Assembly (NCBI GenBank): GCA_963769935.1 | Contig: CAVYNY010000010.1 | Location: forward strand, 480,001 to 544,000 | DNA from: an uncultured delta proteobacterium | GTDB lineage: Bacteria; Desulfobacterota; Desulfobacteria; Desulfobacterales; JAFDCJ01 | Length of the DNA: 64,000 nt | Direction of reading: 5' to 3' | Shown: one piece after another, positions 1-64,000 of the stretch | How the letters are laid out: every line of letters begins with the position of its first letter | Position numbering within the stretch: position 1 is the stretch's first letter | Made by a program: the position numbers and the translations under genes | The notes under the pieces: generated by a model | What the model was told of the DNA's origin: nothing | The model's database searches: none | The model's input: the letters and a program-made list of their open reading frames with translations, nothing else

Positions 1-471
1 GAAAGAATATCAGCTATTCGTGTATTATCTGATTCACTGGGCTTTCATTTAGTAATTAATGCAAGGACTGATTCATTTTATGTTTCGTCAGGTTCGTCAC
101 GAAAAAAATTAAGTGAATCAATTAAGCGTGGCAATAAATACCGGGAAGCTGGAGCCGACTGCATATTTGTACAGCCTGTATGGGAAAAAGAAACAATTTC
201 AACACTGGTTAAGGAAATTAATGCCCCAATTAATATTCTTGCAAACCCCGGGATTGGGAAAGGAATACCGCCATCCGTAAGTGAACTGCAGGAATTAGGT
301 GTTGCTCGTTTAAGTCTTGGTTCAGGTTTGATGAAAGCTACTTTAGCTTTGATTAAAAAAGTCGCTGACGAACTATCTGAGAAAGGGACTTACAATATTT
401 TATTAGATACTTTAACACCGCTTCCCGACGCATCATTGGCCTATAAGATGGCAATAGGGTTAAATAAATAA
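1..471 (+). CDS. Isocitrate lyase/PEP mutase family protein, 5'-truncated by window edge
   Basis: Own translation of frame 1: ...LVINARTDSF...GNKYREAGADCIFV...PINIL...LQELGVARLSLG; stop TAA 469-471; AT-rich. Confidence 0.75.
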   Translation, partial: ERISAIRVLSDSLGFHLVINARTDSFYVSSGSSRKKLSESIKRGNKYREAGADCIFVQPVWEKETISTLVKEINAPINILANPGIGKGIPPSVSELQELGVARLSLGSGLMKATLALIKKVADELSEKGTYNILLDTLTPLPDASLAYKMAIGLNK

Positions 472-684
472 AGAACAGCCGCTAACATTTTTCTCCGTTG
501 TCAGAGCTGAATTGCGGTTAGCTGCTCAAATTTTAAGGTCCTTGAAAAACGGCAGGTATACGAAAAGTACATGAAACCTGTAATTTAAGCGGAAACGCAT
601 TCTTGATAGAGGCCCAGGCTTTTAGGATGTACCGAATTTTACCCAAAATCGCCAACCCGAAATATCAAAAGGTGGTTCCGAAAC

Positions 685-1431
685 ATGGATCTACTTAAAA
701 AGCGCTCACATCGATATTTGGCGGGCATCTATGCCCTTTTTATTCTTGTTCTCGCGATTACGTTATCATTGTTTTACAATTCAAGAATCCAAAAATCAAC
801 CCACTCAGGAAATCAAGATACTGATATTGTTAGGCCAGAGGATTCTTCCGATAATTTACAGAAAGTTACGAAGAAAATTGATATTAAAAAAGGACAACTG
901 AAAAATAAATATGAGACTTCCGAATCAGACGATAAAGTTTATGATGAACATACTGACACTTCCCTATCAACAAAGGACGATTTAAATGAACAAAGAATAA
1001 ATATTAATGGTTCTCAGACTCCACTTGAAGAGGATATTAATCCAAAAGACAACCAAATCCAAACAAAGCTCCCTTCAATTTCTTCCAGACAGAATGCTGT
1101 AATTTACTTCAGTGCTGAATCCACCGGCCTGACGGACGAGGCCCTTGAAAAATTAAAAACAATTTACTTATTTCTTGTGAAAGATCCTGAGGATGAAATC
1201 ATTATTGCGGGTTATGGAGATTCAAACAAAACTAATCGAGACGACAAAATTTTATCTAAATTAAGGGCCAATGTGGTAAAAGACTATTTTGTTAAACGTG
1301 ATATTTCAGATTCGAGAATAAAAACCTGTTGGATGGGTTCAGAGAACAGAACAGAATGCCGTGTTTTTAAGGAAGATAAAAACAAAACCCACCAGGTTGA
1401 GGTTAAGTTTAAATTAGGATCCCAAGAATGA
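685..1431 (+). CDS. Membrane-anchored OmpA/MotB C-terminal-like domain protein
   Basis: N-terminal TM helix, charged linker, C-terminal IYFSAES...IAGYGD...LSKLRANVVKDYF motif. Confidence 0.7.
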   Translation: MDLLKKRSHRYLAGIYALFILVLAITLSLFYNSRIQKSTHSGNQDTDIVRPEDSSDNLQKVTKKIDIKKGQLKNKYETSESDDKVYDEHTDTSLSTKDDLNEQRININGSQTPLEEDINPKDNQIQTKLPSISSRQNAVIYFSAESTGLTDEALEKLKTIYLFLVKDPEDEIIIAGYGDSNKTNRDDKILSKLRANVVKDYFVKRDISDSRIKTCWMGSENRTECRVFKEDKNKTHQVEVKFKLGSQE

Positions 1432-1565
1432 TCTGAATAATTGATTAAGATTTTTTGAATCCCTTTTGATACTATGCTTTTTCATGAGAGAGGATTCATA
1501 AATCAGTATCATACATGCATTATTTTAATAAAACTGATTGAACTTTTGGCAAGCAAAATTCAACT

Positions 1566-1586
1566 GCCTCTCTTGGGGGCTTTTTT
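1566..1586 (+). terminator. Possible intrinsic terminator
   Basis: gcctc-tcttg-ggggc hairpin followed by T6. Confidence 0.35.
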
Positions 1587-1976
1587 ATTTTGGAGGAACA
1601 GAAGAAGTATATAACGAATTATTTACCGTTTATCAGTATGCCGGGGGACGTCGAGATAATAGTTGAAATGGGAGAACTTCCTCCAAGGTTTAAGAACTTC
1701 TGAAACATAGATGAAGCTAAGACATGGCTTGGTATTATTAGTTGGTCCAAGGGGTATAAACTTTTTTTATAACCCTTTTTAATAATTAAAAATTTTAATA
1801 ATCGTTCATAAAATATGTATGGGATAACCATTTAAAATTACAGATATTACATATGCTATTAAGGGTGGTATAATTTTTGCTCGCCTATAGAGTGCTGTCA
1901 ATTGGAAATAATTCTCTCATACTCATATTGAACTGACAAAGTGACTGAGCAGAAGATGCAAAAAATAAAATTAAAG

Positions 1977-2360
1977 ATGAGCAAAAGTGTCAGAATAATT
2001 AACCAAAATGGGTTTACCCTAATTGAGCTTATATCTGTACTGATCATAATGGGTGTAATGGTCTCAGTTGTAATAAAGAAATTTGATCTTCTGTCTGATA
2101 ACGCCAGTATAACCGCCTTGCAAGCCGGAGTTGGAGAACTTAAATCAAGAGAAACTGTGACATGGTTTAAAATAAAACTATCCGATACCGGCTATACAAA
2201 TGATGTGGATGTTTACAATGCATTCGATAAAGAATTAGGCCAGGGATTCAGTTGGAATCCCGGTCCTGAAATTAGCGGTGGAGGGCTGCACTTTAAATCT
2301 CTATCAGTAAATCTCAATAGAGTTCCATCCACCCCAAATTCACCAGGTGCTTGGATGTAG
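1977..2360 (+). CDS. Prepilin-type N-terminal cleavage/methylation domain protein
   Basis: NQNG|FTLIELISVLIIMG type IV pilin motif; alternative GTG start at 1941. Confidence 0.8.
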   Translation: MSKSVRIINQNGFTLIELISVLIIMGVMVSVVIKKFDLLSDNASITALQAGVGELKSRETVTWFKIKLSDTGYTNDVDVYNAFDKELGQGFSWNPGPEISGGGLHFKSLSVNLNRVPSTPNSPGAWM

Positions 2361-2399
2361 AGTATTTTCGCTGTGCTTTAAGATGTGGCTCGGATGCTT

Positions 2400-2798
2400 T
2401 ACCACCCTGCGCGAACCATATTAAGATCGATATAAACCAGACATTGGGTCAAATGCCTGCCAGTTTCAACCGCCGTCCCATGATAGCGGTCTTCCTAATA
2501 AGCGCCCTTCCGTTTCTTTCTCAAATTAATTTCTTGCCCGGTTCTTCCGGCTATCAACTGTATCGATTTGGGGATAGCATCCCTATCGCCATTATCCCTG
2601 ACGACAAGATGGATATGATTGGATGTGACTGTATCGTTGAGCACGCTCAACCCAAATCGCTTCCTAGCTTCGAAAAGCCACCAAAGCCAACGTCGCCGGT
2701 CTCTGCCAAATTTCAAAAGAAATTCCTTTCTTTTTGTGACAACGGTGGGTGATATGCCATACATAGCCCGGTATGTAATGCCTGCTCGCTCTTGGCAT
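2400..2798 (-). pseudogene. REP-associated tyrosine transposase (RAYT, Y1_Tnp) pseudogene
   Basis: MPRASRHYIPGYVWHITHRCHK, frameshift near 2725-2735, then SNHIHL (HUH motif), AY*EDRY (premature stop), YIDLNMVRAG; 3' end lost, so that coordinate is approximate. Confidence 0.8.
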
Positions 2799-2847
2799 GG
2801 TTTGTATCCTTAAAGCCGCATTTTCATGGCTCAAAATATACTTTTAA

Positions 2848-4747
2848 CCTACATTTCGCGCCTGTAAAATTAAATTTCAGAATTTATGCAGTTATCGCCA
2901 ATAATCACCCTAACTTGCTTATATTACAACAAATAAAAAAATCTAGACATTGCCCTTTAATTGTTTTATAACGCCTTATATCAGCCAAATAGGAGGCGTT
3001 TATGAAGCAATTTGAGACGCGGTTCAAACAGGTCGATGTTTTACCAATGGTCAAGCATTATATGAGCTCGCTTGATCTGTATAACTTATTTAAAAAATAT
3101 GTTCCAGCCTCTAACAGTTGCCTGGCCGAGCATGCGGAGAGTCTGTGCATTATTACCGCTAATATTATCTGTGACAACAAGCCACTATACAAAGTTCAAG
3201 AGTGGCTGGCAAGATATGCCGACGGACTGACAAATGAATCCGTAAATGCCGACAAGTTTAACGATGATCGCTTAGGAAGGTCTCTTTGCGCACTTTTCCA
3301 GGCAGATCGGCACTCGTTAATGACCGAGGTATCATGCAATGCCATTAAACTGCACAAACTGCTGACAGATGAGATCCATAATGACAGCACCACGGTTACA
3401 TTCAAAGGCCAATACGCAACCGCTGACCCGGATGCAGTTCAACTCAAGTATGGGCATAATAAGGATTTTCGTCCGGACTGCAAGCAGATTGTTTTTGGTC
3501 TGAACATCACTGCTGACGGTCATGTCCCGCTCAGCTACAAGGCCTATAATGGCAACCAAGATGATGACACAACTCATATTCCAAACTGGAATCAACTGCG
3601 TGCCTTGATACGCAAAGAAGACTTTATTTACATCGCCGACTGTAAATTATGCAGCAACAAAAATCTGGCATACATTGATGAAAATAACGGCTACTTCATT
3701 ACCATCATCCCAAAATTTCATAAAGAATCAACAAGCTTTATGCAATATATTAAAACCAATGAGGTTGAATGGGAAGATGCTTTTGAAATCCAACATTCTC
3801 GCAAAAAACAACAAGCCAATAAGTATAGAACATATGAGGCTGGCAAAAACAAAAAAGGCTATCGAGTTATATGGGTGCATTCCAGTTCTAAGGATCAGGA
3901 TGAAAAAAATAGAAGGCGCAAGCAGATAGAAAAAGCCCAACAGGCGATGGAAGAACTGATACCAAAGCTTAACGCGTATCACTTCAAAACACAAAAACAG
4001 ATTAGCAAAGCGGTTAATACAATCTGTAAGCCAGTACAAGGGTTAATCGATGTAAAAATCACAAAAGGTCGCAAGCAGATTTGCAAGAGAATCCCATCAA
4101 CCAAGCGGCAATCAGGCGATCCAATTTATGAAAATAAATGGTCATTTAATTATGGACTTGAATGGAAGATAAATGAACAAGCCGTTATAGACGAATCAAA
4201 AACAGACGGGCTGTTCCCTCTTATCACCAATAATCACTTGTTGGATGCCGGCGAAGTGCTCAGAATGTACAAACGTCAAGCCTATCTTGAAAAAAGGATG
4301 TATACCAAAAAGTCAATATTAGATGTTGCCCCGGTCTTTCTTAAAAAGGAAAGGCGGATTGAAGCCGTATTGCTGCTTTATTTTTTTGCACTGATGATCG
4401 TATCTCTTATTGAAAGAAATATACGATTGAATATGACAAAGCAGCAGATAGAAAAACTTCCGATACTGCCCCAGAAAATGAATACCAAAAAGCCGACCTG
4501 GAATAATATTCGCTATTTTTGTCGAGATATTCACCTGTCAGTAATCCTCAGAAATAAAGTTGCAATCCAGGTAGATGTGCAAGGGCTTAGCGATATGCAT
4601 ATAAAAGTCTGCGAGCTAGTTGAGGTACCGAGTTCGGCTTATAAAAATTTACATGATCAATGGTGGTTGTTTGAAGGTACGTAACTGAATTTTTGATAAA
4701 TATAGCTTGAATTAAAATTAAAATATTTTCGATATACGAAATATAAG
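2848..4747 (+). mobile_element. IS1634-family insertion sequence
   Basis: Imperfect terminal IRs cctacatttcg / rc cttatatttcg; 6-bp target duplication TTTTAA at 2842-2847 and 4748-4753. Confidence 0.8.
3002..4684 (+). CDS. IS1634-family DDE transposase
   Basis: 560 aa; FNDDRLGR, HNDSTT, YGHNKDFRPDCKQ, IADCKL, YKRQAYLEKR motifs; RBS ggagg. Confidence 0.88.
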   Translation: MKQFETRFKQVDVLPMVKHYMSSLDLYNLFKKYVPASNSCLAEHAESLCIITANIICDNKPLYKVQEWLARYADGLTNESVNADKFNDDRLGRSLCALFQADRHSLMTEVSCNAIKLHKLLTDEIHNDSTTVTFKGQYATADPDAVQLKYGHNKDFRPDCKQIVFGLNITADGHVPLSYKAYNGNQDDDTTHIPNWNQLRALIRKEDFIYIADCKLCSNKNLAYIDENNGYFITIIPKFHKESTSFMQYIKTNEVEWEDAFEIQHSRKKQQANKYRTYEAGKNKKGYRVIWVHSSSKDQDEKNRRRKQIEKAQQAMEELIPKLNAYHFKTQKQISKAVNTICKPVQGLIDVKITKGRKQICKRIPSTKRQSGDPIYENKWSFNYGLEWKINEQAVIDESKTDGLFPLITNNHLLDAGEVLRMYKRQAYLEKRMYTKKSILDVAPVFLKKERRIEAVLLLYFFALMIVSLIERNIRLNMTKQQIEKLPILPQKMNTKKPTWNNIRYFCRDIHLSVILRNKVAIQVDVQGLSDMHIKVCELVEVPSSAYKNLHDQWWLFEGT

Positions 4748-4855
4748 TTTTAAGGTCAAAAATCACCCTACTTTACAACCTTTTTACTATAAATACAAAA
4801 CCTTACGGTGGTTCGACCCAATAGGCATTAGGCAGGCCATGCCATTGTTGGCCGT

Positions 4856-5191
4856 TTAATAAATGCAGGCATCCAGTATAGACAGCACTTCAGCCAGCAA
4901 TTCATCTTTGCCGCGTTCGATTCGCTTGGCAAGACGAGCGCGGAAATCAACTGATTTAACTTGCTCAACCATAATAAATCCTGTCAACTCACTGTCTTTA
5001 GGGACGGGAACATGAAAGGGGAATCCACGGTCTGTGTTCGTAACCGGGCATACAATTGCCAAACCTGTGCTTCGATTGAATAGATCTTTGCTGACAACCA
5101 AAGCAGGACGTCGCCCCTTCTGCTCATGACCGGATTGTGGATCAAATGTGATTGCGATAATGTCCCCTTGCTTGGGGACATAGCCAGCCAT
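4856..5191 (-). CDS. mazF: MazF/PemK endoribonuclease toxin
   Basis: GDII..FDPQSGHEQKGRRPALVVS...CPVT motif. Confidence 0.92.
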   Translation of the reverse strand: MAGYVPKQGDIIAITFDPQSGHEQKGRRPALVVSKDLFNRSTGLAIVCPVTNTDRGFPFHVPVPKDSELTGFIMVEQVKSVDFRARLAKRIERGKDELLAEVLSILDACIY

Positions 5192-5440
5192 TTACCAAAC
5201 CTCCTTACCAACCGGCTCACCCCAGTCGACTTCTCCGGTTTGGTAATTTTCGGAAATATGTGCGACAAGATCCTCAAGGCGGTGTTTGCCACGGATCCTT
5301 TTGGCAGGTGTGACAATCATAGTGCCGTCTTTTACACGGATGTCCACCTCATCACCGACTCCAAGCTGCGCATCTGCAAGTAGATTCTTTGTAAGACGAA
5401 GCCCTTGACTATTTCCCCATTTCTGAATTTTGACGAGCAT
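5192..5440 (-). CDS. mazE: AbrB/MazE antitoxin
   Basis: KIQKWGNSQGLRL N-terminus, VDWGEPVGKEVW C-terminus; directly upstream of the toxin. Confidence 0.92.
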   Translation of the reverse strand: MLVKIQKWGNSQGLRLTKNLLADAQLGVGDEVDIRVKDGTMIVTPAKRIRGKHRLEDLVAHISENYQTGEVDWGEPVGKEVW

Positions 5441-5605
5441 TTGACCACCTCCTAATGTATATCCGAAGTATAGCCATTCTAAACGACATGGTCAAGTACT
5501 AATTTAGGCCAACGTCCCGGGATGAGCTGCAGGCCACCATAACGGCATTAAGTCCGACCCCTTTTTAACTATTCAGCGAGGGAGTGAAACCCCGCAGCGG
5601 GAGGG

Positions 5606-6610
5606 TCAGCTCGATCTGCTCCAGTTGAGCTTAACGACGTGGTCGTTCTCTTGCGCCGGCACCGACAGCGCGGAGCTGCCCGTACCGGTCATCGTGATGA
5701 GGGAGGCGCCGTTGAGGTTGTCAATGTTCCCCGCGCCGCCGGCGATGCACTCGTCGAAGTAGCAGGCGGCATAGTCGGTGAGGTTGGCGACCGACCCGCC
5801 GACGGTAGGCCGCTCGACGATCCACTCGGCCACGTTGCCGGTCAGCGTCGTGCCGGACGGCGGGGTGATCTCGAAGCGCGTACCGATGCCTTCAGACTGG
5901 TTGCTGAAGTAGACCGTCGCGTGGGTGGTCGTGTCGGCACAGATGAGACAGTACATGACGTCGCCCGCCGAGACGGGGAGGTTGTTTATCTTCACCTCGC
6001 CCGCCGGAAACCACTCCCACCACGTATAGATCTGCTTAACCGTGGCGAAGAGGACCTTCGTGATCTGGGTCTCCGTGCCTGCCTGGAGCACGTCGTTGGA
6101 GTGCCACCCGTCGATGCCGACCCACTCCGAAGCGTAGTAAGCGCCGTCGGCTTTCGTGTTCGGACTCGGTACGGTCCACTGTCCGCCGACGAAGCTGTAA
6201 GGCTTGCCGGTTGGGGAGAATTTCGCCGCGCCGGACCAGTTGTTGGACGTGGCGTTGGAGACGCCCGGCGAACCCAAACGCGCGGTGACGGCTCGCCGGT
6301 CAGACCCACGCACCGGGCCGTGCATGATGTGTTCGTGGTGCTCGAACTCTGGGGTGATCCACAGCTGAGTGCGGGACATGGTCCGGTCCCAGAGCTCGCG
6401 CAGTTGCGGCTCCTTCTTGGCATCGGGACGGCGCGGGAGCCGGTGTGCCGCAAGCTGCCGAGCCGTTGCCTTCATTGGGTCGAACCCCTTAGGCAGCGGA
6501 CCAAGACCCCGTATCTGGAAACCCTTTCTGATCAAGCTCTCCGGAACGATCGCCGCCGGCTTCTGCATCTTTCTGCTGCCTCTGCTCCCACGCGAGCCTG
6601 TAGTTGCCAT
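5606..6610 (-). CDS. G1-family glutamic endopeptidase (peptidase A4/eqolisin-like)
   Basis: SNNWSGA, WVGIDG, LQAGT (catalytic Gln), WWEWFP, AEWIVERP (catalytic Glu); RBS aggagg. Confidence 0.88.
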   Translation of the reverse strand: MATTGSRGSRGSRKMQKPAAIVPESLIRKGFQIRGLGPLPKGFDPMKATARQLAAHRLPRRPDAKKEPQLRELWDRTMSRTQLWITPEFEHHEHIMHGPVRGSDRRAVTARLGSPGVSNATSNNWSGAAKFSPTGKPYSFVGGQWTVPSPNTKADGAYYASEWVGIDGWHSNDVLQAGTETQITKVLFATVKQIYTWWEWFPAGEVKINNLPVSAGDVMYCLICADTTTHATVYFSNQSEGIGTRFEITPPSGTTLTGNVAEWIVERPTVGGSVANLTDYAACYFDECIAGGAGNIDNLNGASLITMTGTGSSALSVPAQENDHVVKLNWSRSS

Positions 6611-6662
6611 AATTGTCCTCCTTTCTGTATGTACAAAATGTTAACTATTATTCACTATTCAA

Positions 6663-7877
6663 CGGGCTGTTGCCCAAATCCGATTTTAATTACTACCCCC
6701 GGTTTAAGTGTAGCAGAATATTTTTGATTTTTTTATTTTAAATCCGCATAGACACCCAATATACGCTTGATCCTAACGATGGCTTGTGCTAAAGTGGCGA
6801 AAAATATAACTTTAGCGGAGCATTTATACCATGATGGGGCGCCAGTCAAAGGTTCAAAACAAGCTCTTTTACACCGCAAATGCCTTCAACAATTCGGTGG
6901 TCAACCAAAAATCGCTAAAGCGCTACTTCAATAAGAGCTATCAGATCCTGGAATCACGTTTAGAGCAGCAGGCGCAATCTTGCAACAGCGATGGAGCTGA
7001 CCCCGGGTGAGGTACATGAAGCGCACCGCATGCAATCATTAATCGACACCCATGAAAAGAACACAGAATCAGCAGTTGAAACGGCCGTCGCCGACAGCAA
7101 ATACGGCAGCATCGAAAATTACCTGGCCTGTCACGATCGCGGCATCAAGGCCCATTTCACATCCCTGGAGGAAGCCCAACACGGTACCGGCACGAAAAAG
7201 GGTATCTTTGACAAAGCGGCTTTCACCTATCATGCTGAATCCGACACCGTTATCTGTCCGGCCGGCCAAACCCTGAAAAGACGCAATTTTAATAAAAAGC
7301 GTCAACACCATGAATATATTACTGCCGCGGGCACCTGCAACCGTTGTCAACTTAAAGCGCAGTGCACTAAGGCTAAATCCGGACGGACTCTCAAACGCCA
7401 CATCCGTCAAGATGATTTGAATTCCATGCTCCAGCAAGCCCGCAGCCCGGAATCTAAAAAGGACATCCGAACCCGTCAGCATCTGATGGAAAGAACATTT
7501 GCCCAAGGCACCCGCTATGGATACCAACGTGCACGCTGGCGAGGGCTGTGGCGCGTTCAAATTCAGGAATACCTGACGGCGGCGATCCAGAACATTAAGA
7601 TTCTAGTCCAAAATGTCAAAGAGCCAGCCCCGGCATTGCAGATGCGAGCGGCACCAGAGGTTGCTGGCGCGGCAAGCAGAACAAAGTGCTATGGCTTGAA
7701 TAATTTATTCACCCCGCAAAGGCGCGGTATCGAGCGCTTCTGTTTCCTCGTGCGGAAGAATTTAGCTTACCGTCCGGCTGAGATCGTGGCCTGAGCTGCC
7801 ATTTAGCAGCATTCAGAAAATAAGTAAAATTCACCCGAAATTTACTTTCACTCAATAGCGATTCGGGCAACAGCGCG
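6663..7877 (+). mobile_element. Internally deleted IS1182-family element
   Basis: IRs cgggctgttgcccaaatc / rc cgcgctgttgcccgaatc (16/18); TCAA on both flanks (6659-6662, 7878-7881). Confidence 0.75.
6831..7794 (+). pseudogene. IS1182 transposase lacking most of its N-terminal half
   Basis: Start MMGRQSKVQNKLFY at 6831, then broken; the C-terminal ORF 6991-7794 has ADSKYG, ICPAG, CxxC, ERTFA, RARWRG, QNIK. Confidence 0.78.
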
Positions 7878-8209
7878 TCAAAATTTGACACCCAGTTTCT
7901 CAGCTTAGCACGGGCCCTCACCGAAACGCGTCTGTTTTTCAAACTCTTGCTGCCCAATGGTGAAAAAAATCGCTGGACTCCCATTTGGGCAGCATTTATA
8001 GAGTGCTGTGCGCGATATAAGGTGAAGATCAAGCCAAACCGACAATTCCCACGGGATCGGCAGCAGTATCGAAGAAAGAGCCGCGGTCTAGAACGCAAGC
8101 GCCCGGGGCGCAAACCCATAGCTACCAAAGCGGCCCCGGCTCTGTTGTCTCGACCGGAAACCCTAAAAAACTGCAAGGACGGGCTGTATCTGTTAAGTTA
8201 ACGGCATTA
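7878..8209 (+). mobile_element. IS4-family remnant (transposase C-terminus and right end)
   Basis: Basic C-terminal fragment (PNRQFPR...) ending in ttaagttaacggcatta, the reverse complement of an IS4-type TAATGCCG terminus. Confidence 0.6.
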
Positions 8210-8469
8210 GGTCCGACCCAATATCAACCGATCGGCGCAACGCCACTCAGGCCATAAACCGCCCTGCCTTTTGAACCTCCCCGCCATGTCCACCCCAGCA
8301 CCCTGATCCACATCTTGGCTCAGGCATGCACTCTTGAACGCACACAGAGCCTTTGGACGGAGATTTCGGCGATGGCGGATAAGTTCAGGCGCACTTACAT
8401 CTCGGCGAGCCACCAGCTGTTCCGCGGCACAGCTGTTGACAATCCGCCGGATGCCCCAGCTGCCCCTCA

Positions 8470-9216
8470 TCACCGCGTCATCAGCGCGAACACACCCCAG
8501 CCCAGGTATTCACGCGTGTAAGCGGCGTAGCGCTCGGGTTCCGAGGTCAGTTTGGCTCGAACATCTTTCGCGAACTCGTCGTCGGGATTGGCTTCAAGCC
8601 ATCGGCGCATGGTGAGCCACTTGGCCGCCTCGTATCTGTCCCAGCCGTCTTGGTCTGCCAGAACCATTTCCACGACGTCGTAGCCGAGGTGGCCGAAAGA
8701 CGCGAGAAGTTCTGGAAGCATGAGAAAGTCGGAGATTGAGCCGGCAAGACACCCCTTGGCAACATCTTCCGTCGGCGGTAACTGCCGCCAGTAGGGCTCG
8801 CCGATGAGGATGATCCCTCCGGTGCGGAGGCTCTGCGCCAGAAGCTCGATGGTGCCGACGACTCCCCCAGCGATCCACGTGGCACCGAGACAGGCTGCCA
8901 CACCGGCCTTCTCGTCAGAGACGTAGCCGGCAGCATCGCCATGGATGAACTTGACTTGATCGGCGACGCCGAGTTCTTCAGCGCGGAGTTTCGCTTGCTC
9001 GGTGAACAACTGGCTCATGTCGATGCCGGTGCCGATGACTCCGTAATCGCGTGCCCAGGTGCACAGCATCTCCCCCGAACCGCTGCCGAGGTCGAGCACT
9101 CGGGTCCCCGTTTCCAGACGCAGCGCCGCGCCGAGAGTGGCGAGCTTTTCGGGTGTGAACGGGTTATGGATGCGGTGAGCACTTTCGGTGATGTTGAAGA
9201 TCCGTGGAATGTCCAT
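8470..9216 (-). CDS. yjhP: Class I SAM-dependent methyltransferase, YjhP-like
   Basis: MDIPRIFNITESAHRIHNP N-terminus, VLDLGSGSG motif I, YTREYLGWGVF C-terminus; RBS aaggag. Confidence 0.82.
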   Translation of the reverse strand: MDIPRIFNITESAHRIHNPFTPEKLATLGAALRLETGTRVLDLGSGSGEMLCTWARDYGVIGTGIDMSQLFTEQAKLRAEELGVADQVKFIHGDAAGYVSDEKAGVAACLGATWIAGGVVGTIELLAQSLRTGGIILIGEPYWRQLPPTEDVAKGCLAGSISDFLMLPELLASFGHLGYDVVEMVLADQDGWDRYEAAKWLTMRRWLEANPDDEFAKDVRAKLTSEPERYAAYTREYLGWGVFALMTR

Positions 9217-9258
9217 TGCGGAAAATCTCCTTACGGGTGTGAATAGATTCGGTCACGG

Positions 9259-9381
9259 CACTAACGCGGCCATCTCCAGTGCGCAGGGTGAACGGGCCTT
9301 TACAAATGGCAATTAAACACAAAATTTGAAAAAGCTCAAAACGCCACGACCCTGCCCATCTGGTGCATGGTGTTGTTCGCT
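9259..9381 (-). other. Integron attC recombination site (123 bp)
   Basis: Minus strand: R'' AGCGAAC, 5 nt, L'' CATGCACC (extra G) ... L' GGAGATG, 5 nt, R' GTTAGTG; inner arms gcagggt/accctgc; starts 7 nt after a stop codon. Confidence 0.7.
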
Positions 9382-9387
9382 TCCTTC

Positions 9388-9737
9388 TTAGAAAACACTG
9401 TCAAGTTGAACATCCGATGAACATGTAAAGTCAAGTAGCTCTGCATAAGCATCAACTACAGACTTCCCTCCCGACATTATACGGATCAAATCGTCAACCC
9501 TAAATTTATGAAACGTTGACCGGCGTGGATTAAAAAAGCCCGCGTATTGCCATGGTACATTATTAGCAATGCTACCAAGTGCCTCCATTGGGGTCGCCCA
9601 TTAAAGGGCGACCCCAATAGATACTCATGGTAGTCTCCTATCATTGAAAGCCCGGCCCTGTGGCTCAGGTTTTCAATGTTAAAACAAAAAACCCCACATC
9701 TCAAACTGAGAGCGGGGCTTTATTCATAATGAACCAT
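9388..9737 (-). pseudogene. Degenerate cassette-borne hypothetical gene
   Basis: RBS ggagg plus ATG at 9737, broken into ORF pieces 9486-9704 and 9388-9588; lies between a GTTCCGCT core (9764-9771) and the attC site. Confidence 0.35.
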
Positions 9738-9860
9738 GCTGATCCTCCCTTAAGGGCTTAAGGAGCGGAACAAGTTTCAAATGATTTTAGTATACCGGTA
9801 ATGCTTGGCGATGTAAATAGCCGATTAAGGTTCAACAGCAATTCTGAATGAAAGGCGTGC

Positions 9861-11120
9861 CTATTGCTCAACCGAATAGGGATTTAGAAACTGCCGTCTC
9901 CAAAGAAGTTTCTTATCCACTTCATTCAGCTCAGCTTCTTCACAGACGGTTTCCCAATGCTGTTCGATAGCGGCAGTCAGGCGACCGAATGTTTCGCGGG
10001 CTTCTTCCTCGGAAAGAAGGAAGTTGTGCGCGGTCTCGAGGCACGTTTTTAGTCGGCTCAGATTGTTGTCGCCGGAGATGAGCATGGCTTGTGAAGCCTC
10101 ATTGCCTGTGCGGCCTTGCGGACAAATGTCATAAGCAGGCGTCAGGGTCAGCGCTTTGCCGTCCCAAAACGCCGCATGGTTTCGCGCATGATCGTCGGTA
10201 TTGCCGCACAGGATATTGAAGACCAGCCGGGAGAACAGCTCTTTCAGGGTATGCTTCGGATCGGTAAAACGGTGGCGGATAATTTCGGATAAAGTTTCAT
10301 AGCTGGCGTACCGCGCCATCATGTCATCCAAGCCAAGCAGGGTCAGAGCGGAGACCATGGCCTTGCGTGCCCACTTATCACCTTTTGGCACGCGGTCAAA
10401 GCGCTCGATCAGGAGTACGTCTTTGTTTGCCGCTTTGGCCAGTTTGACCGGCGCAGCATTCAGCCCGGCCAATTCAGCCAACCGCATGGCGATGAATTCG
10501 GCTTTAACGACGCTGTACAGATCGGTGCCGGAAGAAAACTTGGCCACGTATTTTTTGCCTTGGTCTTGAATTAAGGCTTTCGGACGGGCACCGCCGATTG
10601 AGGTGCCATGGAACAACGCCTGATCCAGCTCCGGTGTGAGGGGGATGCCTTTTTCGACCCGTTCGGCGGATTCCATCAATTCTACCAGGCTGACGTTATT
10701 AGCGGTGCGCGGCACGTACTCTGCAGGGGAGCGCTGAAAATCGAGCGCACCAATCCGGTCCGAGCCGGACTCCAGCAAGTAGGTCAGTTCATCCAGCTCG
10801 GCTGTATCGGTACCTGCGCCCTTAAGCCCCAGTTTTTTGTTGATGATCACACGCCGGCCCCACGCATCGGGCGCGGCATCCCTGATACAGCCCGGCATGG
10901 TCAAGCCCTCGGACAAGGGCAGCAGCCCGGCCTTTAGCGGCAATTCGGGTTCGTAAATCGCAATCGCAGGTTTGCTGTCATGGATACGATCCAGATAGCT
11001 TTTGCCGTAGTTGAACAGTATATTGCCGGCATCGGCTTCAAGCCGTCCGGCCACGACAGGCTCGGTTTCGTCCGGCAGCCATATCCAGACAAAGGCTTCT
11101 TTCTCCGTCTTAGAAGTCAT
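9861..11120 (-). CDS. hipA: HipA-family kinase toxin
   Basis: PDAWGR, DRIGAL, TSIGGARPKAL, ERFDR, NTDDHARN, PAYD; start refined to MTSKTEKEAF. Confidence 0.9.
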   Translation of the reverse strand: MTSKTEKEAFVWIWLPDETEPVVAGRLEADAGNILFNYGKSYLDRIHDSKPAIAIYEPELPLKAGLLPLSEGLTMPGCIRDAAPDAWGRRVIINKKLGLKGAGTDTAELDELTYLLESGSDRIGALDFQRSPAEYVPRTANNVSLVELMESAERVEKGIPLTPELDQALFHGTSIGGARPKALIQDQGKKYVAKFSSGTDLYSVVKAEFIAMRLAELAGLNAAPVKLAKAANKDVLLIERFDRVPKGDKWARKAMVSALTLLGLDDMMARYASYETLSEIIRHRFTDPKHTLKELFSRLVFNILCGNTDDHARNHAAFWDGKALTLTPAYDICPQGRTGNEASQAMLISGDNNLSRLKTCLETAHNFLLSEEEARETFGRLTAAIEQHWETVCEEAELNEVDKKLLWRRQFLNPYSVEQ

Positions 11121-11451
11121 CGCGCACCGCTTTGGATTTCCTGCGAACAGACTTTGGCAGAAGCGCCAGCTTTTCCCTGGTTTGGCGCAGGTATTTCGGC
11201 AGCGTGCTTTCATCGGCATCAAACAGCTTGACGCCGACAATGGCGGCCGCTTCGAACACGGCTCCGATTTCGCATTTGAGGTTGCCTTTTTCGATGCGTT
11301 GCAGCAGTCCTCTGGAAATACCGGCGCGGTCGGCCAATTCCTGCGCGGTGAGCTTGCGCTCATTGCGCGCTTCGCGGATCAACGCGCCGAGCAAGGTGGC
11401 CGCATCGCGGCTATAGCGTGAGTAGGTGCGTGGGATGGACTTTGGCATCAT
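11110..11451 (-). CDS. XRE-family HTH antitoxin (HipB-like)
   Basis: IREARNERKLTAQELADRAGISRGLLQRIEKG; overlaps the hipA start. Confidence 0.85.
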   Translation of the reverse strand: MMPKSIPRTYSRYSRDAATLLGALIREARNERKLTAQELADRAGISRGLLQRIEKGNLKCEIGAVFEAAAIVGVKLFDADESTLPKYLRQTREKLALLPKSVRRKSKAVRDDF

Positions 11452-11459
11452 TCTCCATT

Positions 11460-11594
11460 TGGTTCGCATATAGACCATGAAACCTGTTAAAGATCTTTCT
11501 GTGAACCACAGGTAATAAATATTCATCAGCTTGTCAAGACAAAATTTGTCTGTATATAGACCGCATGATGCTCTTATGGGCTATATGGGGACCA
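11460..11594. promoter_or_regulatory. Repeated palindromic operators upstream of hipBA
   Basis: ggttcgcatatagacc (11461), tgtctgtatatagacc (11547), gggctatatggggacc (11578). Confidence 0.55.
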
Positions 11595-11756
11595 TTTTCT
11601 TAACAATTTGTATCATTTGAAATCAGAAGGCGAATGCGATTTGAGGTGACAGTAAATAGCTATCGCCGGATTTTAAACCATTTTTTTTTCAGTTTACAGA
11701 AAGCCATCTGATAGATTCAAGGGCGAGCAAGTGATTAAATGGAATGTTGGAAGGGG

Positions 11757-11854
11757 AAAATATCAAAAATATCGGCAAAAATATCGGAAAAATATCGGGG
11801 TCGCATCTCAAATATTAATGTTGATTTCGAATATTTAATATTTGAGATGTGACC
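11757..11854. repeat. Short tandem repeat plus 20-bp inverted repeat (REP/MITE-like)
   Basis: About 4 copies of aaaaatatc(gg), then ggtcgcatctcaaatattaa-N16-ttaatatttgagatgtgacc (19/20). Confidence 0.75.
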
Positions 11855-11882
11855 TATTCCTTTCCCTTTTATCCCGTCTGGT

Positions 11883-12275
11883 TTATTCGTTTGCTACGTT
11901 AATGGTGTGGTTATTAAGCCACTCTAAAAAGCTTGCCCTTGACATCTTTCCGGCAGCAAGTGAGAGCATAATGCTCTCTTGTTCATCAACACCGGCATAT
12001 ATCTCATAACCATTCAGAATTAGAAATGTCTCCATGGCAGCATGGCCTGCTCTTTTATTGCCATCGACAAAAGGGTGGTTCATCACCAATGAAAAGCAGA
12101 GAGCGGCTGCTTTTGTTATGATATCAGGGTAAAGGTCTTTTTGATCAAATGTCTGGCGAGGTTGGTTGATGGCAGATTCTAGTGCATTTAAATCGCGAAC
12201 GCCACGAGAACCTCCGGTTGTGGAAATGATCCGATCATGAAGTTCAAAAACTTCCGAAATGGAAAGATAGCGCAT
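11883..12275 (-). CDS. Death-on-curing (Doc/Fic) family toxin
   Basis: HPFVDGNKRAG Fic/Doc motif; 130 aa. Confidence 0.9.
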   Translation of the reverse strand: MRYLSISEVFELHDRIISTTGGSRGVRDLNALESAINQPRQTFDQKDLYPDIITKAAALCFSLVMNHPFVDGNKRAGHAAMETFLILNGYEIYAGVDEQESIMLSLAAGKMSRASFLEWLNNHTINVANE

Positions 12276-12472
12276 TAGGCCAGCCGCTCATAAAGTTCCT
12301 TGTTTTTAGTTAAAACCTTGCGAACTGCCTCTTCAAAATCCGGCTCAGGCCGTGAAATTAGATCCTCGATTGAAGCTGATACAAACTGTTCAGGTAATAG
12401 CCCGAATTTTTTCGCTTTGTGTTCAAGAATAGCGGCTTTATTATCATCGATTTCAACTATGATTCTGGTCAT
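12275..12472 (-). CDS. Putative antitoxin of the Doc toxin
   Basis: 65 aa, TAATG coupling to doc, C-terminal KNKELYERLA typical of Doc partners. Confidence 0.75.
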   Translation of the reverse strand: MTRIIVEIDDNKAAILEHKAKKFGLLPEQFVSASIEDLISRPEPDFEEAVRKVLTKNKELYERLA

Positions 12473-12672
12473 GGCATATCCTTTAAGCTTTCAATATACA
12501 TGCAAAATACAACATAATTGAAGAATTCTCAAGGGTAATTACGATTTCGCCGGAGCTGGACGACGGCGGATCTCCCGATGGGCAAAGAGAGGCAGCGCAG
12601 TGTCCTCCGTGTCTCAAGGTAAAGTTAGGCGATGTAAATAGCCGATAAAGGGAAAGCGTGAGCACGATGCCT

Positions 12673-14157
12673 TTAAGGCGCCGCAACGGTTGCAGTTGTA
12701 ACCGGCACTCCGCCGTGCACCGCCTGGTTATCTTCCGTTGATGCGACCGGATCGGCGCCTCCGCCCAGCACCGCATAGAGCTGCACCTGGTTGGCCAGCT
12801 TTGCGAGGCGGATGATGATAAGTTCTTCCCGCGCAATGTACAAAGAACGTTGCGCGTCCAGCACGTTCAGGTAGATGTCGATCCCCTTTTCGTAGCGGGC
12901 ATTGGATAGCCGGTAGGCTTCCGCGGTGGCCTTCACCAGAGATTGCTGCGCCGCCATTTGATCTCCCAGGGTCCCCTTTCTGGCAAGCGCATCGGCAACC
13001 TCTCGGAATGCCGTCTGAATCGCCCCTTCGTATTGCGCCACGGCGATCTGCCTTTCCACCTTGGTTGCCTTCAGGGCCGGCCACAGGCGGGCGTCGAAAA
13101 CGGGCATAACGATCCGGCCGGCGTAATTCCAGCCAAAGGAGCCGGATTCGAAGAGACTCGACAGATCGGGGCTGGTCGTGCCTACGGCGGTCGTGAGGGA
13201 AATGGTGGGGAAGAAGGCGGCCCGGGCAGCACCGATATTGGCGTCGGCGGCCTTGAGCAGGTCTTCCGCCTGAATAATATCCGGGCGGCGCAGCAGGACC
13301 TCGGAAGACGTCCCGGGCGAAACGTCGGGCAGCGGTGCGATGGCGCTCAAGGTTCCGGGCAGCAGATCGGCCGGCACGGCTGAGCCCGCCAGCAGGTTCA
13401 AGGCGTTTTCATCCTGCGCCGCCAGATCCGTGAAGCGGGCGACGTCCACCCGCGCCGCATCCACTCGCGTTTGCGCCTGGCGGACATCGAGCTCGTTCGT
13501 TATCCCGACCTCAAAGCGCCGTCGAATCAAATTGTAGGCGGCCTGCTGGGACTCGAGGGTGGACTGCGCAAGTTGGATGCTCTCCCGGTCCGCGGCCAGC
13601 GTCAGGTAGACATTGGCAATTTCGGACACCAGCAGGATCTGGGCGCTGCGCCGCGCCTGTTCCGTGGCGAGGTATTGCTCCAGGGCACTTCTTGTCAGGC
13701 TCCGGATGCGGCCGAAAAAGTCAATCTCCCAGGCGCTGATGCCCAGATTGGCGCTGTACTGCTCCGCGGTCCTCGAATGCCCCGTACCGGTAACGCCGGC
13801 GGACAAGTGTTCCTTGAGGCCGCTGCCGGTCGCATTGACCGTCGGTAAAATCTCGGCGCGCTGGATGCCGTAGAATGCGCGCGCCCGCTCCACATTCAAG
13901 GCCGCTACCCGCAGATCACGGTTGTTGGTCAAGGCCGTCGCGATGATGACCTGCAGTGGTTGATCCGTAAAGAACTCCTGCCATTGCAGATCGGGGGCAA
14001 GCGGGGAGCCCTGCAGGGAGGCGGTCTCCCGGTACGCCGGGCCGCTCGGCCAGGCGGCGGGAACCGGGGCCTCGGGCCGCTTGTATTCCGGTATCATGGT
14101 GCAGCCGGAGAGCAAAAGGGCCGCTGCTGCCAGGAGTGAAAGAATCTTGCCGGTCAT
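12673..14157 (-). CDS. RND efflux outer-membrane lipoprotein (OprM/NodT family)
   Basis: Lipobox LLSGC, NNRDLR, WEIDFFGR, LLRRPDI, AAFFP, LYAVLGGG; start refined to MTGKIL. Confidence 0.93.
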   Translation of the reverse strand: MTGKILSLLAAAALLLSGCTMIPEYKRPEAPVPAAWPSGPAYRETASLQGSPLAPDLQWQEFFTDQPLQVIIATALTNNRDLRVAALNVERARAFYGIQRAEILPTVNATGSGLKEHLSAGVTGTGHSRTAEQYSANLGISAWEIDFFGRIRSLTRSALEQYLATEQARRSAQILLVSEIANVYLTLAADRESIQLAQSTLESQQAAYNLIRRRFEVGITNELDVRQAQTRVDAARVDVARFTDLAAQDENALNLLAGSAVPADLLPGTLSAIAPLPDVSPGTSSEVLLRRPDIIQAEDLLKAADANIGAARAAFFPTISLTTAVGTTSPDLSSLFESGSFGWNYAGRIVMPVFDARLWPALKATKVERQIAVAQYEGAIQTAFREVADALARKGTLGDQMAAQQSLVKATAEAYRLSNARYEKGIDIYLNVLDAQRSLYIAREELIIIRLAKLANQVQLYAVLGGGADPVASTEDNQAVHGGVPVTTATVAAP

Positions 14158-14158
14158 A

Positions 14159-17100
14159 TCAGTGCACCTCCGAAGGAGACACGGCGTCGGAGCCGGACGC
14201 TTGCGTTTGGGTAACCTTCTTCTTCTTCTTTCCAAACAGCTGAACCACCACGACATAAAAGAGCGGAATGAAGGGCGTCGCCAGGAAGGTGGCGGCGATC
14301 ATGCCGCCCAGCACGCCGGTGCCGATGGCCGTTTGCGCTCCGGCGCCGGCCCCGTTGGACAATGCCAGGGGCAGCACGCCGAACCCGAAAGCCAGCGAGG
14401 TCATGACAATCGGGCGCACCCTGAGTTTGGCCCCTTCCAGCGTGGCCTCGATCAACCCGGCTCCCTCCTTGACTTTGGCCATGGCGAACTGCACGATCAA
14501 AATGGCGTTTTTGGTCGTCAGCCCCAGGACCGTGAGAAGTCCGATCTGAAAATAGACATCGTTGGGAAATCCCCGCAGGGAAGAGGCTGCCACGCCGCCG
14601 ATGACCCCCAACGGCAGTGTCAGCAGGATCGCAATGGGAACGGTCCAGCTCTCATAAAGGGCCGCCAGGCAGAGAAAAATCACGATCATGGAAAAGGCGT
14701 AGAGCAGCGTAGTCTGTGACTTTGCCATCCGCTCCTGGTAGGAGAGCCCGGTCCAGTCAAAACCGATGCCCCTGGGCAGCTTGGCGGCGATCTCTTCCAT
14801 GGCCTGCATGGCCTCCCCGGAGCTCTTGCCCGGCGGCGGTTCGCCCCAGATGTTGATCGACGGGAAACTGTTGAAACGCTCGAGCTTCGGCGACCCGTAG
14901 AACCAGTGGCCGCCGGCCAAAGCGGCAAACGGCGTCATCATCCCTTTGCTGTTGCGAACATAGAGCCGCTCCAGGTCCTTCGGAAGCATGCGGTACGGGG
15001 CATCGGCCTGGACGTAAACCCGCTTGACCCGTCCGCCCTGGATGAAATCGTTCACATATGCGCCGCCGAAGGCCGCCGCGATGGTGTTGTGGATGGAGTC
15101 GATCGGAACGCCAAGGGCGCCGGCCTTTTCCCAATCCACATCGATTCGGTATTGGGCCACGTCTTCCAGGCCGTTGGGACGGACGCGGATCAGCCGCGGG
15201 TCCCTGGCCGCCATGCCGAGCAGCTGGTTGCGGGCCGTCATCAGGGCTTCATGTCCCAGCCCGCCGCGGTCCTGCAACTGGAAGTCGAACCCGCCCGCCT
15301 GTCCAAGTTCGAGGACGGCCGGCGGCTGGAATGCGAATACCTGGGCGTTGCGAATCTTCGAAAACTTTCGCATGGCGCGTCCCACCAGGGCATTTACTTT
15401 CAGGTCCGCCCCCTGGCGCAGTTTCCAGTCCTTGAGCTTGACAAATGCCAGCCCGACGTTCTGCCCGGCGCCGGAAAAGCCTCGGCCGGCAAGTGTAAAG
15501 CAGGAGGTCACCGCCTCTTTTTCATCCACCAGAAAATGGCTGCGGACCTGATCCATGACCTGCTCGGTCTGCTCCAGGGTCGAACCGGCCGGCAGCGTCG
15601 CCTGCACGAACATGATGCCCTGATCCTCGCTGGGCAGATAGGCGGTGGGCATTCGCATAAAAAGAAATCCCAGGGCCGCCACGAGCACAAGATAGACAAG
15701 CAGGTACCGGATCTTTCTCCCCAGGATATGGCCGACCATGGCCTGGTACCTGTTCCGGGCCCAACGAAACATCCGGTCGAACCACCGGAAAAAAGGCCGG
15801 AACAGAAAAAAACCGCCTTCTGAGGCCGCATGGCCCTTCGGCACGGGCTTGAGCAGCGATGCGCACAGAACCGGCGTCAGGATCAGAGCGACCACGACCG
15901 AGAGCAGCATGGCGGCAATGACGGTCACGGAAAACTGCCGGTAGATGACACCGGTGGAGCCGCTGAAAAACGCCATGGGGCCGAATACCGCAGAGAGCAC
16001 CAGGCCGATTCCGATCAGGGCGCTGGTGATTTCTCCCATGGACTTGCGGGTTGCCTCCTTGGGCGAGAGCCCTTCCTCGGCCATGACCCGCTCCACGTTT
16101 TCCACCACCACGATGGCATCGTCCACCAGCAGACCGATGGCCAGCACCATCGCGAACATGGTCAGCATGTTGATGGAGAAGCCGAACAATCCCAGGACTG
16201 CGAAGGTTCCCAGCAGCACCACCGGCACCGCCAGGGTTGGAATAAGCGTAGCCCGAATGTTTCCCAGGAAGACATACATCACCAGGAAGACCAGCAGAAT
16301 GGCCTCGAACAGCGTCTTGACCACTTCCTCGATGGCCACCTTCACGAAGGGCGTCGTATCATAGGGGTAAATGACCTTCATGCCGGGGGGAAAGTACTTG
16401 GAGAGCTCCGCCATCTTGGCCTTGACGGCATCGGCGGTCTCCAGTGCATTGGCGCCGGGCGCCTGCCGCACGGCCAGCGCGGCCGAATGTTTGCCGTTGA
16501 AAAGCGTCTGGCTCCCGTAACGCTCGGTGCCCAACTCGGTGCGGCCCACATCCCGCACGCGCACGATGGAGCCGTCAGGATTGGTGCGCAGCGGAATGGC
16601 GGCGAACTCCTCCGGGCTCTTGAGCAGATTCTGGACGATAATGGAAGCGTTCAACCGTTGGGATTCCACCGCCGGCGCCCCGCCGAACTGGCCGGCGGAC
16701 ACCTCCACATTGTAAGCCCGCAGACTGCGGATGACATCTTCCATCGTCAGCCGGTAATCGGCCAGTTTGTCCGGATTCAACCAGACACGCATGGCATACT
16801 GGGAGCTGAAGACTTCGACTTCACCAACCCCCGGCACCCGCGCCAGCACCTGCTGGATGCTGGATTGGGCGTAGTCCCCCAGATCATAGTCATCCATGCT
16901 GTCGTCTTCCGAGGTCAGCCCCACGATGATCAGCCAGTTGCGGGTCGACTTGCTGACCTTGACACCCTGGCTCTGCACCACCACGGGCAAACTCGCCATG
17001 GCGAGCTGGAGTTTATTCTGCACCTGAGCCCAGGCGAGGTCCGGATCGGTCCCGGGAGCAAAGGTGAGCTCGATCCGCCCGGCGCCGGACGCGTCACTGG

Positions 17101-17344
17101 TGGCCGACATATACAGCAACTTGTCGAATCCGGTCATCTTCTGCTCGATGATCTGAACCACGCTGTCTTCCACCGTCTGCGCCGAGGCGCCGGGATAAAA
17201 TGCGTCAATCGCGATGGAAGGCGGGGCGATGGGCGGATACTGGGATATGGGCAGATTGTGAATCGCCAGCCCGCCGGCCAGCATCATGATGATGGCGATA
17301 ACCCACGCGAAGACCGGGCGATCCAGAAAGAAGTTCGATAACAT
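14159..17344 (-). CDS. RND efflux permease (AcrB/MexB, HAE1)
   Basis: 1061 aa; FFLDRPVFAWV, GLLVDDAIVVVENVER, KNAILIV, RVRPIVMTS. Confidence 0.96.
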   Translation of the reverse strand: MLSNFFLDRPVFAWVIAIIMMLAGGLAIHNLPISQYPPIAPPSIAIDAFYPGASAQTVEDSVVQIIEQKMTGFDKLLYMSATSDASGAGRIELTFAPGTDPDLAWAQVQNKLQLAMASLPVVVQSQGVKVSKSTRNWLIIVGLTSEDDSMDDYDLGDYAQSSIQQVLARVPGVGEVEVFSSQYAMRVWLNPDKLADYRLTMEDVIRSLRAYNVEVSAGQFGGAPAVESQRLNASIIVQNLLKSPEEFAAIPLRTNPDGSIVRVRDVGRTELGTERYGSQTLFNGKHSAALAVRQAPGANALETADAVKAKMAELSKYFPPGMKVIYPYDTTPFVKVAIEEVVKTLFEAILLVFLVMYVFLGNIRATLIPTLAVPVVLLGTFAVLGLFGFSINMLTMFAMVLAIGLLVDDAIVVVENVERVMAEEGLSPKEATRKSMGEITSALIGIGLVLSAVFGPMAFFSGSTGVIYRQFSVTVIAAMLLSVVVALILTPVLCASLLKPVPKGHAASEGGFFLFRPFFRWFDRMFRWARNRYQAMVGHILGRKIRYLLVYLVLVAALGFLFMRMPTAYLPSEDQGIMFVQATLPAGSTLEQTEQVMDQVRSHFLVDEKEAVTSCFTLAGRGFSGAGQNVGLAFVKLKDWKLRQGADLKVNALVGRAMRKFSKIRNAQVFAFQPPAVLELGQAGGFDFQLQDRGGLGHEALMTARNQLLGMAARDPRLIRVRPNGLEDVAQYRIDVDWEKAGALGVPIDSIHNTIAAAFGGAYVNDFIQGGRVKRVYVQADAPYRMLPKDLERLYVRNSKGMMTPFAALAGGHWFYGSPKLERFNSFPSINIWGEPPPGKSSGEAMQAMEEIAAKLPRGIGFDWTGLSYQERMAKSQTTLLYAFSMIVIFLCLAALYESWTVPIAILLTLPLGVIGGVAASSLRGFPNDVYFQIGLLTVLGLTTKNAILIVQFAMAKVKEGAGLIEATLEGAKLRVRPIVMTSLAFGFGVLPLALSNGAGAGAQTAIGTGVLGGMIAATFLATPFIPLFYVVVVQLFGKKKKKVTQTQASGSDAVSPSEVH

Positions 17345-17356
17345 GGTGGCCCTCCG

Positions 17357-18574
17357 TCAGTTCGACTCTGCCGACGCGCGTTTCAAGTTTGGAGCTTCCG
17401 CCGCGCCGCTTGCCGGGCCCTGAAAAGGAACGGTCTTTACGGCAGCGCCCGGCCGAACCTTCAGCATGCCCTCGACGATGACCCGCTCTCCGCCCGACAG
17501 GCCGGAAGCGACCAGCCATTGGTCGCCGATGGCCCGGTTGAGCGTCAGCACCCGCTGCCGGACCGTACCGGCCGCATCCACGAGCAGGGCAATGGGCTCT
17601 CCTTTTGGATTGCGGCTCACCCCTTGCTGCGGAACGAGGATCGCCTGTTCAGCAATACCCTCCTTGACAAGGGCCCGCACGAACATGCCCGGCAGGAGCA
17701 GATCCTGCGGATTCGGGACGACGATCCGCAGGGTGAAAGAACCGGTGGTCGGGTCCACCGTGACGTCGCGGAATTGCAGCGCGCCCTCCACGGGATAAGG
17801 CGTTCCGTCTTCCAGCAGTATCCGCACCTTTTTCCCGCTCTTTTCGTCGGCAGTAAGCTCGCCGGTTGCCAGGTTGCGCCGCAAACGCAGCAGTTCGGCC
17901 GAAGACTGGGTCACGTCCACGTAAATCGGATCCAGCTGCTGGATGGTTGCCAGGGCGGTCATCTGATAGGCCGTCACCAGGGCACCGTCGGTCACGCTCG
18001 AACGGCCGATGCGCCCCGAAATCGGCGCGGTGACCCGGGTGTAGCCCAAATTGATCCGGGCCGCTTCCACCGCTGTTTTCCAGTATTCAATCTCGGCTTT
18101 GGCCTGTTCCACGGCGGCGGCCGCGTCGTCATAGTCCTGCTGGCTCACCGCCTTGTCGACCAGCAGTTCCTTGTATCGTTCGACCCGCAAGCGGATCGAA
18201 GGCAGATTGGCCTGCGCCTTGCCGAGCGACGCCTTGGCGGAATCATGGGCCACCTGAAAGGGAGCCGGATCGATCTGGTAAAGAAGATCGCCGGCTTTGA
18301 CATCGGAGCCCTCCCGGAACATGCGCTTCTTGATGATGCCGTTGACCTGCGGCCGGATTTCCGAGATGAGATAGGCCGAGGTCCGGCCCGGCAGCTCGGT
18401 GGTCAACTCGATCGGGCCCGGCTCGATGGTCACCGTGGCCACTTCCGGGACGGGAGCCGGCACGGCCCCGTTCCCCTGACTGTCCTGGCAGCCCGTCAGC
18501 CCCAAAAGGCTCGCAAGGACCGCCACGGCCACCGTCCATCCCGGCGACCGATTTACTACCTTGTTCAGTTGCAT
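17357..18574 (-). CDS. RND periplasmic adaptor (AcrA/MexA)
   Basis: Lipobox LTGC, ELPGRT, EIRPQVNG, APISGRIG, LLPGMFV. Confidence 0.95.
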   Translation of the reverse strand: MQLNKVVNRSPGWTVAVAVLASLLGLTGCQDSQGNGAVPAPVPEVATVTIEPGPIELTTELPGRTSAYLISEIRPQVNGIIKKRMFREGSDVKAGDLLYQIDPAPFQVAHDSAKASLGKAQANLPSIRLRVERYKELLVDKAVSQQDYDDAAAAVEQAKAEIEYWKTAVEAARINLGYTRVTAPISGRIGRSSVTDGALVTAYQMTALATIQQLDPIYVDVTQSSAELLRLRRNLATGELTADEKSGKKVRILLEDGTPYPVEGALQFRDVTVDPTTGSFTLRIVVPNPQDLLLPGMFVRALVKEGIAEQAILVPQQGVSRNPKGEPIALLVDAAGTVRQRVLTLNRAIGDQWLVASGLSGGERVIVEGMLKVRPGAAVKTVPFQGPASGAAEAPNLKRASAESN

Positions 18575-18632
18575 CTAAGACCTCCAACATATCGCTGATG
18601 CGCGTGTTCGGCCGGCAAACTCACGCCCGCCG

Positions 18633-19256
18633 TCACGAATCCATCATTCCTTTGAAGAAAATATTCAAAACGCTGTCCGGGTCCTCGGGGTACGGATGAC
18701 GCTCGGGTTCGTCCAGCCAAAGGAGCAGGACAGCGTCGAGGAAACTGTCGAGCGCAACGGCCAGATGAAAGGGATCGGCAATTCGCTTGAACCGTTTGAT
18801 TTTGATGCCCTTCTCGAAGATCACGGCCAGTTTTTCCAAAAAGGCGTAATGTCGCTTGCGCATCTCGTCATCCAGGCCCGCCTTGATGTTGAAGCTCGCG
18901 CCTCGGCGTTCAGCCAGAAACAGGCGAACGAAAGGCAGATTGCCGCGAAACCTTTCACCCTTGGTCCGGATATAATTGCGCAGTTTCTCAACCGCATCAT
19001 CCGGCTCTGCGATGGCAAGCGTGATAGCATCCTCGAACTGGTCGCATTGCTCCAGCACAAGCGCCTTATACAGGTCCTCCTTGTTCTGGAAGAACTTGTA
19101 GAGTGTTCCGATGGCGAACTCGGCCTGCTCGGCGATCTCATGCATGGATGTGTTGTGATATCCCCTCTGCGCGAAAAGATCGAGCGCCGCTGCAAGCATC
19201 TCTTGGCGTTGCCGCAATTTTTCGCGTTCCCGCCTTGGGAGCGTACTCGTTTGCAT
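18633..19256 (-). CDS. TetR/AcrR family regulator
   Basis: LFAQRGYHNTSMHEIAEQAEFAIGTLYKFFQNKEDL HTH. Confidence 0.92.
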   Translation of the reverse strand: MQTSTLPRREREKLRQRQEMLAAALDLFAQRGYHNTSMHEIAEQAEFAIGTLYKFFQNKEDLYKALVLEQCDQFEDAITLAIAEPDDAVEKLRNYIRTKGERFRGNLPFVRLFLAERRGASFNIKAGLDDEMRKRHYAFLEKLAVIFEKGIKIKRFKRIADPFHLAVALDSFLDAVLLLWLDEPERHPYPEDPDSVLNIFFKGMMDS

Positions 19257-19369
19257 CGATTCACCTCTTGCCGGGTTATGTCGGCAAATTGCCGAACGAT
19301 GATCAGCCAAAATTCTGCGGTTACCGAAAGTTCTTAAAAATGTTCTGACAATTCTGACAATTGTGAATT

Positions 19370-19412
19370 TGACGTCGCGTTCTATAATATTACGTCACAT
19401 TTTAATGATCAA
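19370..19412 (-). promoter_or_regulatory. Sigma70 promoter with overlapping palindromic operator (tetR-RND operon)
   Basis: TTGATC-17-TATTAT on the minus strand; TGACGT-N16-ACGTCA at 19370-19397. Confidence 0.55.
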
Positions 19413-19520
19413 GACATATCTCAAAAAATTCGCAGAAGGTTGGGTTAAAGCATGAAACCCACATTGAAGATCGGGCTCACCCCAACCTCCCCGAAACCGG
19501 CCATTCCTTCAGGCAGTTTT

Positions 19521-19546
19521 TTTACAGGCTGTAAAAAAACTCGACA
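19521..19546. promoter_or_regulatory. Putative enhancer (bEBP binding site), class A
   Basis: TTTACAggcTGTAAAAAAacTCGACA, nearly identical to 37123-37148. Confidence 0.6.
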
Positions 19547-19640
19547 CTCAACGATCCCGCCGGCCGTCTTTTTATACTTTCAATTTAGAAATTCCCTTTA
19601 CTTTTAATTACTTATCTAAATCGACGCCGCAAGTACCGCA

Positions 19641-19656
19641 TGGCACACCCTTTGCT
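19641..19656 (+). promoter_or_regulatory. Sigma54 -24/-12 promoter
   Basis: TGGCAC-accct-TTGCT. Confidence 0.8.
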
Positions 19657-19756
19657 GAATGTTGAGGCAGATGTGCAGCGCATTCGAATATCACCCTGGT
19701 GCGATATCCCTGTGCTGAGACTATAAAAATCCATTCACATATAAGGAGGTCGTCTG

Positions 19757-20572
19757 ATGAAAAAGAATTCTATTTTGCGTTTACTTGGTATCATTGCTCT
19801 GCTGATCGCAGCCGGAATGCTGCTCCACACGCCGGCCGTTGCCAGCGATTTACTGCGTTACAGCAGCTCGGCCCAGGTCCGCGAAGCCTTCGGCATGGAA
19901 GGTTTAAATGCTTTCAAGGAGGAAAGCGGGGTGGATCTGGATTTGTGGATCGGCTCATCGGGTTCCGCGGTCCATCGGCTGATGAACGGGATCGCCGACA
20001 TCGCCAGCACGGTGGAGAGGCTTGAATTCAGCGCTCAGGATTACGGCTATGTCGAGATTCCGTTCTGCAAAGCGCCGCTGATCGTCATCACCAATGCCAA
20101 AACGCCGGTTCGCAATGTCTCCAGCGATCAGCTGCGTTCAATATTCAACGGCAGCATCGCCAACTGGAAGGAACTGGGAGGTCCCGACCAGAAGATTATT
20201 GTGGTGGCTCCGGACAGAAATACCGGTGCTTTCAAGAACTTCAGACAACTGGCCCTGAAACGCTTTGATGTCAGGTACGATTTTATGGCCTACCGGTCCA
20301 CGGATGTCGTCACACTGGTGCACCGCATTCCCTGGAGCATATCCTTTATCTCCCAGGGTTCCGATACCGTGGATGAAGCCATCCGGACAATTCAAATCGA
20401 CGGGAAATCTCCGGCCGATTCTGATTATCCCTATCATCAGATATTTTCTTTTGTCACCAAGGGGCAGCCCACCGGGGCGGCACAAAAGCTCGTCGATTTT
20501 GTCTTCTCCGAGAAGATGCAGTCAATAATGATGAAATTCGGCCTGCAACCGTTGCCTCGCCCGGCACAATAA
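19757..20572 (+). CDS. Periplasmic substrate-binding protein (PstS/PBP-like), with no cognate ABC genes
   Basis: Signal peptide; GSSGSAV..LMNGIADIA, IFNGSIANWKELGGPD, YPY motifs. Confidence 0.75.
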   Translation: MKKNSILRLLGIIALLIAAGMLLHTPAVASDLLRYSSSAQVREAFGMEGLNAFKEESGVDLDLWIGSSGSAVHRLMNGIADIASTVERLEFSAQDYGYVEIPFCKAPLIVITNAKTPVRNVSSDQLRSIFNGSIANWKELGGPDQKIIVVAPDRNTGAFKNFRQLALKRFDVRYDFMAYRSTDVVTLVHRIPWSISFISQGSDTVDEAIRTIQIDGKSPADSDYPYHQIFSFVTKGQPTGAAQKLVDFVFSEKMQSIMMKFGLQPLPRPAQ

Positions 20573-20663
20573 ATGGGAAAACGACGGCAGGGGCAATCCG
20601 GGGACCGGCTTGCCCCTGCAGGTCAGCGGATTGTCCTCCGGAAAATCAGGGATCTTAAAAACA

Positions 20664-21062
20664 ATGAATAAACCACTTACAATTTTGGTCGCAGATCGCA
20701 ACTCCCACGTGCGGGAATTTCTGCAGAGAGAGCTAAAAGCGGAAGGCTACGATATCCGGTTGGCTAAATGCGGCCCGGAGGTCCTTAAATGGGCCTACCT
20801 TTTGCAATTCCTTGACCTTATCATTCTTGACCTGGATTTGCCCGACTTGGACGAACAGGCATTATTCAGCAAACTTCAGGACCGCATTCCGGTATTGCCG
20901 ATCGTGATCCATTCTTTTCAGTCGGATGGCGCGAAACGTTCCGTCAACTACGAAAATGCGGTTTTCGTAGAAAAAAGAGGAAACAGCATCGAAAAACTGA
21001 AAAAGGTGGTCAGCGAGCTCCTTGCGTACCGGGCAGCCAGCCAACCGTCAACAGCTAAATGA
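20664..21062 (+). CDS. Stand-alone receiver domain, atypical acidic pocket
   Basis: ILVADRN...LIILDLDLPD...FVEK. Confidence 0.8.
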   Translation: MNKPLTILVADRNSHVREFLQRELKAEGYDIRLAKCGPEVLKWAYLLQFLDLIILDLDLPDLDEQALFSKLQDRIPVLPIVIHSFQSDGAKRSVNYENAVFVEKRGNSIEKLKKVVSELLAYRAASQPSTAK

Positions 21063-23192
21063 CAGACACTTCCAGACCGAAACTTGCCAAGCGTATTGCC
21101 GTGTCCGTCGGTGCCGGAGGTATCCTTTTTCTGATTGCCGGGGCGCTGCTCGGTCTCTGGACCATTCAGGAAATGAAAAAAATCGTGACCGGCCAGTTCA
21201 ATCAGGAGCAGCTGGTCATCGCCCGCACGGTCAAGCAGCGCATCGAAAGAGAGATCAAATTTTTGGCAAAAGAGATCTCGTTGCTGGCGGGGAATATCTC
21301 AGCCGAGCCGTTGGCGCCGGAAAACGGCAATGAGCGCATCCAGCAGAGTTTCGCCCGGGTTCTGGAAAGCGGTGTTTGGAAGATTGAAATAATCGATCCG
21401 GCCGGCGGCCGCCGGCATATATTTATGCCCCATCGGCACTGGACCGCACAGCCCCCGGCCGAGATCGACCCCGATGATATCCCGCTGCCGCAGGGCCTCA
21501 CGACCGGAACGGTTTATATTTCTCCGGTCCGGATCAACGCATCCGGATCGGCGCTGGTCCTGGCGGCACCTTTATCCGCTGAACCCGTCCGGTATCTGGT
21601 TTTTCACATCAACGTTTCATGGCTGCTGGCCCCCTTTTTAAGGGAAATACGTTCCGGCCGAACCGGCTATGTCTGGCTGATCGATCAAACCGGCCGTTTT
21701 CTCTTTCATCCGGACGCCGGTTTCATCGGGAAAAATGCATTTACCGTACGCCGGCAAAAGTATCCGGATGTATCCTTTGTGAAGATCAATTTCATTCAGA
21801 AGGAAAAAATGCTCACCGGCAACGAAGGTACCGGCTGGTATGACTCGGGATGGCACCGGGGCATTACCGGCCCGATTAGAAAGTTGATTGCCTATTGTCC
21901 GGTGGTCATCTGTGAAAAGCCGGCTCAAACGTGGTCGGTGGCGGTGGTCGCACCGGTTTCGGAGATCGAGGGCGCCCTGCGAAAAAGTTCCCTGCAGTTG
22001 TTTATGCTGCAGGGATTGGTGATTGTCTTCATTGTGTCGGGCAGTGCCGCCCTGCTATGGTTTGAGATCCGCTGGTCGCGCCTGCTGGAAAAAAAAGTAT
22101 CCCAGCGTACCGAAGAGTTGAAAAAATCGGAGGAAAAATACCGCTCGCTGGTGGAAAGCGCCGAAGATTTCATTTTTACCGTTGACAACGGCGGTCAATT
22201 TCAATCCATGAACAGTTTTACCGCCAATTTCTTCGGCGGGCATCCGGATGACTTTGTCGGCAAACCTCTGGCGGGTGCATTTTCCGAAAAGATAGCCCAA
22301 AAGCAGCTTAAACTGATCCGCCTGGTGTATCAACACGGCAAGAGTGTCCGGGAAGAATTCGAGATCCAGCTGGAAGACCACCCTATCTGGATCAGCGCCA
22401 ATTTCATGCCCATCAAGAATGACCTCGGAGAAGTCGGTTCGGTTTTATGTATTGCCAGGGACGTCACCGAAAACAAAAATCTGGAAAGACAGCTGGTGAA
22501 TACCGAAAAACTCGCCTCGCTGGGGACGCTGGCCGCCGGGGTTGCCCATGAAGTCAACAATCCTCTGGGGGTGATCCTGGGCTTTACCGATATCTTGATC
22601 CGCAAAGCAGATAAAGACTCGCAGGACTATGAAGACCTTAAGATAATTGAACGGCAGGGATATCACTGCAAGGAGGTGGTCGAAAACCTGTTGAGTTTTG
22701 CCCGCCTGGAAGGAGGCAGCCTGGGACATGCCGATGTCAACGCGTGTCTGGAGGAAATCATCAAAATTGTCCGGCATGTTCTGGAAATGAACCGCATCGA
22801 GCTCGTCGCGCGCCTGCCCGGAGACTTGCCGCCGGCCAGAGCAGATGCGCGCCAGCTGCAGCAGGTGTTTTTAAACCTGATCAACAATGCCGTCGCCGCC
22901 ATGCCGGACGGCGGCACATTGACGATTCAAAACCGCCTTGAAAAAAAACAGCGCAAGAATTGCGGTTCAATTCCGGGATACCGGCTGCGGCATAAAACCG
23001 GCGGATATCGATCACATTTTCGAACCGTTTTTTACCACCAAACCGGAAGGACAGGGAACCGGTTTGGGATTATTCGTCAGCTATGGCATCATCGCCAAAT
23101 ATGGCGGCACCATCGACTGCTACAGCCGCCATAGCGACAACCCGGGCCGACCCTCCGGAACGACGTTTACCGTCAGACTGGTCCCGGTTTGA
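21059..23192 (+). CDS. Cache-PAS sensor histidine kinase (one frameshift at the A8 run 22941-22948)
   Basis: TM-Cache-TM, PAS, AHEVNNPL, N box; G1/F/G2 boxes (DTGCGI, FEPFFTTK, GTGLGL) continue in ORF 22938-23192. Confidence 0.88.
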
Positions 23193-23270
23193 CTGTGACT
23201 AAGTGCTCTTATTTGTGACTAAGTGCTCTATTGATGACGATTACGGTTACATACTGCCGGCAATAATTTT

Positions 23271-23380
23271 TTCACCGCAGAGGCGCGAAGGACGCAGAGG
23301 GAGGCTATATTTTATTTGCCGTTGAGAGGACGGCAAATAAAAAGAAAAGTTCTCTCTGCGATCTTTGCGCCTCGGCGGTA
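23271..23380. repeat. Palindromic intergenic element (CACCGCAGAG family)
   Basis: accgcagaggcgcgaag...ctttgcgcctcggcggt with an inner tttatttgccgt/acggcaaataaa stem; related ends near 31504, 34310 and 34475. Confidence 0.7.
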
Positions 23381-23546
23381 AGATTTGTATCTTTGGTGAA
23401 ATCAAAATTTCTTTAGGACATCCATTGATTATACGTAACTGTATCTATGAAACTATGACTAAGTCTCTTTACTTGTTTTGGCCCTTTTCAAAGTGGGCTT
23501 TCCGAGACTTCCTGTTCTGCGGGAGGCGAACTTACAGGAGCAATAG

Positions 23547-24973
23547 ATGAACGGCAGCATTTTAATCGTCGACGACGAAAAAGACATGCTGATTCTTTTG
23601 AAGCGGATTCTCTCTGAAGAAACGCCTTACAAACTGGTCACCGAGAGCGATCCGCGGCAGGCCCTGGAGCGGGTCCGGCAGCGCCATTTCGATGTGGTGC
23701 TCACCGATCTTAAAATGCCGGAAATGGACGGCATTCGGCTGCTGGAGGCGTGCAAGAAAATCAGACCCGAGATTTCGGTAATTATTCTGACCGCCTATGC
23801 CACGATCGAAAATGCGGTGGAAGCCATTAAAAAAGGCGCGCATGATTATATCACCAAACCGTTCCGCCGCGAACGCGTGCTTTTGACCCTTGACAAAGCC
23901 ATGAAATGGCAGGCCATGGTCGACGAGAACCGAACGCTGCGCCAGGCGCTGGCTGAAAGAAACGGGTTTGCATCCCTGGTGGGGTCGACGCCGGTGATGC
24001 AGAATATTTTCGAGCGGATCCATCAGGTCGCGCCCACCATGGGAACCGTGTTGATCACCGGCCCCAGCGGCACCGGCAAGGAACTGGTCGCCCGTGCCAT
24101 TCATCAGCACAGTTTGAGAAGCAAAAAAAAACTGGTTACCGTAAACTGTACCGCCATCCCGGAGCAGGTATTGGAAAGCGAACTTTTCGGCCATGTGAAA
24201 GGGGCCTTTACCGGGGCCTGGCAGGATAAAAAGGGCCTGGTTGAAACGGCGCATGAAGGAACGCTTTTCCTGGACGAAATCGGCGATCTCAGCCTCCAGA
24301 TGCAAACCAAGCTGCTGCGGCTGCTGCAGGAAGGCGAATACAAGCCGGTCGGCGGCGTCACCACCCGGCAGGCCGATCTGCGTTTCATCGCCGCCACCAA
24401 TCATGATTTGAAAGCCGACATCAGGGGGAACCGTTTCCGCGAAGATCTGTACTACCGGCTGAACGTCATCCGATTTGACCTGCCGTCCCTCAAGGAGCGG
24501 CAGCAGGACATCCCGCTGCTGGCCTATCATTTCCTGGAAAAATACGCCCGCCGCAACCAGAAAAATATCCCGTATATTTCACCGGAGGCCATGCAGATTC
24601 TCATATCACAGGAATACCCCGGCAACGTCAGGGAGCTGGAAAACACCATCGAACGCGGCGTCATCTTTTGCCGGTCGGATACCCTGAAAGTCAACGATCT
24701 TCAGCTGGAATACGACCGCAACGAGATTCCGGCGGAATTCAATGAAGACATCACCCAGCTGCCCTTTAGAGAAGCCAAGGATAAAATGACTGACATTTTT
24801 CATCGACTCTATATCCGGAGCCTTCTCTCAAAAAATGCCGGCAATATCAGCAAAGCGGCCGATATTGCCGGAATTCAACGCCAGTATCTTCATCGCCTCA
24901 TGAAGGAGACGGGCATCCGGGCCGAGGATTTCAGGCCCACCGACTATGTTCCATTTCACGGTACCGACATTAA
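23547..24973 (+). CDS. Sigma54-dependent response regulator (NtrC-type REC-AAA-HTH)
   Basis: REC, GPSGTGKE, ESELFGH, GAFTGA, FLDEIG, YPGNVREL, Fis-type HTH; real end estimated at ~24973-24996, annotated ORF reads through to 25550. Confidence 0.9.
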
Positions 24974-26012
24974 AGGCATACTGCAGGATCACATAGATCA
25001 AATAGATCCCGAAGAGCCAACAGCCCTGCCACCTCTTAAACCGGCCGTCCCGGTTGATGAATATAAACAGCCGGAAGGAATAAAGAATGAGGAGCATGGT
25101 TGGAAAGTGGAACTCATAGAAGTTGGGCGGCACCGCCAGGGGCCTGGCCGCGGCTGCGGCACCGATGACGAAAAGACAGTTCAGTACATCCGCCCCCACC
25201 ACATTGCCCACCATGATTTCCGGATGCTTTTTGCGCACGGCGGCAATGGCCGTCATCAGTTCGGGCAGCGATGTACCCAACGCCACCATGGTGGCCGCGA
25301 TGACGTCATCGGGCACCCCCATCCGGCAAGCAATCTCGCCCGCGCTGGGAACCAGGACCCGGGCCCCGCCGACGACCAGCACCAGTCCTCCGCCCAGCAT
25401 CAGCCAGCACTTTCCCAAACCCAGCATCTCGGAATCGTCCTCTTCCTCGCCGGCCAGGGCCAAATCCGCTCCCTGCTTTGCCCAAATATAGGTGATGTAC
25501 ATGTAGCCGGCCAGCAGGCACAGGAGCAACACCCCAACCCAACGCTGTAAAACCGGCTCGCCTTGCGTGCCGGCCAGGGCAAGCACCGCGATGACGACCA
25601 GCAGGGTCGCCGCCCCTACCTGGACCCACCCCGTTCGATTGAGAATAAAGCGGTTGACCGGCACGGTTGCCAACATACATGTCAAGCCGAAAATCAAGCC
25701 TGTGTCGGCAATGATAGACCCGACCCCGTTGCCCAACGCCAGCCCCGGGTCGCCCATCCAGGCCGCCATGACCGAAACGACGGCCTCCGGCATGGTCGTA
25801 CCGAGTGAAATAATCGTGGCCCCGATAACGATGCGGGGCAGTCCGGTTCGACGGGCCAGTTGAACGACACCGTCAATCATCCAGTCGGCGCCTTTGGACA
25901 ACAGCAAAATACAGAAAGCAATTACGGCCACCAAAAGAATGATGGGCAATCCCTGCACAAGTTCGCTCAAATATCTTTCATCTCCGATCCAACGCAGCAC
26001 TTCTCCTAACAT
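24931..26012 (-). CDS. Calcium/sodium antiporter (YrbG/CaCA family)
   Basis: Two alpha repeats GATIISLGTTMPE and ATMVALGTSLPE, GNGVGS/GNVVGA; 3' end uncertain (ORF runs to 24828). Confidence 0.9.
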
Positions 26013-26088
26013 CCGCATTCCTCCCGATTTTGAGTTTTGACGCCCGCTAAAGGCGCCGGCAATAACGCGCCGGAGTGTTGGAGTACTT

Positions 26089-26307
26089 TCACTTTTTGGC
26101 CTCTCGCAACCCCATTTCCTGGAAAGCATCCGCAAGCCGAATCACACCGACCGGTCTGGCCCCCCGGGTAACGGCGATGCACTTTAGGTTGAATGTCACC
26201 ATCAGCTCGATCGCCCGGGTAATTCTTTCCTCCGTCGTCACCGATGGATGAAGCGGCACGCCGTCCTGGAAAGGCTGGATTATGGCGGTAACCGTCCGTG
26301 TTTTCAT
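26089..26307 (-). CDS. Small CBS-domain protein
   Basis: SVTTEERITRAIELMV...IAV...PVGVIRLAD. Confidence 0.7.
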   Translation of the reverse strand: MKTRTVTAIIQPFQDGVPLHPSVTTEERITRAIELMVTFNLKCIAVTRGARPVGVIRLADAFQEMGLREAKK

Positions 26308-26340
26308 GGCCCTGAATTCCCTGGTCTTTATTCGAAATTA

Positions 26341-26356
26341 AGCAAGGTGTGTGCCA
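26341..26356 (-). promoter_or_regulatory. Sigma54 promoter for the CBS-antiporter unit
   Basis: TGGCAC-acacc-TTGCT on the minus strand, 34 nt before the ATG. Confidence 0.78.
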
Positions 26357-26613
26357 GCCCGGCCGCCAATGAGGCCAATCCTGCGGCGACCGGCGAGCAC
26401 CCCGGCCGCCGAACCATTTTCCGGCAGGGGCGCTTCCAAATCGGATCGTCAGCTTACCGTCTGAAATAAAACGATATAACACCAATCTCTATCCGGACCC
26501 TCATTGCCGCCCGGCAGATGAATCCGGCCGCCAAAGGTTGCCGGTCGCCGCCGAAAGTTGGACGGTCGTTTTCCTGGAAGCTGTCATCCAAAAATTTCAC
26601 GCCCGAGCAATTG

Positions 26614-26632
26614 TGTCACTTGGCAGTTGACA
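26614..26632. promoter_or_regulatory. Putative enhancer, class B
   Basis: TGTCAC-N7-TTGACA; similar to TGTAAC-N7-TTGACA at 34049-34067. Confidence 0.45.
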
Positions 26633-26762
26633 GGTTTAGCTGCAATTCATCCGGTCCGTCTTGAGGCGGCAGCTGAATCTGAGAAAGAAATCGATGGAAT
26701 TCAGCGTCCTTCCACGAGGTTAGAGGCTCCATGGTTTCATCCGGCGGCTTCCGACAACGCTT

Positions 26763-26778
26763 TGGCACACATCTTGAT
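26763..26778 (+). promoter_or_regulatory. Sigma54 promoter (variant -12) for TSUP
   Basis: TGGCAC-acatc-TTGAT. Confidence 0.6.
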
Positions 26779-26889
26779 TAGTAGAACCGGTAAAGACGAA
26801 TCATCGACAGACGGAGTCCAATCGCTGTTCGGATGTGCAAATTCATAAAAAGCGTGAAACCATTAAACCCGATAGAGGAGGCAAACACT

Positions 26890-27930
26890 ATGACAGAAGA
26901 AGTCAAAACCAAAGGTTGGGAGGTAGCCCGGGATCTGGAGGCGAAAAAATCAACCATGTGGGAACGGTTTATGCCGGGGAAAAGACAGCTGATCGCTGCC
27001 GCCTGGGGATTTTCGGCCCTTTTCGCGGTATTTTTGCTGGGGTGCTGGCTGGCCGGCAATCCGTTTGAAGCCACCAAGCGGATTGCTTCGCCATTTGTCG
27101 AAAAAATGGGCTGGATTGGCACCAATGAATGGGGCATTCTCTGGAGCGTGGTATTGGTTGCCATGTTCTTTGAGTTTATGGATGCTTCGGCCGGTATGGG
27201 ATTTGGCACGGCCATCACGCCGCTGCTGCTGCTGATGGGATTTAACCCCAAGCAAATTGTGCCGGTGGTCATGATCCAGCAGGGCGTGGCGGGTCTGGTG
27301 GGGGCCTTTTTGCATCGCGAGTTTGAAAACGTGGAATGGAAGTTCAGTCCCATGTCGGAAACTATCAAACTGTGGCTGTACATCGCCATAACCGGCTGTG
27401 CGTCGGTAGCCCTTTCCATCACCGCCGTCTACGGCATATTTAACGTGGCCAAGATTTGGATCAAACTCTACGTGGCCGTACTGCTGGTGATGATGGGGGT
27501 CGTCTCGCTTTACCAATCGAAAAAAGACCGTCCATATAAGCCCAAAATGATGATCGGCTTTGCGGCCCTGGCAGGCTTTAACAAAGGCGTGGGCGGCGGC
27601 GGCTACGGCCCGGTAGTAACCGTCGGCGGCTTGATTGCCGGCGTGCCGGTCAAAAGCATGCTGGCCGTCACGGCCATATCGGAAGGCACCACCAGCACCT
27701 TCTCGGTCCTGGTCTGGCTGGCGCTGCTGACTAGTGGAGTGACCATCGACTATCTGCTGCTGCCGTCGATGATGCTGGCCACCATGTTCACGGCCGTGGC
27801 CGCTCCCTACACCACCCGGGTTTTTCCCGAAAAGGCCTGGAAGTTTATCGTACCGGTATACTGCTGCATTCTCGCCGCCTACACGTTTTACAAGGTCATA
27901 CCCGACATTGTCTCGAAGCTCGCCGGATGA
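26890..27930 (+). CDS. TSUP (TauE/SafE) family transporter
   Basis: DASAGMGFGTAITPLL and FNKGVGGGGYGPVV repeats, multiple TMs; RBS gaggag. Confidence 0.88.
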   Translation: MTEEVKTKGWEVARDLEAKKSTMWERFMPGKRQLIAAAWGFSALFAVFLLGCWLAGNPFEATKRIASPFVEKMGWIGTNEWGILWSVVLVAMFFEFMDASAGMGFGTAITPLLLLMGFNPKQIVPVVMIQQGVAGLVGAFLHREFENVEWKFSPMSETIKLWLYIAITGCASVALSITAVYGIFNVAKIWIKLYVAVLLVMMGVVSLYQSKKDRPYKPKMMIGFAALAGFNKGVGGGGYGPVVTVGGLIAGVPVKSMLAVTAISEGTTSTFSVLVWLALLTSGVTIDYLLLPSMMLATMFTAVAAPYTTRVFPEKAWKFIVPVYCCILAAYTFYKVIPDIVSKLAG

Positions 27931-28041
27931 TCGAAAACATCCGACGCTCACCGGGTAGCTCCTTGGACCGGGGCTGCGGAAAATTCCGCCGCCCCGGTTA
28001 CGCCGGTTTATGAACGACAACAGATAGACGGGAGATCGATT

Positions 28042-28581
28042 ATGACCATTCAACAAACATCTGCAGCACTTTACTCCGGTGGGCAAACCTATCGGCGTAC
28101 CTACGGTCAACAGCGATTGGTTCATTTCGGCATCACCATGATCGTTATGGGTGTCTGTTTCTTTTTGTATTACCTGGGTTTTTTCGGCGGGGTGGACGGC
28201 CCCCTGAATCCGGCGCAATTGGGTGAACATCTGTCGGCTTCAGGCGTGTCCAGGGTGCACCTCATCATCGTGACTGCCGTTTTGATGCTTCTCTCCCTGG
28301 GCTGGAATTGGATCTTCAACCTGGCCTGTCTCCGGCTCGGCAGGCGCTTGACCTGCAGCCGGGCTGACGGACAAGGCGGTATCTGCGGCGGACCAGTCAG
28401 ACGGCAGGCGGCGGTACCGCAGGCAAAAAACAGCAATCGTAGCCTGCGCTATGTATGCACCCACGGTCACACGCTGCCGAAGGCCCACTTCCACCCAATT
28501 AAAAAAGGCACCATCAGCCATATGCTCTGGGTGACATCGCTGATATTTACCGTCGTTGTTTTGTACGCGTCCTATTTCTAA
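28042..28581 (+). CDS. Hypothetical membrane protein with Cys/His cluster
   Basis: 3 hydrophobic segments; LTC...ICGG...YVCTHGH...AHFH; RBS ggag. Confidence 0.65.
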   Translation: MTIQQTSAALYSGGQTYRRTYGQQRLVHFGITMIVMGVCFFLYYLGFFGGVDGPLNPAQLGEHLSASGVSRVHLIIVTAVLMLLSLGWNWIFNLACLRLGRRLTCSRADGQGGICGGPVRRQAAVPQAKNSNRSLRYVCTHGHTLPKAHFHPIKKGTISHMLWVTSLIFTVVVLYASYF

Positions 28582-28813
28582 AAGAAGATTTATACAAGAA
28601 ACAGCAGGCGGGATCATTCAATTGAAGTTGTAAGTTTAACAGGCATTGACCTCAATCTAAAAATGACGTCGAATTCAATACCGTATTAGAAGAAAGCATT
28701 GGCGCAAAATCCAGGCCGCCGCTAACCGCGGCTGTTAAACAACCGAAGCGCTGTTGCAGGCCCGTATCAGGCCCTGGAGCCGCCCACAATTTCGCGGCGG
28801 GGAGTAATCGACA

Positions 28814-29657
28814 GTGAACACCAAAGTCCGTGTCCTGCTGGTTGATGATGAGGAGTCCTTTGCAGTGAACCTGAGCCGGCTCCTGCAAAACAGGAACTTT
28901 GAAGTGGTCACCGCCTTCGATGGGTTTCAGGCACTCGAGGCTGTCCGCAGCGCAGACGCCTTCGACGTCGCGGTGCTGGACGTCAAAATGCCCGGCATGG
29001 ACGGCACGGCAACCTTGAAAGCGATTAAAAAACAGTCCCCCCAGACCGAAATCATCATGCTGACCGGCCACGCGACGTTGAAATCCGGCATTCAGGCCAT
29101 CCGGGAAGGTGCCTTCGATTATCTCATGAAACCCTGCGACATCGAAGATCTGGCGACGAAGATACGCGAAGCATATGATGTCGAAACCATCAGACGGCAT
29201 CCGGTACTGTGGCCGCGCAACAAAGTCGAAGAAATCATCTGCTGCGCCTTTGAGCGGTTGGACCCGGATGCCCGGCTGGCGGAGGCGCTGGAGGTTTTTA
29301 AACCGGAAAACGGCACGCGGACGTCGGAAACGGCCTATATCCTGGACAACCAGGACCGGCTGCTGGGGTTCATTACCCGGCGGGATCTGATGGAGGCCGC
29401 CCGGGAAACCGAGCCCGGAATTTTCGTTAACCTGGAACGCCTTGCGTGAAAACCCCCATTGGCTCCCTCCCAAGAGACTGCGGGACGTTATGCACACCCG
29501 GCTTTTCCATTGCCGGCCGGATGAACGCCTCTCGGATGTTGCCTACCAGATGATCACCAAAAGGTATCGAACCATGCCGGTTGTCGATCAGGGCAAGGTT
29601 GTGGGCGTTGTCAGGCTGCAGGATATCTTTCTACACCTGGAGCATGAAATCGAGTAG
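28814..29657 (+). CDS. Receiver + CBS-pair protein (frameshift near 29440)
   Basis: LLVDDEE...LDVKMPG...LTGH...LMKP, then CBS motifs split over ORFs 28814-29449 and 29442-29657. Confidence 0.82.
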
Positions 29658-29763
29658 AACATCCCGGTCCAGCTCTGTGGTGAAAAAATATTACTTCGAA
29701 TACGCCATCATAATTATGAATATGAGTAAGAGTATTAGGTAAGCTGCGGGAGGCCAGGCAGGC

Positions 29764-31456
29764 ATGGATGAATTTCTGAATATACGCTGTCCCAGGAGCG
29801 CTCCGGCGATTTTCCTTATTTTCGCCGCACATGGAATACCGTGGTCGTCACGCTGCTGGCCGCGGCCTTTGTACCGCTGATCATCATCGGCGGCGGCAAT
29901 GTATTCCTATCTCACTTGGGTTATCAAGCAAAAGACTGTTGCCACCCTGCGGGTGGATGCGCTCGATCTCAAGAATGCGGTCGATCAATTTCTGGCGGAA
30001 CGGACCATGGATCTGAAGCTGATATCCGAAAATATCGGGTCTGCGCAGCCTGCGCGATCCGCAGACCCTGCAAAATGTCTTTCACTCCCTGCAGCAGCAG
30101 TTGCCCTGCTATACGGACCTGGGGGTCATCGATGATCAGGGCCGTCATCTGGCCTATGCGGGCCCTTATGATCTTTTAGGGAAAAATTACCGGCAGGCCG
30201 ACTGGTTTGAAATCGCAATGGCCCGCGGCGTATACATCAGCGATGTCTATTTGGGATACCGCAATACCCCCCACTTCGTCATCGCCGTCAAAGCAGGCCG
30301 GCAGTGACGGCGCCTGGCTTCTGCGCGCTACGATCGACACCGATTATTTCCATCGCATGATCGCCGCCATCGCTGAAAAGAGCAATGCCGACGCCTATCT
30401 CGTAAATCGCCGGGGTGTCTATCAGAGCAGGCCCCGTTCGACCGGACAGTTAATGGAGCAGTCCCGGTTTACGGATCTCAAGCCGTTTGAGGGAGTCGCA
30501 TTTCGAGAAGCAAACGATCATCTGTTGATGACCGTCTGGCTGGAAAAGGTCCCCTGGCTGTGTGCCGTCCGGATGGATCGCAAAAATGCCTTCGCCGAGC
30601 TCAGGCGCATTCGTATGATCGGCATCTGGGTCTTCGTGCTGGCAGCCATCCTGATCGTGATGAGCGTGCTGCTGACCACCAACCATCTGGTGTCCCGCCT
30701 GGAAGTCAAACGCCGCAGCATCCGCTTTCTGGACCGCCAGCTGCGCCAGTCCAATCGTCTGGCGTCGGCCATGGAATTGGCCCTCGGATTTTTCCGGGAA
30801 ATAAAAGACGGCCTGGCAAATATCGATGCGGCCGCCATGAACATCCAGGATCTGTGCCGCAGCAATCCGGCGGCGGAAATAACCGAGAGCCTCTCGCAGC
30901 TTCGATCGGAAACGGCCCGCGCCGCAGGTCCATCGATAAATTCCTGCGGTTCACCCGCAGCACCGAACCGATCGTCAAGGCGCTGAATGTAAACGAAGTG
31001 CTCGATGATTTGGTCGAATTGGTGGACAAAGAACTGCGCTTCAACAACATCCGGCTGGTCCGCAACTATGAAGATTCCCTGCCTGCCATCCGCAGCGATC
31101 CTGCCGGCCTGCGCCAGGTCTTTCAGAATCTGATCCTCAATGCCGTGGCCGCCATTCAGACCAACGGCGAAATCTCGCTGACAACCCGGCGACAGGCCGA
31201 CAATGTGGTGGTAGCGGTCGCCGATAGCGGTCCGGGAATCGCCGCGGAGCATCTTGCAAAGATCTTTGAACCGCTGTTTACCACCAAGCCCGGCGGAACG
31301 GGTTTAGGGCTGCCGATCTGCGCCGACATCCTAAAGCGTTTGGGCGGGCGGATTGCCGTGCACAATCCGCCGGAAGGCGGAGCCTGCTTTGTGGTAAGTC
31401 TTCCGATTCAATTCAACCCTCACCCGGATGAATTGGAACCAAAAAGAACAAATTAA
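29764..31456 (+). CDS. Cache sensor kinase-like protein with degenerate H-box (multiple frameshifts)
   Basis: Pieces in ORFs 29841, 29899, 30101, 30207 and 30560 align with paralogues 34832 and 37375 (DLGVID..GRHLAY.GPY, YISDVYLGYR..PHF, LRATID); HATPase boxes intact; start approximate. Confidence 0.75.
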
Positions 31457-31490
31457 TCACGAAAGCACGAAAGGACGAAAACACGAAAAA
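31453..31490. repeat. CACGAAA-type short repeat element
   Basis: ttaatcacgaaagcacgaaag identical to the reverse complement of 43565-43585. Confidence 0.65.
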
Positions 31491-31579
31491 GCAGTAATAT
31501 TTTCCACCGCAGAGGCGCCAGGCTTCGCTAAAGCTAAGACCCGACAAGCAGAGATCGCAAAGAGTGATTATTTTTTATT

Positions 31580-34024
31580 ATGATAAAACGGGAAAACCTC
31601 AAACAAGCCATCGAAGAAATTTCAAAGCGCGATCCCGCCATCGGGTATTCCCTGGATGCCATGCTCGGGGCGGGCGAAATCGGAGTGCCGGATAAAACCG
31701 ACTGCCGGCAATGGGGCCGACGAGCTTTTTTTTCTCTTCAAAGGTCAGCCCGTTTTTGTCAAAAAATATCTGTATTTCCATGAAGGTACCGTCCCGCTCG
31801 AACAGCAGCTGCTCATCAAATACGGGGAGCTGGTTAAAAAGCAGGAACTGCAGGACAAGCTCCGGCCCCGTCGATTACCTCCGGGCCGCCGGCCAGATCC
31901 ACCGGGCCGCGCTCAAATTGATGGTCGGCCATGAGATCGATTATGCCGTCACCCGCCTCCGCAGCGAGCTGGCACAACTAAAACCCGGCAGCGATGAGCT
32001 TGCCGATCGACCCGATGCCCCTGAAAACGGATCGGCCGCTCAGTTTGCGCACCGCCGCCGTATTCAGGAACTCAGCGGCCTGATCACTTTGCTGGAAACC
32101 GTCCAAGAAGATGACCGGCCGCTGGCGGAGTACCTGAAAGACAGCCGCACCGCGGGCGATTCGACATTCCAGGCGGATGGGGTGGTCGAATATGTCACCC
32201 CGGCCCGGTTCATGCCATTTCCCTTTTGTCTGGATGCCCTGCTGCAGGTGGCCGCCATGAACCTGGAATTCTTTCATGTCCGCTTTCTTTTAGCCTGTTT
32301 AATCGGATCAAACCGGCCAGCGGCTGTATGCCTGTGTGGCTGCAGGAAAAATTCTGGGTTTGATCTTTCTTGAGCCGAAAACAAATTTTTTAAAGCAAAG
32401 TCTGGAAATAAAATATCTGGCGACCGTCGGCGGGCTCGCCCAAATTCTGCCGGATCCGCGGTTGAAAAAAGTTCGCGGGGTGGGCACCTTTCTGGTGGCC
32501 GGCGCCTGGCTGCTCTGGAAAAGCTGTTTTCCGAAGGCCGGGGAATTGGTCCTGAGCGCCGAAATCGGCGCAACACGCTTTTACCGTTCCATCGGGTTTC
32601 GTCGGCGCCGCCCCTTCGAATACGTACTCGAGGCGCCCGCGGGATTTTTGCTGCGCAGTATTCTGGTGATGGTCAACAACCTGTGCCAATCCCGCCGCCG
32701 GGCTGCTCGCTGCGACCGGCGGCCTGATTGAATCACAGATCAGGCGCCTGCACAAAAAGCTCTCATGGACACGCGGCGCAGGTCCAGCGCAAGATGATTA
32801 TTTGCTTTTTTAAAAGTTTGTCTGCAATCCCGCACCCACCCGATTTTAGCCGACCAGTTGGTTCGGCATCTGTTCAAATACCGCACTAAATTACCCGAAG
32901 CCGCGGACCTGCTGGATCTGGCGGCCGAGTCCGGATGGGTGCGATTGTATCGGGCGCCGCCGCCCAACGTTCAACCGCTGCTGGTGGCCTGCAGCGATCA
33001 GTTCACCCGCCACCTGGAAAACATTTTTCATCTGGAAAACGCCAAACGCATCCAGGCCGTTCAATCCGTCATGCAGCACCCGACGCTGGCCGGTAAATGG
33101 CAGGCGGTTGAACCGCGTCCGGCCTCAATCGAAGAGCTTGCCTGGGTGCACACGGCCGGGCACATCGAACGTATCGCAGCGACTGCCGGCAAGCCCCTGA
33201 GCGTCCTGGACCCGGACACCCAAACCAGCGAGCAATCCTATGAAGTTGCGCTTCTGGCAGTCGGCGCAGTATTCAATCTTCTGGATGCCGTCTGCTCCGG
33301 CAGCGGAAAACGAGGATTTGCATGCATCCGCCCTCCGGGGCACCATGCCGAACCGGACAGGGCCATGGGATTTTGTCTGTTTAACAACGCGGCCCTGGGC
33401 GCCCGTTACCTGCAACGGCGCTGCGCCGTCGAGCGCGTCATGATTGTCGACATCGATGCCCATCACGGCAACGGCACCCAGGCCGCGTTTTATGACAACA
33501 ATGACGTCCTTTATGTGTCCCTGCATCGATTTCCGGGATTTCCGGGCACCGGCAATTTCGGCGAGGTCGGCTGCGGCCGGGGCGAAGGCTTCACGGTCAA
33601 TGTGCCGCTCGGCGGCGGTCAGGTCGACCGAGACTTTATCGAAATCATTTACTACCTGGTCCACCCGCTGGCGCGTCACTTTAAGCCCGGCATGATCTTG
33701 GTGTCCTGCGGCTTTGATCTTTACCTGCACGACCGCCTGGGGGGCATGCGCGCCACACCCGAAGGTTATGCCCTGCTGAGCGCGCTGCTGGTGGACATTG
33801 CCGAGCAGGTATGCGGCGGGCGCATCCTTTTTATCCTGGAAGGCGGCTACAGCATCAAGGGAATTCAAGAGTGCGGCCTGTACCTGCTGCAGGAGCTTTG
33901 CAGTGTGTCGCCCGTCCGCCGCGACAAGCTGAATCAAATCATCACCAATCCCCGGCCCAAACTCGCGCCATTAATAAAAGCCATCCAGATCCAGCAGCGC
34001 TACTGGCCGACCTTGATCGCTTGA
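31580..34024 (+). CDS. Putative ~810-aa fusion: unknown N-domain + GNAT acetyltransferase + Zn-dependent deacetylase (HDAC family), frameshifted
   Basis: Successive ORF pieces 31580, 31656, 31711, 32336 and 32858; GNAT motifs LEIKYLAT, VRGVGTFLV, ATRFYRSIGF; no good independent start for the HDAC part. Confidence 0.6.
32858..34024 (+). CDS. Histone deacetylase family domain (intact reading frame)
   Basis: RPPGHHAE, GFCLFNN, DIDAHHGNGT, SLH, FPGTG, NVPL, GFDLYLHD, LEGGY. Confidence 0.93.
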   Translation: MVRHLFKYRTKLPEAADLLDLAAESGWVRLYRAPPPNVQPLLVACSDQFTRHLENIFHLENAKRIQAVQSVMQHPTLAGKWQAVEPRPASIEELAWVHTAGHIERIAATAGKPLSVLDPDTQTSEQSYEVALLAVGAVFNLLDAVCSGSGKRGFACIRPPGHHAEPDRAMGFCLFNNAALGARYLQRRCAVERVMIVDIDAHHGNGTQAAFYDNNDVLYVSLHRFPGFPGTGNFGEVGCGRGEGFTVNVPLGGGQVDRDFIEIIYYLVHPLARHFKPGMILVSCGFDLYLHDRLGGMRATPEGYALLSALLVDIAEQVCGGRILFILEGGYSIKGIQECGLYLLQELCSVSPVRRDKLNQIITNPRPKLAPLIKAIQIQQRYWPTLIA

Positions 34025-34163
34025 AGTGAAAACTTTAATACCCAGCCCTGTAACCTGCCGGTTGACACCCCTCCCATTGCCTTTGACGGGAATCTGAAAA
34101 AAAACTGAAATAATTCTAGTCTGTTATCCTGAATTTAGATCAATTCCCCCGACCGAAAAGTAA

Positions 34164-34179
34164 TGGCATGGTTCTTGAG
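34164..34179 (+). promoter_or_regulatory. Sigma54 promoter (variant -12)
   Basis: TGGCAT-ggttc-TTGAG; class B site 115 nt upstream. Confidence 0.55.
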
Positions 34180-34239
34180 TAAGTAGAGGATGACCGGCAG
34201 CGGCCTTGGCGTACAAGTGAGCTCTTATGGCCGGGTTGA

Positions 34240-34811
34240 GGTTTCAGGTGTCAGCGCCGCCGCCGGCCAAAACAACGGCCGGTCTGATCGAAAAAGAAAC
34301 ATAATAGTTCACCGCAGAGCCCGCCGAGAAAGAAAAGTTAAATTAATCTCTGCGCTCTCTGCGGTGAGACACTTCGTAAAATTGGCATCGAATTTAAGGA
34401 AGTTTCATATGAGGTGTCAGCAGCTCCGCTGACTGCCGAAGCGGCCAGTTTGTCGAGGAGGAGACTTAAATTTTCACCGCAGAGAAAGACTGAAAAGGCA
34501 TTGCTGGCAGGTCGAAAAATGAAAGATGTTAATGGCTGGTGGGAGTGGTTTTTAACCACGATTTCCGATGTTGACCCGACCGAGTTAATCGCGGTTGCAT
34601 CCAGCCCGTAGGGCTTACGCCCCGGAGTGAAAACCGCTCCCACAAGATCCTTAAACGGTCATCAGGTTCCAAAAAATTAGTGGTTCTTTCCATTTTTAAA
34701 GGGAAGTTAGAGGGGATTTCGTCTTCGATCAAACTGGCCGCTTTTCTGGCCAGAGGCGGAGCTGACACCCGAAACCTGACACCTGACACCTTAACCCTGA
34801 AACCTGAAACC
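34240..34811. repeat. Nested intergenic repeat mosaic
   Basis: Inverted ~60-bp copies at 34240-34300 and 34718-34811, a third copy at ~34413, (ctgacac/ctgaaac)n heptamers, CACCGCAGAG hairpin, REP-like gtgggagtggtttt...aaaaccgctcccac. Confidence 0.75.
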
Positions 34812-34831
34812 AACACAAAGGTGATTTACCC

Positions 34832-36628
34832 ATGGAAACCCGGACAGCAACCCCCAACGGCAGCCGCGAGAGCAGCACCGGTGAGTGGCGCAAGAAATAC
34901 TACTCGCGTTTGTTCCGCAAATTCGTTCTTTTAACCGTCTTCTGTTCGCTGACGCCGCTGCTGCTGGTGGGGTGGGGCATAAACATTTATTACACGCGCT
35001 TCGCCAGGGAGCGCATGCTGAATGATCTGCAGACCGAGGTAGCACACCATCGTAAAATTATCGAACTTTTTTTAGCCGAGCACAGCTCAAAGCTGCGTCT
35101 TATCGCCCATTCCCATTCGAAAATCGATTTAACCCGGATTTCGAACCTCACCGGCATTTTCGATATGATCAACCGCGATTACTGGGCCATCACCGACCTG
35201 GGCATCATCGATGCCGACGGCCGGCATCTGGCCTACATCGGTCCCTATGATTTAATGAGCAAAAATTATTCCGAGGCGGTCTGGTTCAAAGAGGTCATGC
35301 AAAAGGATATCTACATCAGCGACATGTTCATGGGATTCCGCCAGGAGCCTCATTTTATCATCGCGGTAACGCGCCTGGAAAACGGTGCCAAGTGGATTTT
35401 ACGCGCCACCGTCAATACGGAGGTCTTTCGCTCCCTGGTCGAAAATGTCCGCATCGGAAAAACCGGTCAAGTGTACCTGCTCAACCGCGAAGGCTATTTT
35501 CAAACCACTCCTCGCTTCCAGGGAAAAATAATGGAAAAGGCGCCCTACCCCATCGAAGCCTACCAGCCGGGCATGCGCGTCAGAGTTCTGGCAGCGCAAA
35601 ACGGAGACGCCTCCGGAAGCCGGCCGCGTCAAATCGTATGCGAAACATGGCTTGAGAACCCAAAGTGGCTGCTGGTGGTCAGGCAAAATTATGCCGAAGC
35701 TTTCAATGACGTCAATCACGCCAACTATGCCATCCTGATCTTTCTTCACCTCAGCGCACTGACCATTCTGGTGGTCGCGATTCTGATTACCCGGCATATG
35801 ATTTCTGTAATCAAAAATCGCGACCGGGAAGCCGACCAGCTGAGCCGGCAGCTCTTGCAGACAGGAAAGCTGGCGGCTATCGGCCAGCTGTCGGCCGGCG
35901 TGGCGCACGAAATCAACAACCCGCTGGCCATTGTGCTGACCGAAAGGCAGCTTTTGCTGGACGCCGCCGAACGACATCAGATTCAAAGCCGGGAGTTTGA
36001 GATCCAATTTGAAGATTCCATGAACCAAATCGATGTGCAGGTGCAGCGCTGCAAACGCATCACCCACAATTTGCTCAGATTTTCCCGCCGGACGGAATCC
36101 CTTCTGGAAACGGTGGATATCAATCAGTTTATCAGGGAAGTCATCGAGCTGATGGAGCGCGAGGCGCGGGCCGACGGAATTAAATTCCAGGTGGACCTGG
36201 ACGAGTCGCTGCGGCCGTTGGTTTCCGATATTTCCCAGCTTCAGCAGGTTTTTTTAAATATCATTACCAATGCCATTGACGCCCACGACGGCAAACCCTA
36301 CGGTGCCATCCGCATTAAAACCAGGGCCGGCAAAAACAACGACGGGGTGTCGATTTCATTCAGTGACAGCGGTTCGGGCATTGCGCCTGAAAATTTAGAT
36401 AAAATATTTGACCCGTTTTTTACCACCAAACCCGTGGGCAAGGGCACCGGCTTGGGTTTATCGATCTGTTACAGCATCATGAAACAGCTGGGCGGACACA
36501 TTGCCGTGCAAAGTGAAGTCGGCAAGGGATCTGAATTTACGCTGTTTATTCCCGACAATCCGCCCACACAACTACGGGAAGACATGGCCAATGCGCAGGG
36601 AGCGCAGTTGGCGGCAATGTCATTCTAA
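34832..36628 (+). CDS. Cache sensor histidine kinase
   Basis: 2 TMs, [10 protein letters not shown]1/F/G2 boxes. Confidence 0.93.
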
Positions 36629-36640
36629 AGGAGGAACACC

Positions 36641-37099
36641 ATGATAGGATCAAAAATTTTGCTGGTCGATGATGAAGTCGTATTTACCCAGAATATGGCA
36701 AAGCTGCTGTCCAACCGGGGATATGCCGTCACGGTGGTCAACAACGGGGATGCTGCGATTCGAGCACTGGAGGAAAAGGATTTTGACGTGGTGGTGCTGG
36801 ACCTCAAGATGCCCGGCAGGGACGGTATCACGACCCTGAGGGAAATCAAAAAACTCGGTCTGCTCACCCAAACGCTGATTCTGACCGGGCACGGCTCGAT
36901 CGATACCGCCCTGGAGGCGATCAAGATAGGGGCCTATGACTATCTCACCAAGCCGTGTGAAATTGACGAACTCATCGGCAAAATTGAAGGCGCTTGGGAA
37001 AAAAAAGACGGTGAAGTAAAGAAAGACATCCAGGAAAAGATCCAGAAAGTGGTGGAATCGCCCCAGGATGTATTCGACCTGTTTCCGAAGAAAAAATGA
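36641..37099 (+). CDS. Stand-alone response regulator
   Basis: LLVDDE, LDLKMPG, LTGHG, LTKP. Confidence 0.92.
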   Translation: MIGSKILLVDDEVVFTQNMAKLLSNRGYAVTVVNNGDAAIRALEEKDFDVVVLDLKMPGRDGITTLREIKKLGLLTQTLILTGHGSIDTALEAIKIGAYDYLTKPCEIDELIGKIEGAWEKKDGEVKKDIQEKIQKVVESPQDVFDLFPKKK

Positions 37100-37122
37100 G
37101 AACCGGCGATTGGGGGCCTATA

Positions 37123-37148
37123 TTTACAAACTGTAAAAAATATCGACA
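37123..37148. promoter_or_regulatory. Putative enhancer, class A
   Basis: TTTACAaacTGTAAAAAAtaTCGACA; same spacing to its promoter as 19521. Confidence 0.6.
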
Positions 37149-37243
37149 GGCACCGCCGGCCGGAATCCATCCTGAGATCGGCTACGTTTTGACATATCAA
37201 ATTAATCAGGCATGTTACAGCGATATTCGTTCGACCCGCCGGT

Positions 37244-37259
37244 TGGCATATAACTTGCG
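37244..37259 (+). promoter_or_regulatory. Sigma54 promoter
   Basis: TGGCAT-ataac-TTGCG. Confidence 0.78.
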
Positions 37260-37374
37260 ATCTATGGACTCAAAATTTCATCCGGTGCCAAACGATTTGA
37301 TTGGTCCCGGATCGCCTCCCCAATCTGCGGTCTGTCAATCAGAGGGGTAACGACAGCATTAATTATAGCAAATT

Positions 37375-39063
37375 ATGAAATCGAATCCATACGGCGCGCT
37401 TAAAAAGACGATTTTGACCTGTATGATCCTGGTGCCTTTCATCCCATTCATTCTGGCGCTGGGCATCGGCTACTACAATTTTGCCGCTTCGCTGGAAAAC
37501 AATGCCACCACCGGCATGCACCGCATCGTGCGCGACCATCGCCAGATGATCGAATCATTTCTGATGGAAAGAAAAGCGGATCTGGAATTCATTCTCAACA
37601 CCCACGGTTTTGAAGAGCTGCGCCGGCCGGAAAACATTGAACGTGTTTTTGAAAATTTGCAGAAGGAATCACCGGCCTTCGTGGATCTGGGAATTTTCGA
37701 CGAAAACGGTCTGCATGTGGCCTATATCGGACCCTATCAGCTGTCGGGCAAGGATTATCACGAGGCTCCCTGGTTTAAAGCAGTGATCAAAAACGGGTTT
37801 TTTATCAGCAATGTGTTTCTCGGCTACCGGCAGGTGCCGCATTTTGTGATCGCCGTCGCTCAGACAGCCCAAGATCGCCCGTGGGTTATCCGCGCCACCA
37901 TCGACAGCCACATTTTCAATGATCTGGTCAAAAATGTCCGGATCGGTAAAACCGGCGAGGCCTACCTGCTGGATGCCCAGGGCATTTTTCAAACAGATCG
38001 GCGCTCCGGCGGAATCGTGATGCACCAGGATCCGGATCGCCTGAAGTACGGTCCGGTTCTTGCGGGGATCAAAACATTTATTGATACCGATGCCTTGGGG
38101 GAAACCTATCTGTATGCGACCACCTGGCTCAAAGACAACAGCTGGCTGTTGGTGGCTCGCCAGGAGAAAGCCGATGCCTTTCATGCCCTGCGCCGGGCCG
38201 CCTATCTGATCGGGTTGATCAGTATTCTGGGAGGCGCCGGAATTATCGCCGTGGCCTTCTTTGTGACCGGCCTCATCGTCCGCCGCATGGAACGTACGGA
38301 CCGGGAAAAAAATCAACTGGGGGAGCAGCTCATCCGGGCCGGCCGGCTGGCCGAAATCGGGGAGATGGCCGCCGGGTTTGCCCATGAAATCAACAATCCG
38401 CTTCAGATCATCAAAAGCGAACACGCCCTGGCGGAAATGATTCTGACCGATCTGAAAAGCAAGGGCCAGTTGACGCCATCCGAAGATTTGACGGACCTGG
38501 AAGATTCCATCGATCAGATTAAACGCCAGGTGGACCGCTGCGCGGAAGTCACCCAGGCGATTCTGAAATTTGGTCGCAAAGGAGAACCCGTATCCCAGGC
38601 CATCGATCTGGGCGGCCTTATTCCGGATGTCGTCGGGATGGTCACCCGGAAAGCCGAGGTGCACGGCATCACCATCAAACATCAAATCGCCGCGGATATT
38701 CCCGCCGTCTACGGCGACCCCCGACATCTCCAACAGGTGCTGGTGAATCTGCTCAACAACGCCATCGATGCCGCCATCGAACGCCACGGGACTTCAGGGG
38801 GCGAAATCCGGATCGAGTCCGCCCCTTCCGCGAAAAACCGTCATGTGGAAATCAAGGTGTGCGACAACGGCAGCGGCATCAGCACGGAAAACCTGGAAAA
38901 AATTTTTACCCCCTTTTTTACGACCAAGCCGGTCGGCAAGGGAACAGGACTCGGGCTATCGGTATGCTACGGCATTATCCAAAAGATGGACGGGGACATG
39001 GCGGTTGCCAGCCAGGAAAACGTCGGCACGACATTTACCATCCGGCTGCCCTCAATGGGCTAG
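37375..39063 (+). CDS. Cache sensor histidine kinase
   Basis: 2 TMs, [11 protein letters not shown]1/F/G2 boxes; paralogue of 34832. Confidence 0.93.
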
Positions 39064-39292
39064 TATGGGTGCTTAACAAGGCGACATCGACTATTTGTTG
39101 TTGATGTTGATGATGAGGTTGCATTTTAACGTTATGAATGGACTCGAAGTGAAAATGACTAATCCGCCTAAAAAATGGCGGGCAAGAATGAGCTAATCCG
39201 CCTGTGGTGGACTATCGTTTTTAAATAGACAGAATACCGCAAATATTCAATCTTCAATCTTCAATTTTCAATGAACAAGTAGGGAGTTTACC

Positions 39293-39754
39293 ATGGAAAA
39301 AATGAAAATATTGCTGGTGGACGATGAACAACGCTTTCTGGCCACCACCCAAAAGCTGCTGGCCAAAAAAGGGATCGATGCGGTCACCGCTGCCGGCGGA
39401 GCAGAAGCCCTGGACATCTTAAACAGCCGGAGCATCCACGTCGTCATCCTGGATGTTAAAATGCCGGGGATGGACGGCAATGAAACCTTAAAGGAAATTA
39501 AAACACGGTTTCCGCTGGTGGAGGTCATCATGTTGACCGGCCATGCCACGGTGGACTCCGCCATCGACGGCTTGAAATCCGGCGCCACCGATTATCTGAT
39601 GAAGCCGACCGGTATCGATGAACTGATCGAGAAAGCTACGGAGGCTTTTGAAAAAAGGCAGCGCCTGGAGGAAAAAATACGGTTGGCCCAGGCTCGGCAG
39701 TTCATGAAATCGCCGCGGGAAATTTTAAAAGGGGCTGGGAACCTGGAAAGTTGA
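39293..39754 (+). CDS. Stand-alone response regulator
   Basis: LLVDDE, LDVKMPG, LTGHA, LMKP. Confidence 0.92.
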   Translation: MEKMKILLVDDEQRFLATTQKLLAKKGIDAVTAAGGAEALDILNSRSIHVVILDVKMPGMDGNETLKEIKTRFPLVEVIMLTGHATVDSAIDGLKSGATDYLMKPTGIDELIEKATEAFEKRQRLEEKIRLAQARQFMKSPREILKGAGNLES

Positions 39755-39768
39755 GAAAAGAGGATATT

Positions 39769-41622
39769 ATGGCAGAACGGACCAAAATCAAAGCGACCGG
39801 TTATGACAAGTACGTCAATTGGAAAATATTTTTCATCCCTGTGACCCTCCTGTTCGTTATTTTACTGATGCCCACACCCTACGGCATGCAGGATGTCGGT
39901 ACCGAATACAAAGTCGGGCCCAGGGCGGTTGTCAATTTTCTCACGGAAACACTGTTCAGCAAAAAGAGCGGGTCAGCCGAACAATGGGAACTGGCTTGCG
40001 CCCAAATCATGGAACAAAACATGCAGATGGGTGCGTTGGGGAAAAAGGGTTTCCTGAAGCGCAATTTAAAATGGGCGCAGAGCTACGGCATCCCCGTCGA
40101 CAAGGAAAATTTTGACAAAGCCATGGCCTTTGTCAAAGAGCGTATCAGCGATGAGGATTACCTGGCAACCATGCAAAAAGCCCTGACGCTGCGCAAAGAC
40201 GGCCTTAAATACGAAGAACTTTCCGCCCAGGACCGGCCGGCGGCCGACAAGGGCGCCTGGCATATCAAAGTCGCCATGGCCATGGTGGTTTTCGTCGCCA
40301 TCTGTTTTTTAACGGAGTGCATTCCCCTGCCCGGTGTGGCCTTTTGTGTCGGCTTGCTGCTGGTATTTACCGGTGTGGTTTCGCGCAAAGAAGTCGCCAT
40401 GCTCTACTGGGACGATGCCGTCTGGTTTATTATGGGCAGCCTCATGTTTGCCGCCGCCTTCGTAAAAACCGGCGTGGACAAGCGCGTGTGTCTGATGATG
40501 TTCAGCAAGCTCGCCGTCCCCAACGTACGCTGGATCACCCTGATTTTTTTTGCCATCATCAGTCCGCTGGCGGCGTTTATCTCCGACCATGCGCTGGCCG
40601 CGATGTTTCTGCCCATCGGCATGCTCCTGTATCAGAACAGTTTGACCCGCGAGGTTCCCGAAGATCCCGAGCTGGGCAAAATGCTGATGATTTCCATTGC
40701 CATGGCCTGCAATATCGGGGGTCCCGGGGCCCCGTCGGGAGGAGCCCGCAACGTAATTATGATGACGTACCTGAACGATATGTTCGGCATGGATATCGGC
40801 TATTTTCAGTGGGTCGTCTACTGTTTTCCCTATGTGATCGTCATGATTCCCCTGACCTGGTTTTTCGTCAACTGGCGGTTTAAACCCAAAATTCATTCTC
40901 TGGCGCCGGCCATGATCCAGCTGAAACGTGAAATCGATAAAATGGGCGGCTGGAACCGGCGGCAGATTTCGGCCCTGATAATATTTGTGCTGATGGTCTT
41001 CGGCTGGTTCACGGAAAAGACCTTTTACGAAATGGGCATATTGCCGGTGCGTCTGGGAATCGGTGTGATTGCCATGGCCGGTGCCGTAGCGTATTTGTTT
41101 GCCGGCGTCACCAATTGGAGAGATTATCAGGAAAAAGTGGATTGGGGCGTGATCTGGTTGTATGCCGGGGCGATAATTTTCGGCCGAATTCTGGACAGTA
41201 CTGGAGCAGCCTACTGGCTGGCACGCTCCGTTCTGGAGGTCCTGGCACCTTTGGGCATGAATTCCGGCATTCCCCTGCTGGCCACCTCCAACGGCCTGAC
41301 CGCCGTCATCACCAATCTGATGGCCGATGGGCCGGCTGCCGCGGCTGTCGGTCCGATTACACTCAACATGGCCGGGCTGGCGCATCCGGGCACTTCTTTT
41401 CTGCCGTTTATGTCAATGAGCACCGCCATTGCTTCGTCATTCGCCTATTGCCTGATTATCGGCACCCCGCCCAACGCCATCGTATATGCCAGCGGCTACC
41501 TGGAACCCAAGGATTTTTTGCGGGTCGGCCTGCCGCTGTGGATTGTGGCCAACGTGCTTTTGGTATTGATAAGCGCGATTTTCTGGCAAATGATGGGCTT
41601 TGGCGATTTGCCGATTTTTTAA
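39769..41622 (+). CDS. SLC13/DASS family anion transporter with large soluble insert
   Basis: LTECIPL, FISDHALAAMFLP, PSGGARN, VDWGV, IGTPPNAIVY; RBS gagga. Confidence 0.9.
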   Translation: MAERTKIKATGYDKYVNWKIFFIPVTLLFVILLMPTPYGMQDVGTEYKVGPRAVVNFLTETLFSKKSGSAEQWELACAQIMEQNMQMGALGKKGFLKRNLKWAQSYGIPVDKENFDKAMAFVKERISDEDYLATMQKALTLRKDGLKYEELSAQDRPAADKGAWHIKVAMAMVVFVAICFLTECIPLPGVAFCVGLLLVFTGVVSRKEVAMLYWDDAVWFIMGSLMFAAAFVKTGVDKRVCLMMFSKLAVPNVRWITLIFFAIISPLAAFISDHALAAMFLPIGMLLYQNSLTREVPEDPELGKMLMISIAMACNIGGPGAPSGGARNVIMMTYLNDMFGMDIGYFQWVVYCFPYVIVMIPLTWFFVNWRFKPKIHSLAPAMIQLKREIDKMGGWNRRQISALIIFVLMVFGWFTEKTFYEMGILPVRLGIGVIAMAGAVAYLFAGVTNWRDYQEKVDWGVIWLYAGAIIFGRILDSTGAAYWLARSVLEVLAPLGMNSGIPLLATSNGLTAVITNLMADGPAAAAVGPITLNMAGLAHPGTSFLPFMSMSTAIASSFAYCLIIGTPPNAIVYASGYLEPKDFLRVGLPLWIVANVLLVLISAIFWQMMGFGDLPIF

Positions 41623-41649
41623 TCGGTATGCAACATTAAGGAGCAGAAC

Positions 41650-41814
41650 ATGAAACAAAAAAGCGCCGCTGCGAGTCCGCCGCAAAACGAGGCTCTGCTT
41701 CATTTCAGAGAAGGCAAAATCTATTTCAGCCGTCAAACCGAGCGCAGGTTTTTCTTTGCCCTGACGGTCATGATGCTGATTCTCGGGCTTTGCTTTAAGC
41801 TGGGAATCTTTTGA
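41650..41814 (+). CDS. Small 54-aa single-TM protein (not in the ORF track)
   Basis: RBS aaggag; MKQKSAAASPPQNEALLHFREGKIYFSRQTERRFFFALTVMMLILGLCFKLGIF; fills the gap in the operon. Confidence 0.6.
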   Translation: MKQKSAAASPPQNEALLHFREGKIYFSRQTERRFFFALTVMMLILGLCFKLGIF

Positions 41815-41828
41815 GAGGTTTCAGAAAA

Positions 41829-42350
41829 ATGCCGGTCAATGAAGCACTCACGTTCCGATTTTATTTTGGCACCTTGACTCACCTGTTGAGGCATCCCCGT
41901 GAATTTTTCAGCGAGCTTCCCGGCGAGGTCGGAATGGGCCGGGCCTGCGGATTTTTATTCGTATCCGCCGTGGTATTCACCGCAGCCGGTCTGCTGCGCA
42001 ATGGATGGACCCAGCCGCTGGTCGCCGGCGGCATCCAGCTGTTGAATGCCGTCGGCCTGACCTTTATTTTGGCGGCCCTGGGCTGGATGGTCATGCGTCT
42101 GACAGCGCCCAAAAAGGTGGCGTTTGTAAGATTGTTCAGCATTTATGCCTTTGCTTCCGGGGCGGCGCTGCTGGCGGCCTGGGTGCCCTATTTTGTGATA
42201 CTCACCGAACCCTGGAAATGGTGGCTGATCGGCACCGGCATGATCAGAAGCTGCGGCCTTAAACCGGGGCAGGCGCTGGTGGTGATCGGATTGTCCGCCG
42301 GCCTCTGGACGCTGTTTGTGTGGGCCGTCCTACCGCCAAGCGTCCCCTGA
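41829..42350 (+). CDS. YIP1-like membrane protein
   Basis: LLRHPREFF, five hydrophobic segments, IYAFASG..LL.WVP. Confidence 0.7.
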   Translation: MPVNEALTFRFYFGTLTHLLRHPREFFSELPGEVGMGRACGFLFVSAVVFTAAGLLRNGWTQPLVAGGIQLLNAVGLTFILAALGWMVMRLTAPKKVAFVRLFSIYAFASGAALLAAWVPYFVILTEPWKWWLIGTGMIRSCGLKPGQALVVIGLSAGLWTLFVWAVLPPSVP

Positions 42351-42460
42351 CCGGCGGTACCCAGGCAAGCGGATATCGGCCGGGTTTGAGCATTGATTTT
42401 TCCACGGTGGCGTGTGACGATTAAACGCGATAACGGATCAAGGAAAAGGAAGAAGATAAG

Positions 42461-43363
42461 ATGAGCAAAAAAATTAGAGTTTTGATGGTCGACGATGAGG
42501 AAAAGTTTCGATCGACCACCAAAAAAATTCTCGATCGACGCGGATTCGACACCCTGGTTGCGGCCAGCGGTGAAGAAGCCCTTGAAAAGCTGAAGGAAAG
42601 TCCGGATGTCGTGGTTATGGATGTCAAGATGCCCGGCATGGACGGCCATCAGACGCTTCATGAAATGAAGAAGCGCACCCCCGCCACCCCGGTAATCATG
42701 CTCACCGGCCATGGAGCGCTGCCCTCCGCCAAAGAAGCGCTCGAACAAGGTGCCTTCGATTACCTGACGAAACCCTGCGACATCGATATACTGGCAGCTA
42801 AAATCACCGATGCCTTCCGGCACCGGAAACCGGCCGAAGAAATTAAGGAGAAAACCGTCGCGGATGTCATGATCCCGATAGCGGATTACACCACCGTAAA
42901 TCAGAACAGCACCGTCGGTGAAGCCATTGACAAACTGCGCGAATCATTCTTCTCCCGGGAAGCCACCAGCCGCATTATGGAAACCGGTCACCGCTCCATC
43001 ATGGTATTCGACGACCAGGGGGATGTCATCGGCATCCTGGCCATTATCGATCTGCTCGACGCTGTCATGCCGGGGTATCTCAGCGCGCCCAAGCCTTCGA
43101 CGGCGGACAGCATCCAATATTCGCCCATGTTCTGGAGCGGCATGTTCACCAGAGAGATCCGGAAAATTGCCGCCCAAAAGATTTCCGATGTAATGTCCCC
43201 GGCTCCCCTGACGATCAGCGCCGAAGCCAATCTCATGGAGGCCGCCTATGCCATGGTGGCCAATAAAAAAAGACGCCTGGCAGTTGAGCAGTCCGATAGG
43301 ATCATCGGCATCATCCGGGAGCAGGACCTGTTCTTTGAAATCGATAGAATTCTGCGCGAGTAA
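42461..43363 (+). CDS. Receiver + CBS-pair protein
   Basis: REC motifs, then VADVMIP...ISDVMSP...IGIIREQDL. Confidence 0.9.
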   Translation: MSKKIRVLMVDDEEKFRSTTKKILDRRGFDTLVAASGEEALEKLKESPDVVVMDVKMPGMDGHQTLHEMKKRTPATPVIMLTGHGALPSAKEALEQGAFDYLTKPCDIDILAAKITDAFRHRKPAEEIKEKTVADVMIPIADYTTVNQNSTVGEAIDKLRESFFSREATSRIMETGHRSIMVFDDQGDVIGILAIIDLLDAVMPGYLSAPKPSTADSIQYSPMFWSGMFTREIRKIAAQKISDVMSPAPLTISAEANLMEAAYAMVANKKRRLAVEQSDRIIGIIREQDLFFEIDRILRE

Positions 43364-43453
43364 ACGATCCCGGCCCGACGGGCCGGACTTTGAATTGTCA
43401 ACTAAGGGGCTGTGAAATTAAAATTTTAGAGTGCCGGCTTCCGGCTCGAAAGG

Positions 43454-43585
43454 GTATTGGAGTGATGGAGTACTGGAGTAATGGAAAAAGGCTGGATGTC
43501 TGTTTTTTCAACACGAAAACACGAAATTTAAAAAACACGAAACTTTTATATTCTCTTTTTCGTTCTTTCGTGCTTTCGTGATTAA
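43454..43585. repeat. Octamer repeats (tggagtaa-like) and CACGAAA hairpin element
   Basis: tattggagtgatggagtactggagtaatgg; aacacgaaaacacgaaa...tttcgtgctttcgtg. Confidence 0.65.
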
Positions 43586-43633
43586 TTTCTTTTTTGGTTC
43601 TCCGCCTCCGGCGGATCCAGGTTAGGAGCATTT

Positions 43634-45124
43634 ATGATGTTAGAGCAAAGATCTTTTCCTGTTCTGACGGCCGAAGAAGCTGTTATGCATATCAAAGACG
43701 GCGACGCGGTGGCCTTTAGCGGGTTCACCCCGGCCGGCGCGGCCAAGGCCGTGCCCAAGGCATTGGCCAAACGAGCGCTGCAGGAGCACGCGCTCGGGCG
43801 TCCGTTCAAACTGCGCATCCTGACGGGCGCATCCAGCGGCCAGGAAATCGATGAGGATTTGGCCCGCGCGGAAGCCGTCGTCTGGCGCGGACCGTATCAA
43901 GCCGGCCAGGCCATCCGGCAGCAAATCAACCGGCAGCAGGTGGAATATGTGGATATGCACCTGTCCCATGTTCCCCAAACCATCGCCTTCGGCTTCTTCG
44001 GCCGGATTAATTTCGCCGTGGTGGAAGCCACCGAGATTACCCCCGACGGCCGTGTGTACCTGAGCACCTCCATCGGCGCATCGCCCACCTATCTGCAATA
44101 TGCCGACAAGGTCTTCATCGAAATCAATCGGAGCCAATCGCCTCGGCTGCGGGAAATGGCCGACATTTTTGTCATGCCGCCCCCGCCGCACCGCAATGCC
44201 ATCCCGCTGTTCGATCCGTTGACCCGCATCGGTTGGCCCTATGCCCAGGTGGACCCCAAAAAAGTCATCGGCATCGTCTATAATGATGAACCCGACCGCG
44301 TCGACGAATTCGCGCCGCCCGACGAGCACAGCCGCCAAATCGCGCAGTATGTGGTCGAATTTTTGCTGAGTGAAAAACGGGCCGGTCGGATTCCGGCGGA
44401 TTTCCTGCCCCTGCAGGCCGGGGTCGGCAACGTGGCCAATGCCGTCCTCGGGGCCATCGGCGAACATCCCGACATCCCGCCCTTTAAAATGTATTCCGAG
44501 GTCTATCAGGATGCAATGGCCGACCTGATGGAGGCGGGTAAATTGCAGGGAGCCAGCGCAACGAGCCTGACGCTGACAGCGGCACGTTTGCAAAGAATTA
44601 CGGAGAACTTCGACTTCTTTGCCCCGCGGATTGTTTTGCGGCCGCAGGAAATTTCCAACCACCCGGGAATCATTCGTCGCCTGGGCGTCATTGCGATGAA
44701 CACGGCGCTGGAAATCGATATCTACGGCAACGTGAATTCATCGCATCTATACGGTATGGATGTCATGAACGGCATCGGCGGCAGCGGCGAATTCACCCGC
44801 AACAGCTATCTGTCTATTTTCATGACGCCGTCCATCGCCAAAGACGGGAAGATCTCCAAAATTGTGCCCATGTGTCCCCACATCGACAACAATGAGCATT
44901 CGGTTCAGGTGGTCGTCACGGACCAGGGGCTGGCGGATCTCAGGGGCCTGGGGCCCATGCAGCGGGCCAGGCTAATTATTGAAAAATGCGCTCACCCCCT
45001 TTACCGAGATTATCTGCAGCGCTATATCAAAGAGGCCCGCACCGGTCACATCCGCCACGACCTGACACGCTGCTTCGAACTTCACCGCAATCTCATGGAA
45101 CACGGGACGATGCTGCCGGAGTAG
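43634..45124 (+). CDS. Acetyl-CoA hydrolase/succinate CoA-transferase family
   Basis: SGFTPAG, TGAS, DMHLS, LQAGVGNVANAV, YSEV (catalytic Glu), NGIGGSGEF. Confidence 0.92.
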   Translation: MMLEQRSFPVLTAEEAVMHIKDGDAVAFSGFTPAGAAKAVPKALAKRALQEHALGRPFKLRILTGASSGQEIDEDLARAEAVVWRGPYQAGQAIRQQINRQQVEYVDMHLSHVPQTIAFGFFGRINFAVVEATEITPDGRVYLSTSIGASPTYLQYADKVFIEINRSQSPRLREMADIFVMPPPPHRNAIPLFDPLTRIGWPYAQVDPKKVIGIVYNDEPDRVDEFAPPDEHSRQIAQYVVEFLLSEKRAGRIPADFLPLQAGVGNVANAVLGAIGEHPDIPPFKMYSEVYQDAMADLMEAGKLQGASATSLTLTAARLQRITENFDFFAPRIVLRPQEISNHPGIIRRLGVIAMNTALEIDIYGNVNSSHLYGMDVMNGIGGSGEFTRNSYLSIFMTPSIAKDGKISKIVPMCPHIDNNEHSVQVVVTDQGLADLRGLGPMQRARLIIEKCAHPLYRDYLQRYIKEARTGHIRHDLTRCFELHRNLMEHGTMLPE

Positions 45125-45188
45125 CGTTGCATTAATCTATTTATCTCTTCATTTGGGGAAAAAAGAAAGCCGATAGGGTTGGGATGTT

Positions 45189-45325
45189 GCTGGATACTTG
45201 ATACTGGATGCTGGATACTTGATGCTGGATGCTTGTCCCAGCGGAGCGGAGATCCCGCTTATACGGGGATACTTGATATTCAGCAGTGAACCCGGATTGA
45301 GGTCTGGAAACATCCAGCATCCAGC
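45189..45325. repeat. Heptamer tandem repeats with inverted copy
   Basis: About 6 copies of (ctggata/cttgata/ctggatg) and a downstream catccagcatccagc. Confidence 0.7.
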
Positions 45326-45447
45326 CTGCCAGGCCGAAGCTCTTAAAGAGCGAAGGCTGGAAACCAATATCCAGGATCACGGAATGTTGCCAATGACGGC
45401 CACCATAACGGGCTATTTTCAGGAAAACATTTTATTCGACATTGGAA

Positions 45448-46353
45448 TTAAAGATCATACGGCGTTAGACTCTCAAATCCATCCGGGGTAACCAGAATGG
45501 TTTGTTCAAACTGGGCGGACAGCGAACCGTCTTTGGTAACGGCCGTCCAGTTGTCGTCCAGAACCTTTAATTCTTTTTTGCCGAGATTGATCATGGGTTC
45601 CACCGTGAAAACCATGCCCGGAATCAGCGTAATCCCGGCACCCTGCTGGCCGAAATGCGGAACCTGGGGCGCCTCATGAAATCCGAAACCGACGCCATGG
45701 CCCACAAATTCCCGCACCACCGAGCAGCCCTGCGCTTCGGCATAGGTTTGAATGGCCCAGCCGATGTCGCCCAGCGTGTTGCCGGGTTTTACTGCGGCCA
45801 TGCCTCTACGGAGACACTCCCGGGCAATGCTCACAATGTTGCGCGCATCAGGGCCGGGCGTCCCTACAAAGTAGGTCTTGTTGGCATCGGCGTAGTAGCC
45901 GTTTAGGATGGAAGTGATGTCGACATTGACAATATCGCCGTCGTTTAAAACGCGCTCCCCGGGAATCCCGTGGCAGATGACCTCGTTGACGGAAACGCAG
46001 ACGCTTTTTGGAAAACCGCGATAATTTAGAGGGGCCGGGACGGCGCCGTGCTTAACCGTAAATTCATGCACCAGGGTGTTGATTTCTTCGGTAACCAGGC
46101 CGGGTCTAAGTATGGACTCCACCAGGTCGAGCGTTTCCACCACCAGGCGCCCAGCTCGGCGGAGGCTTTCGATGTCAGGCTCTTTTTTCAGGCGGATGCC
46201 GTACTTCCGGTTATACAAATCTTCAATATCACCATCGGGCGGCAGGCTTTTTCCGAGGCAGCATTTTTTGAATTTCAACCCGCTGCCGCACGGGCAAGGA
46301 TCGTTGCGTCCAACTTTAGCCAAGTTCGTCTTCAGTTTCATTTCCTTTTTCAT
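45448..46353 (-). CDS. map: Type I methionine aminopeptidase with N-terminal SEC-C motif
   Basis: [45 protein letters not shown]. Confidence 0.93.
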
Positions 46354-46719
46354 CCTTCCACCATCACCCGGTCTTCCATGTCCGACTGAAAATCAAGAAG
46401 GCATTTCATCTCCAAGCCATCGAGAAAAAATGCCTTCATTCACTCGATTTCAATTATTCACCACAAACGCAAGATCTTTCTGAGAGGCCTTCGCTCATTA
46501 AATTCGATTCTAACATTCACAGTCCTGAAACGATGGTTTCGAAGCATTCTTACAATAGTATATAATTTAAGGAATTTCAACTTGCAATATTCGATCGATT
46601 GGAGTTTTCGCAGTCAAATGCAGACGCCCGGTCAGGGGCAGCCTTGACAGGAACCTGAGGACTCAATATAAATAACTCTGCAACTGCTTCCCAAATGAAG
46701 GGGATTGCCTGGAAGTGGT

Positions 46720-46803
46720 AACTCAGAGCCCTGACCAGGTGAAAAACGATTGGGGCGGAAACCGCTGCCGGCAAATAGGCCGGCGGCACTGAAAGGAAAA
46801 AGG
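46720..46803 (+). ncRNA. Candidate Moco/Tuco-like leader RNA
   Basis: actcagag...gaccagg..acgat...gcggaaaccgc...tgaaagga next to the start; loose resemblance only. Confidence 0.25.
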
Positions 46804-47661
46804 ATGGCAAAACTCGTTAAAGAGCAAGGCGACCGCGGCCGCCTCCATATTGAATCCAAGCTGATGGGAGAATCGCTGGTCAGCAAAGAGGTTTTGAGAA
46901 GTACCGAGGCCAAAGAGTACTTCCGTATGCATCCCGACATCAACGTCTTGAAAGTCGGCGGCCAGAGCATCATGGACCGCGGCGCCAAAGCGCTCTTTCC
47001 AATATTGGACGTATTGATAGAAGCAAAAGAGAAGTACAAAATCCTTTTGATGACCGGCGGCGGCACCCGAGCCCGGCATGTCTATAGTATCGGGGTCGAC
47101 CTGGGAATGCCCACCGGCGTGCTTTCCAAGCTGGGAGACAAGGTTTCCTGGCAAAATGCGGAAATGCTGTCGGTCCTGTTGTCAAAACACGGCGGTGTAA
47201 AAATCGGACATGGCGACAACCTGGAGCAGCTGACAATGTTCTGCCGGTTGGGCTACCTTCCGATCACATACGGCATACCGCCGTATGGTTTTTTTGAACA
47301 CCCCGCTGAATACGGCTCGATTCCGCCGCACCGCACCGATTGCGGTGCGTTTCTTCTGGCTGAAAATATCGGGGCGCGCTCTTTGATCTTTTTGAAAGAC
47401 GAAAAAGGTTTGTACGACAGAGATCCGAAAAAAGTTGCAGAATCGGCTCGCGGGGATCTTACATTTTATGACCGTATTTCGGCTAAAAAACTCATTGAGT
47501 TGGATCTGGATGACCTGATCATCGAAAGACCGATCTTAACCCTGCTGCAACGGGCTAAATGTCTGAAAGAGCTTCAAATCATTGACGCAATTCGCAACCC
47601 GGATCATATCATGGCAGCTTTGGAGGGCCAGCACGTCGGCACGATCATCTACCAGGAATAA
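46804..47661 (+). CDS. Molybdenum storage protein-like (MosB / UMP kinase fold)
   Basis: IESKLMGESL, KVGGQSIMDRG, GGGTRARHVY, IPPHRTDCGAFL, KDEKGLY, HVGTII. Confidence 0.8.
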   Translation: MAKLVKEQGDRGRLHIESKLMGESLVSKEVLRSTEAKEYFRMHPDINVLKVGGQSIMDRGAKALFPILDVLIEAKEKYKILLMTGGGTRARHVYSIGVDLGMPTGVLSKLGDKVSWQNAEMLSVLLSKHGGVKIGHGDNLEQLTMFCRLGYLPITYGIPPYGFFEHPAEYGSIPPHRTDCGAFLLAENIGARSLIFLKDEKGLYDRDPKKVAESARGDLTFYDRISAKKLIELDLDDLIIERPILTLLQRAKCLKELQIIDAIRNPDHIMAALEGQHVGTIIYQE

Positions 47662-47663
47662 AA

Positions 47664-47882
47664 TCAGGCGGCCTGCCCACCGCCGTCCTTATTGCCCTGG
47701 CCGGCTTCAAGCGTAATAATCTCGGCGCCGGTGGCAGCTTTGATTTGATCCAGTTCTTTCCGGCGGATATGTTTGACATACAACTTTAAATCAGAGCCGC
47801 TGACGCCGACAACCCGGAAGCGGGGCTTTTTTTCACCTTTTTCGATTTTGCGCCGTTCGCGAACAAAAATTTTGGTGCTCAT
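47664..47882 (-). CDS. Small basic hypothetical protein
   Basis: 72 aa with RBS aggag; IFVRERRK...KPRFRVVGV. Confidence 0.65.
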   Translation of the reverse strand: MSTKIFVRERRKIEKGEKKPRFRVVGVSGSDLKLYVKHIRRKELDQIKAATGAEIITLEAGQGNKDGGGQAA

Positions 47883-48035
47883 ATTGCACTCCTTTTGCTT
47901 GGATGGTTGGCTTCTTTCTTAGAAAGTATAATTATAATATACACACCAAACAAGAAGTTCGGACCCGGAGGGACCGATTTTGCCGATGCGGCAGAAGTGT
48001 GCTCTTTACTTTCAGAAGCGAATCTGGTAAGGAAT

Positions 48036-48056
48036 ATATATCCTCGGAGGATATAT
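48036..48056. promoter_or_regulatory. Perfect palindrome over the padR RBS and start
   Basis: ATATATCCTC-G-GAGGATATAT. Confidence 0.6.
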
Positions 48057-48441
48057 GTCAACTAAAATAAAAAAGGCGCAAACTAAAGGGGCTGGGACAC
48101 GTTCCGGAAAGGCTGAGCGTTACATTCAACCTTCCCTTCTGCTGGGACTCAAGATCAAGCCGTCCTACGGCTATGAACTTATAAACAGCATCCATGAATT
48201 CGGGTTTGTGCAGGGCCAGGCTCCGCCGGGAATGATCTACCGGCACCTGAGGGGGCTGGAGGCGGACGGTCTGGTCCAATCAGAATGGCAGACGGAAGGC
48301 TCCGGGCCGGCCAGACGCATGTACCGTTTAACGCCGGAAGGCGACGAAGCGCTGACCCTCTGGATTGATTATATGCAAATCCAGGCGAACAATTTGATGA
48401 ATTTCATCCGGGAATACAACAAATTGGCGAAAAAAATTTAA
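48055..48441 (+). CDS. PadR-family regulator
   Basis: PSYGYEL, GMIYRHLRGLEADGLV, GPARRMYRLTPEG. Confidence 0.9.
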   Translation: MSTKIKKAQTKGAGTRSGKAERYIQPSLLLGLKIKPSYGYELINSIHEFGFVQGQAPPGMIYRHLRGLEADGLVQSEWQTEGSGPARRMYRLTPEGDEALTLWIDYMQIQANNLMNFIREYNKLAKKI

Positions 48442-48481
48442 TCGAATGGAATTGGCGGGATTAGCTGCGATGGGCGCTGCT

Positions 48482-49213
48482 TTAAGATTGATCGTGTTTT
48501 TTCCTGCGTTTCCGATAAATATTCTGCCACTGGCCATTTTCCTGCGGGCTTACCAATAAAACCGGTAAATTTCCCAAAAGCCGCGGGCGCAGCCAGCCGT
48601 TGGTGACTACCGCGTCATCCGGAGCGGGAACCGCGGCATCCCTTTCTGTTGAAACGACTTTAATCCCCATATGATTCAGCTCGGAAACCGATACTTCGTC
48701 CGGCAAATTGCGCAAATTTCCAAATTCGATGAAGCGGCCGGACCAGCCCCAAACCGTCAATCCAACAGCGGCGGCGGCGCCGATGATGCCATCATTGGTG
48801 CCGCCATGACCGGAAAGATGAACCTTTTTTGCCGCCGCAACAGCCAGTTTCTGCGTGGCGACGGCCCGGGTACAAAAATGACCAAAATCGATCAGACTCC
48901 CGATGGATGGGTCAGATTCGGCCGCCACGCATAATCCGGGATCACTGCCGTCCACCGCATACTGCCGCAGATGATTGGCAGCCCTTTCGATGGTTTCATT
49001 TAAAAGTTCCGGTTCAGTCATCTCGGCGATCAGGCACGCCGCGCTGTTGTGAGAGGTATATGGAATCTCATCACACACCAGAAGCTGCTGACGAACAACC
49101 CCCAGGCATTCACATCCTTCCGGCATATCATTTTGAAACCATCTGGCGAGCTTGCCGGTGCCGTATTGTGAGTCAGGCATGTCCGAATCATCGAAACCCA
49201 AGTATACTTTCAT
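48482..49213 (-). CDS. TiaS N-terminal-domain-like protein of unknown function
   Basis: YLGFDDSD...GTG, IPYTSHNSAACL, GSDPGLCVA, GIIGAAAAVG. Confidence 0.6.
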   Translation of the reverse strand: MKVYLGFDDSDMPDSQYGTGKLARWFQNDMPEGCECLGVVRQQLLVCDEIPYTSHNSAACLIAEMTEPELLNETIERAANHLRQYAVDGSDPGLCVAAESDPSIGSLIDFGHFCTRAVATQKLAVAAAKKVHLSGHGGTNDGIIGAAAAVGLTVWGWSGRFIEFGNLRNLPDEVSVSELNHMGIKVVSTERDAAVPAPDDAVVTNGWLRPRLLGNLPVLLVSPQENGQWQNIYRKRRKKHDQS

Positions 49214-49216
49214 CGT

Positions 49217-50233
49217 CTAAATCCATTTGATCCGGTCGAGGCGATACCGGATAAAAATCGTTTTGCCGGGAAAGATGGTGTGCTCCCGGCCCTGCTGCAA
49301 AGATACCCTCACGGTGAAGGGCAGATCCCCGACCAGAATAGTGGCAAATAATTGGTCCGTTTTTCTTTCCAGGCTGAGCCGGGAAACGGTTCCTCGCAGG
49401 ACGATATTATCATCGGTGATTGATGATGGGTCTTCGCCGGCCGAAAGCACTTCGATTACGGCCGCCGCCTCTTGATCCGGCGGCGCCGGAATTTTCAGTT
49501 GCTGTCCGTCGGATAAAATTTTTACCCATTTTCCCGGTGCCGCTTCCTGCCAAGGCCCGAAAATTATGGTCTCCCGGCCTGTTCCGAAAATTTTACCCCT
49601 GAATATATGCCATATCTCATCGCAGATTTCGTAGAGCCACTGCCAATCGTGGCTGGCTACAATAAGCGTGGCACCCCACTGCCGGCGCGCCCCGAGCGCC
49701 GCCTCCTTGATAAGCTGAGCGCTGGCGGCATCGACGCTGGCAGTCGGCTCATCCAGCAAAAGGACTTTGGGTTTTAAAGCCAGCCGGGCTGCCAAAGCCA
49801 CGCGCTGGGCCTCACCGCCGGAGAGCGCATACCAGGGGCGCCGGGCAAAATCCCGGCTCGGCAAACCGACCAGCGCCAGCGCTTCGCTCACCGTAGCGGC
49901 AATATCCCTGCCGTCGCCCCTCAATTTAAGACCGTAGCAAACATTGCTGAACACGCTGCGTTTCATCAGAAAGGGCTCCTGCGGCAGGAGCGTAATCAGA
50001 AACCTGGCCTCAGTTGCAAAAGGCTCAACCGGCTGCCCGTTAAAACAGATGCTGCCGCGCGCAGGTCTTTCAATCAGGCCCAACAGTCTTAAAAGCGAAC
50101 TTTTCCCGCTGCCGTTGGGACCAATGACGCCCACGATGGATCCAGGCTGGACGGTGAGCTGCTCGATGGCCACAACCGTTTTAGCGCCATATGAATGCTC
50201 CAGGGATCGGATCTCATAGATTGGCTGGTCCAC
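49217..50233 (-). CDS. tupC: Tungstate ABC transporter ATPase
   Basis: GPNGSGKS, LSGGEAQR, LLDEPT; start refined to GTG (VDQPIYEI). Confidence 0.85.
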   Translation of the reverse strand: MDQPIYEIRSLEHSYGAKTVVAIEQLTVQPGSIVGVIGPNGSGKSSLLRLLGLIERPARGSICFNGQPVEPFATEARFLITLLPQEPFLMKRSVFSNVCYGLKLRGDGRDIAATVSEALALVGLPSRDFARRPWYALSGGEAQRVALAARLALKPKVLLLDEPTASVDAASAQLIKEAALGARRQWGATLIVASHDWQWLYEICDEIWHIFRGKIFGTGRETIIFGPWQEAAPGKWVKILSDGQQLKIPAPPDQEAAAVIEVLSAGEDPSSITDDNIVLRGTVSRLSLERKTDQLFATILVGDLPFTVRVSLQQGREHTIFPGKTIFIRYRLDRIKWI

Positions 50234-50235
50234 TT

Positions 50236-50925
50236 TTAATCCTTTCGCCGCAGGAACGAAACGGAGACATTCACACAAAACGCAATGGCTAAGAGTACGA
50301 GCCCCAGGGCGACGCCCAACCCGAACTGCCCCTTGTTGGTTTCCAGGGCGATGGCCGTCGTGATGGTGCGCGTGTGCCACTTGATGTTGCCGCCGACCAT
50401 CATGGAAATGCCCACTTCCGTCATGACGCGCCCGTAGGCCGCAATCGCGCCGGCCAGCAGGCCGTGCCGGGCTTCCCACAAAGTGCTGATGAAAAACTGC
50501 CGGCGATTGGCCCCCAGGGACATGATTGCGATGCGCAGTTTCTGGTCCATGCTTTCGATCGCCGTGGCACTCAGACCAGCGACGATCGGCAGGGCCAGAA
50601 TCGCCTGCCCGATGGCAATTCCGGGCACAGTGAAAAGCAGATCCAGGTTTCCCAGCGGGCCTCGATGGGTCAAGAATGCATAAACCAGCAGGCCGATAAA
50701 AACCGTCGGCAACGCCATTAATGTATCCACCACGGTTCGCAGCGGCTTTTTCCCGCTGAAGTCGAAATAGCCAAGGCAAAAACCAAGGGGTATCCCTAAA
50801 AGCAGGCTGGTTCCCATGGAATAGCTCGACACCTTGACGGTGACCCATACCGCCGAATACGTTTCCGGGTTGCCCTTTGCCAAAAAATGGATGGCCTGAA
50901 CGAATCCTTCTAAGAGAAAATTCAT
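50236..50925 (-). CDS. tupB: Tungstate ABC transporter permease
   Basis: LMALPTVFIGL, RGPLG, EVGISMMVGGNI, TTAIALETNKG. Confidence 0.9.
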   Translation of the reverse strand: MNFLLEGFVQAIHFLAKGNPETYSAVWVTVKVSSYSMGTSLLLGIPLGFCLGYFDFSGKKPLRTVVDTLMALPTVFIGLLVYAFLTHRGPLGNLDLLFTVPGIAIGQAILALPIVAGLSATAIESMDQKLRIAIMSLGANRRQFFISTLWEARHGLLAGAIAAYGRVMTEVGISMMVGGNIKWHTRTITTAIALETNKGQFGLGVALGLVLLAIAFCVNVSVSFLRRKD

Positions 50926-51060
50926 ACGCGAACCGGGGCGGGGACATCAATGCCACTGCCGGTGCAAAGGCCTTGCAAATTGTCACGACCCTTCACCGGC
51001 AGTTGCATTCTTCTTCCACAATGTTGTGTCCTATTGTTGGTAAGCAACAATAACAGGATG

Positions 51061-51903
51061 CTACATTTTGGCATTGGGTGTAAACAGGGGTTTACCCAGC
51101 AGCTTGTAGTCTTTTACCAATTTCTGCGCCGCCGGCCCTGTCATCCATTTTATAAATTGCATGGCCAGGTCGTATTTAACCTTGGGACAATGCTTCGGAT
51201 TGACGGCAATCACACTGTACTGATTCAGCAGGGCCGGATCGCCTTCCACTAAAATTTTGAGCGGAGGATTGCCTTTGAGATTGCTTTCGTATTTAATGTA
51301 CGTGCCCCGGTCGGTCAGGGTGTACCCATTGCGCTCCGCGGCGATATTGATGGACGCCAGCATTCCCTGGCCGGTCTGAACGTACCATTTTTCCTTTTCA
51401 GGAACGGGCAGGCCGGCCGCTTTCCACAATGCAAGCTCTTTCTTATTGGTTCCGGAATTATCCCCGCGGCTGATAAAATCCGCCTGCTTGTCTTTCAACA
51501 GGGTCAAGGCCTCTTTAATGGATTTGCCCTTGATCCCGGCCTTATCCGCGGCCGGTCCGATGATGACAAAATCGTTGTACATGATTTCACGACGATCCAC
51601 CCCGAATCCATCGGCCACAAATTTTTTCTCGGCCGGCGGTGCATGGACCATGAGAACGTCCACATCGCAATTCTCCCCCAATTTGAGCGCTTTGCCGGTC
51701 CCGGTGGCCGTCCAGCGCAAATCAATGCCGGTGTCCTGTTTGAAGAGCGGTGCCAGATAATCCAAAAGACCGGTGTTGTCCGTACTGGTCGTGGTAGCCA
51801 TCAGAAGAACTTTTCCTTCTTCAGCTCCGGCTGCCGCAACAAAAACGCAAATGACCAACATCGCGGTCAAAATAAGCCCCATCTTGTGTATCGCTCGATT
51901 CAT
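51061..51903 (-). CDS. tupA: Tungstate-binding protein
   Basis: Signal peptide, TTTS signature, VHAP, YNDF, SRGDNSGT, TDRGT. Confidence 0.92.
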   Translation of the reverse strand: MNRAIHKMGLILTAMLVICVFVAAAGAEEGKVLLMATTTSTDNTGLLDYLAPLFKQDTGIDLRWTATGTGKALKLGENCDVDVLMVHAPPAEKKFVADGFGVDRREIMYNDFVIIGPAADKAGIKGKSIKEALTLLKDKQADFISRGDNSGTNKKELALWKAAGLPVPEKEKWYVQTGQGMLASINIAAERNGYTLTDRGTYIKYESNLKGNPPLKILVEGDPALLNQYSVIAVNPKHCPKVKYDLAMQFIKWMTGPAAQKLVKDYKLLGKPLFTPNAKM

Positions 51904-52121
51904 AGCGTCTCTCCTTTCGCAATAGTAGAACAGTAATACGGAATATCAAAAGGTTGATATCGTCTATGGTTCTTGATTTTCATTTGATTGATACTAAATA
52001 AAAAAAGAAAAAATGCGCCGCATTAAATAATTAATCCGCCGAACCTTCGATCTAACGACTTTCTTCAGTTGTCAAAGAACACTTCACAACCATGAATAGG
52101 CCATTTTAAAGGGCGGATTAA

Positions 52122-53039
52122 TTAGTGATCGGCATTGAGCGGAAACACCATTTTCCCGGACAGACTCAGATCATAGCCGGAAATTTTACCAACCAGGTCC
52201 TTAAACTCTTTTTCATGGAGCAGCCCCAGGAAGCGCTGAATATTTTCGTCAAAAAACCGATCCCGGGCAATCATCAGATCAAACCGTTCCCAGCGCAGCG
52301 GGAGAAAATCGAGGTTCAAAAGACCGGCCACGGCTTTAATGCCGGGACCGGCATCCACGCGTTGGGACAAGACTTCGAGACCGACGTCCAAATGGCGCGC
52401 AACTTCGGTGGTATATCCTTCAATTTTTTCACCCTTCAGACCGGCTTTTTGCAGTTCCTTGTCGAACAACAGGCGTGTGCCGGTGCCCAGAGACCGGTTG
52501 ACGATCTTTATTCCCGGCCGCCCAAGATCGGCCACCGCTGATATCTTTTTGGGATTGCCCTTGGTCAGGAGAATCCCCTGTTCGCGGCGGCAGAAATTAA
52601 GAACTGCCGGTGCTCGGTCCAGTTCCTTGATCGCGAAATCAAAATTATATTCATGCTCATCTTCCTGGAGCAGATGGCTGGAAGCAATGTGACAGAGGTT
52701 TTTGCGCAGCGCCTGCAGCCCGCCCATGCTTCCGAGATTGCCGAAAACGGCTACCTGACCGGAATTGAGACGGTTGTAAAGCGAGAGCGTTCGATCCAGC
52801 AGCAAGTCGTTGCTTCCGGCAACGATGAGCAGCCCCTGCAAGACCGGCAGCTGAGCGGCCGCTTCCGGATAATTGATGGTATTGGCTTCAATCCATTGTT
52901 GCACCAGGTGCTTGGGGAAAAGCCATTTGCCGGTAATCTTTGTGGCCGGCAGTCCTTTTTCCGAGACGAGGGCATACACCATTTTTTCGTTGATATTTAG
53001 AAACCGAGCCACTTCTTTCGTGGAAAAAAGTTCGTCCAT
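52122..53039 (-). CDS. Excisionase-like HTH + molybdate/tungstate PBP regulator (TaoR-like architecture)
   Basis: STKEVARFL...LPATKITGKWLFP; AGSND, GSMGGL, REQG, NRSLGTGTRLL. Confidence 0.82.
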   Translation of the reverse strand: MDELFSTKEVARFLNINEKMVYALVSEKGLPATKITGKWLFPKHLVQQWIEANTINYPEAAAQLPVLQGLLIVAGSNDLLLDRTLSLYNRLNSGQVAVFGNLGSMGGLQALRKNLCHIASSHLLQEDEHEYNFDFAIKELDRAPAVLNFCRREQGILLTKGNPKKISAVADLGRPGIKIVNRSLGTGTRLLFDKELQKAGLKGEKIEGYTTEVARHLDVGLEVLSQRVDAGPGIKAVAGLLNLDFLPLRWERFDLMIARDRFFDENIQRFLGLLHEKEFKDLVGKISGYDLSLSGKMVFPLNADH

Positions 53040-53227
53040 CGCGGGGCAGCCTTAATTTGTTGTCAATTTGAATCTAATCGGGTAAACCAAAAGTAAAAAT
53101 AAAGTTATTCAGCTACAGGATTGCGCCAATATTTGTCAATATATTTCTTTTAGAATCCATGTTTTAGAAAATATATAACCTATACTTACTCCAACGAACA
53201 TCTAAGACCGAAGAAAGGACAGGAAGG

Positions 53228-53920
53228 ATGAAAACCATCGGCCTGATCGGCGGCATGAGCTGGGAGTCCTCCATCGAATATTACCGCATCATCAATGAAG
53301 CCACCCGCGATGAGCTGGGCGGGTTGCATTCGGCCAAAAGCATCATGTATTCGGTGGAGTTTGCCGAGGTCGAAGCCCTGCAGCATGCGGGCCGCTGGCA
53401 CGAGGCGGCTCGCATTTTAATCGCGGCCGCCCAAGGTCTGGAAAAAGCCGGGGCGGATTTTGTTCTCATCTGTACAAACACGATGCATAAATTGTATGAT
53501 GACGTACAGCGACAGATTACGATTCCCATGCTGCACATCGCCGATGCAACAGCCCAAGTCATACAGGCCGGGGGCCTCGGCCGGGTCGGTTTGCTGGGGA
53601 CCCGGTTCACCATGGAAGAAGATTTTTACAAGGGCCGGCTGATTGAAAAGTACGGTCTGGAGGTTATCGTTCCCACGGCCGAAGAAATGACAGAGGTTCA
53701 TCGGATTATTTACGAAGAATTATGCGCCGGTAAAATCATCGCTGCTTCCAGACAAACCTACATTGACATCATAAAACGCGTCGTCGGCGAGGGGGCTGAG
53801 GGCGTCATTTTGGGCTGCACTGAAATCGGATTGCTGGTCGGGCCGGAAGACAGTTCCGTTCCGCTGTTTGATACAACTGCAATTCACGCTAAAGCAGCTG
53901 TGCGATATGCTTTAGGTTGA
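53228..53920 (+). CDS. Aspartate/glutamate racemase family (RacX/YgeA-like)
   Basis: IGLIGGMSWES, ICTNTMH, LGCTEI, FDTT. Confidence 0.92.
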   Translation: MKTIGLIGGMSWESSIEYYRIINEATRDELGGLHSAKSIMYSVEFAEVEALQHAGRWHEAARILIAAAQGLEKAGADFVLICTNTMHKLYDDVQRQITIPMLHIADATAQVIQAGGLGRVGLLGTRFTMEEDFYKGRLIEKYGLEVIVPTAEEMTEVHRIIYEELCAGKIIAASRQTYIDIIKRVVGEGAEGVILGCTEIGLLVGPEDSSVPLFDTTAIHAKAAVRYALG

Positions 53921-54046
53921 AATGATTTGCCTGACCGGACTCGCTTAATGAAAGAACGCCGGCGTCGCCTGGCAACGCTCTAGGCAAACATGACCAAAAA
54001 GGCTTTAACATCAAAAGTTTGGATATTACAAATTGTTCGCAGAGAA

Positions 54047-54087
54047 GCCGGGATTCAAGCATTGGATATATATGCTTGAATCCCGGC
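54047..54087. terminator. 16-bp perfect inverted repeat between convergent genes
   Basis: gccgggattcaagcat-N9-atgcttgaatcccggc. Confidence 0.6.
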
Positions 54088-54140
54088 GTATTAAAAAATC
54101 ATTCGAAAGAACAGGGCTCGTTTAAATCTGACTCCAAAGA

Positions 54141-56411
54141 TCAGGCTTTCCTTATCCTTAAGTAGGTCAGTCCCGAGGCAATTACCATCGGAACGACGCC
54201 GATAATGATCAGGATCAGGTGCGACGGCATGCTGAACCATTCGAGCATTCGAATACGGTCCGTGCCGATGAATTCGAGACTGCGGGCATGCCAGTAGCCA
54301 TTTTGAAGCACATCCCAAACCTGCAAAATACCTTCCGGAAACAAATTGGTGATCACCATCAGGGCCAGCCCGATGTTCAGGCCCCAGAAGGAAACCTTGA
54401 CAAATTTTTGCGGCAGCACCCACTGTTCAGCCGTCAGCACGTGGCGCAGGCCTAAAACCAGCAGGGCCATGGCCAGCATGCCGAACGCTCCCAGCAAGGC
54501 GGCATGGCCATGGTTCAGGGTTAATACGGTGCCTGCTTCAAAGTAGCTGACAACCGGCATATTGATCAGGAATCCGAATATGCCGGCGCCCACAAAGTTC
54601 CAGAATCCGACCGCCATTAAAAAATAAAAGGCCCATTTGTGGGGGATGCTTTTTTTCGGCGAACCGGCGGCGCCACCGGATCCGGTCAACTTGATAAAGT
54701 CCCAGGCGTCGAGCGTGAGCAGGGTGAGCGGCACCACTTCAAGCGCCGAAAACATAGCCGCCAGCGCCATGGTAAAGTTGGCCTGGCCTGTCCAATACCA
54801 GTGGTGGGCCGTGCCGATAATGCCGCCCGCCAAAAAGAGGATGGCATCCATGTAAATGACCCGCACCACATTAATGCGCCGGACGACCCCCAGTTGGTAG
54901 AATGTGACCGCAACCAGCACGGTTACAAACAGCTCAAAGAAGCCTTCCACCCAAAGGTGGATAATCCAGAACCGCCACGTGTCCACCACTGTAAAATTGG
55001 AGGTGCTGCTGAAAAAGAAGGCCGGCAGGTAAAAAAACGGGATAGCGGCGGCGCCGCCTAAGAAAAGCAGCGTAATTTCCCGCCGCTCCGGGTCCTTCAA
55101 GGCCGGTGCGGTCGTGCGGTAGAGAAGTCCCAACCAGAAGCTGAACCCGATCACCAGGATGACTTGCCAAAACCGCCCGAGCTCCAGATATTCCCAGCCC
55201 TGGTGTCCAAACCAGGACCATAAACCGCCGAACAGCTGATGAATGCCCGCCAGTTCGCCCAGCAGGCTGCCGGCCACCAATACCACGAGGGCCCCGAACA
55301 GCATGTGAACGCCCAGCGCATGTCCCCGCGGTTCCTTCTGGCTCAGAGAAGAGGCCAGCAACAGGCCGCCGGCGATGTAGGCGGTGGCAATCCAGAAAAT
55401 GGCCAGCTGAAGGTGCCAGGTGCGCAGAATGTTACTCGGCAGGTACTGCGCCAGGTCGATGCCGTAGAAACTTCCGGGTTCGGCCCGATAGTGGGCCAGG
55501 GCGCCGCCGATCATGACCTGCGCAAAAAAAAGCAGCGCCACAATAAGAAAATACTTGACGGTCGCCTTCTGTCCGGCGGTAGCTTCGCCGGACAGAAGGT
55601 GGGGGTGAACAGCCTCGGGACCGCCTTTCCAGCCCAGATAATCGAACTTTCCGAAAACAAACAGCACGACAGCCAAACCGGCCAGCAGCATGGCAACGCT
55701 CAGGGCACTCCAGATAATCGCGTTACTGGTCAAACGGTTGCCGGCCGTCGGGTCATAGGGGAAGTTATTGGTATACGAGTAAGGTTTTCCGGGACGATTG
55801 GCGACACTGGCCCAGGCCGTCCAGGCAAAAAAGGCGGTCAGCCGGCGAATTTCGGCCGGGTCATTGATGTAATTGTCCGGCAGGCCTGAATTGGCAATCG
55901 GCTTCTTGAAATAATCGGTCCAGAACGATAGCTGCTTTTGGAATGAATCTTTTTCAGCATCTGTAAAGGTCAACTGCTTGGATGCGGGATCGTAGCGATT
56001 TTCCTTGAGGAGAATGGCAACCCGGGAATCTACCAGCGCCCGCCGGGATTCATCCAATGCCGCCAAATCCGAACCAAATGTCTGCCTGGCGATTGCCTGT
56101 CCGGCTGCCAGGGTGAGTTCGTGCAGGTACCGCGCCGAAAAATCCGGCCCCAAATAAGATCCATGGCCCCAGATCGACCCGTTCTGCATGAGACCGTATT
56201 TTAAAAAAACCTGTTGACCCGCTCCGATCTCCTGCCCGCTGAATACCATTTTGCCGGCGGAATCGACAACTTTTTCAGGAATGGGCGGAGCATTTCGGTA
56301 GGCTTGCACCGACATGAAGATCAAACCGATCATACCGCCAACGAACACCAGTAAAACGCTGCGGCGCCACCAGGCCGAGAGTGTCGGGGTGGAAGATAGC
56401 TGCTCTTTCAT
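54141..56411 (-). CDS. norZ: Quinol-dependent nitric oxide reductase (qNOR)
   Basis: GSIWGHGSYLGPD, YTNNFPYD, RTWHLQ, HLWVEGFFE, GTAHHWYW, ALEV, NHGH. Confidence 0.93.
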   Translation of the reverse strand: MKEQLSSTPTLSAWWRRSVLLVFVGGMIGLIFMSVQAYRNAPPIPEKVVDSAGKMVFSGQEIGAGQQVFLKYGLMQNGSIWGHGSYLGPDFSARYLHELTLAAGQAIARQTFGSDLAALDESRRALVDSRVAILLKENRYDPASKQLTFTDAEKDSFQKQLSFWTDYFKKPIANSGLPDNYINDPAEIRRLTAFFAWTAWASVANRPGKPYSYTNNFPYDPTAGNRLTSNAIIWSALSVAMLLAGLAVVLFVFGKFDYLGWKGGPEAVHPHLLSGEATAGQKATVKYFLIVALLFFAQVMIGGALAHYRAEPGSFYGIDLAQYLPSNILRTWHLQLAIFWIATAYIAGGLLLASSLSQKEPRGHALGVHMLFGALVVLVAGSLLGELAGIHQLFGGLWSWFGHQGWEYLELGRFWQVILVIGFSFWLGLLYRTTAPALKDPERREITLLFLGGAAAIPFFYLPAFFFSSTSNFTVVDTWRFWIIHLWVEGFFELFVTVLVAVTFYQLGVVRRINVVRVIYMDAILFLAGGIIGTAHHWYWTGQANFTMALAAMFSALEVVPLTLLTLDAWDFIKLTGSGGAAGSPKKSIPHKWAFYFLMAVGFWNFVGAGIFGFLINMPVVSYFEAGTVLTLNHGHAALLGAFGMLAMALLVLGLRHVLTAEQWVLPQKFVKVSFWGLNIGLALMVITNLFPEGILQVWDVLQNGYWHARSLEFIGTDRIRMLEWFSMPSHLILIIIGVVPMVIASGLTYLRIRKA

Positions 56412-56965
56412 TTTAATATCTCCTTCTCTAAATTTTCTATCATTTTATGGAATTCGTCGTGTTTGCCCGATCCAATTTCTTCGGTTTCTATCAATTCAAA
56501 ACCTTGCCACAATTTCACTTGCGCCTGCTCTGATAGATGCCTCTCTGCAAGCGGAAACAAAACGCCATTCTCCTTATCAATGTGTTGATCCAACAAGTTT
56601 ATATACTTCCGAGCAGTTTTCACAAATTCCGCGGCCGCCTCTCGGTTGCCGTTGGTGTATTGAGAAAGTGCAGCATTCATACTCCGGACGTATTCACGCC
56701 CCTGCTGATGTTCATGGAGCAGCACCCCAATCGGGCCGCCTTCCCTGCTGACGCCGACATTTTCCAATGCCGGAAAAAGCAGTTCTTCTTCCTTTGCATG
56801 ATGACATTTATCCACAAATACCTTAAAGAACTCCAATAGTCGATCTAAATGTCCAAGACCGATAATCTCTTCTGATTTTTCGATGCGCTGACAAATTTTA
56901 TCTAGGATTCTTAAAGTTAACCGAACCGCCTCGTGTTCCATTTTTAAATCTTTTATCGGTTGCAT
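56408..56965 (-). CDS. Hemerythrin domain protein
   Basis: EH, HHAKEEELLFP, EH, HIDKENGVLFP; start refined to MQPIKDL with RBS aggag. Confidence 0.9.
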   Translation of the reverse strand: MQPIKDLKMEHEAVRLTLRILDKICQRIEKSEEIIGLGHLDRLLEFFKVFVDKCHHAKEEELLFPALENVGVSREGGPIGVLLHEHQQGREYVRSMNAALSQYTNGNREAAAEFVKTARKYINLLDQHIDKENGVLFPLAERHLSEQAQVKLWQGFELIETEEIGSGKHDEFHKMIENLEKEILK

Positions 56966-57023
56966 GTTTTGACTCCTGTCTGATGTATTATTTCTATTAC
57001 AATTTACCGTTGGCTTCATAATC

Positions 57024-57039
57024 AGCAAGCTGTGTGCCA
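57024..57039 (-). promoter_or_regulatory. Sigma54 promoter of hemerythrin-qNOR
   Basis: TGGCAC-acagc-TTGCT. Confidence 0.82.
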
Positions 57040-57077
57040 AAAATTTTATATATTAATTTCATTTAGTTAGAGAATGT

Positions 57078-57139
57078 GTTGCTATATTTACAACAACCCA
57101 TGGTTGCTATTTTCATAACGATGTTGTAATAATCATAAC
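57078..57139. promoter_or_regulatory. Three putative NorR binding sites
   Basis: GTTGY-N7-AYAAC at 57078, 57103 and 57123. Confidence 0.72.
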
Positions 57140-57140
57140 C

Positions 57141-58718
57141 ATGGATATGCTGGATACATTGGCTTCCATAGCTGCCGACCTCACGGGTGCCCTCAGCGCC
57201 AAGGATCGTTATCAACGATTGCTCGGTGCGTTGCACCGCATTATTCCATTCGATGCGGCCGCTCTGCTGCGGTTGGAGGGAGAGGTGCTCATCCCGCTTG
57301 CGGCTCACGGACTTTTACCCAACGCTATGGGCCGTCGCTATGCCCGCAGCGATCATCCGCGGCTTGATCGTATTTGTGATTCACACGAACCTGTGTGGTT
57401 TGCAGCCGACAACTCACTTCCCGATCCATTTGACGGCTTATTGGCCAAAGATGCCGAGGCCTTGCACCACATCCACGCATGTTTGGGCTGTCCGCTGTAT
57501 GTCGATGGAATGCTTGTCGGCGCGCTGACCGCCGATGCGCTTGATCCCCATGCCTTTGATGGTCTCGATCAGGGTTTTTTGAAGGCGGTTGGCGCTATCG
57601 CCGGCGCTCAAATGCAGACGGCGAACCTGATCGAGGCTTTGGAACACAGCGCCGAGCTTCAGGGGCTGATTGCCAGCGACTTGATGCAGGATATACATCG
57701 GCGTCAGGGAAGCCAAATTATCGGCAGCAGCCGGATCATGGATCACCTGCGACGTGAGATCGATTTGGTCGCAGCCTCGGATTTCACCGTAATGGTTTTA
57801 GGGGAGACCGGTGTCGGCAAGGAATTAGTGGTCCGCGCCATTCACGCTGCTTCGGCCCGCAGCGATGGCCCGATGCTTTACCTGAATTGTGCCGCTCTGC
57901 CCGAGACGCTGGCCGAGACCGAGCTTTTTGGGCACCTGAAGGGCGCATTTACCGGGGCCGGCCGAGACAGGGCGGGAAAATTCGAGTTGGCCGATAAAGG
58001 GACTTTGTTTTTGGATGAAGTCGGCGAACTGCCCGCCTCAATCCAGGCCAAGTTATTAAGAGCAATCCAGGAAGGTGAAATCCAGCGAGTCGGTTCAGAA
58101 AAGACGATCCACGTGGACGTGCGACTGCTTGTTGCTACGAATCGGGACCTTGATGCGGAAGTCAAACGAGGAAGGTTTAGAGCGGACCTTTATCATCGGC
58201 TTAATGTTTACCCCATAAAAGTACCGGCTTTGTGTGAGCGCAGAGAGGATATCCCGCTGCTGACGGGGTATTTTTGTGAACGGACGCAGCGTCGCCTGGG
58301 TCTGGGCCCGGTACGAATCAGTACCCATGCCGTTGAAATTTTGAGTCGCTATTCCTGGCCGGGAAACGTACGGGAGTTGGAAAATATTATTTCACGAGCA
58401 ATACTTAAGGCCTCGTCTGAATCGCCCCGCGGCAATCCGGTTATCATTAAACCAATTCATCTGGGTGGTGATTTAATAGCCTTGGATGCGAATGTCCAGC
58501 TTGCATCACCCGACTTTGATCCGCTGATATCAAAAGAGCTGAATCTTCAGGAGGCGGTTCAACAGTTTAAAAAACAACTGATTCAGCGTGTTCTGACTAA
58601 AAATGACGGCAATTGGGCCGCTACCGCCAAAGATTTAGGAATGCACCGGAGCAATCTTCATCATCTCGCTGCCCGTTTGGGCCTGCGCAAAAAAGCAAAA
58701 AAACGCGATTCAAAATGA
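57141..58718 (+). CDS. norR: NO-responsive sigma54 activator (GAF-AAA-HTH)
   Basis: HPRL, LPDPFDGL, HACLGCPL, LTADAL; GETGVGKE, GAFTGA; divergent from qNOR. Confidence 0.93.
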   Translation: MDMLDTLASIAADLTGALSAKDRYQRLLGALHRIIPFDAAALLRLEGEVLIPLAAHGLLPNAMGRRYARSDHPRLDRICDSHEPVWFAADNSLPDPFDGLLAKDAEALHHIHACLGCPLYVDGMLVGALTADALDPHAFDGLDQGFLKAVGAIAGAQMQTANLIEALEHSAELQGLIASDLMQDIHRRQGSQIIGSSRIMDHLRREIDLVAASDFTVMVLGETGVGKELVVRAIHAASARSDGPMLYLNCAALPETLAETELFGHLKGAFTGAGRDRAGKFELADKGTLFLDEVGELPASIQAKLLRAIQEGEIQRVGSEKTIHVDVRLLVATNRDLDAEVKRGRFRADLYHRLNVYPIKVPALCERREDIPLLTGYFCERTQRRLGLGPVRISTHAVEILSRYSWPGNVRELENIISRAILKASSESPRGNPVIIKPIHLGGDLIALDANVQLASPDFDPLISKELNLQEAVQQFKKQLIQRVLTKNDGNWAATAKDLGMHRSNLHHLAARLGLRKKAKKRDSK

Positions 58719-58740
58719 AAAGCGCCGGCCGGAAAAACAA

Positions 58741-58774
58741 AACGGCAGAGCTCTTTAAGAAGAACTCCGCCGTT
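58741..58774. terminator. Hairpin between convergent norR and helicase
   Basis: aacggcagag...ctccgccgtt. Confidence 0.45.
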
Positions 58775-58838
58775 GAAATGAATTAGCTGAAATTGAGCGG
58801 GAAAATTTTGTTTTGATCCCTGACTCAGGTTTTAATTT

Positions 58839-60008
58839 TTAGCGCGGATTTCCCGCCCACTGCGAACGGCCTTCACGCTTGGGTGCGGGCGATCCGTAGT
58901 CAAAAGTTGATAGGGTGCGCTGTTCGATTTCGGAACCGATAATTCGATTGATGGCGCGCACCATATCCTTGTCTTCTCCGGTAACAAGGGTAAACGCTTC
59001 GCCGCTGCGAGTTGCCCGGCCCGTCCGTCCGATGCGGTGAATGTATGCCTCGGGGGTGGAAGGGATATCATAGTTGATGACATGCGAAATCTGGGTAACG
59101 TCGATGCCGCGCGCGGCGATATCGGTAGCCACCAGAATCTTATAGGTCCCGTTGCGAAAGCCGTCCAGGGTTGCCTGGCGGCGTGTCTGGGAAAGGTTCC
59201 CCTGCAGGGAAGCCGATCGGTAGCCCGCAGCAGCAAGCTTTTGCCCCAGGCTCTTGGCGCGATGTTTGGTCCGGGTAAAAACCAGCACCGATCTGGTATG
59301 GGTGTTGCCCAGCAGCTTTAGCAGCAGCGCCGTTTTTAAATGCTGGGCTACCGGGTAAAGTGCGTGGCTGACCGTATCCGCAGGGGCGGTGATTCCCACC
59401 TGGACGGTGGCCGGATCCTGCAGGATATCCCCGGCCAGGCGGCGAATTTCGGTGGGCATGGTGGCCGAGAAGAGGAGCGTCTGGCGCTTCTTGGGAAGAT
59501 GTTTTAAAATTCGCCGGATATCGGGAATAAATCCCATGTCGAGCATCTGGTCGGCTTCATCGATAACCAGCACCTCCACTTGGGAAAGATCGATGCTGGA
59601 ACGTCCGATATGGTCTATAAGCCGGCCGGGGCAGGCAACGACAATATCGGCACGCTTCAGATTCTGAATCTGCGGCTGAATGCCCACGCCGCCGTAAACA
59701 GAAACGCTTCGGATGCGCGTCTTACGGCCCAGCGTTTCGATCGCCTGATGAGTCTGTTCGGCCAGTTCACGGGTAGGGGCGACGATCAGGGCGCGCACGC
59801 CTCCGTATTTACTCCCCACCAGTCGATTAAGTATCGGCAGCACGAAGGCCGCCGTTTTTCCGGTGCCCGTTTGGGCCATACCCATTATATCACGACCACT
59901 AGATACCAGCGGAATGGCCCGAGTCTGAATCGGGGTCGGGGTTTCATAACCCGCCGCTGCAACGCCTGCCGCAACGGAGGGATGAAAATTAAATGTTTCA
60001 AAGTTCAA
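58839..60008 (-). CDS. DEAD-box RNA helicase (RhlE-like)
   Basis: TPIQ, AQTGTGKT, PTRELA, DEAD, SAT, ARGID, HRIGRTGR. Confidence 0.95.
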   Translation of the reverse strand: MNFETFNFHPSVAAGVAAAGYETPTPIQTRAIPLVSSGRDIMGMAQTGTGKTAAFVLPILNRLVGSKYGGVRALIVAPTRELAEQTHQAIETLGRKTRIRSVSVYGGVGIQPQIQNLKRADIVVACPGRLIDHIGRSSIDLSQVEVLVIDEADQMLDMGFIPDIRRILKHLPKKRQTLLFSATMPTEIRRLAGDILQDPATVQVGITAPADTVSHALYPVAQHLKTALLLKLLGNTHTRSVLVFTRTKHRAKSLGQKLAAAGYRSASLQGNLSQTRRQATLDGFRNGTYKILVATDIAARGIDVTQISHVINYDIPSTPEAYIHRIGRTGRATRSGEAFTLVTGEDKDMVRAINRIIGSEIEQRTLSTFDYGSPAPKREGRSQWAGNPR

Positions 60009-60034
60009 TAAATGCCTTCTTTCTGTGTTTCCAT

Positions 60035-60064
60035 AAAAAAAGCCCCGGAGATATTCCGGGGCTT
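60035..60064 (-). terminator. Intrinsic terminator in the helicase leader
   Basis: aagccccgga-atatc-tccggggc followed by T7 on the minus strand. Confidence 0.75.
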
Positions 60065-60107
60065 ACGTGATTTTTAGTTACAACCAGGAACACTGTTATT
60101 TTTAGTG

Positions 60108-60136
60108 ATCATACAGGCAGTTGGAACTGCTGTCAA
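60108..60136 (-). promoter_or_regulatory. Sigma70 promoter
   Basis: TTGACA-17-TATGAT. Confidence 0.75.
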
Positions 60137-60182
60137 GTAAATAATATTTTGAGGATGGAACATACAGACAATTATGGATTCC

Positions 60183-60482
60183 TTACCCCCTCCAAGGTTT
60201 GACCTCCAATGTTAACCCTTCCACCTTTTGAATAACTACTCTATCACCCGGTAATAAAGTGACTTCACTGACAGCCTGCCATAGTTCCCCATTCACGAAA
60301 ACTTTTCCCTCATTCTTCTTCCACTGTCTGACCTCACCCACCTTACCCAACATGCCCGACACTCCACAAACAGATTTTCTCTTTCTTCCTTTGATAAACC
60401 AGAACAGAGGAAAGACCACGTGCTCAATGAACTCAAAGAGGAAAAATCCAATAACCAGAGTCCATATTATGGTTTTTGTCAT
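60183..60482 (-). CDS. NfeD-family protein
   Basis: TM, then GMLGKVGEV...GKVFVNGELWQA...GDRVVIQKVEGLTLEV. Confidence 0.85.
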   Translation of the reverse strand: MTKTIIWTLVIGFFLFEFIEHVVFPLFWFIKGRKRKSVCGVSGMLGKVGEVRQWKKNEGKVFVNGELWQAVSEVTLLPGDRVVIQKVEGLTLEVKPWRG

Positions 60483-60519
60483 CTTTTGATTCCGTGTTTA
60501 CACAAAGGTTCAAGAAGGT

Positions 60520-60711
60520 TCAAGCATTAAGCCCTGCCAGCCAATCACCTGCCCAATGTGTAATTTCAATCACTACGATTGCGATCATGAGGTGTTCCCC
60601 AACAATCTTCCAAGGTCGCTCACTCTGGGATTTTGCAATAATGTAGCTCAGCAGTGTGAGGATTGACAACCCCCATATCAGACTAATATCAGCAGCGGGC
60701 ATCGGCCCCAT
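60520..60711 (-). pseudogene. C-terminal fragment of a membrane protein (VIT1/CCC1-like)
   Basis: Two TMs, LSYIIAK...PWKIVGEHL..IT.W.G; no N-terminal part. Confidence 0.4.
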
Positions 60712-60740
60712 TTCGGCTGAAAAGAATTGTCAGGCGAATA

Positions 60741-61322
60741 TCACCTGGGAACCTTGACATCGTCATCATCATAAATTCCTTTTTCGGCGCTTGTATGACA
60801 TGCCGGACAGTTCGCCAACGAACCAACGGATTCACGCTTGAATACTGCAGGGTCCAGTTTATGATGCTTTCTACGAATGTAAGGAATGTCGGTGATCTTA
60901 TCAGGTGCCCGTCTTCCTAAACTATTAATGATTTTTACGGGCATCTTGGCTGAAGAGCCTTCTGCTGCATTCGTTTTCAGATAGTCGGATATGGTTTTTA
61001 TTGTAGCCGGTTCGGCCCCAATTTCCTCTCCGAAATGGTCATTGAGTTGATTCATAATTGCCAGCCATGAGGCGGACGGCAACAGCTCCGGCTGATAAGC
61101 GAAATGGCACTCACCACATGTTTCTTTATACGCCTGGTTGGTTACGGGTTTCAGATAGTCCTTACGATCATGATCTTCATTATCATCATCACTTTTTTGA
61201 GATCCCTCTCGATACCGGTGTCTTTTTTTGTAATGATCATCATCGGCTGAAACATCAAAAAATAAACTCAGGGTCAACAAAAGCGATATTGCCAATAGGA
61301 CATATTTGGTGCAGTTTTTCAT
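60741..61322 (-). CDS. Diheme cytochrome c (DHC family)
   Basis: Signal peptide; CGECH-FAYQPELLP..SW, HFG, SLANCPACH. Confidence 0.88.
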   Translation of the reverse strand: MKNCTKYVLLAISLLLTLSLFFDVSADDDHYKKRHRYREGSQKSDDDNEDHDRKDYLKPVTNQAYKETCGECHFAYQPELLPSASWLAIMNQLNDHFGEEIGAEPATIKTISDYLKTNAAEGSSAKMPVKIINSLGRRAPDKITDIPYIRRKHHKLDPAVFKRESVGSLANCPACHTSAEKGIYDDDDVKVPR

Positions 61323-61324
61323 AT

Positions 61325-62248
61325 TTAACCTCCGGATCGTTTCCATCTGTTAATAAATGTTCTGGAGACCGTATATACAATTTGAGAACCTGCAAACAGC
61401 AACTTCAAGATCAATATCACCAATAGTTTACAGAAGTTTAAGAAAGCTTTTAATTTTTCTTTTGGATCACCTTTGTTCACAATTACTGGTTTAATATTTA
61501 TACCGGCATCATACACTTTGTGGTCAACAACGACGTATTTGGTGCCGGTTCTATTTAAATCTTTTTCCTCTCCCAACCTTCTACATATAGCACCTGTATT
61601 TGAATAATAAATGGCGTAGCTCGGGCAGAAATATTCGGTTCTCTCCCAGTCCGTCAATCGATTCAGCTGTTGCCTAAACTCGCTCTTCATAAGGCTGGAC
61701 AGTTCGGTTGCACCGGCTTCAAGAAACAAAATGCTTCCCTTTATATGACATCGTCCCTTTTTTAGGCTGCCTAAACCGCCGGGAGATTTCCAAAAGAATT
61801 GGCCATTATTGATTTCTGTGATTTCATACCGACCCAGTTTATAGGAAATAGGTGCTGTCGTATCTGCCCTGATCGATTTGCGCGTGGCTTTAGGTGCCTT
61901 TTTTTGAATTAATTCATTTTTTCGAAGAATAGCCTTGTCTTGCAGCCGGCTTTTCACTCCTGCAAAAAGTGGTTTTCTGCTGACGGGTTGACATTTGAAA
62001 ATTTTGTAGCTTGCACAGTAGTATTTAGTTTTTTCCCATTTCGGCAGTTTGTTGAGATGATCAAGAAACTCTCCTTTTAAAAATCCCGGCGCCGCAATAT
62101 CGTTTGGTTCTATGAACAGGATATCTTCATTTATGAAGCACTTTCCACTCTTCAAAGAACCTAAACCAATATGGGTTTCCCACCACAAGTCACCGTGATT
62201 GTTTTCGATAATTTTATAATCAGCCAGTCTGTAAGCAGTGTTTTGCAT
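61325..62248 (-). CDS. Hypothetical protein with a duplicated ~80-aa domain
   Basis: GLGSLKSGKC...WEKTKYYC and GLGSLKKGRC...WERTEYFC; RBS ggagg. Confidence 0.7.
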   Translation of the reverse strand: MQNTAYRLADYKIIENNHGDLWWETHIGLGSLKSGKCFINEDILFIEPNDIAAPGFLKGEFLDHLNKLPKWEKTKYYCASYKIFKCQPVSRKPLFAGVKSRLQDKAILRKNELIQKKAPKATRKSIRADTTAPISYKLGRYEITEINNGQFFWKSPGGLGSLKKGRCHIKGSILFLEAGATELSSLMKSEFRQQLNRLTDWERTEYFCPSYAIYYSNTGAICRRLGEEKDLNRTGTKYVVVDHKVYDAGINIKPVIVNKGDPKEKLKAFLNFCKLLVILILKLLFAGSQIVYTVSRTFINRWKRSGG

Positions 62249-62362
62249 CGCTTGTCTGTCACACCTCCAATTATTGGTACCAAATTCTGAACAGGAAAGC
62301 AGATGGTTCCCAAATAGCTCCCGTTCAGACTCGCTAATGTGCAGCTCCGGTTTGCAAAGGAA

Positions 62363-62776
62363 TCATAAAAGAAGAGAAAGATTTCGCAGATATGCTGGTG
62401 GAAATTGAACTTTTACGTATTCATTCGGGCGTGAGAAAAAAATTCTTATGAAATTGACGTTGGGCTGGTAATCCGAAAAATTAAATAAAATTGTCGGGCT
62501 ATTAAATATATCCAATTTTGCCGTCGAGGGGGCGGAGTTTGACAGCTTGATTCTTTGTACATCCTCTACATTACAGCTTGTACACTGGGTTCCTGAACAG
62601 CGGTTATGAAATGGAAAACACTGCCCTGCCTGTGCTGTACCTTGAGGACCATGCCGACAAGCTTCCCCACAAAAACACGCCTGGGGCAACAGACTGTTTG
62701 CAAAGAGACCTATGATGAAAAATTTAATAAAAAACAACCTGAATATTTTTACATTTCTCAACAGATTTATCTCCAT
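62363..62776 (-). CDS. Cys-rich hypothetical protein
   Basis: Hydrophobic N-terminus; CFCGEAC...CFPFHNRC...CTSC. Confidence 0.5.
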   Translation of the reverse strand: MEINLLRNVKIFRLFFIKFFIIGLFANSLLPQACFCGEACRHGPQGTAQAGQCFPFHNRCSGTQCTSCNVEDVQRIKLSNSAPSTAKLDIFNSPTILFNFSDYQPNVNFIRIFFSRPNEYVKVQFPPAYLRNLSLLL

Positions 62777-63052
62777 ATTTTAATCCATCAAGAAAGCCGC
62801 CGGATCACCATACCATAGTCAGTTGTTTTATATACCACGTTTGCAGGATGGTATTCAAGACACAACTCACGATTTCAAAACCCAACACCTGCGGCAGACG
62901 GGTTTACGTTCAACATCTATATAGACTTCTTGACTATTTGTTTACCCTGACATAGGAATACTTAGTAGATTTATCCAACGTTAAGGTAAAATCAATATGT
63001 CAGAAGAAATTGAGAGGAAAATTCCCCCATCCGTCAAGTCCTCCCATAGCGG

Positions 63053-63382
63053 GTGAAAACATATGCCAACCAACACAATGCCTTTGTAACCGCAGGCGTC
63101 GATGCAACCCTGCTCCAGCAGGGACCTGTTGAAGCAATTGTGGAACGGATCAAATTGTATATCGATAAAATGGCAAGAGATGGCCGCTGCATGCTTCACC
63201 TCAACCAGATACCGGCGGATACCCCGCCGCAGCATATTCACGCCGCGGTAGCAGCCTACCATACCTATGGCAGACACCCCATTCCCGATAATCCGGAGAA
63301 CATCCATTTCGAAATGCCGCAAAGAGAAAGCTTTGCAGAATTTATGGAAAACAAAGGAGTAAAAAATGATCGTTCAAGCTAA
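63053..63382 (+). pseudogene. C-terminal fragment of URO-D/MtaA-CmuA family protein
   Basis: AGVDATLL..GP.E.I....IPADTPPQHIHA; N-terminal part absent. Confidence 0.55.
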
Positions 63383-63845
63383 ACCCTTGACTCCCGATGC
63401 TTTTGCGCCCTTCGGGCAGGTTTTGATGGGGCCCGGTAAAGGCCCGGAACGCTATGCCTTTGCCGCCCGCATGCAAAATGAACGCGCCGCGGCCCGGCCG
63501 AATATGACCTTTATGCGGGTAAATCCCGCAGCGCGACCGATTCGGATCAAGAGCCTCGAGCGCCATGTCTACTCCAACCAAACCTTCATTCCGTTGAACG
63601 GCACCGGCCAGCTGGTAGCCGTGTGCCCTTCCGACGGGCAAGGACGGCCCATGCTCGAACGGCTCCTCGCTTTCGTTGCGACAGGCGCCCAGGCCGTCAA
63701 CTACAATGCCAATACATGGCATGCACCCCGAACGGCCATCCGGGGGCCGGGTGAATTCATCATGTTTCGCTGGGACGACGGCACCGACCAGGATACCGAA
63801 AGTTGGCCGCTGGAAGAGACCATCAAGATTGCCCTTGCGAAGTAG
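63366..63845 (+). CDS. allA: Ureidoglycolate lyase family
   Basis: PLTPDAFAPFG, LERH..SNQTFIP, VNYNANTWH. Confidence 0.85.
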   Translation: MIVQAKPLTPDAFAPFGQVLMGPGKGPERYAFAARMQNERAAARPNMTFMRVNPAARPIRIKSLERHVYSNQTFIPLNGTGQLVAVCPSDGQGRPMLERLLAFVATGAQAVNYNANTWHAPRTAIRGPGEFIMFRWDDGTDQDTESWPLEETIKIALAK

Positions 63846-63927
63846 AGTAATCATAGCTAAACAAACACAATGTTTGGCGCCAAATATTAAACAATTAAGA
63901 TGTGACCCTGTTACGTTAGGAGAGGAC

Positions 63928-64000
63928 ATGCAGATCACGTTGCCAGACCGTAAAAAAATCCTCACCACAGGCTGCGCCATGCTGTGGTTCTGGCTTCTTT
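63928..64000 (+). CDS. Start of an exported or membrane protein, truncated by window edge
   Basis: RBS ggagagga; MQITLPDRKKILTTGCAMLWFWLL. Confidence 0.45.
   Translation, partial: MQITLPDRKKILTTGCAMLWFWLL

Follow-up and report, generated by a model that had tools for sequence, protein, structure and literature searches.

Clusters of DASS transporters are widespread in Desulfobacteraceae (PMC11887813), and a 2025 proposal combined kinase sensing with energy sensing by CBS proteins in their control (PMC11887813). Sulfate level alters DASS gene expression in sulfate-reducing bacteria (PMC5840216). Sulfate reducers tune sulfate uptake from micromolar to millimolar concentrations, and the 2025 model gives no tested regulator for this (PMC11887813). 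In Desulfovibrio vulgaris, sigma-54 activators control small regulons of 1-4 operons each (PMC4641369). The window analysed here is a 64,000-nucleotide stretch from an uncultured delta proteobacterium, and positions 19521..45124 of it had been predicted to encode one integrated sigma-54 multi-kinase circuit around anion transporters. Nearly the same idea had already been published for the DASS half of the locus (PMC11887813).

This 25-kb stretch of sulfate-reducer DNA is two adjoining, separately conserved gene modules and not a single conserved network. Module A comprises HK1–NtrC-A, the lone CBS protein, TSUP, REC-CBS1, HK4, the GNAT–HDAC fusion and HK2–REC2, and module B comprises PBP, REC1, HK3–REC3–DASS1–REC-CBS2 and the CoA transferase. 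The genes are:

19757..20572, +, PBP, orphan PstS-like binding protein, module B and class A target
20664..21062, +, REC1, atypical stand-alone receiver; acidic pocket ADRN; stop overlaps HK1 start (ATGA)
21059..23192, +, HK1, dCache_1-PAS-HisKA-HATPase kinase; one frameshift near 22955, absent from a short-read contig
23547..25550, +, NtrC-A, REC-AAA+-HTH activator; homology ends near 24950, and the frame continues for about 200 aa, antisense over CaCA
24828..26018, -, CaCA, YrbG-type Na+/Ca2+ antiporter, accessory; close homologue in 6/38 loci
26089..26307, -, lone CBS protein, single repeat, 72 aa
26890..27930, +, TSUP, sulfur-compound permease of the TSUP/TauE family
28042..28581, +, hypA, membrane protein without known family, conserved C-C-C-H residues
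28814..29657, +, REC-CBS1; one frameshift near 29414-29447
29764..31456, +, HK4, His-less dCache_1 pseudokinase, GFFREI at the H-box; four frameshifts
31580..34024, +, GNAT-HDAC, fusion of a GNAT fold and a Zn-dependent class II-like deacetylase; six frameshifts, in the GNAT half
34832..36628, +, HK2, intact dCache_1 kinase
36641..37099, +, REC2, stand-alone receiver
37375..39063, +, HK3, intact dCache_1 kinase
39293..39754, +, REC3, stand-alone receiver
39769..41622, +, DASS1 symporter; SDH, GGARN and DGP in place of the VcINDY SNT/SPPN/SNT motifs
41650..41814, +, small conserved membrane protein, 54 aa
41829..42350, +, hypB, hydrophobic protein with no Pfam or NCBIfam match
42461..43363, +, REC-CBS2
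43634..45124, +, CoA transferase, succinate/acetate-type, accessory; TIGR03458 above cut-off

Every component named in the original prediction was found in 19521..45124. There are six receivers (NtrC, two REC-CBS and three stand-alone), with NtrC the sole DNA-binding output, along with the lone CBS protein, the PstS-like binding protein, TSUP, DASS and CaCA transporters, GNAT-HDAC, a YgfH-type CoA transferase and five sigma-54 promoters (19641+, 26356-, 26763+, 34164+ and 37244+). The expected four Cache kinases are present as four dCache_1 kinase-like genes, but because HK4 lacks the phospho-acceptor His they amount to three kinases and one pseudokinase. Three of the sensors are paralogous as claimed, with the sensor regions of HK2, HK3 and HK4 31-42% identical and that of HK1 giving no alignment to them.

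Conservation of module A was counted over 58 GNAT-anchored loci with enough flank, with denominators that vary by gene and with related genomes that are not independent observations. The deacetylase was present in 55/56 loci, HK2 in 46/51, REC2 in 42/47, HK4 in 38/48, REC-CBS1 in 40/46, TSUP in 36/39, NtrC-A in 30/36 and HK1 in 28/36, and REC-CBS1 and HK4 are each absent from some lineages. hypA lies next to TSUP in 34/39 loci, and its family search matched unnamed clusters only. Module A is a tightly conserved unit in a minority of Desulfobacterales, including the type strain Desulfospira joergensenii DSM 10085 (locus L080), and it was not found among 22 congeners. DASS1 and HK3 lie beside module A in only 5/36 of these loci, so gene-neighbourhood conservation, which had been set as a test of the single circuit, went against it.

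The regulatory sites divide the five promoters between two enhancer classes:

19521..19546, +, class A enhancer (TTTACA-N3-TGTAAAAAA-N2-C-N-GACA), score 37.1 against a shuffle maximum of 17.0
19641..19655, +, sigma-54 promoter (TTGC), PBP-REC1-HK1-NtrC-A
26342..26356, -, sigma-54 promoter (TTGC), CBS-CaCA
26614..26632, no strand, class B enhancer (TGTC-N11-GACA) between the divergent CBS and TSUP promoters
26763..26777, +, sigma-54 promoter with TTGA -12 box, TSUP operon
34049..34067, no strand, class B enhancer before HK2
34164..34178, +, sigma-54 promoter with TTGA -12 box, HK2-REC2
37123..37148, +, second class A enhancer, score 38.0
37244..37258, +, sigma-54 promoter (TTGC), module B

The five sigma-54 sites compare with 0.375 expected and with at most three in shuffles (n=200), using a pattern that was widened post hoc to admit TTGA, which is kept in orthologues. 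The locus has what a sigma-54 regulon contains: -24/-12 promoters, upstream enhancers and a GAFTGA motif in NtrC-A. No separate sigma-54 site was found for the CoA transferase. The first class A enhancer stands 120 bp before the -24 box. Of the 28 class A matrix matches in this genome, 9 are followed by a sigma-54 site at a distance of 120-124 bp, and these nine cover all three DASS operons. The exact class A composite gave 30 matches in 14/22 genomes and none for the reversed control. In 14/30 distinct genomes, three of these being training sites, the 1.5 kb upstream of HK1 also contain class A, which suggests a cascade. That count came from 35 rows after removal of three duplicate and two mis-indexed rows and includes three loci with less than 250 bp of upstream sequence; several of the 16/30 genomes that gave no class A match there have short flanks or carry HK1 within an operon. 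Class B precedes TSUP in 15/23, HK2 in 29/35 and CBS in 17/21 loci with a detected promoter, and in this genome it is confined to module A, with strong scores at the two window sites only. In other genomes 4/11 exact class B composites stand before unrelated genes, and the motif may therefore be shared with other activators.

Class A is likely the site of NtrC-B, the activator encoded with the second half of the DASS cluster, and class B that of NtrC-A, an assignment drawn from co-occurrence and from different recognition helices in the two activators (GIQRQYLHRL vs GLSRPTLHSK). NtrC-B is present in 16/17 genomes with a module-A TSUP; one genome, G044, has module A genes and no NtrC-B match. 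In the proposed cascade, the first tier would be NtrC-B, from the DASS cluster with its probable role in sulfate uptake, activating module B together with HK1/NtrC-A; the second would be NtrC-A, activating the TSUP, pseudokinase, GNAT-HDAC and HK2-REC2 genes. The main reading, two separately conserved modules forming a two-tier sigma-54 cascade with the kinase pairings, HK4 role, receiver targets and ligand proposed below, is given a rough probability of 0.55. The analysis supplies a defined motif for each of the two enhancer classes, two activators as candidates and predictions of which kinase pairs with which receiver.

Module B is likely part of the published DASS sulfate-uptake cluster, a match made by architecture. 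The DASS2/NtrC-B half is on contig C13 in this genome (79-80% identical) and adjoins module B in congeners G008 and G013. DASS2 is only 28-29% identical to DASS1 and is present in 6/8 relative loci. As in the published cluster, two DASS proteins of low mutual identity thus occur with several Cache two-component systems and CBS proteins. Sulfate, or a small oxyanion related to it, would be the most likely ligand of the Cache sensors. Queried with the Cache alignment, the PDB gave no sequence matches. The fold search indicates no ligand, as its neighbours, 8-16% identical, bind compounds as different as amino acids, pyruvate, succinate and purines.

A carboxylate such as succinate or acetate is a possible, though not favored, shared ligand; the system would then tune organic-acid uptake and acyl-CoA metabolism, with GNAT-HDAC acting on an acyl-CoA synthetase or the CoA transferase. 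The recurrence of the CoA transferase next to either module fits this, as do the KinD and DctB sensors among the fold neighbours and a class B/TTGA promoter in G037 before a putative AMP-dependent acyl-CoA synthetase gene, read from sequence. However, DASS1 lacks both VcINDY SNT motifs and has a substrate-site Arg in 118/118 homologues, the binding protein is PstS-like, and DASS genes of sulfate reducers respond to sulfate as noted above (PMC5840216).

Under the sulfate-uptake regulon of the main reading, module A may, tentatively, be a protein-acetylation switch gated by ligand and energy. HK2 would phosphorylate REC-CBS1 and REC2, and HK4, the His-less paralogue, would sense the same anion and thereby set the threshold. 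The receivers would then switch a single polypeptide, the GNAT-deacetylase, back and forth between adding and removing acetyl marks, with respiratory or acyl-CoA enzymes as its substrates. The fusion is a single gene in 46/51 scored orthologous loci. Its deacetylase motifs PPGHHA, GFC and EGGY are present in 46/46, and the D, H and GFD columns are invariant (33 rows). The GNAT half scored below the Pfam cut-off in 10/15 rows, and structural comparison, which barely covers residues 1-160 and 340-430, gave Z of about 11-13 to many GNATs (Foldseek E ~1e-3). The top structural rows are the tRNA-acetylating toxins TacT/AtaT, but a tRNA substrate was not assigned because RimJ, Pat and N-terminal acetylases tie with them within about 1 Z. 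An AcuB-like gene on C13 lies under class A. As a deacetylase partner this gene is a weak candidate, since G013 also has it under class A but gave no match to the GNAT of module A.

The kinases and receivers bear on whether all parts of the locus act together. HK4 has Arg at the phospho-acceptor position in the window, and its orthologues have His in only 3/42 (absent in 39/42) and an acidic residue at H+4 in 42/42; L034, which carries a different, His-bearing kinase, was left out of one count. HK4 keeps the N, G1, F and G2 ATP-binding boxes and shares its sensor pocket residues with HK2 and HK3, and it likely senses the same ligand. It would then work without phosphotransfer, probably as a phosphatase, decoy or heterodimer partner. 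Helix 1 of the receivers reads FxxN[ML]xxLL in REC2 and REC-CBS1 vs FxxTTxK[LI]L in REC3 and REC-CBS2, with mean BLOSUM scores of 1.79 and 1.92 within modules vs 0.89-1.51 between them, which suggests insulated branches rather than cross-talk. A six-position helix subset, picked after inspection, was excluded from the evidence, and the receiver tree does not resolve the proposed pairs (support 87/33). One intact Cache kinase per module is predicted to phosphorylate one stand-alone receiver and one REC-CBS: HK3 would act on REC3 and REC-CBS2, HK2 on REC2 and REC-CBS1, and HK1 on NtrC-A only. The output-less receivers likely act through protein binding, with CBS pairs adding adenylate sensing; they would likely act on DASS1 within module B, and on GNAT-HDAC or TSUP within module A.

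A single network, with cross-talk among all kinases and receivers and joint post-translational control of TSUP, DASS and CaCA, is unlikely. The shared sensor pocket would fit it, the five loci where the modules adjoin come from several families, and putative contacts between proteins are drawn in the published DASS model (PMC11887813, legend to Fig. 5). However, the arrangement is not conserved, one of the kinases is His-less, CaCA is accessory, and both the kinase DHp residues after the H-box and the receiver helix-1 signatures differ between modules. What stands of the original prediction is conserved signalling units around anion transporters, linked because one enhancer class precedes both module B and HK1-NtrC-A; the conserved 25-kb order and the four-kinase mesh do not stand.

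It is quite improbable that a local insertion juxtaposed independent modules that share no conserved regulatory link, HK1-NtrC-A having landed by chance behind the PBP-REC1 promoter. Module A was not found in the 22 congeners and interrupts the PBP-REC1-HK3 arrangement of G008, and a junction close by carries an unrelated insert in G013, yet class A recurs upstream of HK1 in differing gene contexts with scores above any of 200 shuffles. Least probable of all is decay of module A in this strain, since although all 12 single-base frameshifts in the assembly are in module A (HK1 1, REC-CBS1 1, HK4 4, GNAT-HDAC 6; 11 within 29.4-32.8 kb) with none seen in module B, and NtrC-A and CaCA have both lost stop codons, 11/12 breaks are single extra bases, no nonsense codons were found, and short-read contigs show an indel difference at at least 5/12 places (22955, 30037, 30920, 31856 and 32304), so that the frameshifts are probably assembly errors.

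The proposed two-tier cascade differs from described systems in several respects. No description of module A was found in the open-access literature, though Figs S21-S23 of PMC11887813, outside the search, may show its genes; TSUP, TauE and deacetylase do not occur in the main text of that paper, nor do 'Desulfo' and 'fused' in the available text of PMC11532494. Like the locus described here, the Desulfosarcina variabilis 3be13 cluster has DASS transporters, Cache kinases, receivers and CBS proteins (PMC11887813), but here it is split over two contigs with module A inside, and the section on that cluster names its regulators WalR-type and gives no sigma-54 enhancers. The sigma-54 TSUP operons of Desulfovibrio vulgaris likewise have TGT...ACA enhancers, with TSUP permeases as frequent targets, but with spacings of 9, 11 or 12 bp rather than the 13 of class B, and with a -12 consensus of tTGCt where module A conserves TTGA (PMC4641369).

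The Bacillus AcuABC-AcsA switch also places a GNAT, a Zn-dependent deacetylase and a CBS-pair protein in one operon (PMC13121692). There the GNAT and the deacetylase are separate and the CBS pair is fused to an ACT domain, whereas here the two enzymes are fused, the best PDB matches of the deacetylase are class II (HDAC6, HDAH), and the fusion partner of the CBS pair is a receiver. The GNAT-HDAC operon has REC-CBS and no AcuB-type CBS-CBS-ACT protein, and no acetyl-CoA synthetase is adjacent among the ORFs at 14-51 kb (relatives' loci were compared with window proteins only). If the main reading is true, a natural His-less Cache kinase with its neighbours' pocket beside an acetylase-deacetylase fusion would be an unusual coupling of two-component signalling and acetylation. 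DivL (PMC4211667) and an evolved ChrS variant (PMC9491836) are also kinase-like proteins with no normal phosphotransfer that are thought to modulate a paralogous pathway. However, the ChrS variant lost its ATPase domain (PMC9491836), whereas HK4 lost the His and kept the ATP-binding motifs and a periplasmic dCache_1 pocket common to two active neighbours.

Every gene in the original prediction was recovered by ORF listing, Pfam and NCBIfam, and five sigma-54-type sites are present where shuffling predicts 0.375. The parts list therefore stands, whereas its interpretation as one integrated multi-kinase network holds only in part. The source genome comprises 8.0 Mb in 41 contigs, and named loci carrying the same genes are mostly from Desulfobacterales. 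The following features surround the region in the window.

14159-19310, minus strand: TetR-AcrA-AcrB RND efflux operon, divergent from the studied region
45448-48441: SEC-C methionine aminopeptidase, amino-acid-kinase-family protein and PadR, downstream of the studied region
57039, minus strand: additional strict sigma-54 site

The genes fall into module A (HK1, NtrC-A, lone CBS, TSUP, REC-CBS1, HK4, GNAT-HDAC, HK2, REC2) and module B (PBP, REC1, HK3, REC3, DASS1, REC-CBS2, CoA transferase). Close matches to TSUP were found in 19 of 200 genomes of the order, and most of module A was present at 16 of the 21 TSUP loci examined. With the GNAT half as anchor, 58 loci were compared: module A genes co-occurred in 68-98% of those with enough flank, and DASS1/HK3 lay beside only 5 of 36. 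The GNAT half had no match in the 22 congeners searched and was matched in 1 of 300 phylum-wide genomes. Since the gene order in one congener is PBP-REC1-HK3, module A sits inside module B here. A Syntrophobacter-labelled locus retains REC-CBS1, HK4 and GNAT-HDAC while TSUP and HK2 are absent within its available flanks, which ties those three genes together. Cultured carriers of GNAT-HDAC include Desulfospira joergensenii. A search of the open-access literature found no description of module A.

Intergenic palindromic elements occur at window positions 23200-23400, 31450-31560, 34190-34820, 39060-39290 and 43360-43630, and one of them puts 670 bp between HK2 and its promoter. Bins covering those at 31.5, 34.2-34.8 and 39.1 kb show high contig depth, as multi-copy repeats may do.

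Two classes of upstream enhancer motif accompany the sigma-54 promoters. At the PBP and HK3 promoters, as well as at orthologous promoters of DASS clusters, class A and the -24 box downstream of it are 120-124 bp apart. With a matrix trained on sites from relatives, 9 of 28 matches in the source genome were composites with a sigma-54 promoter; downstream lie three DASS operons, two PBP operons, an ArsB/MamN-like transporter, an AcuB-like gene and a CoA-disulfide reductase-like gene, and by our own reading of the sequence presumably also USP and a NuoEF-like operon. Where a promoter was detected at orthologous loci, TSUP, HK2 and the lone CBS gene mostly have class B (TGTC-N11-GACA) in front of them; the counts for CBS and TSUP often come from one common intergenic region. 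The TTGA -12 box is conserved in TSUP (22/23) and HK2 (31/35) promoters, and strong class B scores in the source genome are limited to the two window sites. Class A lies upstream of HK1 in 14 of 30 distinct genomes, NtrC-B is present in 16 of the 17 genomes with a module A TSUP, and the recognition helices of NtrC-A and NtrC-B are distinct. This co-occurrence, with the distinct helices, suggests that class A is the NtrC-B site and class B the NtrC-A site, in which case an NtrC-B tier would act before an NtrC-A tier.

Other loci carry the same enhancers. On a second contig of the source genome (C13:189239-189916), an AcuB-like CBS-pair protein matching Thermus 5awe (E 3e-35) and Geobacillus AcuB (2e-22) lies under a class A enhancer and is followed by a second PstS-like protein; an AcuB-like gene likewise follows a class A site in genomes G013 and G039. 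On a third contig (C15:67615-86200) there are two more class A promoters, the first before a CBS-like gene and a third DASS, the second before a REC-kinase and then, as we read them, NuoE/NuoF-like genes, which links the class A regulon to redox enzymes. At the PBP/REC1 junction of the congener G013 (L005:3315-5183), a class A promoter is followed by what we read as a CoA-transferase-GNAT fusion, a further gene of the acetylation type. In a single case (L114, G037:C72), a class B enhancer and TTGA promoter precede an apparent AMP-dependent acyl-CoA synthetase, a possible substrate lead.

Phosphorylation residues are kept in all receivers except REC1, and both REC-CBS proteins keep the CBS Asp, a nucleotide-site residue. 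By helix 1, the kinase-docking surface of receivers, REC2 falls with REC-CBS1, REC3 with REC-CBS2 and NtrC-A with neither pair, and the kinases diverge in the residues after the H-box. These differences point to parallel branches joined by transcription rather than to an all-to-all kinase-receiver network; support in the receiver tree was weak.

HK4 has Arg at the position of the phospho-His of HK2 and HK3. Among 42 orthologues, His occurs in 3, H+1 is acidic in 38 and H+4 in all. HK4 forms a well-supported separate clade, retains its ATP-binding boxes and shares invariant sensor pocket residues with HK2 and HK3. This selective retention argues for a role without phosphotransfer. HK4 may be a phosphatase or decoy, a suggestion that leans on H+4, which in HisKA phosphatases holds the catalytic water in place.

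A single ORF carries GNAT and deacetylase in 46 of 51 scored loci. An AlphaFold model (pLDDT 88) places a GNAT fold at residues 164-337 of the N-terminal half; the deacetylase, whose nearest solved structures are class II enzymes, keeps its catalytic residues in the orthologue alignment. GNAT-HDAC is a putative acetyltransferase-deacetylase.

Compared with intact orthologues, 12 single-base shifts, 11 of them extra bases, break HK1, REC-CBS1, HK4 and GNAT-HDAC; no in-frame stops were found in these four genes. In the best 12 of 36 matches to short-read contigs of two studies, an indel sets the contigs apart from this assembly at no fewer than 5 of the 12 places; the best contig may come from the source sample itself. 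We read the frameshifts as assembly errors, with a small probability of real decay because the breaks cluster in module A. Separately, NtrC-A and the convergent CaCA gene both miss their expected stops and overlap by ~720 bp (window 24828-25550), through either a real deletion or an assembly fault; NtrC-A is 667 aa long, whereas its full-length orthologues have 465-498 aa.

Two ligands are candidates. An oxyanion is suggested by the PstS-like binding protein, by a DASS1 with a conserved Arg and without SNT motifs, by sulfate-dependent expression of SRB DASS genes in one study (PMC5840216), and by a proposal for the DASS cluster in another (PMC11887813). A carboxylate is suggested by the CoA transferase that recurs at related loci and by KinD and DctB among the fold neighbours of the sensor.

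DASS1 orthologues (at least 52% identity) are present in 11 of 40 relatives. HK3, REC3 and REC-CBS2 accompany DASS1 in 7 of 8 loci examined, and 6 of these 8 have a second DASS close by with further kinases and receivers, usually NtrC too; TSUP and HDAC are absent from these loci except in G037. In the source genome, the second half (REC-HK5-REC-DASS2-...-NtrC-B) sits on contig C13. The DASS cluster of Desulfosarcina variabilis spans 30.5 kb (PMC11887813). Module B is probably part of this published cluster since, likened by architecture only, module B and the C13 half together have the same arrangement.

Follow-up and report, generated by a model that had tools for sequence, protein, structure and literature searches.

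The window, a stretch of 64,000 nucleotides from an uncultured delta proteobacterium, carries on its forward strand a pseudo-histidine kinase gene (29765..31456, hereafter pHK) within a cluster that recurs in related genomes. Most of 24 genome loci share one gene order: Cache/PAS kinase, sigma-54 regulator, TauE, small membrane protein, REC-CBS-CBS, pHK, GNAT(-HDAC), HK1 and REC1. In the window, the Cache/PAS kinase, with one indel near 22954, and the sigma-54 response regulator, which head the cluster in most loci, occupy 21059..24950 (+). They are followed by a TauE/SafE-family anion exporter (26833..27930, +), a conserved small protein with hydrophobic segments that belongs to no Pfam or NCBIfam family (28042..28581, +), and a REC-CBS-CBS protein with canonical receiver motifs (28814..29657, +; one indel near 29410), hereafter REC-CBS, which lies directly upstream of pHK in 22 of the 24 loci. 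Downstream of pHK lie the GNAT-HDAC gene (31580..34024, +), whose product consists of a helical N-domain, a GNAT domain, a helical linker and a Zn-dependent HDAC-family deacetylase; HK1, a canonical Cache histidine kinase with an HEINNP box (34832..36628, +); and the stand-alone receiver REC1 (36641..37099, +), which has alpha1 residues in common with REC-CBS. The window cluster then runs on into a second module (37375..43363, +) of HK2, REC2, a DASS anion symporter, a protein without assigned family and a second REC-CBS-like protein.

Several other features were observed along the window. The alpha1 residues pair REC-CBS (28814-29657) with REC1 (36641-37099; F..N), and the second REC-CBS (42461-43363) with REC2 (39293-39754; F..T); this sequence pattern suggests that each canonical kinase may serve one stand-alone and one CBS-fused receiver. 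Sigma-54-like -24/-12 motifs occur at 37243 (+), 26357 (-), 57040 (-) and 47872 (+), one of them upstream of HK2 and one upstream of a small CBS-like gene. A short REP-like intergenic element at 31416-31512 is repeated, with high summed depth in all four runs (bin depth 23-430 vs about 5). A HipA-like kinase gene (9861-11363, -) lies close to the window's low-GC left part, and 54141-58718 contains a NorB-like gene for nitric-oxide reductase (-) together with a GAF sigma-54 activator (+).

The pHK product, about 557-562 aa in intact relatives, is organised as TM1, Cache, TM2, coiled coil, His-less DHp and CA/GHKL. The Cache domain of the window copy lies between the two TM helices, and two N-terminal pieces matched dCache_1 weakly, while the C-terminal piece matched HATPase_c with an E-value of 5e-26 (Pfam); the HATPase_c domain spans 31097..31408 (+), and the window copy retains its N, G1, F and G2 boxes. 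No PAS match was found in pHK, and no pHK piece matched HisKA in Pfam, whereas both neighbouring paralogous kinases did. The open frame 30309-30920 is stop-free across the H-box, which reads LASAMELALGFFREIKDGLANI in the window translation. The His site, variable within the pHK family, is occupied here by Arg (CGG, 30795..30797, +), followed by GAA ATA AAA GAC GGC (E-I-K-D-G), and the equivalent codons of the paralog at 34832 are CAC GAA ATC AAC AAC CCG (E-I-N-N-P after His), with four codons differing between the two H-boxes. The original prediction that His had become Arg and NNP had become KDG, in a continuous frame and by changes in several codons, is thus confirmed at the codon level. Position H+4, where HisKA kinases carry the phosphatase Thr/Asn according to the available text of PMC3510030, is Asp in the window pHK (30807..30809, +), and the pHK-family-specific Asn(+8)-Ile-Asp(+10) of DHp helix 1 (30819..30827, +) is a putative new binding surface.

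Five indels interrupt pHK in this assembly (at about 29780, 29899, 30040, 30296 and 30920), all of them outside the H-box, and about a dozen lie across 29400-32800, the REC-CBS and GNAT-HDAC genes included, nearly all being single-base insertions. The GNAT-HDAC gene alone contains several, and in the closest genome it encodes a single protein of 811 aa. A check of 22 genes (26.5 kb) from other parts of the genome that carries the window showed three frame switches. Contigs of close relatives lack all five pHK indels (run X1: 53 differing letters of 1294 in 30115-31408), no H-box indel is among the listed differences from them, and contigs about 96-100% identical, from other samples, also lack these insertions. 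One 550-base piece differed from the window by 7 substitutions and 3 single-base gaps. The five frameshifts in the window pHK are probably assembly errors in a poorly polished stretch. A recent inactivation of the module in this one strain is unlikely and, even if real, cannot explain the loss of His.

Database searches returned 79 homologs with 42-93% identity to pHK, most of them 550-570 aa long, and a precomputed HisKA domain was present in 0 of the 79. In these and the window sequence (n = 80), the His site was Arg in 54, Gln in 6, Leu in 6, His in 5, Phe in 4, Gly in 3 and Glu in 2. Among 54 family members under 80% identity, it was Arg in 27, His in 7, Gln in 6, Leu in 5, Glu in 3, Ser in 2, Gly in 2, Tyr in 1 and Phe in 1; His was therefore absent in 47 of the 54, and the other 7 keep it in degenerate boxes. 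In comparison, canonical controls showed H-E-x-N-N/T-P in 27 of 27. Pro at +5 was not among the six commonest residues listed for the 54 pHK members. Position H+4 was acidic in 54 of 54 (Asp 49, Glu 5), and this was also the case in a second set, taken from loci retrieved through the neighbouring gene and comprising 67 rows with 50 distinct boxes, where H+4 was acidic in 67 of 67 (Asp 50, Glu 17) and Asn occupied +8 in all 67. Other conserved residues of DHp helix 1 in the 54-member set were Asn at +8 (49), Asp at +10 (46) and Trp at +15 (31), and +3 was K, N or R in 47.

In a tree built from 99 family members and 33 canonical sequences, a single branch (FastTree support 1.0) set the family apart from all the others, and by its sequences pHK is one clade of Cache-type kinase homologs in Desulfobacterales. 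The dN/dS ratio was 0.18 between the window pHK and its homolog in genome G399, and 0.19-0.34 in 10 other pHK pairs, DHp and CA included, compared with 0.10-0.20 for HK1 in the 8 of those 10 pairs having HK1. pHK is under purifying selection, slightly relaxed, and the loss of His is ancient rather than decay. The original prediction of a conserved, non-autophosphorylating pseudo-kinase is supported by this family-wide alignment, as far as sequence can speak for activity, and its refuting case, that orthologues keep the His, fails. It had paired that case with real frameshifts as the sign of a decaying pseudogene. Decay or sequencing error as the source of the missing His could draw on the density of indels at this locus and on the patchy occurrence of the family, including its absence from same-genus genomes. 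The indels are indeed present, but they are nearly all single-base insertions missing from near-identical contigs, full-length His-less homologs reach 93% identity, and the low dN/dS and the single, fully supported clade also stand against such an origin, which is extremely improbable here and already refuted at the level of the family.

Among 401 genomes of the order, pHK occurs in 28 (29 matches, one of which was canonical); a look at 22 same-genus genomes found it in 0. It was not found outside the order in a 400-genome phylum sample, where five matches were rejected as canonical kinases; a related-locus search of genome contigs returned mostly generic kinases, with L024 as the only ortholog. 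The names of the database homologs likewise place the family in Desulfobacterales. Relative to G399 (locus L134), a genome of another family, dS was about 0.4 for pHK and TauE and 0.9-1.6 for HK1, HK2, HDAC and REC-CBS. This contrast, together with the missing pHK in the 22 same-genus genomes, suggests gene exchange or a binning problem. Five more distant His-less Cache kinase homologs without an acidic +4 (P0096, P0110, P0119, P0217 and P0229) may represent another degenerate branch or a second group of pseudo-kinases.

Other routes to phosphotransfer were considered and rejected. No column of the cytoplasmic region holds a compensating His in more than 24 of 54 members, and Arg, present at the site in only 27 of 54, does not qualify as a functional phospho-acceptor. 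A split kinase, with the HEID-like His of the neighbouring GNAT protein as acceptor, was dismissed, that residue being Tyr or Phe in part of 23 homologs. GHKL Ser-kinases of the SpoIIAB/PDK type have a Glu four residues before the N-box Asn; pHK has Asn at that position in 49 of 54 members and was rejected as a kinase of this type.

The CA motifs are well kept, with the N-box Asn in 53 of 54 members, the G1 Asp in 54 of 54 and the glycines retained, and they are intact in 62 of 67 of the second set; by these motifs, pHK therefore likely binds nucleotide. The catalytic consequences of the altered H-box can be judged from CrdS, for which the accessible part of the report (PMC3510030) describes that an H371A mutant still dephosphorylates, making His dispensable for phosphatase activity, that Thr/Asn at H+4 is required for it, that N375D has no measurable kinase and no significant phosphatase activity, and that loss of the +5 Pro lowered phosphatase activity. 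Since H+4 is acidic and near-fixed in pHK and CrdS N375D is inactive, both canonical activities are likely absent, and by this analogy pHK would be neither kinase nor phosphatase, the phosphatase part being drawn from a single mutant in a different kinase. In an AF2 model, the G399 homolog kept the DHp hairpin and GHKL fold (mean pLDDT 85), and its fold matches included WalK, NifL-NifA, ZraS, HK853 and DivL (4q20), with the NifL-NifA complex 9qq6 ranking second. The NifL NCBIfam model scored 82 bits on pHK against a cut-off of 242.

The neighbour never lost from pHK, in the loci examined, is GNAT(-HDAC): in 24 of 24 genome loci it is the next gene downstream. Across the order, 39 of 401 genomes were found to carry the GNAT part. 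Among 80 metagenome loci, GNAT and HDAC were fused in 27 and separate in 40, with 10 at a contig edge and 3 where HDAC was not seen; a kinase-like gene was found upstream of GNAT in 67 of the 80, the other 13 having less than 300 bases upstream before the contig edge, and a canonical H-box was seen in 0 of the 58 upstream genes with a visible box. The metagenome query (A4) held no hairpin-less GNATs, which biases these counts by undersampling pHK-less loci. Fold searches, which covered the GNAT core only (residues 193-367), gave NatC with a best E-value of 4e-4 (Foldseek) and VIA with a Z of 13.1, an rmsd of 3.4 and 161 aligned residues. The HDAC-family domain matched Pfam at 1e-91, and its Zn and catalytic motifs were each present in 45 of 48 sequences. 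The fusion places opposing activities in one chain, and its N-terminal helical domain has no Pfam family (window 31580-34024; L134:6170-8605). We infer that GNAT-HDAC is the partner of pHK; gene adjacency alone is weak evidence of partnership.

Natural losses across the family showed which parts of the system can be dispensed with. Cache was deleted in frame in 7 pHK sequences that do not form one clade (p-AU 3e-64, using 32 of 84 rows), and both Cache and the ATP motifs were lost in genus g419 and in L167, with the DHp motif kept. Thus the original claim that the Cache sensor and the ATP-binding boxes are retained holds for the window copy but does not extend to other lineages, which can lose both. 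Minimal forms of 341-351 aa, without Cache and without ATP motifs, were seen in L289, L290, L291, L295 and L167, and consist of two TM helices, DHp and a dead GHKL fold. No REC-CBS ortholog was found in G242, G829 (100% complete), G816 and G800, where the control, G867, was matched at 7e-28; these four genomes keep pHK with D+4/N+8. An HK1 ortholog was likewise not found in G044 (100% complete) and G845 (90%), where the best match of the HK1 search had 41% identity vs 54-66% in other genomes, and the pHK motif is intact in both. Cache, the ATP motifs, REC-CBS and HK1 are each dispensable in some lineages, and the altered DHp helix is kept.

The opposite loss was observed in four genomes of genus g58, in which pHK was not found (24 of 24 profile matches were canonical) and REC-CBS and GNAT-HDAC are kept. 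GNAT-HDAC persists there without pHK, and pHK is therefore accessory. In these genomes, the GNAT N-domain was the most diverged of 14 domains, at 0.70 of the reference identity, compared with 0.89 for the REC-CBS receiver, 0.97 for the HK1 DHp and 1.04 for REC1, and its long helical hairpin was deleted. The same hairpin deletion was found in G400, whose pHK has lost N+8/D+10, and the alpha1 Asn of REC-CBS was changed in the four g58 genomes and in G400. This co-degeneration was seen in one lineage only (g58 plus G400).

A predicted complex of two pHK chains (305-550) with GNAT (1-355) scored 0.46, the best of three controls reaching 0.00; its runs agreed in at least 78% of contacts, and the partner pLDDT was at least 72. 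In calibration, 116 of 157 solved pairs and 2 of 215 mismatches passed the mark; those that passed it at 0.60 or under were only 18 of the 157 and both mismatches. By the tool's own rating, a score in the range of 0.46 is wrong more often than right unless the pairing was already likely on other grounds. The calibration suits a job of two plus one chains only roughly, and the prediction gave no interface. We consider that this model lends weak support to the pairing of pHK with the GNAT protein.

We tentatively favour a reading in which pHK is a membrane pseudo-histidine kinase, likely without phosphatase activity, that acts in the fashion of NifL by binding the GNAT-HDAC next door and tuning acetylation. 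The GNAT protein would dock, by its helical N-domain or hairpin, on the altered DHp helix (E-I-K/N-D-x-L-x-N-I-D), and pHK would tether GNAT-HDAC to the membrane; in forms with Cache and CA intact, a periplasmic ligand, which may be the same as that of the canonical paralogs and is possibly sulfate, and ATP/ADP would modulate the grip on GNAT-HDAC. REC-CBS, likely phosphorylated by HK1, would add a second, AcuB-like input, and the acetylation switch would sit in a sulfate-transporter cluster. More speculatively, pHK may be a phosphorylation-free, membrane-anchored regulator of a single-chain acetyltransferase-deacetylase, through which an external anion and ATP/ADP set acetylation directly, with phosphorylated REC-CBS as an AcuB-like second input to the control of sulfur-anion transport.

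The main rival of this NifL-like reading is a receiver binder resembling DivL, in which the His-less DHp would bind phosphorylated REC-CBS or REC1, block hydrolysis and relay their state. It accounts for the conserved new residues on DHp helix 1, for the position of REC-CBS directly upstream in most loci, for the altered REC-CBS alpha1 Asn in the four pHK-less genomes and G400, and for the loss of phosphatase chemistry, which would fit the protection of a phosphorylated receiver; DivL is also among the fold matches. Positions +4, +8 and +15, which we take to lie on the receiver-docking face of canonical kinases (HK853-RR468), fit it equally well, and the K, N or R at +3 in 47 of 54 members matches R553 of DivL, also at +3 and needed for binding of phosphorylated DivK in the available text of PMC4211667. 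However, four genomes in which REC-CBS was not found still keep pHK with D+4/N+8, and REC1 stays conserved (1.04) where pHK is lost; we regard a DivL-like role as rather unlikely, its REC1-binding version being possible. The same losses bear on the partners proposed in the original prediction, paralogous kinases or a receiver, which are less supported now that pHK occurs in four genomes where REC-CBS, and in two where HK1, was not found. The constant companion of pHK, the GNAT(-HDAC) protein, did not figure in that prediction.

As a heterodimer partner or inhibitor, pHK would dilute a canonical Cache kinase, co-sense with it or lend its CA domain in trans. The invariant residues of the pHK Cache are mostly common to the canonical paralogs, the N-box Asn and G1 Asp are kept, and heterodimers in a ChrS pseudokinase background have been described in the portion of PMC9491836 available, but the pHK motif is intact in G044 and G845, where no HK1 ortholog was found, the HK1 DHp is unchanged (0.97) where pHK is lost, and CA-dead, Cache-less pHK forms persist. 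We consider such pairing quite unlikely, with other Cache kinases as possible partners. A dedicated, His-independent phosphatase for the receivers of the cluster, with a non-canonical role for the invariant acidic residue, is very unlikely. The dispensability of His in CrdS H371A would allow it, and +4 is constrained rather than drifting in a protein whose nucleotide pocket is mostly kept; nevertheless, in the accessible part of PMC3510030 the Asn-to-Asp change at +4 abolished this activity and loss of Pro at +5 reduced it, and both changes occur across the pHK family.

Histidine pseudokinases are already a known class (DivL, NifL, PsmA), few of which are characterised. Judged by titles and the beginnings of abstracts, searches of the open-access literature for a His-less kinase in sulfate reducers, or for one linked to an acetyltransferase, gave no paper on this family, and what may be new here is a pHK family with a possible acetylation-enzyme output. 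According to the available text of PMC12998190, NifL of Azotobacter vinelandii is homologous to histidine kinases and has DH and GHKL domains, yet shows no kinase activity; it controls a protein other than a receiver by binding it directly, and ADP/ATP modulates this control. pHK resembles it in its DH/GHKL kinase fold and, by the reading proposed here, in non-catalytic control of a non-receiver. NifL senses through PAS domains, which are in tandem and carry FAD, and acts on the AAA+ domain of NifA, whereas pHK has two TM helices, a Cache domain and GNAT-HDAC as its putative target, and the GHKL motifs of pHK were lost in one lineage. DivL of Caulobacter crescentus, as far as the available text of PMC4211667 goes, also has its His replaced, shows neither activity and uses DHp helix 1 as a binding surface, the absence of both activities in pHK being an expectation from sequence. 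DivL carries Tyr in place of the His, contains PAS domains, binds an ATP analogue weakly, and binds phosphorylated DivK. In contrast, pHK has a variable site (Tyr in 1 of 54), an acidic +4, mostly intact ATP motifs and an adjacent receiver that can be lost. PsmA of Streptomyces, in the portion of PMC12963549 available, is likewise a conserved pseudokinase whose His-site residue varies; it lacks a D/ExxT/N motif and binds DivIVA, a non-two-component protein. Unlike pHK, it is built as a PAS hybrid kinase, its CA domain is degenerate, and it acts in polar growth.

On the output side, the window holds GNAT, a CBS protein and an HDAC-family deacetylase in one gene block, as the AcuABC system of Bacilli combines a lysine acetyltransferase, a CBS/Bateman protein and an HDAC-type deacetylase in one operon (available text of PMC13121692). 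In comparison with that description, the acetyltransferase and deacetylase are often one polypeptide here, the CBS pair is fused to a receiver (REC-CBS-CBS, where AcuB has CBS and ACT domains), and a pseudo-kinase is inserted. AcuABC has an acetyl-CoA synthetase target as a neighbour; the conserved block here showed no such gene, and no acyl-CoA synthetase match was found among the window ORFs scanned.

The losses seen across the family, of Cache, ATP motifs, REC-CBS, HK1 or pHK itself, form a natural deletion series with which to test which surface is essential and which protein is the partner. Desulfobacteraceae are major carbon oxidisers in marine sediments. The closest known setting is the DASS sulfate-transporter cluster of Desulfobacteraceae, with its Cache sensor kinases, receivers, CBS proteins and DASS transporter (PMC11887813). 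The model of sulfate-uptake control published for this group assumes phosphorylating sensors, and the available text treats the sensor kinases as such, with no His-less member and no TauE mentioned in that part (PMC11887813). To this picture the pHK family adds a putatively non-catalytic sensor and a GNAT-HDAC fusion, which would bring a post-translational layer to sulfate uptake.

Follow-up and report, generated by a model that had tools for sequence, protein, structure and literature searches.

Opposing activities are combined in one chain, and switched by a signal or partner, in GlnD, GlnE, AceK and RelA/SpoT, and in NifL-NifA a sensor pseudokinase controls a transcription activator by direct contact. 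Direct contact is also how the sensor pseudokinase DivL of Caulobacter controls its partner CckA, which is a kinase/phosphatase (bioRxiv 10.1101/323444). The balance of opposing bacterial acetyltransferases and deacetylases has been explained recently for one system (the 2026 papers on AcuB), namely Bacillus acuABC-acsA, in which a GNAT (AcuA), a zinc deacetylase (AcuC) and a CBS-pair protein (AcuB) are encoded together; AcuB binds AMP or Ap4A and inhibits AcuC (PMC13121692, PMC13039410), consists of a CBS pair and an ACT domain and contacts AcuC via the latter (PMC13039410). Five types of bacterial acetyltransferase have been distinguished, none of them described as carrying a deacetylase, and type III enzymes carry an accessory cAMP, ACT or Rossmann domain N-terminal to the GNAT (PMC8556138). 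Zinc-dependent deacylases of cluster 1 (HdaH, HDAC6-like) share a double His, GFC, Asp-His-Asp, RPP and EGGY (PMC11532494).

The 64,000-nucleotide stretch of DNA analysed here (the window) contains, at 31580..34024 (this and all features below on the + strand), a gene encoding an N-region, a predicted GNAT domain, a helical linker and a class II-like zinc deacetylase, in this order. The gene is split into seven fragments by six single extra bases located by alignment at about 31703, 31857, 32305, 32681, 32754 and 32800 (31701..32800). A previous reading based on the sequence only (the sequence-only reading) had counted five fragments and had correctly recognized that all shifts are +1 and that the HDAC frame is open from 32798 with no ATG ahead of the domain. 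Two short fragments are located between 32681 and 32800. Skipping the six bases yields (2445-6)/3 = 813 codons including the stop, that is, a product of 812 aa, in agreement with the anticipated ~810 aa. The proposed single GNAT+HDAC polypeptide is likewise borne out: intact homologues of 750-815 aa exist in many families, and the repaired product is 72-75% identical to two intact fused proteins (P0076 and P0053, 810/811 residues; of 810 aligned columns, 585 and 611 are identical, which is beyond chance). Moreover, one independent contig covering the GNAT to the deacetylase (X2 record 14) is four bases shorter than the window, thus restoring a single frame across the two domains. The fusion is real, and GNAT and deacetylase very probably form one gene in the living organism.

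Contigs of four studies lack the extra bases at the same places, each base being absent from at least three of the four runs, and the six stray bases are thus most likely assembly errors. Long reads with insufficient polishing typically show an excess of insertions, opposite to the deletion bias usual in bacteria. There is a small chance that the copy in the window is instead a true decaying pseudogene, a question independent of mechanism. Eleven indels are clustered in 29.4-32.8 kb and affect exactly three genes, those for receiver-CBS, pseudokinase and GNAT, with rpoB and most genes of the flanks undamaged; no match was found in 22 genomes of the same genus; and divergence of the segment from run X1 reaches 3-4% (flanks <1%) with 9 of 12 checked substitutions being silent, indicating a distinct haplotype. 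However, the indels comprise ten single extra bases and one missing base, the repaired path is free of nonsense codons and none of the four runs contains the extra bases where it covers them.

The middle segment is predicted to adopt a GNAT fold (32188..32638, boundaries mapped from residues 188-337 of homologue P0009). The model of P0009 (pTM 0.84) has this fold, as the sequence-only reading had expected; the top 25 chains of a fold search with it are all GNATs (Z 11-12.4, rmsd 2.4-3.6 A, 119-159 residues), and the best Foldseek E-value is 1.3e-3. Because tRNA-acetylating toxins, N-terminal acetylases, small-molecule acetylases and Pat tie as top matches, the GNAT fold names no substrate. The motifs listed previously (GLIFL, LEIKYLAT, VRGVGTFLV, ELVLSA and ATRFYRSIGF) are present in frame 2 at 32303-32730, but the set is not complete as had been claimed, the window GNAT reaching only E 0.013 and 15.9 bits in Pfam (cut-off 23.6). 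All 70 scanned members likewise fall below the cut-off for the Pfam GNAT families PF00583, PF13508 and PF13673, with 49 of them giving a PF13673 match with an E-value of 0.1 or lower, the best being 0.0009. The motif B region E-I-G-A-T-R-F-Y-R-S-I-G-F (32561..32599) contains a candidate general-acid Tyr (32582-32584), which we take to be catalytic in view of GNAT mechanisms; the Tyr is conserved in 155 of 155 sequences and the Glu in 154. The putative acetyl-CoA pyrophosphate loop R-G-V-G-T (32474..32488) contains G284 and G286, present in all 155 sequences. The motif A consensus is Arg/Gln-x-x-Gly-x-Gly/Ala (PMC8556138); G-x-G is found in 155 of 155 members, the first position is mostly occupied by Pro, Val, Ala or Lys and not by Arg/Gln, Lys/Arg immediately precedes the first Gly in 150 of 155, and a disordered insertion lies ahead of the motif.

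The best hit of the module profile among sequences of solved structures had an E-value of 0.18, NCBIfam contains no family for the fusion or for the module and an Atlas search with the whole module matched its own unnamed cluster together with small GNAT-like clusters. HMMER searches against 1.8 billion representatives gave 105 matches, all apparently belonging to the GNAT-module family or its fragments, and no distant bridge to other families. A TacT/AtaT-type tRNA-acetylating toxin, which is a small stand-alone GNAT with an adjacent antitoxin, was rejected as a candidate, the GNAT here being part of a 430-810 aa protein with a pseudokinase and a deacetylase as its direct neighbors.

The N-terminal region (31580..32187) comprises about 200 aa with a conserved core of approximately residues 1-125 followed by a variable linker and one helix. 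It had been estimated at ~250 aa; the shorter length follows from the GNAT fold beginning at about 32188 and taking in the MNLEFFHVRFLL helices. Searches of the N-region found no Pfam family, including the cAMP, ACT and Rossmann ligand domains of type III acetyltransferases, and no usable Atlas match for residues 1-190; an N-terminal fragment (P0170) modelled without an alignment was unusable (pLDDT 42), with the wide fold search dominated by GNAT. In a test for relaxed selection, the N/GNAT identity ratios of loci without a pseudokinase (0.77-0.82) lay within the range of the others (0.76-1.06). Between GNAT and deacetylase, a five-helix domain (32639..32935) forms the protein end in split forms, harbors three of the six extra bases and is the least conserved part (19-31% mean identity). 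This ~100-aa helical domain had previously been overlooked.

The deacetylase is an unbroken class II-like zinc-dependent domain (32969..34021; PF00850 E 1e-89; nearest solved structures HDAC6, HDA15 and HdaH). The motifs named by the sequence-only reading are all present in the frame open from 32798: GHH at 33338-33346, DxH at 33455/33461, the GFD Asp at 33716 and the EGGY Tyr at 33848. The features of classical Zn-dependent deacylases, i.e., the double His, GFC, the Asp-His-Asp zinc ligands and the (E/S/G)GGY Tyr (PMC11532494), are complete in each of the 44 cognate domains with a length of 290 aa or more (4 shorter ones were left out). RPPGHH in the window and the phmmer ranking fit cluster 1 and a class II-like assignment, as judged by motif and ranking. 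An AcuC-type (class I-like, cluster 2c) deacetylase was rejected since class II is nearer (HDAC6 domain E 1e-65 vs HDAC8 E 6e-36), a judgement made via HDAC6 and HDAC8. Also rejected was an HDAC10-type polyamine deacetylase, which has a PEG motif and the gatekeeper Glu that marks polyamine deacetylases (PMC11532494); at this position the 44 domains have Leu (42) or Ile (1), one being unmatched, and thus Glu in 0 of 43 matched sequences. In the tree, the cognate deacetylases group together in a single clade, separate from 8 other deacetylases of the same genomes (SH-aLRT 100), with a Cys ahead of GFD in 42 of 44 and mostly DRL for DPL.

Of 401 genomes from the order, 42 contain members of the family, so that the module occurs in about one in ten sampled genomes of these sulfate reducers, by which much of the organic acid in marine sediments is oxidised. 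Among 52 loci, 25 are fused and 22 are encoded as tandem genes. At all 58 loci, the GNAT module has the deacetylase downstream of it; stand-alone GNAT modules make up 77 of the best 120 homologues, with the deacetylase being the next gene where flanking DNA was available. The pairing of GNAT and deacetylase is obligate and fusion is optional. Separate genes in homologues had been named in advance as an argument against the fusion; such relatives do exist, and so do fused ones. Quick trees require 3-4 changes between fused and split states and are compatible with a single origin of the split state (p-AU 0.48); most deep branches carry the fused state, although with poor support, and no direction of change is claimed. 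Database labels for these proteins read 'histone deacetylase' or 'hypothetical', and our literature search found no description of the module or of this system; the main text of PMC11532494 does not contain the words 'fused' or 'Desulf', although its supplementary sequence lists may include members. The GNAT family defined here thus escapes annotation and, as far as this search shows, was not previously described. A second fusion protein in the window genome (L059, 749 aa) likewise unites a GNAT with a zinc deacetylase, but its GNAT is canonical and C-terminal, its neighbors differ and it is unrelated to the module (hhalign probability 0.15%), showing that deacetylase-GNAT fusions arose more than once.

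Directly upstream of the fusion gene, a dCache sensor pseudokinase (29766..31456, start approximate, four indels) retains the ATP-binding boxes, but near 30795 the His of the H-box is replaced by Arg. The phospho-histidine is absent in 46 of 47 upstream kinases covering the position and present in all 47 other kinases encoded at the loci; the sequence-only reading had overlooked the missing histidine. A pseudokinase precedes the module in 55 of 58 loci, and its profile (E <1e-28) was found in 33 of 401 genomes, beside the module in all 33, these genomes being kin and thus not independent. It is not required, as one genus (L066, L067 and L070) retains the fusion without it. The predicted complex of a pseudokinase dimer and the module scored an ipSAE of 0.38 (best control 0.01; partner pLDDT 76), with runs agreeing in at least 80% of contacts; in calibration, such weak passes (<=0.60) were obtained for 18 of 157 solved complexes and included both of the two passing mismatches (of 215), and the present job is unlike the calibration set. 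Direct contact is thus weakly predicted, and it would fit either direction of signal flow.

Further conserved neighbors are a receiver-CBS-CBS protein with an intact phospho-acceptor Asp (28814..29657; one extra base near 29412; 46/47 loci), which adjoins the fusion directly where the pseudokinase was lost, a TauE-family transporter together with a small Cys-containing membrane protein without family assignment (26845..28581; upstream in 37/38 and 34/38 loci), a sigma-54 activator with receiver, AAA+ and HTH domains (23547..24950, end approximate; upstream in 19/25 loci), and an intact dCache histidine kinase, paralogous to the pseudokinase, followed by a single-domain receiver (34832..37099; kinase directly downstream in 39/50 loci). 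The acetyl-CoA synthetase gene acsA adjoins 13 loci (12 split, 1 cut off), the split-type loci being related, and none of the fused loci examined; of the 41 loci for which 6 kb of downstream sequence was covered, 8 have it adjacent, and the 11 full-length copies contain a P-K-T-R-S-G-K motif. In the window genome, acsA is located on another contig (C17). A promoter and terminator scan gave no excess over shuffles. Parts of the upstream genes were seen in RNA run X20 at 88% likeness, from which no expression claim is drawn.

The best reading of the locus, and a likely one, is a sensor-controlled reversible protein-acetylation switch, through which outside signals would turn acetylation on and off. 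The predicted GNAT would acetylate protein lysines and the deacetylase would remove the acetyl groups, and we consider it probable that the two constitute an active writer/eraser pair. The histidine-less sensor kinase may set the switch through its predicted direct binding, with docking at the membrane biasing writing versus erasing and so avoiding a futile acetyl-CoA cycle, while the receiver-CBS-CBS protein would read phosphorylation and adenylate charge. Targets may be enzymes of carboxylate uptake and activation, e.g., AMP-forming acyl-CoA synthetases. The whole mechanism including pseudokinase control is put forward tentatively. It is somewhat doubtful that the locus is in fact an acetylation counterpart of GlnD/AceK, a lysine acetyltransferase/deacetylase flipped by docking to a membrane pseudo-histidine kinase with acetylation and not phosphotransfer as its output.

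An unlikely alternative in which the pair is controlled as in the Acu system would make the receiver-CBS-CBS protein, binding AMP/ATP and sensing phosphorylation, the switch for acetylation of acyl-CoA synthetases, leaving the pseudokinase to tune the phosphorelay only, as a phosphatase or as a partner of the intact kinase. The near-universal presence of this protein and its position where the pseudokinase is gone are consistent with this, as are nucleotide binding and AcuC inhibition by AcuB and the loci with neighboring acsA; however, the protein is without the ACT domain through which AcuB contacts AcuC, and a second receiver-CBS-CBS gene at 42461, beside a DASS transporter, indicates that the architecture is generic in such clusters.

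For the preferred switch, signal flow from sensor to acetylation is favored over the direction from acyl-CoA status to two-component signalling suggested by the sequence-only reading. In the latter direction, the enzyme would sense acetyl-CoA/CoA and acetylate receivers, the sigma-54 activator, kinases or the TauE transporter, conveying metabolic state to the two-component circuit. This is decidedly unlikely, even though the invariant neighbors are signalling and transport genes with no metabolic enzymes among them and acetylation of the CheY receiver is known (PMC8556138); the CoA transferase on which the suggested link relied is nearby in only 1 of 64 loci, namely the window itself, at a distance of 9.6 kb, with most loci having at most 10 kb of flank. 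It is improbable that the GNAT lacks catalytic activity and serves to bind acyl-CoA or a partner, regulating the deacetylase as sole enzyme. Such a role would agree with the divergent motif A lacking the consensus Arg/Gln, the disordered insertion and the sub-threshold Pfam scores, and pseudo-GNAT regulators exist, with PanZ-type 4cry being among the fold matches; conservation of the candidate catalytic Tyr and of two Glu is nevertheless at least 98% in proteins down to ~30-40% identity. Cycling of a small molecule (a polyamine, amino sugar or transported amine) between acetylated and free forms in connection with the TauE transporter is very improbable, since despite the conserved transporter, the tied small-molecule GNATs and the non-protein-substrate enzymes within cluster 1, the gatekeeper Glu is absent, the RPP altered in non-protein specialists is intact here (PMC11532494) and the deacetylase is distant from the APAH-like L059 type.

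Compared with acuABC, the cluster encodes the same three kinds of component and, at some loci, a nearby acetyl-CoA synthetase. It differs in that a 200-aa N-region precedes the GNAT and a helical tail follows it, in the frequent fusion to the deacetylase, which is class II-like and not class I-like, in the CBS protein, where a receiver is present and ACT is missing, and in that membrane sensors are built into the cluster, with acsA not adjacent in the window genome. As in type III acetyltransferases, an accessory region precedes the GNAT, but it matches none of their domains in Pfam. The deacetylase shares the motifs of cluster 1 listed above, yet represents its own clade tied to the GNAT module. 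Unlike in DivL-CckA and NifL-NifA, the predicted partner of the pseudokinase is an acetylation enzyme, and if this contact is true, it would couple extracellular sensing directly to acetylation. GlnD, GlnE, AceK and RelA/SpoT employ other chemistry, and our literature search found no described single-chain enzyme with opposing activities for lysine acetylation. Next to the AcuB system, the cluster would represent a second, different design for balancing acetylation, in which writer and eraser share a chain or are encoded by two coupled genes and are hard-wired to sensors in the membrane.

The gene at 31580..34024 (+) had been read as a GNAT-deacetylase fusion split over successive ORF fragments, and these fragments were seen in a three-frame translation of the window. 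Pfam matched the deacetylase at E 1e-89 and gave a sub-threshold GNAT match (E 0.013). The intact proteins most similar to it are P0076, of 811 aa, and P0053, of 810 aa. Frameshift-aware alignment to them began at the ATG (31580), extended to the gene end and yielded 585 and 611 identities, respectively, in 810 columns; it required exactly six single extra bases, located near 31703, 31857, 32305, 32681, 32754 and 32800. A single gene was thus recovered as one frame of 812 residues, broken into seven fragments rather than the five originally counted.

Contigs from four public sequencing runs, representing four studies, were compared over 31400-34200. At each of the six sites, one base is absent in at least three runs, with runs lacking a row there being mostly uncovered. 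A 1259-base contig from run X2 covers 31954-33216 (1263 bases of the window) and, being four bases shorter, bridges GNAT and deacetylase in one frame, in line with the fusion proposed by the sequence-only reading. Run X1 was not treated as independent as it may be the source sample. Similar indels are found upstream, one in the receiver-CBS gene and four in the pseudokinase gene, and the dCache-PAS kinase at 21059-23189, which precedes the sigma-54 activator, carries one frameshift near 22940. Apart from this kinase at 21-23 kb, the other compared neighbours and rpoB are intact. The damaged 3.4 kb diverge from X1 by up to 3-4%, compared with less than 1% for the flanking DNA. Of 12 substitutions picked for inspection in the damaged segment, 9 are silent. 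The six-base damage very probably reflects an under-polished minor haplotype; that this gene copy is instead a pseudogene appears improbable. Two short intergenic repeat elements, likely REP- or MITE-like, lie on either side of the gene (31435-31495 and 34296-34365). Counting matches of 25 bases or more, the first recurs 73 times, on 20 contigs of the genome, and the second 77 times, on 18; both are covered very deeply in every run.

In the window, an N-region of about 200 aa precedes the GNAT and a five-helix tail follows it. Neither of these flanking parts has a family match; the three parts together are referred to as the module. AlphaFold2, given 70 aligned stand-alone modules, produced a model with a pTM of 0.84, in which residues 188-336 resemble GNATs at Z 11-12.4. 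Its leading fold matches, namely TacT/AtaT toxins, RimJ, the Pat GNAT bound to Acs, and Ard1, are tied, so that the fold names no substrate. Over 155 full-length sequences, neither of the CoA-loop glycines varies, nor does the motif B Tyr, a candidate catalytic residue, and two Glu are conserved in 152 and 154 of them. Motif A mostly has another residue in place of the usual Arg/Gln, judged by the consensus in PMC8556138.

Searching with residues 1-430 retrieved 132 proteins within the covered length range of 433-1381 aa. The best 120 of these comprise 41 with a deacetylase, 77 stand-alone modules (433-468 aa), one PilZ fusion and one cut-off sequence. The PilZ domain precedes the module in a single protein without deacetylase (P0098), hinting at a possible c-di-GMP input in one lineage. 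Family record titles mostly name Desulfobacterales, Desulfobacteraceae and deltaproteobacterial MAGs. The module is present in 42 of 401 Desulfobacterales genomes (judged by the length of the open frames, about 32 are fused, 9 are split and 1 is a fragment) and in 3 of 401 genomes across the phylum. The middle fragment matched intact proteins of 789 and 778 aa in 2 of 40 relatives, whereas 22 congeneric genomes gave no match. Across 52 loci, the deacetylase is fused in 25, stands as its own gene right after the module in 22 and is missing from 5; of these five, four run into a contig end or stop close to one, and L045 keeps a short remnant. L045 is a decaying copy with a fragmented pseudokinase, an intact module and the other cluster genes absent; its genome has a second copy, in L043. 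At split loci, the deacetylase begins at the domain edge with a start codon of its own, frequently in a 22-base overlap with the preceding stop; these are therefore real genes. In a quick tree, cognate deacetylases group together, fused and split alike, to the exclusion of 8 others (SH-aLRT 100).

All catalytic and zinc residues are present in 44 of 44 cognate deacetylases, which, among solved structures, most resemble HDAC6, HDA15 and HdaH. One clade (L014, L015, L021 and L047) carries a second, distant deacetylase gene downstream on the minus strand, past acsA and an SfMCT-type transporter. The window's own genome encodes seven zinc deacetylases. The AcsA model also matches it at 56 places, in many cases at other AMP-forming ligases or fragments, which may represent a large pool of possible targets. 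A 749-aa fusion unrelated to the module is found on another of its contigs (L059:964-3213, minus strand, contig C13) and consists of an N-terminal GNAT-like region, a deacetylase (PF00850, E 8e-77) and a canonical C-terminal GNAT; the GNAT-deacetylase pairing alone is thus not unique. An ATP-grasp-like gene adjoins this fusion, the N-terminal part of which occurs in 8 of 41 related genomes.

Neighbours were counted over 64 non-identical loci, which are kin and not independent. The deacetylase directly follows the module in 58/58 loci (one a remnant), the pseudokinase directly precedes it in 55/58 and an intact kinase comes directly after in 39/50. TauE (37/38), a sigma-54 activator (19/25), AcsA (8/41), a PEP-synthase-like gene (7/37) and a DASS transporter (6/37) also recur. 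Between TauE and receiver-CBS-CBS, 34/38 loci encode a small membrane protein (28042-28581 in the window) with a conserved Cys/His pattern and no Pfam family. AcsA adjoins 13 loci (12 split, one cut off, none fused), often accompanied by an SfMCT-type lactate transporter. The suggested CoA transferase link does not extend to the family within the flanks covered (at most 10 kb for most loci), with a CoA transferase in 1/64 loci. In the window, DASS transporter and Yip1 genes are followed at 42461-45121 by another receiver-CBS-CBS gene and by one for a succinate CoA transferase, which scores above the cut-off of TIGR03458.

The upstream dCache sensor kinase lacks the H-box His in 46/47 cases and keeps the N, G1, F and G2 boxes. 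In L069, L074, L077 and L040 the dCache sensor is lost and the cytoplasmic part kept (frames of about 340-365 aa). The pseudokinase profile scored below 1e-28 in 33 of the same 401 genomes, followed by a gap to 3e-22, and adjoins a module in 33/33. Complex prediction with two pseudokinase cytoplasmic parts and the module, both from locus L010 with their own alignments, gave an ipSAE of 0.37-0.39, compared with 0.00-0.01 for three controls, with at least 80% of contacts agreeing between runs and a partner pLDDT of 76. The tool grades this complex as weak; 18 of 157 solved complexes passed with scores of 0.60 or less, as did both of the mismatches (out of 215) that passed. The pair had been picked in advance for its adjacency, and the co-occurrence agrees with it, so the prediction raises the odds modestly.

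Our preferred reading, held tentatively, is that the predicted activities would form a switch for reversible acetylation of protein lysines, that the pseudokinase would set its state, and that acyl-CoA synthetases and related carboxylate enzymes are its likeliest targets; the whole chain is a possibility rather than a probability. Control may instead lie with the receiver-CBS-CBS protein, encoded at 46/47 loci; the module also occurs without the pseudokinase, one genus having the fusion directly behind receiver-CBS-CBS. We consider such control unlikely, and acetylation of the signalling proteins themselves somewhat less likely still. A non-catalytic GNAT, on which both the conserved residues and the altered motif A bear, seems improbable. 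A small-molecule cycle is the least probable reading; the deacetylase lacks the Glu gatekeeper of the polyamine type (PMC11532494).

A literature search that covered a minority of subscription papers found no published account of a GNAT-deacetylase fusion or of this cluster. The system is real and conserved, and apparently undescribed. The proposed pairing of opposing activities can be set beside GlnD, GlnE, AceK and RelA/SpoT, which serve as comparison systems. NifL is a comparison for the sensor pseudokinase. Another is DivL-CckA (bioRxiv 10.1101/323444). The cluster would work like acuABC (PMC13121692, PMC13039410), yet falls outside acuABC by its membership tests, and may be regarded as a variant among reversible acetylation systems.
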